A stretch of 64,000 bases of DNA from Zygnema circumcarinatum SAG 698-1b (lineage: Eukaryota > Plantae > Zygnematophyceae): assembly GCA_037447605.1 (NCBI GenBank), contig CM074810.1, positions 1,646,880 through 1,710,879 of the forward strand. The letters run 5' to 3'. Under the pieces are notes generated by a model, which was not told the origin of the DNA, made no database searches, and was given only the letters and a program-made list of their open reading frames with translations. A program made the position numbers and the translations under genes. Of this stretch, positions 1 through 64,000 are shown piece after piece (within the stretch, counting starts at the first letter, position 1; each line of letters starts with the position of its first letter).

Positions 1-774
1 TCCAATAGGGAACAGCTGGTACTCAACACCGCCACCGACTTCAGCACACCTCGTCACACAGCACTTGCCAGACCTTTAGAAGTGCCTACTTATAGCTCTC
101 TCTGCCGAGATATCTATATAGCGAGGCGGCCGGACAGAGGGCTCTCTGGCTCCCTGCTGCTCCAAGACCTGGATGGGGCGGGCGGCTCCATGGCTTCCGG
201 ACAGCCATGGATTGGCCCAAACAGACGCCTCAAGGGGCTCCCAGGAGCCGCGGCGCGGCCTGGCCCCGTGCGCGCAAACAGGCCAATCAGAAGTGGCCCG
301 CACACGTGTAATCCCAATCAGCCAGTTTCTGCCCAATCCGATTCGTCCGCGGCACGCGCGAGGACCTTGACAGGGTATCGGCGTTGCAGATCTGCAGGGG
401 GCGGGCGAGTGCGAAGGGCCGCGGCGCGCAGGGAGAAAAGGGGAGGGGTGCACGCCACGTGCACCAATCAGGGCGCGGAACGACACGCGCCGGACCAATC
501 AGAGCTCGTTTGTCGCACGTGCGAATGGCCCTGGAGCCTCGACTTAATGGAAAATCTAGGGGGGATCTGGAGAGTACGGCGCTCTGCACTTTTTGTTTTT
601 TAAAAGTACAAACCTGACAGGGAAGTGAGAGAAGCAGTTTGTAGTTTTCTGAAGACGACGTCATTAAATGGCGGTGTATGGCGTCGTATGTACGTCATTT
701 CCATCCTTCCGTACATTGAAGTATCTAAGGGTTACCGTCCAGCTCGATTCTACCATAACCGTGTTGAACTGAAA

Positions 775-1328
775 TTATCCCGCCCCTGTTTTTTAGAAAT
801 CCCACTCTCCCATTTTGGCTATTCCGCCCCCCCCCCTCCCATTTTGGCTATCCCCCCATTTTGGATATTTCGGGAGGCGATTCTGCTCATTCTCTCTCTC
901 GCTCCTTTGCTCTCTCCTGTGCTCTCTCCTCTAGTCTCTCTCTCCTCTGCTCTCTCTCTCTCCTCTGCTCTCACTCTGCTCTCTCTCTCTCTCTCTCTCT
1001 CCTCTATACTCTCTCTCCTCGGCTCTCACTCTGCTCTCTCTCTCTCCTCTGCACTCTCTCTCTCTCCTCTGCTCTCTCCTCTAGTCTCTCTCTCCTCTGT
1101 TCTCTCTCTCTCTCCTCTGTTTTCTCTCTCCTTCCCCTCTCTCTCTCTTCCCCTCTCTTCTCTGCTCTGCACTCTCTTTGCGAGTGTCTTTACGGACGTT
1201 GCGCTGATGTGTAAGAAGGACAAAACAAGGGGGGAATGTCCAAAGTAGGGGGCGGAATGTCGCAAAGAGGGAGGGGGCGGAATAGCCAAAATGGGAGAGT
1301 GGGATTTCAAAAAACAGGGGCGGGATAA
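775..1328. mobile_element. Non-autonomous foldback/MITE-like element with ~55-bp terminal inverted repeats around a CT microsatellite core
   Basis: 775-832 TTATCCCGCCCCTGTTTTTTAGAAATCCCACTCTCCCATTTTGGCTATTCCGCCCCC is the reverse complement of ~1273-1328 apart from one indel. A related right end (AAAACAGGGGCGGGATAACC...ATAGTTCTCC) recurs at ~9630-9705. Confidence 0.65.
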
Positions 1329-2195
1329 CCAAGGGGGGGGGTATATAGTTCTCCAAACTTAATTGTATTTGGCGTCATGTCACCTTGGACAGTTTGCATG
1401 CCATGGTGCCATGACCACACACATACATGAAATGAGACATGAGCCCACGCCCATGACTCCATGACTCCATGAGCTGATGTGATGGCATGGAGCCCCTGCG
1501 CGCGCATGTGCCGACCTACCCATGCATGATGCATGATGATGCATGATGCATGATGCATGATGATGCTTTACACTTTGCAGTATAGTAGTCATCCATCTCC
1601 CCCAACGAGCACATGTGTTCATGATGGCATGCATGATGCCGTGCCCCCTAATAGGCCATAGGCCATAGGCCATAGGTGCTTGTGACATGACATCCAAGCC
1701 AAACGAAACATTCAATCACGACCGCACGTTTTTTTTCCTTTTTTTTCCGTTATCATTTTCGAAATTCAAGTTAAACCTGCGACTGCCCTAGCCAGCATTG
1801 TACGTTTTCCACATTAACAAAAATCAAATGGCTTTACGAAAAAAACGGATGGACCAATAATAGCACGTTAGCACGTCATGCTTTCAAACCAGTGATGTCT
1901 GCTACAATTAAAGGGATTCATGCCAGATCCTTTTAAGAATCAGTACTGTACTACTGCAAGAAAGCATCCTTGAGGATGCAAACACAGGTACCATTATCCT
2001 TAATAAATTAAATTTAAAAAAAAATCATTAAATTCAGCCGTCCAATCAGCTGCTGCTTTCAGCTGACAGCACGAGTTTCTTCGCAGCTTCAACAATGGCT
2101 TCGCTATTGTCACAATTCTCCTTCACAGAATTGACCAGTGCTTCCCAAGCAAATCGTGACCGTAAATCCCTGCAACCCCTCACAGAAAGAATTGC

Positions 2196-3472
2196 TCAGA
2201 AATGGGATAAATCTGTTATACATTTTGAAGGTTCGCGGTTAACAATGGGGGTTAAAGGGGGTTTAAAAGAATTGGAAATACAGCAAACAGGGGGATATGT
2301 TCTAGGTCCCTCAAAGGGTAACCTGGTTTTCATGTGCCTTTTTATAGTCTCCTTTAAGCATTGGACAAGGATTAAGAGAAAGGCTAAAGAGTAAGAAAGA
2401 GAAAAGGAGAAGAGTAAGGCTGAAGAAGCTAACCTAGCTGAAGCTCGGAGTGCAGGATGGAAGTGCTCTCCCTCCACAATCTCATCAATGGTAAACCACC
2501 TGCAAACAGAACAAAGCAGAAAGCAATACTTCAACAAAAAGTGAATAAATAGCCTGCAAAGTAGCCAACGCATTCAAATCCGTCCTTCAAAACTTTCAGC
2601 AGATCTCAAACGACTTTCCTCCCTTATGCCACAAACTGCGCAAGCTTACCGCATATCGCTGTACTCCTTCTCGTCGAACTTGATGCTATCTACGACGGAT
2701 TTCTCCAAAACCAGAGTGAAAACCGCGGAGATATCACACGTCCCGTTGTCCATGGGCGGCTGTTGGCGGCGCGCCCATGCATAAGAGTGCACTCCGAGTG
2801 GTTTGAAGCTCTGAGGGGGGATGGCGAGGCCAAGCTCACGCTTCATGAGGCGGACGAGGGAGCTGCCAGGAGTGTCGCCAGGCTTCATGCGCCCACCCAT
2901 GAACCTGGGGAGGGGGAGGGNNNNNNNNNNGGAAGGGGGAGGGGAAGGGGTGAGTTGGGGGGAAGGGGGGAATGGAAGTTAGGGGATCAAAGGGAAACAA
3001 AAGGATCAAGTACGTGCGACTGGCCAGGAGGACGGCGAAAGGGAGAAGAGTACTGGCGTTCCATGTTCTTTTTAAGTAAAAAGAAAGCACGTCAGCCGAG
3101 ACTATATGCTCACGCTTTTGAGAAGATCAGCCAAAAAACGGATGAGGCAGGCGAAAGGCGAGTCCGGCAGGAGAAGAAAGAGCACTCATCACGAAAAAAA
3201 ATAACCGACTTGGGTAATTAAGAAATCAAATAAAAATTATGGTTCTACTTAAAGGAGGCTCCTTTCAGGCCTTACCACCAGTCGGGCTGCGGCTCCACAA
3301 TGCGCTTCCCGAGCAGGATCTGACACGTGTCAGCGTCTGAGTCGAGGATAAGCAGGTCTGTACAGGCCTTCACAAGACAGTCGAGCGCACGTCCGTACTC
3401 TCCATCCTCCAAAAACACGTTCTGGGGTTTGAAAGGCCCCGTCACAAAGTGAGGCAGCGACGGCTTGAACAT
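2196..3472 (-). CDS. Nudix hydrolase, GDP-mannose mannosyl hydrolase (Gmm/NudD)-like; 3 exons (3472-3276, 2904-2650, 2499-2196)
   Basis: Phase-compatible GT-AG introns join FLEDGEY...QILLGKRIVEPQPDWWFMGGRMKPGDTPGSSLVRLMKRELGL...DEKEYSDMRWFT. This matches the GDPMH pattern LLGKR..P...W..PGGR...RL...ELGL...D.RW. The C-terminal extent is uncertain. Confidence 0.8.
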
Positions 3473-3724
3473 GGCTGAACCCTAGACCCTGACCCCTGGA
3501 TCCTCAACTCTGAACCCTACGGAAAATGCAAACCCTAAAACTTTCTCTCTCTGCCGAGCTCCCTTTTTCGAGCTCTGGAAACCCTAAACGAGATCTGAGA
3601 CGTCCAAGCGCCACGTGGCTGCAGATCTGCGGAGATACAGCAGTAGGAGGAAGTGGGTGCAGGGAGAGGCCCCTTCAAAGAGCCGACGCCGACGGCTTTG
3701 GGTGGGCACCCTGGAAATCAGGGA

Positions 3725-3777
3725 CCAATCACGATCTGCCACGTGTAACGTTTGCTGACGTGACGTGCTGCGATTGG
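3725..3777. promoter_or_regulatory. Inverted pair of CCAAT-N10-CACG elements in the divergent Nudix / coiled-coil gene promoter
   Basis: CCAAT-cacgatctgc-CACG at 3725-3743 and CGTG-acgtgctgcg-ATTGG at 3759-3777. Confidence 0.5.
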
Positions 3778-4873
3778 GCCAGCCAAGACACAGGATCCTT
3801 TTTGACTTCCTCGTTGTGCACTCGTCGTTAAGGGCCAATGGCAGCGACCGGACCTGCTTTCGTACATTTTGTACTTCCATATTGTTGTTGAACATGTTAC
3901 TACGGTACCAGAACATGGGCACTCGTGCATGGCAGGCTTTCTCTAGAGTATGAATAGGAAAAGGAAATGCAAAAATGGAAAAAAAGATGTTTCTAGAGCC
4001 GTGTCATTGCGCATAGGAGCATGCATGGAGAGTGTCGTACATACCCATTCGTTCGTTTTGTATAAGTGACTTTTGACCGGTTTGCATTGGTTCTACATAT
4101 TGCCTTTTGGATTGCATCCGAGACTAATGACAATTCCAATAAACATTCAACATTCAACATTTCAAAACATCCACGGTGGACCAATCACAGACGGCCTCGG
4201 AACTACAGAAAATCCATGAGCGCAAGTTTGCTTCTAAGCCCCGCAACAACAACAAAAATCAAACGACAACATCAACAACAACAACAACAACAACAACAAC
4301 GACAAAAACAAAAACAAAAACAACAACAACAACACGGATGGGGATGGCCGGAGGGGCGCCCGCCCGGGCCCGGCCTGTACTTCGTACCTATGTACGGTAC
4401 AGTATGCGTGTCCCATACAGTACTGTACATTGCCGTACAGCGCCGTTATTTGTCCAGTCGTACGGACCGTGAGTGCGTGCCACGTGGCGCGCCGGCGAGC
4501 CGCGCTCCTCCTTCCTCGGAGAGAGCCGTTGGAGGGAGCTCACGGGCGCGGCTTCAAATGCGCCCGCAAGCAGGGAGGCTCCGCTACACAGCTCTCCCTC
4601 CCTCTCTCTCTTACTTTCTCTCTCTTCCCCTCTCGCTCTCTCTCTCTCTCTCTCTCTCTATCGCTCTCTCTCTCTCTCGCTCCCTCTCGCTCTCTTCCAT
4701 ATCCTGTCGAGTCCCGCGCTCTCCCTCTCACGCTTCACGCCGGCACGCTTTCTGCTTCCTGAACTCTTTTCTGCAGTGTTCAAACACAGCGGTTGAAAAC
4801 GTGGAGAGTACGCACCTTTGGCAGCGGATTGGGTCGTATGAAGAAGACGTGAAACGCTCAAGACTGTTGAGAC

Positions 4874-7800
4874 ATGGCTGATATTTTCAAGTCGATGTGT
4901 GAATTGCTTCGTCTATTTGCTGAAGCTGTCCTTACGAATACGCGGAGTTTTCTACACATGCATGCGCATCCGACACTGGTGAATGCGTTGGAGACCATCC
5001 TTTTGGGACCCATGGACTATTTAATTCTCAAAAAATCTTCTTCTTTGGAGGAGAATCAAGCAGATGAGATTCCCTCCCTGGAAGCTGTTTCAGACCAGGC
5101 TCAGGTTGGAAGTTCTGAGAGCTTCGCAAAAACTTCATGCAGATATCGTCGTTTTCCAGGAGGAGGACGTGGCAGTGAGCAGCTTGCAATGCAAGAGTTT
5201 GAAGAAGTGTTTGACAGTGTGGAACGTGCAAACCTGCAGCGTATAGAAAGTTCTAACCAAATACTGAGCAGGCCTGGGCAGCCAGAAAAAAGTTCAAGCG
5301 GAGAATATTTGGCAGGCGATGTATCTGCAAGTAGTGAATATGAAAAGGCGATGAGTGAGGGAGTTTATGGAAGTTATGCAGATTTTACAGAAAAACTGAA
5401 CAAGGTGCTCATACAGTTGGATCATGTAAAGTCTTCAATCATGGGTGAGGTGCATAATCGGATGGATTGGATGGAGAAGAAGCGCCTTGAAGCCCTTGAG
5501 AAAGCCGAACATGAACGCCAGCTTCGACAGGTGGCGGAAGATGGCGTAGCAGTAAGCTTCTTCTAACTCTATCCTGCTTGATATTTCGCCAACTCCCAGA
5601 GAAGTACTCCCCCTCCTTTCCTCTCCTCTCTCTCTCTCTGTCTCTCTATTCGATGAGTGCGAACAGAAGGAAGGCAGAAATGAGAAAGAGAAGAGAAGTA
5701 GGTTTTTGTGTGTGTGAGGAGGGTTATCACATTTTCGAGGACTCTTTTGGCATCCCATCTGCGTAGTTCATAATTATTCTTATCGATGGCTTTTTGCTCT
5801 TGCAGGCTTTACAGAGCAAGATGGATAAGATGCAATTTGAATTAGCCGAGGAGAAGGCTGCAGCACGAAATGTAGCCGATAAGGTACATTCTCGCGTCTC
5901 TCGTCTCTCTCTCTCTCTCCTCTCTCTGTCGCTCTCTCTCTCTCTTTCTCTCTCTTGGTAGTCTGTTTCAGAAAAAGAGGAAAAGACGATTGATAGGACC
6001 AACTAAAAACTCTTACTCTTGGCAGGCTAGCCTCTTCCCTCAATGATATATTGTGAAAAGTATGCAGATAACATACAGTATTTCTAGCCTCTTGTACTTA
6101 GTTCAGGAGATCTGGATTCATGCATAGCATGGTTTGGTATTATCCATTCCAAAACGTCCTCCAAAACCCCGTTGGATTTGAGCAGATTTTGGGAGTTTCT
6201 GCGGCGGAGTATCAAGCTCTTGAAGCTCTTCAAGAGGAGAAGAGTCGGCGAGAGCAGGCGGAGGCAGCCGTTCAACTTCTCGAGAATTGGCTCCGTGAAA
6301 GCTTCGGACATTGCCGCAATCTGCAAGAGTCTAAATGTTTCAAACAGCAGCAAGTACATATCAGCTACCTCTTGCTATTTGTTTGTTTTTTTCTCTCTGA
6401 TGCTTACGTCCACGAGGCATGCGTATGTTTCTATTTCAAAATGAGCTTTGAACTTGTTGGAAATGTAATGAAAACATCTTGACAATGATGATTCTGAAAC
6501 GGACTTGAATTTTAGTTAAAAAGAGTTAAACTCTCAGTCATTTCTTTCAAGTATACACCTGGGAGTTCAACTGCAAGCCAAGAAGTGCAATATCTGACGA
6601 GTGCGGTAATCCAAGGCTGGATTGTACTGCTGTACAATACTCTTCACTCAGACGGATAAGTGTTTGCTTTCTAATGTTAGAATGGGATGCATTGGAAGTG
6701 CAGATATCGGCATTATTGGCGGAGCGGAAGCATTGGTGGGGAGGGAACAGCGGTCCTTCAGAAGACATGGAACTCCACTCTCCAAACCATTCTCCAAATC
6801 TGGCAGGTATAAATCTGCAATCTGCTGGCAAGTTTGCTGTTTTAAGCGGTCTTTTGATTCGGATAGAAAATTCTGAAACGGTGGATCGAACAGAATGTGG
6901 AACCTTAGTGAGTGGGAAAAAGCAGTTCACCACTTACAGTAAGCAGGGAAAGTCAATAGACCGTATGAAATTGATTTTGAACTTGTGTCAAAATACTATT
7001 GCGACAGCATGTGACTGATTGTCTTTGCATCTTCTTTGTTGACTGCTCCTCCTTACAGCGAAACTGCGGAAACTTGCTGAATCCGGTCTTAATTGCGGAA
7101 TACCCCTCCAACTCGACTTCGCGATCGTATCGAACTCCAAGAAAGTGGAAAACTCACAAAGTCAAAAGCTCTTATCACCTCCAAAACGAGGTGATCTTTC
7201 GCCTTCCTCCTCTGATTCGGCTACATCTCCTCTCCTCTCTCCCGCAATCCCTCCTCAGACCAATTGGAGTCCTCTCGCACCCCAGAACACTCCATTGAAT
7301 TGGCAGGGCCCCCAATGCATGGCTGCCACGTGGAGGGGTCTCGTTGATCATGTTGCAAGACAGCAATGGCAAGTCTGTGGAAGCTCACCATATTTCGAAG
7401 TTGCTGATCCGGAGACCCCGGAATACTACAAAAAGAATGCCAAGAAGGTTAATTTCATGGAAGTAGAGGAGAATGTGTGGCCAACGCAAGGAAGGGAGGG
7501 GCAGGAAACTGAGTTGAACAATATGGTCCATTGTTCGGGATCATCCCTATCTCTTGTCCTCCTTGGAGGAGATAAATCCCCAGCAGCTAGTATTCAAGTT
7601 GAACCAAAAATTAGGGCTCAAAACTCCTCTGTTCGAAGTCTGCGACCTCCATTGGCTAACCGTCAGATTGAATGTGGTGGTCCTCCCACTCCTTTGTTCG
7701 CTACAATCGTTCCGAACGTTTCAAGTTCAAGATTTTCTCCGTTTTCAGCTTTGATTTTGGCTCCCACTTTGAACGTTCCGACGAAGGAAAGTTCCACGAA

Positions 7801-7945
7801 GGCTGCTTCTCCATTGGCTCCTCTTCAGATCAACTCAGCAGTGCGTATGAGGAGTGTGAAGGGAAGGAGTGGGTCGAAGGCTGTGGGAGCAGAGAACATT
7901 GAGCCCTCGGTGGTTCGAAGAATGCGATTCTCACTGGAAGATTAA
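4874..7945 (+). CDS. Multi-exon hypothetical protein with coiled-coil segments and a Ser/Pro-rich tail
   Basis: A 230-aa non-repetitive ORF ends at a GTAAG donor (~5551). In-frame exons follow at ~5806-5883 (ALQSKMDKMQFELAEEKAAARNVADK) and ~6187-6351 (EALQEEKSRREQAEAAVQLLENWL). Further ORFs lie at 6674-7018 and 7145-7945. No recognisable domain; the middle splice sites are unresolved. Confidence 0.55.
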
Positions 7946-9528
7946 CATCATTGATTAATTCTTTACATTTTTTCATCGTCAAAGCAGATGAGATGCTACT
8001 CGCATCGTCCTTGAGTTTCCGTCCTTGGGAAAGGACTAAGCCGTGAGTGCCAACCTTATTTTTTCAGAGCTTCATTTATTTACTTCAGTTGCGGGAAGGG
8101 GACTTTTACCATGTGTGAACGAAGCACCCTCCACTGTATTACAGCTTTGTGCATTCCGAGCGTTTCTTATGGTCCAAAACCAGAGAGAGAGCGAGAGAGA
8201 GAGAGAGGCCTTACGCTCCGACGATCTTCTATGCTGCATACAATCTGTTGACTGAATCCAGTGCAGGCATTTAGAGCGCTTCTAGGGAGCGAAAGGTTTT
8301 TAGCGAAACCCTAAAAACCCTAAAGTAGCAGCGAGAGAGAGAGGAGAGGGAGAAGGGAGGAGCGTGAGGAGCAACACACACTTTTGGTCGATCAATACTA
8401 TGTCATTCACAATAGGTCACCGTTTTACGAAAGTAATTTGGTCCTTTTTTTTCAAATTTTCAGCGGTCAAAATTTCAGGGTGACGGAAGGGAAGGGAACA
8501 GGGAATATTTTGTTCCTGTTGTATGTAGTTGTGTCACGCGGAGTCAATGTAATTTAGATTTTTATTTTCGAGGGCGTAGTAAGCTGTTTTCAAAGAAGAA
8601 ATAATAAGTGATAGGGTCCTCCTCTGAGCAGCCTCTCTCCCAGCGGCCTCTCTCTCTATACATCTTTCTCTCCCCCTCACGACAGTCTCCCTTCTCCATT
8701 CGTTCTCTCTCTTCCAATCTCTCCCTCTCCCCCCCTCCCCCCTCCCCCCTTCCCCCCTCTCTCGTGTCCTCTCACTCACGGAAAACAGCTTCACTCTTGT
8801 TGAGAGGGCATACCTCTTGATAGGAAAATACCAGCTTCAAGTTAGGTCTGCAGGACTGAACCAAGCGCAATGGAGGACGGCCCTAAACTTAGTGTCGGAG
8901 TGTTTACTCCTGTTTGACTTCTCTTTATTTGATGTGTGGAGATTTTTTTTGGAATATGTGACAACAGTCCGTTGGAGTCCAGGTGAAGTAGTGAACGCAG
9001 AGTGACAGCAGGGTTGGGTATGTGTGACCATTGATGTGGCCATCTTGTTTGACAACTCGGTAGAGTAGAATATGCTTAGATAGCTTAGCAGGCTCTTAAA
9101 AGGTACTCTCAGATGTGCCAGGCGGTGGTAGTGCAGAGTTGTAGTGTTTTTTCTGAAATGAATGACCTGCTGCTACGGCGGCTAGTCTTATTTTGAAACA
9201 GAGTGAAAAGCTTTTCCAGTATTGTTTTGTAGGCAATGGCTTGCTGGCGGGTGGTATGGAGTGACTGTGAAATATGCGAGCAGCGACGCATTCTTTTAGA
9301 CATCACTTCAGCTTCGCACTCTTTGAACCCCTTCAAAGAGTTCCCTCCTTCAGCATGGCATATGTGGCACCGTCGGAGATCAGGGCTAGAGAGAATGAAA
9401 CTGAATGAGGATTGCGTCCAGCATCTGTCTCCCCCCCTCCTGCCTCTCGCCCTCAGCCTCATGGCATGAAGCATGAGCCTGAAATTGCAAATAGGGTACG
9501 GCAGACACTATAGCGTGATTCAGAAAAA

Positions 9529-9574
<46 letters not shown>

Positions 9575-9584
9575 NNNNNNNNNN

Positions 9585-9628
<44 letters not shown>

Positions 9629-10921
9629 CAAGAAAACAGGGGCGGGATAACCGAAAAAGGGGGCGGGGGGAGGGGGAAGTACATAGTTCTCCGAAAACAA
9701 TGGCAAGTTCGGACGATATATCGCCAGCGATTCAGAAGCAGTACAGATACAAATAAGATATCGACACCACAATATACGCCAAGGCCGATATCGATATTGA
9801 TACATATTACGATATCAATATCCATACCAGCTACCGATACTGAACTATAGGGACAAGCGGACAAGACCAAGCCGCCCGGTTCGTACGGTTTTTCAGCTGG
9901 CAGGTTTACGTGGCTCCCCGTGATTGCTCATACTGACTGCTATCGATTGTCCGAGCAACACGTTTCACAATATTATTGGTTAATGTATTGTACAAAGTCA
10001 AGTTCCAACCTGAAAAGCCCATCCATCACAATAAGCGACAAAATACACATGTCGTATGGACTTGTTGTTTAGAAAACCAGGCCATAGGTTCGTACAAGCC
10101 TAGCTCCACCTGAATAAAACAACAAATTGAGTTGCTCGACGTTTTCAGTTCCGACAAGCCGACTGTTTCCGTAGCCGTACGCTACCTTACCGTACGAATT
10201 GTCCTATTTTTTCCTTTACCCGGCGATCGCGCTCCACGTCACTCCAGGAATGCCGAACTTCCTACGTGGTCTCCTCCGATTGGTTGAGGATATGCCACGT
10301 CACCTGCGTATTCCGTCTTCCACCACTCACAAGACGATTCCAGAAGTTTGTATGTGCCGATAGCGCGGTAGAAACACATGTTTTGTCGCTTCATGGATGG
10401 TTCGGAGAGGAAACTGGATCCAGGACAGCCAATCAGAGTTCGCCGGCGATTTGGACGGCTAACCGACAGGTCGGCCGTCGACCGTACACGGCGCCGGCTT
10501 CGTCCAGGACGGGACGGGGGCGTTGCCGGATGTCGACCGTTGCCGGTCAAAACTTGACGGCCGTCAATACCGTACAGTTGTTGATGCACAACAGACCTTG
10601 CTCATCGCATGACATGTATATTTGTTTTACAACTTGTGAGCTGAATTTCTTGGCTCGTTCATAATCCATTGACATTGTCTCATTCGTACCGAGATTCCTA
10701 CAGCATGGGAGAGACCTAGAAGCCTCCAAGAATGAACCCAAGGCTCCATTTGGATGCAAACCATGATCATGCTACATCGCGAGCCGCCTTGGACATTGTT
10801 CAATTTCGCTACTCGCTCTTGTGAGTGGTTCATCAAAGTATAGTTTGGAGTGAACCACATGTGAATTGTGGCATTTTTACTAGTCGAGCATGTATCCTTT
10901 CCCCTACAACATGAATAGCCA

Positions 10922-13900
10922 ACATGATCCACAAGCTTGCACATGAGAACAATGTTGTGCCCAACCTGCCGGCCCAGTCCCGCCGGTTGTCGTCGCCCAG
11001 AGCCGCCGTCACTCGTACCAGCGGTCCCTCCGTACGACAGATTTGCCGTCAGTACAGTACTTCAACGGTTAAGAAAGTACGACTTTCGTACGAGAGTTGA
11101 CTGTACGGTAGTCGGCCAACTACAGGCCGACCGACAGCGAATGCCACGTGGCGACCTCTGATATGGTCGAAGTCTGAGCACGCCGCCCCGACACGTGCCA
11201 AGGACAGCACTTACAAAAGGGGGCCAGTCCCGCCTTCCCCGAGTTCCGCCCTTCGACCGCCAGAGGGGAGGGAGGGAGGGAGGGACGGAGGGAGGGAGGG
11301 AGGGACGGAGGGAGGGAGGGAGCGAGGGAGGGAGCGAGGGAGGGAGCGAGGGAGAGGCAGAGAAGGAGAGAGAGATAGAGATGGGGATGAGGGATATATG
11401 GAGAGAGATGGGATGAGATATATAGGAGAGAGACGGGGGGATAGAAAGGGAGAGGGAGAGGGGAAGCGGGGGAGAGGGAGAGTGACAGGGAGGGAGGGAG
11501 AGAGTGGGAGAAGAGGGGTCTGTCATGATGATCCTGGGACTGGAATTCAAAGAGGAGAAATCTTTTCCACAGACACTAAGGGGAGCCGATCTGAAGAAGA
11601 AAAACCAGAAACCAGAAACCGGGAATTGCAGGCCCGGTTGGCAAACCGACTGTACGGAAAGCAGGTGTCTGTACGGACAACAGGGGGGGTTGCGCGTAAG
11701 ACGCCACGTGGCGCTTGGCGGGTGCTGGTAGGGGCCGGCCATGGGCGCGGAGGTCAACCTCGTACTCAAACGGTGGGAGGCTGAGAATGGGAATTGGAGA
11801 GAGAGAGAGAAGGGGGGGGAGAGAGACAGAGGGAGAGAGTGAGGGAGAGAGAGAGGGAGTGAGAGAGGGACCTCCCCTCCCGAGTGGTGGTAGGGGTTGG
11901 TGTGGGGGAAGGGATGGGGGTAGGGTAGGGGTATGGGGTGTGGGGAGGGGGAGAAGGGGAAAAAGGGTAGGGCTTTCAGAATTACGGTAGGGTTAGATTG
12001 AGGGTGAGGTTGCAAGGACCGGAGAGGACGAGGAGGTAAGTAGAAAGGAAGGGGGAGAGTGATGTAGGACCGCTGGGAGGGAGATCAGCGTGTGAGTGGG
12101 AGAAGGGTAAAAGGATCCGTGGAGGGCAAGAAACCAGAGGGAGAGAGAGAGCGAGGGGAAGAGGGAGAGAAATAGAATTGAAAGTACTTTTAGTCCCAGA
12201 GAATTTTCAAATTTCAAGGAAAAAAGGTCTAAAACCGTCACAGTTCTTATTATTATTTTTTAAATTTCATACATATATATTTTAAAATCTAGAATCTTGC
12301 ATGCCATATAGAGATCTGAGTGGGCAACCTGGGGGGCTGCTTGCTGGAGATTCCTCAGACACATAATCGCCCCTGTGATAGTCACCGTATTCCTGGTAAC
12401 GAGTGTGTGGCTCTCCTTGGTGCGCCTCTCCCTCTCTCCCTCTCTCTCCCTCTCTCCCTCTCTCCCTCTCTCCCTCTCTCCCTCTCTCCCTCTTTCCCCC
12501 TCTCCCTCTTTCCCTCTCTCCCTCTCTCGGCCACTCTCCCTCTCTCATCGTCTTTCCCATCGCTCCCTTCCTTTCACTACATTTCTCTTGATCTCCCCTA
12601 TGTCCATTCTTTCTCCCCCGCTCTCCGTCCCTCACTCTCTTTCTCTCTTTTCTCTCTTTTCCCTCTCGTTCCCTCCTCTCCATCTCGTTTTTCTATCTTC
12701 CTCTGACCCTCCCTCCTTTCTCTCGCCTTCTCGCTCTCTTCCTCACTCTCTCCCCCCTCGCTACTCCCCCCTCCCTCTCTCTCTTCCCTCTCTCCTCACC
12801 CCTTTCCTCTGCCCTTCTCTTGCCTTCTCTCACTATCCCTTTCTCCTCTCCGTCCGCTCACTTTCTCTCACCCCCACTTTCTTCCTCTCCCTCGCACTTC
12901 CTCCCCCCCTTTCCCTCGCACTTTCTCCTNNNNNNNNNNACATGATCCACAAGCTTGCACATGAGAACAATGTTGTGCCCAACCTGCCGGCCCAGTCCCG
13001 CCGGTTGTCGTCGCCCAGAGCCGCCGTCACTCGTACCAGCGGTCCCTCCGTACGACAGATTTGCCGTCAGTACAGTACTTCAACGGTTAAGAAAGTACGA
13101 CTTTCGTACGAGAGTTGACTGTACGGTAGTCGGCCAACTACAGGCCGACCGACAGCGAATGCCACGTGGCGACCTCTGATATGGTCGAAGTCTGAGCACG
13201 CCGCCCCGACACGTGCCAAGGACAGCACTTACAAAAGGGGGCCAGTCCCGCCTTCCCCGAGTTCCGCCCTTCGACCGCCAGAGGGGAGGGAGGGAGGGAG
13301 GGACGGAGGGAGGGAGGGAGGGACGGAGGGAGGGAGGGAGCGAGGGAGGGAGCGAGGGAGGGAGCGAGGGAGAGGCAGAGAAGGAGAGAGAGATAGAGAT
13401 GGGGATGAGGGATATATGGAGAGAGATGGGATGAGATATATAGGAGAGAGACGGGGGGATAGAAAGGGAGAGGGAGAGGGGAAGCGGGGGAGAGGGAGAG
13501 TGACAGGGAGGGAGGGAGAGAGTGGGAGAAGAGGGTTGTCACCTATTATTCCCGGAAAAACCCAAATTCAAGAGAAGAATCTTTTCCACAGACACTAAGG
13601 GGAGCCGATCTGAAGAAGAAAAACCAGAAACCAGAAACCGGGAATTGCAGGCCCGGTTGGCAAACCGACTGTACGGAAAGAGGTGTCTGTACGGACAACA
13701 GGGGGGGTTGCGCGTAAGACGCCACGTGGCGCTTGGCGGGTGCTGGTAGGGGCCGGCCATGGGCGCGGAGGTCAACCTCGTACTCAAACGGTGGGAGGCT
13801 GAGAATGGGAATTGGAGAGAGAGAGAGAAGGGGGGGGAGAGAGACAGAGGGAGAGAGTGAGGGAGAGAGAGAGGGAGTGAGAGAGGGACCTCCCCTCCCG

Positions 13901-14947
13901 AGTGGTGGTAGGGGTTGGTGTGGGGGAAGGGATGGGGGTAGGGTAGGGGTATGGGGTGTGGGGAGGGGGAGAAGGGGAAAAAGGGTAGGGCTTTCAGAAT
14001 TACGGTAGGGTTAGATTGAGGGTGAGGTTGCAAGGACCGGAGAGGACGAGGAGGTAAGTAGAAAGGAAGGGGGAGAGTGATGTAGGACCGCTGGGAGGGA
14101 GATCAGCGTGTGAGTGGGAGAAGGGTAAAAGGATCCGTGGAGGGCAAGAAACCAGAGGGAGAGAGAGAGCGAGGGGAAGAGGGAGAGAAATAGAATTGAA
14201 AGTACTTTTAGTCCCAGAGAATTTTCAAATTTCAAGGAAAAAAGGTCTAAAACCGTCACAGTTCTTATTATTATTTTTTAAATTTCATACATATATATTT
14301 TAAAATCTAGAATCTTGCATGCCATATAGAGATCTGAGTGGGCAACCTGGGGGGCTGCTTGCTGGAGATTCCTCAGACACATAATCGCCCCTGTGATAGT
14401 CACCGTATTCCTGGTAACGAGTGTGTGGCTCTCCTTGGTGCGCCTCTCCCTCTCTCCCTCTCTCTCCCTCTCTCCCTCTCTCCCTCTCTCCCTCTCTCCC
14501 TCTCTCCCTCTTTCCCCCTCTCCCTCTTTCCCTCTCTCCCTCTCTCGGCCACTCTCCCTCTCTCATCGTCTTTCCCATCGCTCCCTTCCTTTCACTACAT
14601 TTCTCTTGATCTCCCCTATGTCCATTCTTTCTCCCCCGCTCTCCGTCCCTCACTCTCTTTCTCTCTTTTCTCTCTTTTCCCTCTCGTTCCCTCCTCTCCA
14701 TCTCGTTTTTCTATCTTCCTCTGACCCTCCCTCCTTTCTCTCGCCTTCTCGCTCTCTTCCTCACTCTCTCCCCCCTCGCTACTCCCCCCTCCCTCTCTCT
14801 CTTCCCTCTCTCCTCACCCCTTTCCTCTGCCCTTCTCTTGCCTTCTCTCACTATCCCTTTCTCCTCTCCGTCCGCTCACTTTCTCTCACCCCCACTTTCT
14901 TCCTCTCCCTCGCACTTCCTCCCCCCCTTTCCCTCGCACTTTCTCCT
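10922..14947. repeat. ~2.0-kb direct duplication (10922-12929 and 12940-14947) separated by a 10-N gap
   Basis: The copies are near-identical at an offset of ~2018 bp, with one short divergent patch (~11518-11560 vs ~13536-13578). They abut the N run. Confidence 0.9.
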
Positions 14948-16406
14948 TTTTCTCTCTCCCTCTTCCACTCCCTCTCTCCCCCCACTCTCCCCTCACTCCC
15001 CTCCCTTTTTCTTCCTCCCTCCCTCCCCTCACTCCCCTCGCTTACTCTTCCTCCCTCCCTCCCTCCCTCCCTCCCTCCCTCCCTCCCTCCCTCCCTCCTT
15101 CCCTCCCTCCCAAAACTGCCCTTGCAAACCTCCCTTAGTCCCTTTCTCCGATCTGAGAATTCTGTAGAGGGGGTTTGGGGCTCAGCCGGGTCCGCCGGTG
15201 CTTTTCGAACAAAATTTCGACAAAAATTGCAGCCGGCAGAGCGAGCCCCCCAAGATTTCCCAAAAGATTTCCAAAGGGCCCCACTTTGTAATTAATATGC
15301 AAAGATCGACGGTGGAGATTCCCGACGGAGGGCTCCAAACTGTGCCCATGGAACTGCGTGATTTGGAGCGTTTTGGGTCAAAATTGTTGTTTTTTCCAAC
15401 GGATATACATGGAAACACGCTGCCCCAAACTGACGCTCTGTTCTATGCTCGCCTTAACGGGCCGGCGATCGTACTAGGGAAGCAAAAGTACATGGAAAAT
15501 GGGACAATTATGTTTTATTTTCAGCCCCCTTTACCCGGCAATTATAGGTAAGATATGATTATTTTTTTTTTTTAAGAAAATAAGAAGTTGAAAAGTTAAT
15601 TACTTCCCGCTAGGATTTATGTTTTTATTGTTTACATAATTTAATGCATTTAAATTATGACACCATTTTTTCAGGCTCGAAATTTGGCTTCTCTACGATC
15701 GATATACTGAGCAGCTTAGCGAATGGAATTCTGCAAACGTAAAATCTGAGGTGAGTTCGAACGAGCAAAAAAAGCAAGGTCATGTTTGCGACAAATCTGA
15801 CCTAATTTTTTCTTTCTTTCAAAAAAATTAAAATAAGAATAGAAGTCGACTCCCTTTTGACTCCCTTTTCTGTGCGATATAACTTGCATATCGATGCAGG
15901 CATCGAGATGTATCGAGATATCTCTTGAAGGATGAATTCTTGATTTTTTCAGCCTCACATTTAACCATATTTATGTATTGCTTAATGTACATATTACATT
16001 AATATATATAGTCATTTTCTGATATATATATATATATATATATATTTTTTTTCTATTTTGGTTTTCCAGGATGTGACTCAGTGCTTGACTCAGTGCCACG
16101 ACAAAAACTTTCCAGAATTTGTCGCTTTCTATGAGAGCTGCATGGCTAGCTGCAGAGAGCATTTTGGAGGGCCCCAATTATTGGACCAAAGAAAAATAAT
16201 AAAAAATATTAATGTGGTCGGCAACCGCACATTTTCATTGGTAAGCGTTGAAAGCTCTTTTTTTTTTTGTTTTTGTTTAAATCTGATCTATATATATGTT
16301 TTTTGCACTTTTGGCGTTCGTACCTTTACGAATAAGTACGGATTGGGTAAGACCCTGCCGATCAGCTCTATCAGAAAGGAGATGGTCAGACTGCGTTGCT
16401 AGGTTT

Positions 16407-16444
<38 letters not shown>

Positions 16445-19187
16445 TGCACAGGATGATAGGGAGGGAGGGAGGGGAGGAAGGAAAGGGAGGGAGCGGAGGG
16501 GAGGGAGGGGAGGGGGGGAGTAGGGAGCGGGGAGGGGATNNNNNNNNNNAGGGAGGGAGAGGAGGGAGGGAGAGAGGAAGGGAGAGGAGGTAGGGAGGAA
16601 GGGAGGGAGGGAGGGAGAAAACTCTTCGAGTAAGCACTTGCATGTCCCTCACTCCCCCCTCCTCCTCACAGCCCTTATCCGGAGATGAGAGATGCAGGAT
16701 GCCCCCATATGCGGGTTGGAGGTGGAGTCCGATGAGGGCGGCTTTTGGGTGAACGCGGACAAGGTGTGCCGGCGGCCGCGGAAGGGGGCGAAGGGAGGGC
16801 AGTGGGAGAGGTGGGGGAGGTGCAGGGAGGGCCTTGTGGTGTGCGGGAGAGAGGCGTACGGAGACGCGAGGGAGCACGTGTGCAACAGGTGGGAGCGGGC
16901 TGGGAGCAGTGGGAGGGAGGGAGGGAGGGAGGGAGGGTGGGAGAGAGGGCGAATGTTGGACTATGTTGGATATTTTTGGATTCAAGTAGAGGATAGGATT
17001 GGGGTGTAGGGTGGTTGATGGTTGGTGGTGGAAAGAAGAGAAATTTCGGATATATATATATATATATATATATTGTTCTTTTTGTTTTTTCTGTTTTGTA
17101 TTGAAGTTTTTTCTTCCTGGGGGGGGGGGGGGTGAGGCAGTCCTTTAGTCTGGCGGCCAATCAGATGCCGCCACGTGGTGTGGACCTCGCCGGATCTTCC
17201 GCATGTGAACGCAGAAGCAGCCAAAAATGGCATTCTGAAACTGAAGGAGAAACTGCGGTTCTATGGGGACTCCACAGTTCGCGAGCTCAGCGATCTTTGG
17301 AAAATGTCATTTCCTAATTTTAAAGAAATTCAGGTAAGAATTTTACTCGCAGATGAAATTTTCACCTGCGATGTATGGAGTTCTTGAGACCATTTATGTT
17401 CAATGTTGGTGGGAGGGTTAAATTCTATGTAAATGACAGCTGTAAAATGTTCTCGCCCCCCTCTCCCTCGTTCTACACCTCCCCTCCCTCTCCCCCTACC
17501 CCCTCCCTCCTTCCCCACTCTCCCTCTCTTCCCCCCCTCTCTTCCCTCCCCCTCCCTCTCTCCACCCCTGCCTCTTTTCCCCACCCCCCCTCCCTCTCTT
17601 CCCTCCCCCCTCCCTCTCCTCTCTACCCCCCCTCCCTCTCTCCCCCACCCCCTTCCTCTCTCTCCCATCTCCTCCCTCTTTCCCCCCCTTCCCCCCCCAT
17701 TCTCTCCCTCCCTCTCTTCCCCCCCTTCTCTCCCTNNNNNNNNNNACCCCCCCTCCGACTCTTCTTCACCCCCCCTCCCTCTCTTCCCCCCCGTCCCTCT
17801 CTCCCCCATCTCCCTCCCCCCCCCCCCCACGGCTCCCCTTTTTTCTATTTTCCCTTTTGCAGTATAGTCGATCAGATTCGGTTCTTGCAAAGGGTCCAGA
17901 TCAGATATTATTTTCGGGAAATTGTGGCGGGGCAGCGGGCTCCGCCCTCACAACTATGACGGTGAGAAATTGCAAAAGTGATAAGCAGACATTATTTTTG
18001 GTACAAGATGCGGAAAAAAAGAAAAGCTCCCCCTCACATTGATTGCTGCATGTGAACTCTGTGACAGAAAATTCAAAGTTCAAAATCGAAATCGAAGGCT
18101 GAAATTGATACCTGACATTGAAAAACTTAACTTGAAAAACTGAAAATTTTCCAACTTGGTGTGCAGTTGCGAGACATTGCAACCTCCTGCGAACAAACTC
18201 TCCCGCATTGGCTCGAGCGGGCAGATTGGAAATTATTTATTTGGCGGAGCAGCCCGGCCTCGCACCCGTACTTGGGCCGCAGCCTATCAGCGAGCTTCGG
18301 GGGCTTCCACGGGCAGCGAATGTTCCTCACCAACGGGCAGCTAAAAGACTTCAACACCCTCACAAGGGGGTTGCTCGAGAGGTAGGTCAGATATCCCGAT
18401 ATATCCCGATACATGACGGAGAGGGGGGGAGAGGCAGGGGGGAGGGGGAAACGGAGGGGGGAGGGGAGGGGAGGGGAGGGGAGGGAAGGGGAGGGGAGGG
18501 GAGGGGGAGGAAGGAGGGAGAAGGGGTNNNNNNNNNNGGTGAGGGGGGAAGGGGGAGGGGGAATGGGGAGTGGGAGTGGGGAAGTGGGGGAGTAGGGGAG
18601 GTGAGGAGGAATGGGGGAGGGGGAGGGGATTGGGGGGAAAGGAGGGGGGAGCGGGAGAGGGGGGAGGAGAGAGAGGGAAGGGAGAGCGGGAGAGGGGGGT
18701 TGGTGGAGGGCACAGTGGGGGAGGAAGGAGGGAGGAAGTGGGGGAGGGGGAGAGGGAGAAGAGAGGCGAGGAGGGGAAGGGGCGATGGCGGGAGTGGGCG
18801 GGCGGGCGGGCGGGTGGGAGGAAGGGAAGGAGGGAAAGAGGGAGAGGGCCAAGGAGGGAGGGAGGGAGAAAGGAAAAAGAGGAAATATCTGAAAATAATA
18901 TCCCCCCCCCTCCCCCCCTTGCCCTCTTTCCCCTCTTTCATTTGTGGGTTATTTTTAACAGGAGCAGTTTAACGGATAAGCGATTTTTGTTCTTGGACGA
19001 GTTCGCCATAACGGAGCCCACAAAGGGAATGCAAACGGACGGGCTCCATGTGTTCTACAACACGGAGGCTCAAAACCTCGTGGTTTCATGGACCGTGTTC
19101 AACTGCTTCCTCTCCCTTCTGGTAGAGGCAATGCGGAAACAAATAATTGGCGAGAATTCGCAAAATTTCACGATGTCGACTTCGTAG
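14330..19187 (+). CDS. NXPE/PC-esterase-like (SGNH) putative O-acyltransferase/esterase: type II membrane anchor, Ig-like domain, GDS and DxxH motifs; start codon unresolved
   Basis: Phase-compatible exons: 14330-14437 (RFLRHIIAPVIVTVFLVTSVWLSL, TM), 15168-15547 (...FYARLNGPAIVLG...NGTIMFYFQPPLPGNYR), 15675-15750, ~16070-16240, ~16698-16887, ~17165-17333 (RFYGDSTVREL), ~17863-17961, ~18168-18381 (LFIWRSSP), and ~18961-19187 (TDGLH). Confidence 0.7.
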
Positions 19188-19454
19188 ATTTTTTTTTTCC
19201 TCCAGTCCCCCTTTTTTTTTTTTTCTCCTCCCTCAAAAATCTTGTAGAACCTGTAAATGCATGCGTCTCTTTGTACATTTTTAAGCCCTGAAGGGCACTT
19301 TGATTCCAAAGGTGAGTAGGTCCCTCCTCCATTTGAGAAGTATTGCCATGAATTGGAAATATTCCGATGGCGATTTTAGCACATCTGCGCAAGAATCTGT
19401 GTGCGAAATCCGTGTCAGTTTTTGGATGAAAAACTGAGTTTCCTCTCCAAAACT

Positions 19455-19860
19455 TGCTCTGCCCTCTTTCTACCCTCTCGCTGCCCTCTTTCTGCCCTCT
19501 CTCTGCCCTCTTTCTTCTCTCTCTCTGCCCTTTCTCTGCCCTCTCTCTGCCCTCTCTCTGCCCTCGTTCTGCCCTCTCTCCCTCTTTCTGCCCTCTCTCT
19601 GCCCTTTCTCTGCCCTCTCTCTGCCCTCCCTGTGCCCTCTCTCTGCCCTCTTTCTGCCCTCTCTCTGCCCTCTTTCTGCTCTCTCTCTGCCCTTTCTCTG
19701 CCCTCTCTCTGCCCTCTCTCTGCCCTCGTTCTGCCCTCTCTCCCTCTTTCTGCCCTCACTCTGCCCTTTCTCTGCCCTCTCTCTGCCCTCCCTCTGCCCT
19801 CTCTCTGCCCTCTTTCTGCCCTCTCTCTGCCCTCTTTTTGCCCTCTCTCTGCCCTCTCAG
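19455..19860. repeat. Minisatellite of ~11-bp units (CTCTGCCCTCT) with a ~162-bp higher-order period
   Basis: The marker CCCTCGTTCT occurs at 19561 and 19723. The spurious ORF here repeats every 54 aa. Confidence 0.85.
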
Positions 19861-20347
19861 CTGCTTTCTTCAACTCTATTATGTATACTCCAATTCGGTA
19901 CAAAGTACCATCGCATGGCACTGACTATGGCAACACACTGGACGATGGGTTTTCATACAATGAGCTGAAGCATGCATCCATGTTGCCCATGTCGTCTCTA
20001 GGCTTGTCTCGTAGGGTGTGCCTTTAGCCAAGGCGGCTATGTTGTTTTATAGAAAAGCATGAGCGTCCATGTTGCTGTTGTTGTCTAGGCTCGCCTTTTG
20101 GTGTGTGCCTTGAGCATGCCCATCCATGTTGTCTAAAGACCTTTGTTCATGGGTCTCCGCCGCCTCACAACATGAAAACGCTCATGTTTTTGTTGGGCGC
20201 TAGTTCGACACGATGTTGCACCCCCAAAGGGGTTGTCCAATAAGAGGTCGCCACGTCACTTGATTAGTACACTTGACCGACCCTCATTGGTTGTGCTATA
20301 AAAATGCCACCCTCGCACTAACGACATCATCTAGGCCAAATCATCTA

Positions 20348-20925
20348 GGGCGTGTCAGACTTAAAAAATTCTCGTAATACTAAAAATTCGATATTCGTAA
20401 CATTTCGAGTCAACGTCAGTAAAACTAAAATTCCCGAGCGTAGTTTTTCGCACTCGCGGCGCGGTCCTGTTCGCACTCCGCGATCGCCGTCTTCGCACTT
20501 CTCCAAACGCCGTCTTCGCAACTTCGCCCTCGCGCGGGGCCCTCAGACTTAGAAACAGCGCCGGCGCGGCGCGCGGAGACCGCTTGTCGGTGTGTCGTGT
20601 TGCGCGTCACGGGCGGGCGCGGGCGCGGGCGGGAAGCCGGGAAAACAACCATGACGTCACGTTGACGCGATTTTCGCCAGTATTTTCTTCGCACGTCCAT
20701 TTCGGCGCCTCTTTTGGGTGCGAACAAAATCGCGCGAAGAAGTGCCCTTTTTAGTAAACCCCACGGGTCAATCTTCGCAACGTTGACCCGTTGACTTAGC
20801 ACAGTTGACTTCCGTTCAGTTCGGTTTAAGTTCGGGGGCGCGATGATTTTTAGTACTTAGTAACCTCGATTCTCGTAATACTAATAACTCGATATTCGTA
20901 ACATTTTGTTAAGTCTGACACCCCC
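20348..20925. mobile_element. 578-bp MITE with 17-bp TIRs and TA flanks
   Basis: The left end GGGCGTGTCAGACTTAA and the reverse-complemented right end GGGGGTGTCAGACTTAA differ by 1 mismatch. TA lies at 20346-47 and 20926-27. A subterminal direct repeat TTCTCGTAATACTAA..A.TCGATATTCGTAACATTT is present near both ends. Confidence 0.8.
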
Positions 20926-21208
20926 TAATGTAGGGGTCTAGACCCTAGCTGGACTCTAGACCCTAGCTAGACTTTAGACCCTAGACCATAGCTCTAGACA
21001 CCGCCGTACACCTGAAAGTACCGTCCATAGTCGTGACAATGTCCGGACACGGTGTACTTTTATTGGGGAGAGAATCTCCGTACAGTCACGTCACGCGGCA
21101 CGCTTCTACCCGTTGGAGGTGCCACGTGGCAGATCCACAGAGCCCGGACGTGGATTTCCGTACGCCTATGCTGCCACGTGGCACGCATTGGATGGACAGA
21201 GCCCCCTT

Positions 21209-21265
<57 letters not shown>

Positions 21266-23280
21266 ACAGCGCTTTCCTCTCCCACTCCAATCTGTCGTCT
21301 TGTGACCTCTCTCTCCTACTTGTCTCTCTCTCCTCCCCCACATCTTTCGCCCTCCTCGTCTAATCACCCCACTCCCATCCCATTCTCTCTCTCCATCCCT
21401 CCCTCCCCTCTCCTCGTCTCTCCTCTCCCTCTCCTCTCCTCGTCTCTCCTCTCTCTTCTCCTCCCTCTCTCACTTCTGCATAGATCACACAAATTATCAG
21501 GAGGCTTTGGACTGAATTGAACTGAACTGACCTGGCATAGGATCACAGTTAGGGTTCCTTTTACAGGAACATGCTTTTCTACATTTCGTTCCGTTCCGTT
21601 TTCTGTCGTTCCCTGCTCCAGGAGCTGCCTGAATCCTTTCTGGAGCATTGGGGCGGCCAAGAAGGTTAGCGACCGCCATGGCCGGCGACTGCTAGGATTG
21701 ATGCTTTGGGCCTCGCCGTCAGGTCAAGGATCTGGACGTCTTCCGCAGAGAGTGGAATATTGAAGGCAGGAGGAGTAGCAAAATGCATGTCGGAGGCCGT
21801 CGGGAGGTGCCTGCCTCCCTCCCTCCCTCCCTCCCCTCCCTCCCTCCCTCCCCTCCTTGCCCTCCGTCCCCTCCCTCCCTCCCCCCTCCCCCCTCTCCCT
21901 CGCTCCCTCTCCTCCCCTCCCTCTCCCCCCCTCTCTCCCCCTCGCCCTTTCTCTCCTCCCCTCTCTCCCTACCTCCCTCCTCCCCCGCCCGTCTCTCTCT
22001 ACCTTTCAAAACATTTGAATTGGACCTTTTGAGGCTTTGCACATGCTCCCTCACAAAGATCAGAACAGAAGTTTACAAGCTGAAGGATCGATCTCTCGCC
22101 GCCAGGTGTCACTTCGCGGGGCGAGTGCTCGGGAAGTTTCGAGAGATTCTCTCCTTTCTAAAGTTGCGGAAGAACGAGCCGTCAGGATTCATGCTAAGAA
22201 ATGTGCGGCAGCGGCCACTTTAATTCAGGTGAAGTCGATTGACAGGACCTTGCAACTAGTTTTTGCGATTAGACTTCAATTTTTTGGCAAATCGGGCTTA
22301 GAGAACGACATGGATAGAAGGAGAGCAGAGAGGGGGAAGGGAAGGGAGGGGGGAGAGGAGGGGAGGGAGAGCGAGTCAATGACAGGGAGGGTGAGGAGGG
22401 GAGGGAATGAGTTAGTCAACGGAAGAGTAGGAGAGGGGGTGCGAGTGTGTGAGAGAGAGAGAGGGACAGCAGAAATGAAGCGAGGGAGGGACGTAGGGAG
22501 AGGAGAGGGAGAGGAAAAGACGGACTCTACAATAGTCAAAGGGAAAAATCATGAATACCTGACAAAACACTCCCTGACCCAACCAGTCTCAAAATTCCTC
22601 AAATATCTTCTCTCTTTTTTTTTTTTTTTGAATTTTGTTTTATTTGCAGAGAGTGTGGCGAGGCCGGAAAGTGGCCTCAGAGTTTGCCCACGCTCGGAGA
22701 CAAGAATGGGACAAAAAATGGCTCTTAACTGGAAAACGACAAATTCCGGCGCAAGGCGGAGGGGGGGTTTCAGTGCAGGTTTTGGTGAATTCCATGTTGG
22801 GGCCTCTCATGTTCCTGCTCCGCCAATCAGGGAATGATACGTGGCGCGTGAACATTGGCTGGAGGGACGAGGAGAGGCTCAGATTGGCTCTCAGTTTGCT
22901 GCTCCAAAGCATCGACAATTTGGGTNNNNNNNNNNCCTCGATTCTCGTAATACTAATAACTCGATATTCGTAACATTTTGTTAAGTCTGACACCCCCTAA
23001 TGTAGGGGTCTAGACCCTAGCTGGACTCTAGACCCTAGCTAGACTTTAGACCCTAGACCATAGCTCTAGACACCGCCGTACACCTGAAAGTACCGTCCAT
23101 AGTCGTGACAATGTCCGGACACGGTGTACTTTTATTGGGGAGAGAATCTCCGTACAGTCACGTCACGCGGCACGCTTCTACCCGTTGGAGGTGCCACGTG
23201 GCAGATCCACAGAGCCCGGACGTGGATTTCCGTACGCCTATGCTGCCACGTGGCACGCATTGGATGGACAGAGCCCCCTT

Positions 23281-23337
<57 letters not shown>

Positions 23338-35148: not shown

Positions 35149-38100
35149 ACCCTATTGCAGAGCAAACCCTAATGCTTCCCCACCGCAGATTTTAGGGGTT
35201 TTGTTTGCGTTCTTACAGAGGGGCTAAGAATGTTTGAGAGGACGTTGTCTTAAAAAATCAAAATGGAAAAAAAATCGAAAAATAAAGACCTTAGATTTGA
35301 TAGAAACAAGCTTCAAGAGAGCCTTGCAGGAGGAGCTTCATCCTTGCAAGGAGCAGGCCTCCATTGGGTCCCATACTCGACCAACATCCAATAAGGATCC
35401 GCCGCGTGTCACTTCTGTACACGGGGCGAACCCTCATTGGATGGTAATCGACGGCAAGTTCCGGAAACATGTCAATATGTGAAAGGTTTCGAGATCAGGA
35501 TAAGAGCGCGTTCACACTACAAAAACAGGACTTTGACCCGCTCACACGTGAGGTTGCGATCTGGATCAGTTCTGGTAAACATGTGATTAGGGGTGGCAAA
35601 AATTCCTCGGCTCGATTTGGCTCGCCTCAAGTTTGCTCGATCACGATTTGTCTCGGTGCCTTTTCGTGAAGGGCTCAGCTCCTCCCCGATTCAAGCCGTA
35701 CAGGCGACCGAACTCAACTCACTAGTGAGCCAAATTTGTTCCGTATTTTTCGCTCACACGTTCGGATGCGGTTGGGATCGGGCTCGTCAACCGGCCTGTC
35801 CATTACGGCCGAGGGTTGTGCATCATCCAATGGGGACTCGCCGCGTGGCGAAATAGTACACGTGGCGAGTTACCATTGGGAAATGGTTGATTACAATTCG
35901 CAATGAAGGTCCCTAGAAAACAATCCACAAATCGAGCGAGAGTTTGGTTGTATGGAAGATTTTTTATACCCGTGCCCGTGCCCATGCCCATGCCTTCCAG
36001 GCACCTTGAATGCCTTCCAGGCACCTTGAATGGAGCCCGTGCAGAATACCGTAGGCTTCTGGATGCAAGCGCATACGCGTGAGAATGCTCAACGACGACC
36101 GAGTTTTGAACTCGACGACCCAATGTGAACACTTTGGTAGAAATTTCGGTTAGTTGTACGAATGAATGTACGGTCCAGTCTTTTGTTAGTTTCCACGCTG
36201 CCGAAATTCGATTCTCGGGCAGACAGAAATATTATGGATAATCCTTTCAGGCCTTTAAGCCAATAAGAATTCGTCACGTAGAAAGTTTGGTCCGCCGACA
36301 AGCCCGGATACCGCCAAAAACTGACCTTTAAAAAGACAAATCTCCCCGCCCTCGTACGATCCGCCCATTCATGGGCCGCCACATCAACAGAAGCGACAGC
36401 CTTACTTTGTCTTTTTTTTTGCCACGTGTCTGCGTGTCAATGGTCGTCCTCTCCCAAACATTGTCGTTTTGTGGCCACAGCGGATCCTCCCTGCTCCCAC
36501 ACGTGCCAGCGGGCACCTTAGCGCCCGCCACATGGCAGCTCCTCATGGCGTTTGTGCGACGTGGCCAAGTCCCATTGGCTCGGTCCGCTGCCGTTCCATG
36601 GAACGGGAGCCCGGAGGGACTTCTCCGCGAATCAGGGACCGTTGCCAGCTCTCCCGATTCGCAGGTCATTTCCGGTTCCGCGAAACGGAGCTCGACGAGG
36701 CCTTTTTCCTCCAATCACGCACTGTCACCGACAAGTCACACGTGTGTAAAGGCTATCCTATTGGCGGTGAAGTTTCCCCTAATAATCCCTCCGTTAACTC
36801 TGCCGTTAAACACGTCACCCTCGTTTCCGGCCTCGAATGGACCTCCAGGACCGCCAGTTAAGAATATGACGGGGACTTCGCACGTGTAACGTCATCCGAT
36901 TATTGGTGCAGGNNNNNNNNNNNNNNNNNNNNNNNNNNNNNNNNNNNNNNNNNNNNNNNNNNNNNNNNNNNNNNNNNNNNNNNNNNNNNNNNNNNNNNNN
37001 NNNNNNNNNNNNGGGAGGGGTGCAGGGAGGGAGATGGGGGGGGTGGGAAGGGGGGGAGAGGGGTGGGGGGAAGGGAGAGGGAGATGGGGGGGGGGAAGAG
37101 GGGAGAGGGGTGGGGGGAAGGTAGAGGGAGATGGGGGGTGGAGGGGGAGGAGAGGGGCGGGGGGAAGGGAGAGGGAGATGGGGTGGGGGGAGGGGAGGGG
37201 GGGAGAGGGGTGGGGGGAAGGGAGAGGGAGATGGGAGGGGAGGGGGAAGGGGAAAGGAAGGGGATCTCTTTTTGTTTGTTTGTTTTTTATGCAAGGAGGT
37301 AGGAGTAGGAGTGGTCGATGTACAGAATGGAAGGCGGGGGAGAGGGAGAGAGAGGGAGAGGAAGAGAGAGGAGAGGGGGAGGGAGAGAGGTGTGTAAAAA
37401 TGGATGTTCAGGCGAGAGGGTACTCTCGGCAAGTCCTCAAATTTGCCCAGTGAGTGACTTCAGGATTAGGGTTAGCTTTTTCCTGTTCTGTGCATGTACT
37501 GTAGGCGAAGGGAATTCACATGGAGCTGCAGCAAGAAGGATCCCTTCTCTCCTAGGTAGAACGGCTATAGAACAGGTAACGGAACAGTTTGAAACTCTAA
37601 TGCTCACATGGATATCACCTTTTTGTTTGAAAAAAAGAAAAGGATCAGCTAGGTGATGACAGCTTGGTGGTGTTAGAAGTTTTGCATCTTGTTGTTGAAC
37701 ACGCATCATTTCTCTTTGGACTATGTTGGTCATTGTGAGCTGATTTTTATTTCATGTAATGCTCAGAGGTTCAACAGAAGGTTGGAACTATGTCCAACAT
37801 GCCTGCTATATGCTCTGTTTCTGTTCAATCCCTCAGTTTGGTTGATAGACTAGTTTTCATGACAGATTTACTTATGTTATTTGTGCTCTTTCAAAACAAG
37901 GTACAGTACGGGACTGTATGGTCCAATGGATCAGTTAAAAAGTGGCCAAACATTGGCTGCCAATGCTTGGCAACCATTCCATTCGTTTTGATCCTTAAAT
38001 GGTGAATTAAAAGATTGGCGTTGATCTTACAATGGCGAGGCATGAATTGTGCATGAACAAGGGCAAAATGGAGAACCGAGGTTAAGCAATCAACCAGCAA

Positions 38101-38631
38101 AAACTCTATTAATTGGTCACAAATGAGCCATAAACGAAAAGCTATAGGAGCGGAATGCTCCTTCTGCTGCCTTGCAAAACAACTCGGCTCTAAAAGCAGT
38201 TTTAACATCAACGGCACATTGGAAGGGTCAAAGCGAAGGACCAAGCCCACGTTGAGCCTCACCCAATTTTGTTTTATCGAAAGGCAAAATATCTGACGAC
38301 ACTTGCAAAATATCCGAATTTCCGGCAGAGTGCGGAACCGGCGGTACAGGCCGGAGGGGGGGACTGAGGGAGGGGAGGGAGAGAGGGACTCGCGGGAGGA
38401 GGGGTGGGAAGGTGAATGAGAGGAGCGGGAGGGGCTGTGGTGAGTGGAAGGGGGGAGAGAGGCGAGGGGGAGGGGGGTGAGGGCGAGAGAGCGAGATAGA
38501 GTGACCGTTTCAGGAAAGGGAGAGGGAGAGGGAGAGGTGGGAGAGGGGGAGAGAGTGGGAAAGAGAGCGATAGAGAGAGAGAGGGGTAGAGAGAGAGGGA
38601 GAGAGAGGGGGCGAGAGAGAGAGAGAGAGAA

Positions 38632-39300
38632 ATGTCTTCGGAAGAGAGAAAGCGGAAGCTCGAAGCTCTTGCTGCTTCAAGAAGAGCGGGTGAGCCTCCA
38701 GCGCCAGCTGGCAGAAGCTCAAGCAGCAAAGTGTCACGTCACGCCAGCGATAAGAAGAAGCTCACGAAGGCGCCTCTCTCTAAGGGAGGGAGAGAGAAGC
38801 CCCCTCCCGCTAAACCCCAAAATCCAAAAATTGTAAAACCCCAAAAGGCGAAGAATAAAGTGGAGGAGGACGAGGAGGAGGAGGAAGAAGATGATGTAGA
38901 CGATGATGATGATGATGTAGAGGAGGCCACGGAGGATGTAGATGATGAAGACGGCGATGATGTCGAGGATGAAGAGGAGGAGAAGGGAGGGAGGAAGAGA
39001 GGGAGTGGGAGTGGGAGTGGGAGTGGGAACGGAAAGGCGGTGAAGGGCAAGGAAAAGGGGAAGGAAAAGGTGATTGAGAAGGGGAGGGAGACGACGAAGA
39101 AGAAAAAAAGCGATGCTTCGGATGATGATGATGATGTGGGAGATAATGATGATGGGGAGGTCCAGATGGTGGATGAGGAGTATGATGCTCTCGATGCCAA
39201 AAATATTCTGCCTTCGAGAACGAGGAGGAGGGCGGCGCAGCAAGTGACTTATCACTTTGATAATGACGACAATGATGACGATGATGACGACGATGAGTGA
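38632..39300 (+). CDS. Acidic histone chaperone with CHZ motif; intronless
   Basis: 222-aa ORF with a Lys-rich N-terminus, long Asp/Glu tracts, and the C-terminal motif ALDAKNILPSRTRRR. Confidence 0.75.
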   Translation: MSSEERKRKLEALAASRRAGEPPAPAGRSSSSKVSRHASDKKKLTKAPLSKGGREKPPPAKPQNPKIVKPQKAKNKVEEDEEEEEEDDVDDDDDDVEEATEDVDDEDGDDVEDEEEEKGGRKRGSGSGSGSGNGKAVKGKEKGKEKVIEKGRETTKKKKSDASDDDDDVGDNDDGEVQMVDEEYDALDAKNILPSRTRRRAAQQVTYHFDNDDNDDDDDDDE

Positions 39301-39889
39301 GAGAGAGGGGAACGAGGGGGGGGGGAAGAGCGAGGAAGTGGGAGTGGGAGAGGTGGATTTTTTGTGGGGGTGGATTTGGAGGAGGGAGGGGCATGTGCAG
39401 AGGGGGGAGAGGGGATGTGAATGTCGGATAAACCGAATTTTGAAAATCTTTTCTTCCTTTTTCTGTATAAAGAATGCAGCTTGAAATCAGAGCTTAGCCG
39501 AAGCAATAGTTCTCCTTTTCCTTAAGTTTTCTGTCACCTCCCCTCCCTCCATCCCTCCCCCAAAGTTTTGCGCTACTTCTTGGCTTTAAGTGCCTCAGCC
39601 TGTTGGCTCTGTTAGTCAGCCAATGACGCATCCAATCTTGAACTGTTTCCGAAGGGGAATGGTTGGATCGCTGGAACGAGAGAGGGGGAATGGGAGAGGG
39701 AGATGGCAAGAGTGGCGAGGGAGTGAAGCGCAGAGAGAGAGAGAGAGAGAGAGACACACAGACAGACAGAGAGTGGGAGAGAGAGACATACAACGAGAGA
39801 GAGTGAGAGAGATAGACGGAGAGAGCCTAAAGCTCATCATCTATAACTTAGAACCATCCAAAACTTGGACTTTGGCCAGAAAAACTTGA

Positions 39890-40260
39890 TCTGAACCCTA
39901 ATGTCAACCTAGAATATTTGCGGCCCTGCCTTTCGCCTCAACCCTAACCTTAATTGTAATTCTTAACCCTAATTCCAACACTAGCCCGAATCTTACCTTT
40001 ACCTTTAACCTTAGTTCTCACTTCTCACCCTAACCCTAACCACAATCCGACTTTCAGCCCTAAACTCAATTTTTGAGTTTAACTCTTAACCCTATTTCCT
40101 TTTTTGACCCCAGCCCTAGCTTACCTCTTAATCCTAACCCTGATTGCACCCGAATCCCGGATTTTCTACCCCTATGTTAACCGTAATCCTTATCAAAACG
40201 TAAAATCTCTCTCTCACTTGTTAGTTGCAACGCCATGATTTGCTTGTCAAACCCTAATTC
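39890..40260. repeat. Degenerate telomere-like (AACCCT) tract
   Basis: Many CCCTAA/CCTTAA/CCCTAG variants. Confidence 0.7.
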
Positions 40261-40342
40261 AGCTCCAGCAGTAGTCTCATCTGGCAAACTGACTCTCTCT
40301 CTCAACTGCTTGTGTGCCTGAGGTAGTGGAGGGGGGAGGGGG

Positions 40343-40382
<40 letters not shown>

Positions 40383-41698
40383 GTTGCTGAAAATATGCAA
40401 TTTAAGGGGGTGAAATTAATGCGAAAGAACAATAGATAAGCATAAATAATAAACTAAAGTTTCAGCTTCTGAACTGTTCACAATCAATATGCTGTTTTTT
40501 TCGATGCGGATGTTGTTTCCAGTTGTGGGCTTTGGTTCCTATTTCATTTTTTTCATTAGGACTCATTAGCCATACCTTCATGGTACTGTAATTTTGGTAA
40601 ATCTTTCACATTTTTTATTTTTTTTTCGACTTTTGTTTCTTCTTTTTAAGTTTTGAGGAGAAAAGTTCGCTGTTTCCGAGCAGACGACAGAGTCCCGAAA
40701 AAATGGGATCGTTGAAATCTGAATTACGGAGTGTTTTGCTATTTACATTGATTTTAGAAGCGACACATCCCCAAAGATAAATCTCCACAGTTAGAGAGAG
40801 AGAGAGGGAGGTGGGGGGGGGGTGGAGACGGAATTGGGAGAGGAGAGGAAAGGGAGGGGGAAGAAGAGAAGAAGGGTTGAGGGGGACGGGGAGGGAGAGT
40901 GGGCGAGGGGGAGTGGGAGGGGAGAGGGAGAGGGGGAGTGGGAGGGGAGAGAGAGAGGGGGAGTGAGAGGGGAGAGGGAGAGTGGGAGGGGAGAGGGTGA
41001 GGGAGAGGGAGAGGGGAGAGGGTGAGGGAGAGGGGAGAGGGAGAGGGAGAGAGGGAGTGGGAGTGGGAGGGGAGAGGNNNNNNNNNNGAGAGGGAGAGGG
41101 AGAGAGGGAGTGGGAGTGCGAGGGGAGAGGGAGAGTGGGAGGGGAGAGGGAGAGGGGGAGTGGGAGGGGGAGGGGAGCGGGAGTGAAGAGGGAGAGGGGA
41201 GCTGGAGGGGAGATGGTGGGAGAGGGAGAGGGAGAGGAGAAGTGGGAGGGGAGAGGGAGAGGGGGAGTGGGAGGAGGGGAGGGGGGGGGTGAAGGGGTAG
41301 AGGCGGAGGGGGAGGGGACAGGGAGAGAGAGGGACAGAGACGAGACAGGGAGAAGTTAATTTTCCCTACACTGGAAGGGGAGAGTAAAAAAGAATCAAAA
41401 CGGAAACGTAAGTACCGTCCCTGCATTCTTGACAGCTTATATACATCCACAAACCTAGCGAAATTTGTGCACTTGCAAAGCCCTAAAAACCCTGAACCCT
41501 AAAACCCTAAACCCCAAAAATGAATAGCACGATTTGCAATTAACCCTAGAAATAAATCTTCAGCTCGTTCAACGGCTTCCTAACCAAAGCTCACTTGATA
41601 AATGTTCAAAAAATAATCACATTTCGGTCCCCCCCCCCAAACCAAACCCTTTATTCCGAAAAAAATCCCTTAATTTTTTTTTTCACATCTGCCCGCCC

Positions 41699-42898
41699 CT
41701 ACACCTCCCCAGCCTCTGCCGCGATTTGCGGCTGCTGCTGCGACGCCATTGGCCAGTGAGGCAAACACTCCTTCAAAAAGTTTCGAAGCTGCCCGGAGTA
41801 GACCTCCGGGCAGGTCCGAAAATGATCCACGTGTGGAGACTCTTCCAGCCGATGCGAAACCACGAGCTTTCCGCTTTTTTTTTGAAGGGCGATGAAATTT
41901 TCAACTTCCGAAGCAGGAATTACTTTGTCTGAGGAGCTGTAAATGTAAAGTTGGGGGCAGGGGGGCTGGCTGGAGGAGAGAATGGCTGTAATTTCACTCA
42001 ATTTCCTGCAGTTAAATAAAACAAAATAAAATAAAATCAGTTTTTAGGGTTTTGGGAAGGTGGGAGAAGGGTTGTTAGTGTTCAGGGGTTCAGATTAGTG
42101 TTCAGGGGTTCAGATTAAGGTTCAGGGGTTCAGATTAGGGTTCAAGGGTTCAGATTAAGGTTCAAGGGTTCAGATTAGGGTTCAAGGGTTCAGATTAGGG
42201 TTCAAGGGTTCAGATTAAGGTTCAAGGGTTCAGATTAGGGTTCAAGGGTTCAGATAAGGGTTCAAGGGTTCAGATTAGGGTTCAAAGAGTCCACTTTCCA
42301 TGGCATCAAAAGTAGGAAAAAAGAAAATCAGTTTTAGGGTTTCTATGTTTCTGCATTTTCAGTTTTTCGGTTTTTGAAGGATCCTAGGGTTTCAGAGTTT
42401 CAAAAAACAGAAATCTGCTCAAAATAATTTACATTACAGAGCCTCGATCGCTTACTTTTTCACTATGGGCAGGTGAAGAAAAACGGCGAAAAACTTTTCC
42501 AAAATTGTAAGAAGCGCCCTTTCCACGGTATCGGGCGAATGAGGGCTAAGCGGCGCTGCTTGACTGGGACTGGGACTGGGAGGGGCGACCCTCCCCTCCT
42601 CCCTCTCTCTCCTCTCCCTCCTCTCTCCCGCATACGACGAAACATTTCTTTTTTTCAGAATGGCGGCGGAAAAGCCAGAGGCCCAGACCTGGAGGGAGAG
42701 AGCATAGAACTTTGTTACAGTTAAAGTTCAATGGATTTACGTCTGTGACGGCAAGAGGTTATTTTGTGAATAGAGGAACTCGGGGAGAGGGAGAGGGAGA
42801 GTAAGGTAGACAGAGGGAGGGAGAGAGAGAGAGAGAGACAGGAGTGAGAGAGAGCGAGAGGGGAGAGTGAGAAAGAGACAGGGCGAGAGAGAACGAGG

Positions 42899-42948
<50 letters not shown>

Positions 42949-43285
42949 AGGCGTAGGCTCTGCCACGGGAGCAGAATCCACCACACATCCGCGGATCAAA
43001 TTTTCGACGACTTCCTTTCCATGCCGCTCCGTTAGCCGTTTCAGAACGGCCCCGTAACTGCATAGAAAGGCACTCCGCCGTAACGTCAGTTTGAAACAAA
43101 CTGTTGTACATGGAAACTCCGATCTTCGTGACAGGCCTCACAGAAATACAATTAAATAAAACTCAAATATAGACCCACACTTCGGTTTCTCCACTACTTC
43201 TCCTTTTTCAAAGCCCGGGCAATAGCTGAATATTCAATCGCTTTACAATAGAATTAAATCACATGTTAGAGAGAGAGAGGGAGAC

Positions 43286-43340
<55 letters not shown>

Positions 43341-44868
43341 GAAGTAGTAAAGGTGGTAGAGACTGTGCGTTTACATGAGCCAGCCCGTGTTACTGAATGT
43401 GTGGAACATGAGGACTCGTTTTTGTTCCGGAGAATTTCCATTTGTTGGCGCCGGCCCTTCTTTGTAATTCTTTTCCAAGTCGAGCCATCTTTCAAGCTCG
43501 TCCACTAATGCTTCCACGTGCTCCTCTGCTTTCTCTCCGGGCTGCCCGAAATATAAAGGAGGGGGGGGGAAGATAAGGGGAGAGAGAGAGAGAGAGATAT
43601 GAGAGTAAGTAAGCAAGTATAAACCAAGAATAGTTAATCAGACTTGTCGTACAATATACAGAAAGATAAACTAGATCAAATATTGGTTCCCCCTCCCCAC
43701 CTCTCTTCCTCTCTCTCTCTCTCCTTCTCTCTCTCCCTTTCTCTCGCTCCCTCGCTCTCTCTTCTCTTTCTTCTCTCTCTTCTCTCTCTCTTCCTCTCTT
43801 CCTCTCTTCCTCTCTTTCCTCTCTCTCTTCTCACTCTCCCCCTCTCTCTTCCTCTCTCTCGCTCCCTCTCTCTCTCTCTTCTCTCTCTTCTCTCTTCTCT
43901 CTCTCTTCTTCACTCTCTCCTCGCTCTCTTCTCTCTCCTTCCTCTCTCTTGCTTTCTCTCTCTCCCTCACTCCCTCTCTCTCTCTCTTCTCTCTCTCTCC
44001 CGCTCTCTCTCCCTCTCTCTCTGTCTCTTCTCTCTCCCTCCCCCTCTCTCTTTCTCTCTCTACATTTTATATAAAGGAGTACCTTCTTCTGCACCGCGAT
44101 GAGGTCCTTCATGGGAATGACGAACGTAACAGCGTTGAGTCCATTCTGCGCATAGAACTCCGCGTAGCGTTTCATGTGACGCTGTTTGGCGCCCAGCCAC
44201 CCCAACAGCACCACTGTGGCTGCCACTCGCTCGCCCTCTCTCGCACCCTCTCCCTCTCCCTCTCCCTCTCCCACTCCCTCTCCCGCTCCCGCCTTCCCAC
44301 TCCTGCCTCTCTCACGCGCCGCCGTCTCCCACGGGGTCCATTCCGCGGAGCCGGGCACCGAAAAGTGCCAAGAGTGGAGGGATTTAGGGTTCAGGAGTGA
44401 CCGGGAGAGGAAAGAAGTAGGGTTAGGGTTAAGGGCCGAGTGCTTAGCCCTAAAAATGTTGTGGACAGCGAGAGGGGAGGGAGAGATGGTTCCGTACAAG
44501 CGGTAGAGGGAGAGGGAGGGAGAGAGATTGAGGGATTCCGTGGGAGGGAGAGAGGCGGAGATGCTGGAAAGCTGCTGTGGGGAGAGGGTGAAGCTTCCTG
44601 GAAGGAGCTCGCGGATGGAGGGAGAGGAGTGGTAGCGCTGGATGGGGGAGGAAGGTGAGGGAAGTAGTGGGAGAGGAGAGAGAGGGGAGGGGGGAGGGAG
44701 AGAGGGAGGGGGGGGAGAGGCGGAGTATGTCAGGAAGGGTTTAGGGTTTTTCCCCGCGACTTTCTCGGGGAGGTCCGAACTCGCAGCGGCGGTAGCGACG
44801 GCGGCGGCGGCGGCGGCGGCGATAGTGGGGCCGTGTCCGTACAGGCGGAGAGCCAAGGGAGAGGACAT
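41699..44868 (-). CDS. TMEM53/DUF829 alpha/beta-hydrolase family protein, 5 exons
   Basis: Exons join as TVVLLGWLGAKQRHMKRYAEFY, LMFHTFSNTGWL, IRGCVVDSAPVAEPTPQ|VWASGFSAA, QLYIYSSSDKVIP and SPHVDHFRT. These are DUF829 motifs, and the GT-AG junctions are phase-compatible. Confidence 0.9.
42081..42280. repeat. 10 x 20-bp minisatellite (TTCAAGGGTTCAGATTAGGG) in the last TMEM53 intron
   Basis: Units start every 20 bp from 42081 to 42261 and are built from telomere-like GGGTT/TTAGGG words. Confidence 0.92.
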
Positions 44869-46580
44869 GGCGGGAGGGAGGGAGGGAGGGAGGGAGGGAG
44901 GGAGGGAGTGGGGAAACGAGGGAGAGGGAGGGGGGAGGGAGAGGGAGGGGGGNNNNNNNNNNGAGGGGGGAGAGAGAGAGGGAGGGAGAGAGGCAGGGAG
45001 GGAGAGGAGAAACGAGGGTGAGGGAGGAGGGCGGAGGGAAATGGAGGGGGAGATCGGAAAGGGAGAGAGGGGGGGAGAGAGGAAGGGAGGGAAAGGGGAA
45101 GCGAGGGCGAGGAAGGAGCGGGGGAAGGAGAGGGAGAGGGGGAGGGGGAAGGGCGAGAGGGCGGGAGGACGGGGGAGGGAGACGGAGGAGGGGGGGAGAG
45201 GGAGGGGGAAGGAGGAGAGAGAGGGAAAGCGAGGGGGAGGGAGGGAGAGGAAAAGGGCGGGAGAGAGCAAGAGCTGGTGAGTGCAGAAAAGATTAGAAGG
45301 GCGCTGGAGGAGAAGCCTGGATCGTAAACTTTTGAACGCTAAAACTTCAACTTTAAAAGCTAAACCTAACTCTGGGAAAGGGTCGGGAAGGTGGCCGAGA
45401 GAGAGAGGGAGCGAGCGAAATAGTGAGAGAGAGAGGTGAGTGGGAGGAGAGCGAGAGGAAAGTGACTCCAGATTCCAGAAAGGGTCCGCTAGTTGGAACT
45501 TTTCGGAGAATATCGGGGGAGTATTCTCTGCACAATACGATACGGTACGGTACGATACGAAAGGTCCAAAACTTGGGACTGGCAGAAAAAACTGGATTTC
45601 GACTTTTTTGGACCTTGCGCAAAGTAATTATAAATTAATAAAATACTAGCGAATTACAACACGCCACGTGCCGATTATGTTGATGTGGCGATCCTTGATT
45701 GGGTTTTTTTGACAAGTGGTCGCGATGCAGGAAGGGCGAAAACATGTTCGTAAGGAGACTAGGGTAGAAATTAAAATTTGAATAAAAAGGACGACGCTGA
45801 TTGGATGGAAAATGAGCGGCGCAGAAATTGCGGAAAAGTCGGAAAATCGGATTCTGGGATCTACGGGATGCCAAAGTGCGAACCGAATGTCGCACAGTGA
45901 CTGGCTGAGATTTGTGTTACTGAATCGAAAGGCTCCAATTACGTCACGTGGCAGCACGTCAGGCTGTCCAGGATGCCGGGAATTGTCGGTGGACGGCAGC
46001 TGCCGCAAGATTCCGACGAACAATTTTTCCAGAAACCCTCCGAAGTCGGAAACAGAAAAGGGAAACCGGAAAACCATTTCATGGGTGGTACGGTACGGTC
46101 TGGTACCGTGTGAGTTGTCAGCTACTGTACTGTTACTGTAGTCGCAAGGTCCGGGCATGGGTCCATGCATGCATGCATGCTTGCTTGGGGCAGGCATGGC
46201 ATGGGGGCATATCGGCATGGGCGCATGTGTCAGGGGCCCTGACTCAGGGCCCTGAAGGGCGCAACCATGGCCATGAGGGGTCCCAGGCAGGACTGCTGAC
46301 GTCACTGAATTTGCGAGCTACAGCAACCGCAGTTTGCAGGCAAAAACTGGACCGCGGTTCGAACCGAGAAACCCCAACGCGGCTACGTCAGCTTCCCAAA
46401 CAATCGAGTCACGCCACCTGGCAGCGGCCAACTCGATCGTAGCCGTCTATTCTTATCCGCTAAAGTGCAGCCACGTGGTCGTTCGGCCCCCTAGTCGACA
46501 TGGGCTACCTTTAGGCGACCTGCCAGTTGTCAATGTAATGTATGCATGTTGTTAATGCATGTACAATGTATCGTCACGTA

Positions 46581-47531
46581 GGGTAGTGATATTTCCACCC
46601 CTTTTTTGGATCCAAACAGCCCTTCCCGGCCGGGCAGATTTCAAAAGGGATTCAAAACGGAAAATGCTTTTTTCACACCTTTTTGGAATCGATACCCACC
46701 TTCTTCCGTCGGGTGATTCTATTTTTGCTAACCAAGGAAAATGATACCCCGTCACTGCATTTTGAATACTGTATCCCGCCTCCCTGAATTTTTTTTTTGT
46801 GAGGGAAAGAAATATCTGCCAGCCCGAATCCGCTCGAAGTTGAAGATCCGTCCGCCACGAGATCATTCGCGGGTGTCCGTCCTTCACACGTGTGTGTCAA
46901 TCGCAGCTGTCAATTTCCTCGAGGATCGCACCACTGCAGGTCACCGTTCGATCTGCAGCCGGGCTCGATCTTAGCGAATGGAAAGCGCCCACGAGTCCCG
47001 TCAAAGCCGGATCGCACGTGCGAGTGCGCGCGTCCCTCGGCCCAAGATCTCGTCATTGTTAGCTCCCAGCCAATCAACAGCTGCCACGTGTTACATTTTT
47101 GACGTAGAAAATTTTGATTTGTCCAAGCTCTCAATGTACGAAATTTTGGGCTCCTCAAAGTTGCGACCGTACGACATTTGTACGGACAAACTTTTGAGGT
47201 GACTTTGGCGGGATACGTGGGCACGTGCCATTCGCTGTGACCGAGCCCGGCTGCAGATCAAATGATGATCTGCCGTGTTGCGATCTGCGAGGGAATCGAC
47301 GGCTGCGATTGACCGCACGCGTGAAAAAAAATTCAGGTAGGCGGGATATTCAAAATGGGGTGACGGGTTATCATTTTCCTTGTTTCGCAAAAATAAAATC
47401 TGCCGATGGAGGGTGGGTATCGATTCCAAAAAGGTGTGAAAAAGGCATTTTCCGTTTTTAATCCTTTTTGAAATCTGCCCGGCCGGGAAGGGGTGTTTGG
47501 ATCCAAAAAAGGGGTGGAAATATCACTACCC
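46581..47531. mobile_element. ~950-bp non-autonomous foldback DNA transposon with >300-bp imperfect TIRs and an 8-9-bp TSD (MULE- or hAT-like)
   Basis: Termini are GGGTAGTGATATTTCCACCCC...GGGGTGGAAATATCACTACCC. Arms ~46581-46985 and ~47222-47531 are inverted copies, with an ~80-bp insertion in the left arm. Both flanks read (C)GTCACGTA. Confidence 0.88.
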
Positions 47532-48544
47532 GTCACGTATTGTATCGCATCATGAAACATCGTTAATTATCATATCGTATCGCACCCTGCCACAACTCGC
47601 AAGTTGACAAGTGCGGAGCCGGCAAGGCACAAAACGACAAACATCCCGCCAGCGGCGGCAGCCTGCCAAACGGACAGACTCAAACATTGCTTTTCCCATG
47701 ACATCAACTCCGCACCACGTGGCGGGCAAAGGTTCCTCTGCGTCGAACAACGGCCCACGTGGCGCCATGCCAATCCAAACGATGTTGCGGGCATTGCGTA
47801 CGGACCGCTTCTTCAGCAGCCACGTGTTCAAATCAGTCAAGATACGGCCACGAGATGTACCGAGTCACCGACAGACTGGGGGACCTGAAAAAGAAGCTGC
47901 ACGGACACTCCCCTCGCAGGTTTGCCCAAAACCGACAAACTGCGATCAAACGGCGAAAAACGAAATATTGTCGCACGCGCGGGCCCGCCGTCTGCTGAAT
48001 TCGCCTCCCACGGCGGGAGCTTCCGCGCGCAAAATTGTCGTTATAGGGCCAGACCGCCAATAATACCTGGCCACGTCAGCACGCATTTTCCACCCAACCT
48101 GAAATATTGCCATCACGCGATCCACAACCAAGGGGTCGCATGTGTCACGTTGACGGCTGTTCGGATGCCGACAAAAAAGGACTCTCCAACCGTACGGAAA
48201 CGCAAGCAAGGCGGGGGTTTGACCTCGACGGGGGGCCATGTGGCAGACGGATGGCCGTCCGATTTGTCGGTGTGGGGAGAGCGCGCCGACAGGCCGTTGC
48301 GGCGGCGACTATTTGATCGCTCGTCGCTGCCTCCAATGCTCCACTGCCAGCGCTTGTGCGGACTCAAAATTGGAGGCAGAGAAAGCAAGGGAGAGAGAGA
48401 GGGGGAGAGAGCGGTAGAGACAGAAGGAAAGGAAGAGATAACTTAATAGTGAGGAAGAGATAAATTTATATTGAGGAAGGGGAAGAGTGGTAGGTGGCCA
48501 GAGAGAGACAGCGAGCGAAAGAGAGCGAGGGAGAGGGCCCAGCC

Positions 48545-50150
48545 ATGGCGGGCGCGGCGGCGGTGTGGGTGGCGGTGTGGGCGGTGGCGGCGGCGGCGGC
48601 GCTGGGCGGCGCGCGGGCGTGGGAGGAGGAGGGCGTGGGGGGGCCGTACTATTACGGGCCGGACCTGGACTTCAACGACAGCTGCAACACGGGCAACTGC
48701 GCGAGCGGCGGCATCAAGTCGTACTTTGAGATCCCGCTGGCGAAGGGCGAGGGCGGCTACAAGGAGTCCAAGTACGAGAAGGGCGACTTCCCGAGCTCCG
48801 TCTCCAAGGCGTACAAGGTCAAGAGCAAGCGCTACAGCGGCGTGGTCGGCGTGGAGGCGCAGAACGCGACCGCGTGCTGCCGCCTCTGCAAGTTCTACGC
48901 CAAGTGCTCCTACTACCTCTTCGTGCGGATGTGCGTTCCTTACCTCCCTCTCTCTTAAACTTTTTCCCGCTTGCATGGCAGTGCATGGTCCTCTCTATCT
49001 CTCTCTCTCTCTCCCTCTCTCCCGCTGACGGAGGGAGGGCGGCGGGTGCGTTGGCGCAGCGCGTGCGGGTGCGACGCAGGGCTGTGCTTCCTGTACGGCG
49101 TGACGAAGCCCAAGTACGTGGGCCCCAACGGCGGGTTCAAGCCCAGCACGGTCGGCGCCAAGTGCCAGAAGCCCGACTGCAACAACGACCCGCACCTCAC
49201 GGGCGCGCACGGCACCAAGTACGACTTCCAGGGCGCGCCGGGCCGCAGCTTCTGCCTCGTCACGGACCGCCGCCTCCACGTCAACATGCGCATGGCGGGC
49301 TACGTGGCGGGCCCTGCGGTGCGCACGTGGATCCGCGAGCTCGGCGTGGTCTGGCGGGACGCGGCCGACGTGGAGCACACTCTGCTCCTGGTCGCACGTG
49401 CGGGGAAGGAGACGGCGCGCGGCGGCGGGTTCCTGGCGGCGGCGCTGATCGACGGCGGCGCGGTGCCGCGGCTGCGCGCGGGGGAGGAGGCGGAGGGCGC
49501 GGGGGGCCTGCGCCTCGCGCTGCGCGCGTACGAGCGCGCGGGGCCGTACGACGTCGACTTCTACTCCGTCCGCATCGCGGGCCTCCTCGACATGGACGTG
49601 CGCCTACGCGTCGCCAACCCGCTCCTGCAGACGCCCGAGGAGGCCTACGCGCACATCAGCGTCGCCTTCAACTCCGTCGAGGTCCGCTCTCCCTCCCTCC
49701 CTCTCTCTCTCCCTCTCCCTCCCTCCCTCCCTCCCTTTCTCTCCCCCTCCCTCCTCCCTCCCGGCGGCGGCTGACGGGACAGGGCGGGCGGGCGGGTGGC
49801 AGCACACGGAGGCGATCCACGGCGTGCTGGGGCAGACGTACCGCGAGGGCCGGGACAGCCGTACGGAGCGGTTCTCGGTGCTCTCCGCGGCGCTGCTGCG
49901 GCCGGTGGAGGCCGACGGCGAGAGCGGGCGCGGGTTCCTGGACGGCCGCCCCGCGGACTACGTCCTCAGCGCCGCGCTCGCCACCGACTGCGCCTTCTCC
50001 GCCTACGGGGGCCGCGCGCTGCCCGCCGCCGCCGACGCCGACACGCCCGCCATGGCCGCCGAGGGCGCCGCCGCCACCGCCACCACCGCCATGGCCGCCG
50101 AGAAGGACGAGGAGCAGGAGGAGCCGCCGCGGGAGGTCGGCCACCAGTGA
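48545..50150 (+). CDS. Secreted root-cap/LEA-family protein: signal peptide, Cys-rich PAN/apple-like module, VWD-like domain (NDPH), root-cap motif; 3 exons
   Basis: Hydrophobic N-terminus MAGAAAVWVAVWAVAAAAALGGARA, then ACCRLC...CSYY...CGC..GLCFLY, CNNDPHLTGAHGTKYDFQGAPGRSFCLVTDRRLHVNM, and AIHGVLGQTYR...DYVLSAALATDCAFS. Introns lie at ~48930-49059 and ~49682-49802. Confidence 0.82.
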
Positions 50151-51399
50151 CCGATTGGGGGTGGCTATCAAGGAATTGCGTTCTCCTTTTCAGCAGTTTT
50201 CTTTGTAGTTATGGGATGTTTCATAGTGTTCTGTTTGAGTGGGTGGCAGCTTGGACCATGTCAGGGCCATATGGTCCATGGTAGGGCATGCAGGCGTGAG
50301 GTCATGGAGGATGTATGTGTTTTTCTTTTGTGATCTTTTAGGTTGTTGGTTGCACTTGTTACAATTTGGGAAAATATTATTCAAGGTTAGGACTAGTTTC
50401 AACACGATAAGAAGATCATGGGCTCCCTTGGAAGAGGTTAGACAGAGCATTAGATCACAGAATTCAGGTTGTGTAAGTGTGTCAGTCTCATTGTTGTATC
50501 TTTACTCAAATCCGCGTAGAAATAAGAAAGGAAATAGGCAAAAGCTGTACCTTTTTGTTTCAATATTAAGACAATGTTTGTACCTACTTACATGATCAAA
50601 TCCTTCAATTTTCAAAGAAAATATCGAGATAATGCTTTTAATGTTCTTGCGGGTATGATTTTTCATTCAATCAATGTTTGTCCTTGGTCATATGTTGTTG
50701 GTAATAAGGTGACAGTCATGTAAAACCTAATAGCAAAGCATGGAAACGTTCCACAAACGGATTTTCTTACAAGTTGAACAAATTTAATTTGATGTCTGTG
50801 GGGAAGGTGAGTGGTTTTGATCGATTTAACACACAAATGAAACATAGAATTTGTTGCATAAGCGAGCTATACAGAACCTCCTAGAAATACACGCAACATG
50901 GAAATCCTTGTTAAACAAGGCAGTGAGAACAAGGTAGAATGTTGAGCTGGGGCCCTTGGGTTCACGTTCTGAAGTCACATCACGTATTAGGGCCGTAGGT
51001 CTACCAAATAGGGTCGTAGGTTCACGACTGTTCGAATGGTAAAACAGTTCCACGGACGACGTTCGAAATATTGTATTCACAAAAGTGTCTGCAACGTGGA
51101 ACGATATGATTGGTTACGTCTCCTCAAGAGGGCCGCAAAATATATGGGGCGTGATGTGACGCGTCAAGCTCGTGGTTGTCGCAATGTCTGACTCGAGGAG
51201 TGAAAAGTGGCCACACGAGGCACGCGTGACAGCTATCACGCTCAGCTGAGAGGCAGGCCTTAAAGCAAGACAAAAAATGACCTTTTTGTCGGCACGCTGT
51301 GGGGGGGAGGTGGAACTACAGGGCGGCGGGCGCTTGGGAAAGGTGCGGGAGGGGGAGGGCCCAGAGGAGGTCTCGGAGGGGCACTGTGGAACTTTCCGG

Positions 51400-51900
51400 T
51401 GTGACCTTTGGTGAATCGCAACAAGGAGCTCTGGGGCGGTGCGCTTTCTCTTACATTCTTTTTTCCTTTGATCGAGTAACATATGGTGTGGGATCTTTGG
51501 AAGCAGAAGTTGAGAAAGTATTGATCGCTTTGGATTGCCATGGAGATGTCGAGCGGGTCAAGCACGCAGTGGGGGGGGGCTGCTCCTTGACAGAAACAGG
51601 CCATGTGCTGCACACTGACACATAAACATGAATTCGCCAAATTATTAAAAAGGCGTTTTTCCCCGTAATATATGACATTGTCATATATCGTCAACTCTGC
51701 CAGGTTCAAAATCTATGACAAACTTGAAGCATTCAATTGTTTCTTAAGAGTTTGCAAAGCTCACATCTTTCGCAGCAATATATGGAACCGCAGAGTTTCC
51801 ATACAAAAACCATTTTTACATCACATTGTCAGCTGATAAATGTGAGAAAGTAAACTTCTTTAATTGACTTGGAAAATTTTCGTTACTTACATTGTCCAAA
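51400..51900 (-). pseudogene. Possible decayed hAT-like transposase fragment
   Basis: Stop-interrupted reading LQTLKKQLNASSLS*ILNLAELTIYDNVIYYGEK...PHCVLDPLDISMA loosely fits the hAT DDE segment (L..L.....NL....D....G.K...HC..H.L.LA). The similarity is weak and judged by eye. Confidence 0.3.
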
Positions 51901-52278
51901 CATTGTACATTGTTTCTATTCTCAGCTCCCTAAAGAAGTGACATTGACAATTTCTTTGTTCCTCCCTCATTAAAAACTTTAGAGGAACCACTAGTCCAGA
52001 ACCAGAATCGGGCCCTAATAAGGCTTAAAGAACCTTCTTCGCTAAATTGCCGGCAATCTGCCCCTTGGCAACGTAATCTTCTCCTACCACGACACCCCCA
52101 AACAAACTAAACTCTCTCTTTACGACCTTTACACCTGCCCCACTCGCTCATCAGCACGCCTCACCACAAATGAAATGAAAAAAGAAAGAACGAAAAAACG
52201 AATCTATGATTTATTTAATGGCCTCTAAGAGAACATCCTCCTCCTGTAGTGAGTACGTGCGATGCTTCCCCCAACCGG

Positions 52279-52722
52279 TCACTGGCGGCCGAGCTCCCGC
52301 GGCTCCTCGTCCTTCTCGGCGGCCATGGCGGTGGTGGCGGTGGCGGCGGCGCCCTCGGCGGCCATGGCGGGCGTGTCGGCGTCGGCGGCGGCGGGCAGCG
52401 CGCGGCCCCCGTAGGCGGAGAAGGCGCAGTCGGTGGCGAGCGCGGCGCTGAGGACGTAGTCCGCGGGGCGGCCGTCCAGGAACCCGCGCCCGCTCTCGCC
52501 GTCGGCCTCCACCGGCCGCAGCAGCGCCGCGGAGAGCACCGAGAACCGCTCCGTACGGCTGTCCCGGCCCTCGCGGTACGTCTGCCCCAGCACGCCGTGG
52601 ATCGCCTCCGTGTGCTGCCACCCGCCCGCCCGCCCTGTCCCGTCAGCCGCCGCCGGGAGGGAGGAGGGAGGGGGAGAGAAAGGGAGGGAGGGAGGGAGGG
52701 AGAGGGAGAGAGAGAGGGAGGG
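52279..52722 (-). CDS. Last exon (plus intron end) of an inverted paralog of the root-cap gene; middle of the gene lost in the N gap at 52723-52732
   Basis: Reverse complement of ~49690-50150, with a different C-terminus (EKDEEPRELGRQ* vs EKDEEQEEPPREVGHQ*). Positions 52733-53160 are the reverse complement of the 5' flank at ~48105-48530. Confidence 0.75.
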   Translation of the reverse strand, partial: PSLSLSLSLPPSLPFSPPPSSLPAAADGTGRAGGWQHTEAIHGVLGQTYREGRDSRTERFSVLSAALLRPVEADGESGRGFLDGRPADYVLSAALATDCAFSAYGGRALPAAADADTPAMAAEGAAATATTAMAAEKDEEPRELGRQ

Positions 52723-54530
52723 NNNNNNNNNNCGCTCTCTTTCGCTCGCTGTCTCTCTCTGGCCACCTACCACTCTTCCCCTTCCTCAATATAAATTTAT
52801 CTCTTCCTCACTATTAAGTTATCTCTTCCTTTCCTTCTGTCTCTACCGCTCTCTCCCCCTCTCTCTCTCCCTTGCTTTCTCTGCCTCCAATTTTGAGTCC
52901 GCACAAGCGCTGGCAGTGGAGCATTGGAGGCAGCGACGAGCGATCAAATAGTCGCCGCCGCAACGGCCTGTCGGCGCGCTCTCCCCACACCGACAAATCG
53001 GACGGCCATCCGTCTGCCACATGGCCCCCCGTCGAGGTCAAACCCCCGCCTTGCTTGCGTTTCCGTACGGTTGGAGAGTCCTTTTTTGTCGGCATCCGAA
53101 CAGCCGTCAACGGGACACATGCGACCCCTTGGTTGTGGATCGCGTGATGGCAATATTTCAGCTTTCGTTGAAATTGTATGGTGATGTGGCGAGGCGGGAT
53201 TGGTTGACTGTCCGGTTAACGACAATATTGCGTGGCGCGGCCTCCCGCCGTAGGAGGCTAATTCAGCACTGCGGCCCGCTTAAACGACAAAATTTCGTTT
53301 TTCACCGTTTGATGGCAAACTTTCCGCATGGCGCCAAAAGGAGTGTCCGTACATTCAGTTTTCAGGTCGCAAACAGTCCGTACACCTAGTTTTGAAACCT
53401 GATTTGTCGGTGTGGTGACGTGGTGGCAATCTCTCTGCCACGTGTAAAACAATCCGACGAGGTAACTGGAGTTTTCACCAATCAGGTGACAGTTTCGATT
53501 CTGGAGCCTTGCATGGCCACCACGTGGCAATTTTAGACTTGAAAATTTACGAATGGGAAGGTGTCACTTGGCAATTCTTTATCCGTTTGGAAACATTCGT
53601 CCAGACAGCGCTCTGATGTCCGCTTTTGAAATACGCCAAATCTTTGTTTGACTATTTTTTGTCGCCTTCTGGTCGAGCTGACGTACTTCTGTCGTTTCAG
53701 TAGGAGCCGCACACGCCTATCTTCTCTTCTGACGGTATCATTTGTCGTATTTTTACGATGTGCCGTTTACAACCCACAGGAATTTGTCGCTTTATGTAAC
53801 CGACTGTGGTGCGTACACACTCGAAGCTAGGCGCACCGTCCAAGGTCTGAGCTTGGAAGCTTCGTTGAAAACTTGGCAGTTATGGGTTCCATGTTATGAA
53901 TTCGGAAAATGTGATTCGTCAAAGAGCTGACCGTTAGACGGCATGCGACGCTGCAGTCTGTCGCACTATTGGATGTCCGTCGCTTGGCTGTCGCACGATG
54001 GGATGCCTGTCGCATGGCTGTCGCACTATATGAAATCTACTGTAAACGCGGTGACCCCGGAATAACCCAAACGACTTTCATTCAGATAAATACTGTGGCA
54101 AGTAGAATAGAAAAAAATAAGTGGAAAATGAAAATCACAATTAAATGTTGTTTTGGGGCTGACGATACGGCAATGCTGGCGAACTTCCAATATGAGAAAC
54201 GGCACCTTTCTTTAATACAATGAAATCCAAAAAGATAAACAAAAAGCTAACTTGGCATTATGAGCAAGAGAATCTAAAAACCCTAACGGATCTGCCTTAC
54301 TGGATGATAGAGCCGTGCGATTGACCCCACCGACCTACGACCCTAAAACACTGATAAACTTTCTCACTACTCGCGATTTCAATAAACCTGAGTTGAGTTA
54401 AACCTGAGCTGAGCTTTTTCGTTTGTTAAAGTAAACCTCCTCGAGTTCAAGTGTGAGCATTCCCATTTTGCATTGTGCAAACTCGACGGCAAAAATACGG
54501 TTTCATGACGATTCGTTTTCTCAGATTCAG

Positions 54531-57500
54531 TTACGAGAGCAATTTTTCGGCAATTTGTACAGCGTTCAACGCGGCCCCTTTGCGGATTTGGTCACCGCAA
54601 ACGAAAATATCCAATCTGCGCCATAGAGAGGCGGGGGAGAGGGTGAGGGGGGAGGGGGCGAGGGAGGAGGAGGGGAGGGGAAAGTGGAGGGGGGAGGAGG
54701 GGTGGGCAGGAGGAGGAGGGATGGGGGAGGGGGAGGGGGAGGGGAAGTGGAAAAGGGAGAAGGGGAGGAGGGAGCAAAGAAGGGGAAGGAGGAAGGGGGG
54801 AGGGGAGGAAGAGGGGGGGGAGGGGGCGAGGGGGAGGGGGGAGGAGGGGAGGGGAAAGGGGAGGGGAAAGGGGAGGGGAAAGGTGAGGGGGAAGGGGGGA
54901 GGGGTGGGTGGGGAGGGAAGGAGAGAGGGGGGAGGGGGAGGGGAAAAGGGGGAAGGGGAGGGGGGGGGGACGGGGGATTGGGGAGGGGAGGGGAGGCCGA
55001 GGGGGGGACGACGGGGGAGGGGGAGGGGTGGGGGGAGGGAGGAAGGGGAGGGGGAGGGGTGGAGGGGTGAGGGGGAGGGGGGAGGAGGGAGGGAAAAAAG
55101 GAGGCGGAGGGGGGAGGCGGGGGTGGGGAGGGAAAAGGGGGAAGGGGGAGGGGGGGACGGGGAGGGGGAGAGGGAGGGGAGGGGAGGGGAGAGGGGATGT
55201 GAGGGAGGGAGATGGTGGGGTGGGGAGGGGAAGGGGGAGGCGGGAGGGAGGGAAGGGGGAGGGGGAGGGAGGAATGAGGGAGGGGAGGGGAGAGGGGTGA
55301 GGGGAGGGGGGAGGAGGAGAGGGGGAGGGGGATGTGAGGAAGTGGGGGAGGAAAGGCTGGGGAGGTGGGAGGAGGGGATGGAGGGGGGGGGGAGGAGGGA
55401 GGGGGAAAGTGGGAGGGGGGTGAGGGGAGAGTGAGCTTACCCGTGATTGCCTTCTTGAGAAATATCCTTTCGGATCCTTCCAACTGCCACGTCATCCTTG
55501 CACGACACCTGTCCACATACGGACACACCTCATGTGATTTTTTTCGGGGTTTAGAGTTTTCAAGTGGTTTTGGATTTAGGGAAAATAAGGGTTTTGACGG
55601 GACAAAAGTCGAAACGAATTGCGACAATGCACGTCACGTCACGTCACGTTTCGTCACCTCGTGAAAGAACATTGGTAAGAGTACGTTGATTGATAATGCT
55701 TTTCCCCTACTTTCAGAACCCCCAAAAGGAAAGGAAGGGGAGAGGGAAATGGATGAGGGAGAGGGAGAGGGAGAGGGAGAGGGAGAGGGAGAGGGAGAGG
55801 GAGAGGGAGAGGGAGAGGGAGAGGGAGAGGGAGAGGGAGAGGGAGAGGAGAGGGAGAGGGAGAGGAGAGGAGAGGGAGAGGGAGAGGAGAGGGAGAGGAG
55901 AGGGAGAGGGAGAGGGAGAGGGAGAGGGAGAGGGAGAGGGTGAGGGTGTGGGAGAGGGAGAGGGAGAGGGAGAGGGAGAGGGAGAGGGAGAGGCACTGGG
56001 GGAGAGGGACAAGGGGAGGGGGAGGGAGGGAGAGAGAAAGTGCGAGAAAAAAGAGGATAGAAAGGCAAGACATAAACTTACGTCAAGTGGTGTCGGAAAT
56101 CTGTTATTGCTCCGATCGTCGATCAAAATCACGCCCTCCGCCTTGCTGAGAATCTCCTTCGCCTCTTCCTGGACCACCCAAGTTAAAAGAATAAAAGTGA
56201 AAAAACTATAAAAAAAAAAATAAAGCAAATCACTTGAAGTTAACAAGCAAAATGCAACACCTTACTTACATACAATATACTTTTCCAATAACATCTGAGG
56301 GGTACAATTGGGGTATACGTGTGCCCACCTCCGTCAAGGGCTTCTCAAACTGAAGATTTATGCTCTCCGCATGTGCTCGCATTATCGGAACGCGAATACA
56401 TGTAGCCGTTATTTTGACATCGGGGTCATCCTGTTCATGCGCACGAATATGGTGGGAACACTGCTTATGAGGGAGAGGGAGAGGGAGAGGGAGAGGGAGA
56501 GGGAGAGGGAGAGGGAGAGGNNNNNNNNNNGAGGGAGAGGGAGAGGGAGAGGAAGGGGGAGAGGAAGAGGGAGAGGAAGTGGGAGAGGAAGATGAAGAAG
56601 GAGAGGGTGAGTGAGAGGGGTAGTTGGGTAGGAATGGGCGAGGGAGAGGACGAGGGAGGGGGAGGGCAGAGGAAGAGGGACAAGGATGGGAGAGAGCGGT
56701 AGGAGGTGAAGAGGAGAGGAATAGGGAACGGTGGGAGGGCGAGCGAGAGGGGGAGGGGATGGAGAGGGAGTGGGACAAGGGGAAGGAGAGGTAGTAGGAG
56801 AGGTCTTTCGTGTCTCTCTCTCTCTGTCCCTCTGTCTCCCTCTGTCTCTCTCTCCTTACCCAGATTTTGCGCGTCTCTTTGACCATTTTCATCTCCTCCT
56901 CGTTGTAACCGTTGTCCAACATGGAGGAGTTGTGCGAGAAAAGGTTGAAGGCGTACTGCACGGGAGATGAAAAAACAAAAGTAAAAACGTAAGTAGAATA
57001 AAAATAGCAATAGATGTAATATACAATGAAAGAAAAACAAGAAGAAATAAAGCAGATGAAAACACTTCATCGACATCGTGAAAGAAGCTCTCCACGTGCA
57101 AGGCCTCAATCTGCCACGTGGCACCATTGATCCTGCCACGTGGCGTAGTCTGAATCTGCCAAGTGGCAGCATGGCAGTCTTTCTACGTGGCACAGTAAAA
57201 GACTGGCACGAGATAGATGACACGCAGCACCATGTGATACTCTCTCTCCCTCCCCCTCTCTCTCCCTCCCTCTCCCTCCCTCTCCCTTTCCCACTCCCTC
57301 CCTCTCCCTCCCTCTCCCTCTCCCTCTCCCTCCCTCTCCCTCCCTCTCCCTCCCTCTCCAGCCCACTACAGTCCTCCTGCTTGCCTGGTTAAGGACTGCC
57401 AGGTGGCACCCACCTGCCGGTCAAAGATGTTCATTGTGGGCGGCTTCCCTTCCAACACCTGTCCCCCTCCTAGCCCACAGCCAATCACAGAGCGCCAGCA

Positions 57501-59110
57501 AGGCGCCGCCGCTCTTAATGCCAGCCATGCGAGGGCTGTCAAAAAAAAAAAAAAACCCCCGGAGAATAAAGGTACAATTTTCTCGCAAAATGAGATTTTT
57601 CCCTCTCAAAACAGGTTCTTCACACACCTCAGTTCTTCCCAGGGGTTTTGTTTATCTCGCTTATGGTATTCTGGGGTATGTAGGTTGAATCCAGTAATCG
57701 GTAATCTGTAAAACTATTACATTAAGTTTTTAAAAATATTACAATCTAAGGCCTTTGGAAAGCTGAGAGTCCTTGGGCTACTAGCAATTTCCCTGTTTTT
57801 GCACTTTTAGGGTTTGTGGCTCTCCCTCACCTCGCGAGTTTGAAGCTCGAGTTCAGCCATGGCTGCCGCACCTGCTCCGCTCGCTGCCTGGTAGGTGCTC
57901 ACCACCATCCTCTTCACCTGAAAATGCACACCATTTCATAAACTATTAACTAGCCATTCAGAAAAGTAAAGAAAAAGGGGGAAGAAGAATGAGAAGGTAG
58001 CGTTTTCAGTTCAAATTGTGTGTTGCATTAGAGGGGGGGAGGAGGGGGGTTACTTTTGCGTGGCGATGAAGGGGAGTGGCCGCCATGAGAGCGATGATGG
58101 TAGAGCAGTTAGGGTTTGCAATGAGGGCCCCCTCCTTCTGCCCCACACGGATGTGGGCCATCGCCTCGGGGTTCACCTGCATGGAACACGGGCTCCGTTA
58201 AGCTCCGTTCCGTTACGTTCTGATTAGTTCAACGCAGTTCAGTTCAAACGAGGCTGAATGGAGTTCGGTTTCATTAGGGTCAGATCAGTTCAGTTCGGTC
58301 CTGTTCCGTTCGACAGTGAGCAAACCAAGACAAGGTAAATGCAGTTCGATTCAATTCAGTTCAGTTCAGTTCAGTTCAGTTCAAATCAGAACAGGTCGGA
58401 TCAATGAAGTTGACGTCCATTCAGTTCAGCGGGACAGGATGGAAAATGTCCAAGCACGATAGTAAGGGAGAGGAAGACGGGAGGTAGACGGGGAGAGGGA
58501 GAGGGGGAGGGCAATGGTATGGAGAAGGAGTGCGACGAGAAGAGGAGAGCTGTGGGAGAGGGAGAGGGAGAGGGAGACGGAGAGGGAGAGGACGAGGGCA
58601 AGGTCGAAAAGAGGGAGAGCGAGACAAGGGAGCGAGAGAGATGAGACGTGAGAAGAGTCTGGAAGAGGGAGAGTGGGAGGGAGAGGAAGTTTCCAGCCAC
58701 CTCAGGAACAATGAGAGGAACTCCTTCCGCCATCCGAAAAGCAGAGCTGTTGTCGATCACGATCGATCCCGCCTTCACCGCAATTGGGCCAAATTTCTTG
58801 CTGCAAATTAAGTTAAAGGGAAAAAGGAGGAAAAGAAATGGGCGCAACACAATTAAAGACTCATCAACCGAAGCTTCAAGTTTCACATGTATGCATAATA
58901 TTTGCGTCTCATATTTTTTTCCCTTCTGAAACAGCTTGTTCTCCCACTCCCCTCCCCCCACTTCGCCTGTCCCCTTCCCTCACTCCTCTGTCACGTCACA
59001 CTCACAATCCACGCTACGTGGAACTGAATATGAGAGGTCGAGTGTTTCAACAGTATTTCAGGATTTTACAAGTTGATAGACTGAATTTATTTAAGCTCAT
59101 CCCAGCACGA

Positions 59111-59198
<88 letters not shown>

Positions 59199-60234
59199 TT
59201 TATCACTCTCACCCCTCTCCCACTCTCTCTCTATGACTTCCACTCAATCGATCACTTACACTCCTTTCCTCCCTCCGTCTCCCTTCTTCCCCGACTGTGA
59301 TTACTTTATCAAAAACTCGCGCTCTCTCTTCCTACCTCTCTCTCTCCTCCCTCCCTCTGCTCTGTCGAGTATTTTTAAAAATGTGTGCAAATCCCAAAGA
59401 TAGAATCTCTGCCTCGGCGTACAACGTACACTCATTAATATATTTTTCTTTATCTTCTATTTATCAAATCTTCCAACTTTAAATTAAAATCATTGAACTA
59501 AACGGCATTTAAAGCGCTACAACTCAATTGAATTTCATTGAATTCAACAAAAAATCAAAAAGAGCAGAAAAAATAATTTTAAAATGTAACGAAAAAAAAA
59601 ATGCTGTTAATTGGGGTAGTACCTAATAGAGCCTCCCGCGCTGAAGAGAGCGATGTCGACGTCTCCGAATGACTCCTCCGTCAGCTCTTCAACCACATAC
59701 TTCAGGCCCTGCGCGCACACCCCAACACAACCCAAAAATCCTATAAACAAACCAACGAGGAAATGCAGAAACACTAAAAGCCCAAAATGTCCAAAAAACC
59801 CAAAATTCAAAATACCCATAACCCTGAACCCTGAACCCTAACCCCAACCCTAGACCCTGAACCCTAACCTTAGACCCTGAACCCTAACCCTAGACCCTGA
59901 ACCCTAACCCTAATCCTGGGGGCCGCACGGGGGTACGGACCTCGAACTCAAACTCTTGGCCGGCGGAGCGTTTGCTGGCGAGCATCTTGATGCGGCTGTA
60001 CGGAAAGGCGCGGTCGTGCAGCACGGACAGAAACTCCTGCCCGACAGCGCCCGTCACGCCGACGATGGCCAATGAGGGGCCGTCAGCTGTCAGCGCCATG
60101 CGCGCCACGTGGCGCCGAAGGGGCGCGCGGGTGAGGGAGAGGGAGGGGGAGGGAGAGGGGGAGAAGGAGGAGGAGGGGTTGGGGGTCAGCCATGGCGAGC
60201 GGAGGGTCAGGCTGAGAGACTTCACGGCAGCCAT
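54531..60234 (-). CDS. asd: Plastid aspartate-semialdehyde dehydrogenase, ~11 exons
   Basis: Transit peptide followed by [43 protein letters not shown] (catalytic Cys), [45 protein letters not shown], and [20 protein letters not shown]. All lie in GT-AG exons. Confidence 0.96.
55740..55990. repeat. (GAGAGG)n hexamer microsatellite in an asd intron
   Basis: Long near-perfect GAGAGG array, representative of the GA/CT tracts in most introns. Confidence 0.9.
59820..59915. repeat. Telomere-like array (ACCCTAG/ACCCTGA/ACCCTA) at the 5' end of asd intron 1
   Basis: Direct repeats of AACCCT variants starting ~20 nt from the donor site. Confidence 0.85.
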
Positions 60235-62199
60235 TAGGGGCAATTGAAAGAGGGGAAGGGGAGGGAGGGAGGGAGGGAGGGAGCAGAGAGGGGAAGAGGA
60301 AGAGAGGAGGGAGCGAGGGATGACCGAGGGAGGGGAAGGGACGGGAGAGAGAGAGGGAGAGGGAGAGGGGAGAGGAAGATAGGGAAGGGAGTGGGCGGCG
60401 TGAAGTATGGTCCACGAGAAGGCGGCCTCCAGGACCTGAACCCTGATGCCGTACACTAACCGTACTATACCGTACGATACCGTACGGTAGAACGGTACTT
60501 CAGTCGGTAGTTTCAGGGTTCAGGGACTTTCAGGCCCGCGAGGGGATAATGCACCGACATTCCACCGACATTGAAGCCCTTTCTCTGTTGATATTAAGTT
60601 CAACAGGCCGTTCGACGGTGTTAGAACTGTTCACATGCTCGCATGCGCTTGTTGGGCAGGATATACTGTACCGTATCGTGCCTTAAATCGAATTGTACAT
60701 AAGATATCGAATTTGTTAATTTACACACCTTTTTGGATAGATACACGACTTTAAGATTTAAAAAAAAGTCTATTTACACACCTTTTTTGAATATATTCAC
60801 ACCTTATCTGGCTGGTCAGATTTCATTCTAGGATTTTTAGGATTGCTGTATGGGATTTTCTTAAAGGTGTATATGTAGCCAAAAAAGATGTGTAAATAAC
60901 AAATTTCAAAAAAATCCCTAAACCCTAAATCCTAAATATAATCTGACCTGCAAAAAAGGTGTGTATCTAGCCAACATAGCGGTGTAAATAGCATTTTTCC
61001 GTATCTTAATTTATGGACGTCAGGGGTCCTCATATTTTCCACCCTGGTTTTGGCCAATATGAGGCGAAAATATTGATTTTGCATATATAAGGTTCGTGTT
61101 ACCAATAGACGGGTGGTATTATGTTAGAGTTCATGTTGGACCGTACGTATCGTACCGTACTATATCGTACCATATCTGAGTGTTTCGTATCGTATCGGGG
61201 AGTATTTTATCGTATCGTATCGTATCGTATGGAAGCCAAGAAGAAGGGGAGAAGAGCGAGCGCCTCTTACGGCGGCACGTGCGGGGAGATTAGGTGAGTT
61301 TTGCGTAAGGCCGTAACGGCTACAGTACAGTAGTACAGCTAGTACGGCTAGTACGGACAGTACGGACAGTACGGCTAACACACAGTTACCGTACAAAAAG
61401 GTGGTTTCGGCAAAATCGGGGCGAAATTCTTGGGGACGCACTCAGGGCGGTAAATACCAGGACCCCTGAATGTATATGGCCCCATATTGTACGGTACTCT
61501 ACGAACTAGCCGCGCCCTGAAAGCGAGCGAGGGTTTGGCAGACGGCCAATTGGCCGCGTCGCTGTCGGCACCGACCTCCCCGACCTGGCTCCGTAGGATG
61601 CTGACGGCCATACGGTACGGTCACGGACCTTCAGAAGCCCATAGACGAATCCTGATGTGCCACGTGTGCAAAAGGATAACCACGTGGTTTTGGCCACTAG
61701 CCTGACCGTTGAGTGCGTCCCGACAAACGAATTAGGTACGAAAGCACAGAGGTTTGACGTGGATCAACCAAAATGTGCCACGTAGTTAGAAATTTTCCAC
61801 TTTTTTTCGTCACAAATTGCTGATCTATTTTCAAGGATCTGTTCCGGGTCTACTAAGATATTACGAGGAGATCAGGACGGCCACGTCACCTAATTTCTGA
61901 CGTGGAAAGCTGCGATTGGTGGATGTGACCTAGGAAATCCTTATAGATACAAGTTGATCACTGTACTGTACGTTCGTTGATCATGACCCGTCTTGAACTC
62001 TCTAGCCGTTCTGTGGGGGCTACCTCACAACACCAACAACAACAGCAAGATCCATAGTGTGAACACTTTGCGGTCCAGTGTGAATAGGTCCTATTTTATC
62101 TCGATCCCGTCCAAGAGAGGTTAATGACCTACAAGCTTCTCCCTCCTGTAGATTCAGTTATTTTTTTGGACCAAATTCTGTCCAAATTTTTGGTTCAAG

Positions 62200-64000
62200 A
62201 TGGCCTGCAAACGCCTGCAGCTGCTGGCGTGCTTCTTCCTCTGCGGGCTGGCTGCGGCTCAGGTATCACTATCTCGAAAAACAAGAAAAAAATATGAAAA
62301 AAAAAATGTATGAATAATTATATCTCAGCGTCCGTCTGTAAAGGAAGCAATCAAAAGTCTTTGGTCAGAAATCGAGTGACTGAATGGCTTGGCTATTGCA
62401 GCCTGTTTTCTGACCAATATTGGCATTTTGTGAGTCTTTTTTGGTCAAATTCTTGTCGCGGCAGCGTTTGTTGTAGTTCTATGCTTCTGCTGAGAAATTT
62501 ATCAGAAATTTGTTTTCTGTTTTCTGAGAAATTCCCTTTTCATTTTTCTTGTGTGCCTCCTCATCTTTAGCACCCTTGAAACTTTCACTTTTGTGACTTA
62601 ATTATCGTTGCAGCATATGCTGTGTGCTGATTGCTTCAATCCTGCATCTCTCCTGACTGCATCCTTCTTAAAAATCTGCATGAATGATGAAATGATACAG
62701 ATGATGTACTGTGCAGTTCCCTCCCTTAAATTGAAGGAAATGTTGCCCTCTCTCCCTTTTGCCTCTCTCTCCCGCTCCCTCATCTCCGTCTCCGTCTCCC
62801 TCCCTTCCCCTCCCCCCCTTATTCCTCCCCGTCTCCCTCCCCTCTCCTCCCGTCCCCCCCTCCCTCTCTCCCCACCTCCCTCCCTCTCCCTTTCCCTCCC
62901 TCTCCCTCCCCCAATCTCCCCCCCCCCCTTCTCCTCCTCCTTCCCTCTCCGTTTTGCCGTCCTGGCTGTGCAGGCATCTCGTGCGGATAACCTCAAATCT
63001 GTTGTTGATAACGATGAAGAGAAGCCATTCTTCAAGGTAAACTCGGTTGTCTGTTTTTTTTATTTTCAGTGTCAGGATATCTTGAAAATTAATTCCGTAG
63101 TATTTGATTTTCGATAGTCCGCCACCTGTGAAACGGAAGCCATGTAAGCTCCTTTGTTTAAATATGTCTTGTTGAATTCCGACTTAATAATGAATGCTTT
63201 CGCGCATTTTTTTTTTCTCCTTTTCCACTTTCGAATTGGAGAATTTCTCGTTTTGCTAAATACCCGTTCTCTTTTTGCAAGAAATTTGCCTTGGAGACCG
63301 ATAGAGTCTTTCCTTTTCTCGCCCTCGATCGTCTCTCTTTCATCTTATATTTTTTTTTCTATTGCCCATCTTCCCCCCCTTGCATTTTTCTTTCTGGTTT
63401 ATTTCTGGCAGCAATCCGTCGTGGAGCACATCAACAGTCTGAACCCTGGTTGGACCGCGGGGTTTAATGAACGCGTCCATAATTTGAATGTAAGCCTCTG
63501 CTTCAACTCTCATCACTCTTTTGTTTCATTCCCCATTTTGAACTGACCTATTAAAGTCAAATCTGTGGGCCAGAGTTACAGCCTCATCATATACTCCGAT
63601 TATTATTATGAAGCTGTGAAGATTCCTTCAAGTGAAGGTCTGCATGTGGAGCGTATACATGCTTCATATTTATGAATTTGTGTTCTATGTCTGCTTCTTT
63701 GCAATGTTCAGATCTATGTGTCACAGTTCCTCCGTTGAATTTTTTAATGTGGTGCCTTTCACATACAGCCGATCCCTTTCTGTAACTTCATTTTTCTTAC
63801 TGTTTCCTCATTGTGATTCTCTAATGAGATTCTTTTGATCTATTTTGTGAAACATCTTCACTATAATGTGACATTCCAGTGACATTGCAATGACATTCTT
63901 TGTGTTTTTTTTTTATCGATGTTTGAAAGACATTTGAAGTCCCATTTTTTTTTCCTTTTTTTCTTCCGCAGCCCAAGGCCTACAGGGGCCTCCTCGGGAC
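62200..64000 (+). CDS. Cathepsin B-like cysteine protease, 5' part (signal peptide and propeptide), truncated by the window end
   Basis: Exons MACKRLQLLACFFLCGLAAAQ | ASRADNLKSVVDNDEEKPFFK | QSVVEHINSLNPGWTAGFNERVHNLN | PKAYRGLLG match the cathepsin B propeptide pattern (IN....W.AG.N.RF......F..LLG). Confidence 0.8.

Follow-up and report, generated by a model that had tools for sequence, protein, structure and literature searches.

In the window (the whole stretch of DNA that was analyzed, 64 kb), the spaced pair CCAAT-N10-CACG occurs in a large excess at this one spacing, and it is probably a genuine selected cis-regulatory composite, in which an NF-Y-type CCAAT box is coupled to a bZIP-type half-site and which would act as a general module in this alga. 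The exact composite was found 17 times on the two strands, or one composite per ~3.7 to 4 kb, and 16 of these sites are independent, because the copy at 22840 is an assembly overlap. Dinucleotide shuffles yielded a mean of 0.17 sites (maximum of 3), half-site abundance predicts ~0.4, and the other spacings between N0 and N40 average ~1 site each; the excess at N10 is thus 16- to 100-fold, and the probability of at least 16 sites given an expectation of 1.0 is 2e-14. One-mismatch variants peak at the same position, with 17 at N10 versus 0 to 7 at every other spacing. The original prediction of a ~30-fold over-representation is therefore confirmed against shuffle, half-site, and other-spacing backgrounds of ~0.2 to 1, and on the scale of the window the N10 peak is retained after correction for half-site abundance. 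All 16 coordinates that it gave are exact matches, and its list lacked only the site at 36260 (+), while the near-misses that it described at the same spacing are real (CGAAT at 25253 and 61646, TGAAT at 26301). Flanks and spacers of the composites are unrelated, so that the sites do not belong to a single repeat family.

The composite takes three forms: single sites, facing dyads, and, once, one core between two CCAAT boxes. The five dyads share the same 53- to 54-bp geometry, CCAAT-N10-CACGT-N12-ACGTG-N10-ATTGG. Sites outside the HECT exons and the transposon discussed below are as follows.

3725..3777: dyad, 53 bp, both halves exact (3725+ and 3759-)
7312..7330, (+): exact composite within a 300-aa ORF (7043-7942)
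10265..10283, (-): exact composite from the motif search
17157..17175, (+): exact composite on a 1.2-kb contig flanked by two gaps
20237..20290: dyad, 54 bp, exact at 20237+ and one-mismatch at 20271-; in collapsed coordinates, UPL7 exon 1 follows ~1 kb downstream
22840..22858, (-): artefactual duplicate of the site at 24914, from an unmerged contig overlap at gap 22926
35388..35440: dyad, 53 bp, both halves one-mismatch, upstream of the phosphatase ATG (258-310 bp)
35827..35879: dyad, 53 bp, one-mismatch at 35827+ and exact at 35861-, ~700 bp ahead of the phosphatase ATG
36260..36278, (+): exact composite, TCACG variant
36560..36578, (-): exact composite from the motif search
45650..45702: dyad, 53 bp, each half one-mismatch
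48057..48075, (+): exact composite, with a diverged inverted copy at 53184-53203 that keeps CCAAT and has CACAT instead
51095..51113, (-): exact composite from the motif search
61901..61919, (-): exact composite, with a one-mismatch site at 61646+ nearby

The assembly overlap is well delimited, as 20864-22925 and 22936-24999 are the same sequence and lie immediately on either side of gap 22926-22935. Redundant flanks occur at three gaps only (12930, 22926, and 52723), and no composite touches a gap. A 7.3-kb ORF proposed for this DNA could not be upheld; the longest ORF has 498 aa, and the region is made up of small contigs, gaps, and the 2-kb overlap.

The full motif reads RR-CCAAT-[C/G]R-N6-GC-CACGT-[G/C/A], with preferred spacer bases C at +1, A at +2, and A at +4, followed by GC ahead of CACGT. 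CACG is followed by T in 17/17 sites, and the canonical ERSE-I string CCAAT-N9-CCACG is present in 15 sites overall and in 14 of the 16 independent ones. Composites match the flank rule RR-CCAAT-[C/G]-[A/G] at 3.06 of 4 positions versus 1.98 for the 111 other CCAATs (p=0.0025), and T at +1 occurs in 0/16 composites versus 27/111 other CCAATs, flanks that are consistent with the NF-Y rule. The base after CACGT varies: six cores are the CACGTG palindrome, six are CACGTC (followed by A in five cases, giving TGACGTG), three are CACGTA, and one is CACGTT. The variants CACGTG, CACGTCA, and CACGTA are bZIP-compatible by sequence. A bHLH protein requires the CACGTG palindrome, while TGACGTG-type hybrids are typical bZIP sites. 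Of the two kinds of partner originally named, bZIP appears to fit the variable second core half better, given the bZIP-like TGACGTG, and bHLH appears less likely because only 6/16 cores are CACGTG.

There are 56 oriented GCCACGT half-sites, and CCAAT accompanies 11 of them, always at exactly N8 and never at a different offset. The G-box palindrome GCCACGTGGC is ~200-fold enriched, and its standalone copies lack any CCAAT-like partner; the two boxes are therefore separable elements. At the second half-site, G stands in 6/16 composites versus 31/41 standalone G-boxes (p=0.012). Around 32 oriented sites, no positioned TATA, Inr, or third box turned up apart from the dyad partner.

These patterns suggest that the extended G-box half-site GCCACGT, held at a fixed N8 from the NF-Y-type CCAAT box, has a bZIP dimer as its most likely reader. 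A weaker second half-site is tolerated in CCAAT-coupled cores, which is what help from the CCAAT-bound partner in bZIP binding would lead one to expect, and the composite is part of a wider G-box excess in the genome. The ERSE-I grammar would then serve this streptophyte, probably zygnematophyte, alga as a general promoter or enhancer building block and not as a stress-specific switch. Copies appear to have spread at least partly via fold-back Mutator-like transposons, and some sit in tolerant, non-conserved segments of coding exons. The analysis directly shows the statistics, the geometry, the exonic location, the transposon, and the absence from relatives, while the binding proteins, their cooperativity, and promoter activity are what we infer from the sequence.

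A Pfam scan of 30 ORFs matched only HECT, His_Phos_1, and DUF829, and those neighbours of the composites that could be identified comprise a transposon and genes for a HECT ligase, a chloroplast phosphatase, and a DUF829 protein. ERSE-I and pERSE act from the promoters of genes for ER chaperones, ERQC, or ERAD, which they make inducible by ER stress, and no such gene was found among the identified neighbours in the window. The suggestion that the element is not ER-stress-specific is supported, as the composite is too dense and adjoins the wrong kinds of genes for an ER-stress-only regulon. Its placement near most promoters is demonstrable for one gene only, the phosphatase.

34309..35130, (-): At3g52155-family chloroplast histidine-phosphatase gene, single exon, adjoining dyads

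The RNA evidence consists of assembled contigs covering one 3.3-kb stretch, so that closeness to a promoter could be shown for one or two genes at most; at UPL7, the first transcript contig is preceded by two TGCCACGTGGCA boxes, 50-150 bp upstream of it. The label NXPE finds no footing, as the ORF around 7312 has neither a Pfam match nor a homologue in our search.

Copies reported in UPL7 exons are real, since RNA contigs place the sites at 24897/24914, 25253, 25346, and 25477 within spliced coding exons of the HECT (UPL7-like) gene.

24897..24932: palindrome CCAAT-N10-TACGTG-N10-ATTGG with a single core, in UPL7 coding exon 3 (24721-24996)
25212..25779, (+): UPL7 (HECT E3 ligase) exon 4, spliced in RNA contigs
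25253..25272, (+): one-mismatch composite (CGAAT), exon 4
25346..25364, (+): exact composite, exon 4, in a variable gapped protein linker
25477..25495, (+): exact composite, exon 4, in a ~23-residue insertion that none of the homologues has

Exon 4 also contains standalone G-box cores at ~25581 and ~25627. The exonic copies lie in different frames and on both strands, and encode unrelated peptides; the protein segments that they occupy are non-conserved or are lineage-specific insertions. Strong sites number 8 in UPL7 exons and 0 in the intervening introns (p=0.002). Codon-usage scoring of ORFs near sites (969 training codons) was weak and biased toward open frames, and exon calls were made without it. 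Several strong exonic sites are 1.6-3 kb downstream of the transcript start, which is odd for an ordinary enhancer. A transposon footprint at 25477 was considered and rejected, as the flanking short inverted and direct repeats are too short to tell from chance.

One exact copy does sit in a transposon. Mutator-like elements are recognized by long terminal inverted repeats (TIRs) and a target-site duplication (TSD) of 9-11 bp.

46581..47531, 951 bp: fold-back Mutator-like element with ~216-bp TIRs and a 9-bp TSD, CGTCACGTA

Its TIR arms (46581-46796 and 47324-47531) are 86-96% complementary, inner arms extend the fold-back, and CGTCACGTA stands directly on both sides as a perfect duplication. 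The element carries the exact site 47070+ at its centre and the one-mismatch site 47215-. No autonomous MuDR-type partner was found within the window, and among 25 sites examined for a surrounding TIR or fold-back structure, only 47070 had one.

In orthologous loci of relatives, ~85 kb contain 1 composite versus ~23 expected; the comparison covers seven loci from fairly distant species (33-75% protein identity), among them two Closterium species and Marchantia. The composite thus has the look of a general promoter element specific to this lineage, and not of a switch reserved for stress. Of the proposed genome-wide code, the part that stands is a density above that of an ER-stress-only regulon, while the near-absence from these loci makes any such code lineage-restricted.

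Several other explanations must be weighed. That base composition, coding constraints, or assembly redundancy generate the composite as a by-product is the least probable of them and is already refuted for this window by the shuffles, the spacing, and the one-mismatch peak: one site is indeed an assembly duplicate, three gaps have redundant flanks, and GCC-ACG codon pairs are favoured in GC-rich exons, but 16 sites are left once overlaps are taken out, shuffles and other spacings yield only ~0.2-1, the exonic copies share neither frame, strand, nor peptide, and the coding sequences of the HECT domain and the phosphatase are free of GCCACGT. Hardly more probable is a classical unfolded-protein-response (UPR) element whose ER-stress regulon happens to be dense in the window. 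The exact ERSE-I string in 14/16 independent sites and pERSE in all of them would suit such an element (PMC3645738), but one site per ~3.7 kb, the four identified neighbours named above, none of which is a chaperone or ERAD gene, the sites inside coding exons, and the lack of the composite in orthologous loci of relatives, in which the UPR is conserved, all speak against it. We also regard it as unlikely, though less so, that the composite has readers other than NF-Y and bZIP, be it a bHLH partner of the PIF/USF kind or one bipartite DNA-binding protein specific to the lineage, with a function that may differ from transcription activation and lie, for instance, in boundary or insulator activity or in nucleosome positioning. 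The composite does behave as one ~20-bp unit with preferred spacer bases, it is present in exons and transposons besides intergenic DNA, and human NF-Y pairs with the bHLH-Zip proteins USF and MAX at 10-12 bp (PMC4889920); against this, 10/16 cores are not the CACGTG palindrome and include hybrids of the TGACGTG type, the CCAAT flanks fit NF-Y, and GCCACGTGGC palindromes that stand alone without a CCAAT-like partner mark the boxes as separable.

A doubtful but more serious rival is that mobile DNA carries the composite mostly as a passenger, an internal promoter cassette of fold-back Mutator-like elements or their fragments, scattered genome-wide and landing in frame in tolerant exon segments, with most copies having little or no host function. 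The element at 46581-47531, with its TIRs, perfect TSD, and 47070 at its centre, speaks for this, as do the site at 25477 in an insertion absent from all UPL7 homologues, the one at 25346 in a gapped variable linker, the lineage-restricted excess that recent amplification would give, and the plant precedent of transcription factor motifs amplified by MITEs (PMC5950925). However, a recognizable TIR structure surrounds only 1/16 exact sites, flanks and spacers are dissimilar while boxes and spacing are invariant, which points to selection on the boxes after any dispersal, and the NF-Y flank rule as well as the compensation between half-sites suggest that proteins bind. The selected NF-Y/bZIP composite remains our preferred reading, and a bolder one, which we put forward only tentatively, is that CCAAT-N8-GCCACGT and its 53-bp dyad are a promoter cassette that moves and propagates itself on fold-back Mutator-like elements and that became the default promoter architecture of one zygnematophyte lineage. 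This bolder reading includes in-frame insertion into coding exons, where the cassette might act as an intragenic promoter or enhancer. If it were true, this lineage, unlike its relatives, would have rewired gene regulation across its whole genome to centre on a single NF-Y/bZIP pair.

Fixed-spacing two-factor composites are rare, clear examples of cis-regulatory grammar, and in this alga, which is closely related to land plants, such a composite appears as a general module, ~100-fold enriched, with dyads, a transposon-borne copy, and exonic copies, and nearly absent from the orthologous loci of relatives. It may offer a tractable system for the co-option of a stress element into general promoter architecture, for the transposon spread of whole composite elements, and for regulatory sites carried by coding sequence. 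The literature searched gave no account of the composite as an element of general use in algae.

In animals and flowering plants, the composite is known as a specialised ER-stress switch, bound as ERSE-I or pERSE by NF-Y together with ATF6/XBP1 (mammals) or bZIP28/bZIP60 (plants). Plant G-box elements of the GCCACGTGGC type are bound by group G/H bZIPs; they share the extended flanks seen here, where standalone palindromes are likewise abundant, but differ in that ~1/5 of the half-sites here are hard-wired to CCAAT at N8 and tolerate a degenerate second half. ERSE-I is CCAAT-N9-CCACG (mammalian) and pERSE is CCAAT-N10-CACG (plant), both read by NF-Y plus bZIP (PMC3645738). The likeness originally claimed is exact, with pERSE in 17/17 sites: boxes, order, orientation, and spacing are the same, and NF-Y-type flanks with a bZIP-type ACGT core fit the two-factor architecture (PMC3645738). 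The composite here differs in its density of ~1 per 4 kb, its position near non-ER-stress genes and in coding exons and a transposon, its frequent doubling as a 53-54 bp facing dyad, and the T that always follows CACG. The human NF-Y/USF-MAX CCAAT-E-box module, stereo-positioned and with a CACGTG-type core, is found at many ordinary promoters and is carried by repeats, including LTR12/ERV9 (PMC4889920, PMC3730095). Its CCAAT-to-E-box distance of 10-12 bp includes the single peak at N10 seen here (PMC4889920), whereas the composite in this algal lineage has one sharp spacing and a mostly non-palindromic G/C-box hybrid core, which points to bZIP and not bHLH-Zip. Finally, plant MITEs have brought about lineage-specific amplification of transcription factor-binding motifs (PMC5950925), and the non-autonomous TIR element at 46581-47531, with its target-site duplication, carries the motif in a similar way, but most copies here are without transposon hallmarks, and a two-factor composite is carried in place of a lone motif.

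The composite CCAAT-N10-CACG has 17 exact matches in the window, counting both strands, compared with 0.17 on average, and never more than 3, in dinucleotide-preserving shuffles. Across spacings N0 to N40 there is a single sharp peak at N10 (17 sites), most other spacings holding 0 to 3, while half-site abundance (137 CCAAT, 387 CACG) predicts about 0.4 per spacing; with an empirical mean of about 1 at the other spacings, the probability of at least 16 sites is 2e-14. One-mismatch composites likewise peak solely at N10 (17 versus 0 to 7), and the smaller peak at N27 (6 sites) comes from the second core where two composites face each other. The over-representation claimed in the original prediction thus withstands correction for half-site abundance, and the absence of an N10 peak, which had been named as its refutation, does not apply. 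Its site coordinates were all correct by exact search, with one site, 36260 (+), overlooked. A second, weaker spacing class, CCAAT-N15-CACG, has 6 sites (283, 333, 464 and 45935 on the forward strand; 36737 and 36879 on the reverse), three of them close together within the window's first 500 bp; its core is mostly ACACGTG, not GCCACGT, and it may be a different composite.

The gap at 22926-22935 is an unmerged contig overlap (20864-22925 equals 22936-24999 at 99.8%, the copies abutting the gap exactly), which makes site 22840 an artefactual duplicate of 24914. The gap at 12930 has the same direct overlap structure (10922-12929 equals 12940-14947, about 2 kb, 99.1%). At the gap at 52723 (region 52285-53317) both flanks are inverted copies, of 49695-50130 and 47941-48527, with 100% and 99.75% identity over the 400 bp on either side. 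The remaining gaps of the window have no redundant flanks, and no composite touches any gap. Gene models and motif counts across gaps 12930, 22926 and 52723 are inflated; with the redundancy removed, about 59.7 kb holds 16 independent exact sites.

A T follows CACG at all sites, and 14 of the 16 independent sites read CCACG, thereby matching the canonical string of the ER-stress element ERSE-I, CCAAT-N9-CCACG (PMC3645738). Their consensus reads RR-CCAAT-[C/G]-[A/G]-N-A-N4-G-C-CACGT-[G/C/A]. The possibility that all copies derive from one repeat family fails, because the sites share neither their flanks nor most spacer positions and self-BLAST of the window found no common repeat, assembly artefacts aside. 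One transposon does carry the motif: the 951-bp fold-back element at 46581-47531 has terminal inverted repeats of about 216 bp and additional inner arms and is bordered by an exact 9-bp target-site duplication, CGTCACGTA; its terminal repeats and duplication mark it as Mutator-like and non-autonomous. Exact site 47070 sits close to its middle, and it also holds one-mismatch site 47215; no terminal-inverted-repeat structure was found around other composites. In a diverged inverted copy (48057 versus 53184), CCAAT is retained, five spacer bases are changed and CACGT has become CACAT. Several composites face each other in dyads of the form CCAAT-N10-CACGT-N12-ACGTG-N10-ATTGG, and neither a TATA box nor any other element at a fixed position was found beside the sites.

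Facing dyads and a related arrangement
3725/3759, dyad, 53-54 bp
20237/20271, dyad, 53-54 bp, about 1 kb upstream of the first UPL7 transcript contig start in collapsed coordinates
35388/35421, dyad, 53 bp, 258-310 bp upstream of the phosphatase ATG
35827/35861, dyad, 53-54 bp, about 700 bp upstream of the phosphatase ATG
45650/45683, dyad, 53-54 bp
24897-24932, lone ACGT core between two CCAAT boxes

The exonic copies lie in a UPL7-like gene, whose exons follow from aligning RNA contigs, assembled from three to four runs, to 22936-26260.

UPL7 exons from RNA contigs
exon 1, at least from 23346 to about 23876
exon 2, about 24178-24299
exon 3, 24721-24996
exon 4, 25212-25779

The splice joint 24996>25212 (GT..AG) is present in three runs. 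A HECT domain lies at 29.8-30.3 kb and a 1200-aa HECT homologue aligns with the N-terminal part of the gene, which on homology is a HECT E3 ligase. The apparent start codon ATG 24117 was rejected as it is intronic in the RNA contigs; with exon 2 beginning at about 24178, the true start codon must be in exon 1. Two TGCCACGTGGCA boxes precede the start of the first transcript contig by 50-150 bp.

Composites 24897/24914 are in exon 3, and 25253, 25346 and 25477 are in exon 4 together with two more GCCACGT cores, so that the copies predicted within UPL7 exons do occupy real, spliced coding exons; the near-miss TGAAT at 26301 lies just ahead of the conserved part of the next coding block. These exonic sites occur in differing codon phases, on both strands and in unrelated peptides, and so represent a DNA-level feature and not a protein repeat. 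They are located in the least conserved segments of the protein: 25477 in an insertion of about 23 residues missing from all seven homologues, 25346 in a gapped linker, 25253 where conservation is limited to a Trp codon, and the exon 3 site opposite a non-conserved stretch. In the UPL7 5' region (24721-26460), all 8 GCCACGT cores of a 2.2-kb stretch are exonic and the three intervening introns have none (p=0.002). At 25466-25519, inside the lineage-specific in-frame insertion, a short inverted repeat (GCGGATGC / GCATCCG) and GTGCAA...ATGC direct repeats enclose site 25477; these may be a small-element footprint but are too short to tell from chance.

NF-Y prefers the flanks RR-CCAAT-[C/G]-[A/G]. 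Composite CCAATs agree with this preference at 3.06 of 4 positions, versus 1.98 among the 111 remaining CCAATs (p=0.0025), and are never directly followed by T (0/16 versus 27/111 elsewhere). The base after CACGT varies among the 16 composites (G 6, C 6, A 3, T 1), and in five of six cases CACGTC is followed by A, giving TGACGTG hybrids; this variable second half-core would fit bZIPs, not CACGTG-requiring bHLHs. GCCACGT itself occurs 65 times in the window (about 8 expected), and the 10-bp palindrome GCCACGTGGC has 12 copies in non-redundant sequence versus about 0.06 expected (3610, 4479, 11143, 11703, 23193, 23245, 25266, 25490, 25627, 57113, 57135 and 60104), most without a CCAAT partner and three in UPL7 exon 4. 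Among 56 oriented GCCACGT half-sites, CCAAT lies at exactly N8 in 11 and at no other offset. A G follows in 31 of 41 standalone G-boxes, completing the palindrome, versus 6 of 16 CCAAT-coupled cores (p=0.012); fewer palindromes in coupled cores would be expected if a partner bound at CCAAT assisted cooperatively. From these sequence patterns we infer NF-Y-type and bZIP-type partners, acting cooperatively, at the composites.

The phosphatase gene is an intact single-exon gene (34309-35130, reverse strand, 274 aa) for an At3g52155-family chloroplast histidine phosphatase, single-exon in Closterium too; its nearest relatives belong to the Zygnematophyceae (75% identity to an ENA contig, 71% to Mesotaenium, 68% to Closterium), and the source organism is accordingly placed close to that group. 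Pfam searches of 30 ORFs matched only HECT, His_Phos_1 and DUF829, and no ER-stress genes were found among the identified neighbours. The ORF originally labelled NXPE has neither Pfam match nor homologue, and the proposed 7.3-kb ORF dissolves into small contigs, gaps and assembly overlap, the longest ORF being 498 aa. Low-complexity tracts of a long, degenerate (CT)n/(GA)n type (26300-27400, 12400-12900, 43700-44060, 55700-56050 and others) are extremely skewed in GC and AT (down to -0.77), mostly intronic and alike across loci, and give many spurious long ORFs (SLSL, ERER peptides).

Orthologous loci from Closterium NIES-68 and NIES-53, a Logan contig, Marchantia paleacea and the 75%-identity relative, with two genomic UPL7 5' regions of the nearest homologues, total 84.9 kb and contain one N10 site versus 22.8 expected at window density (P=3e-9), and only 5 GCCACGT. 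As far as this limited sample reaches, the near-absence indicates that the excess, the exonic cluster included, is lineage-restricted.

Taken together, our observations show a real, strongly non-random and lineage-restricted use of a known two-factor composite, which probably serves as a general regulatory module, its function and binding being read from sequence. Our literature search found no account of the composite as a general element in algae. The ERSE-I/pERSE grammar combines NF-Y with a bZIP (PMC3645738); the window composite matches its sequence definition but departs from it in gene context. Plant MITEs provide a precedent for transposon-borne motif amplification (PMC5950925). The human NF-Y/USF module, with 10-12 bp spacing and present in repeats too (PMC4889920, PMC3730095), differs in its palindromic E-box, which the window composite does not consistently have, but resembles it in spacing and in carriage by repeats.
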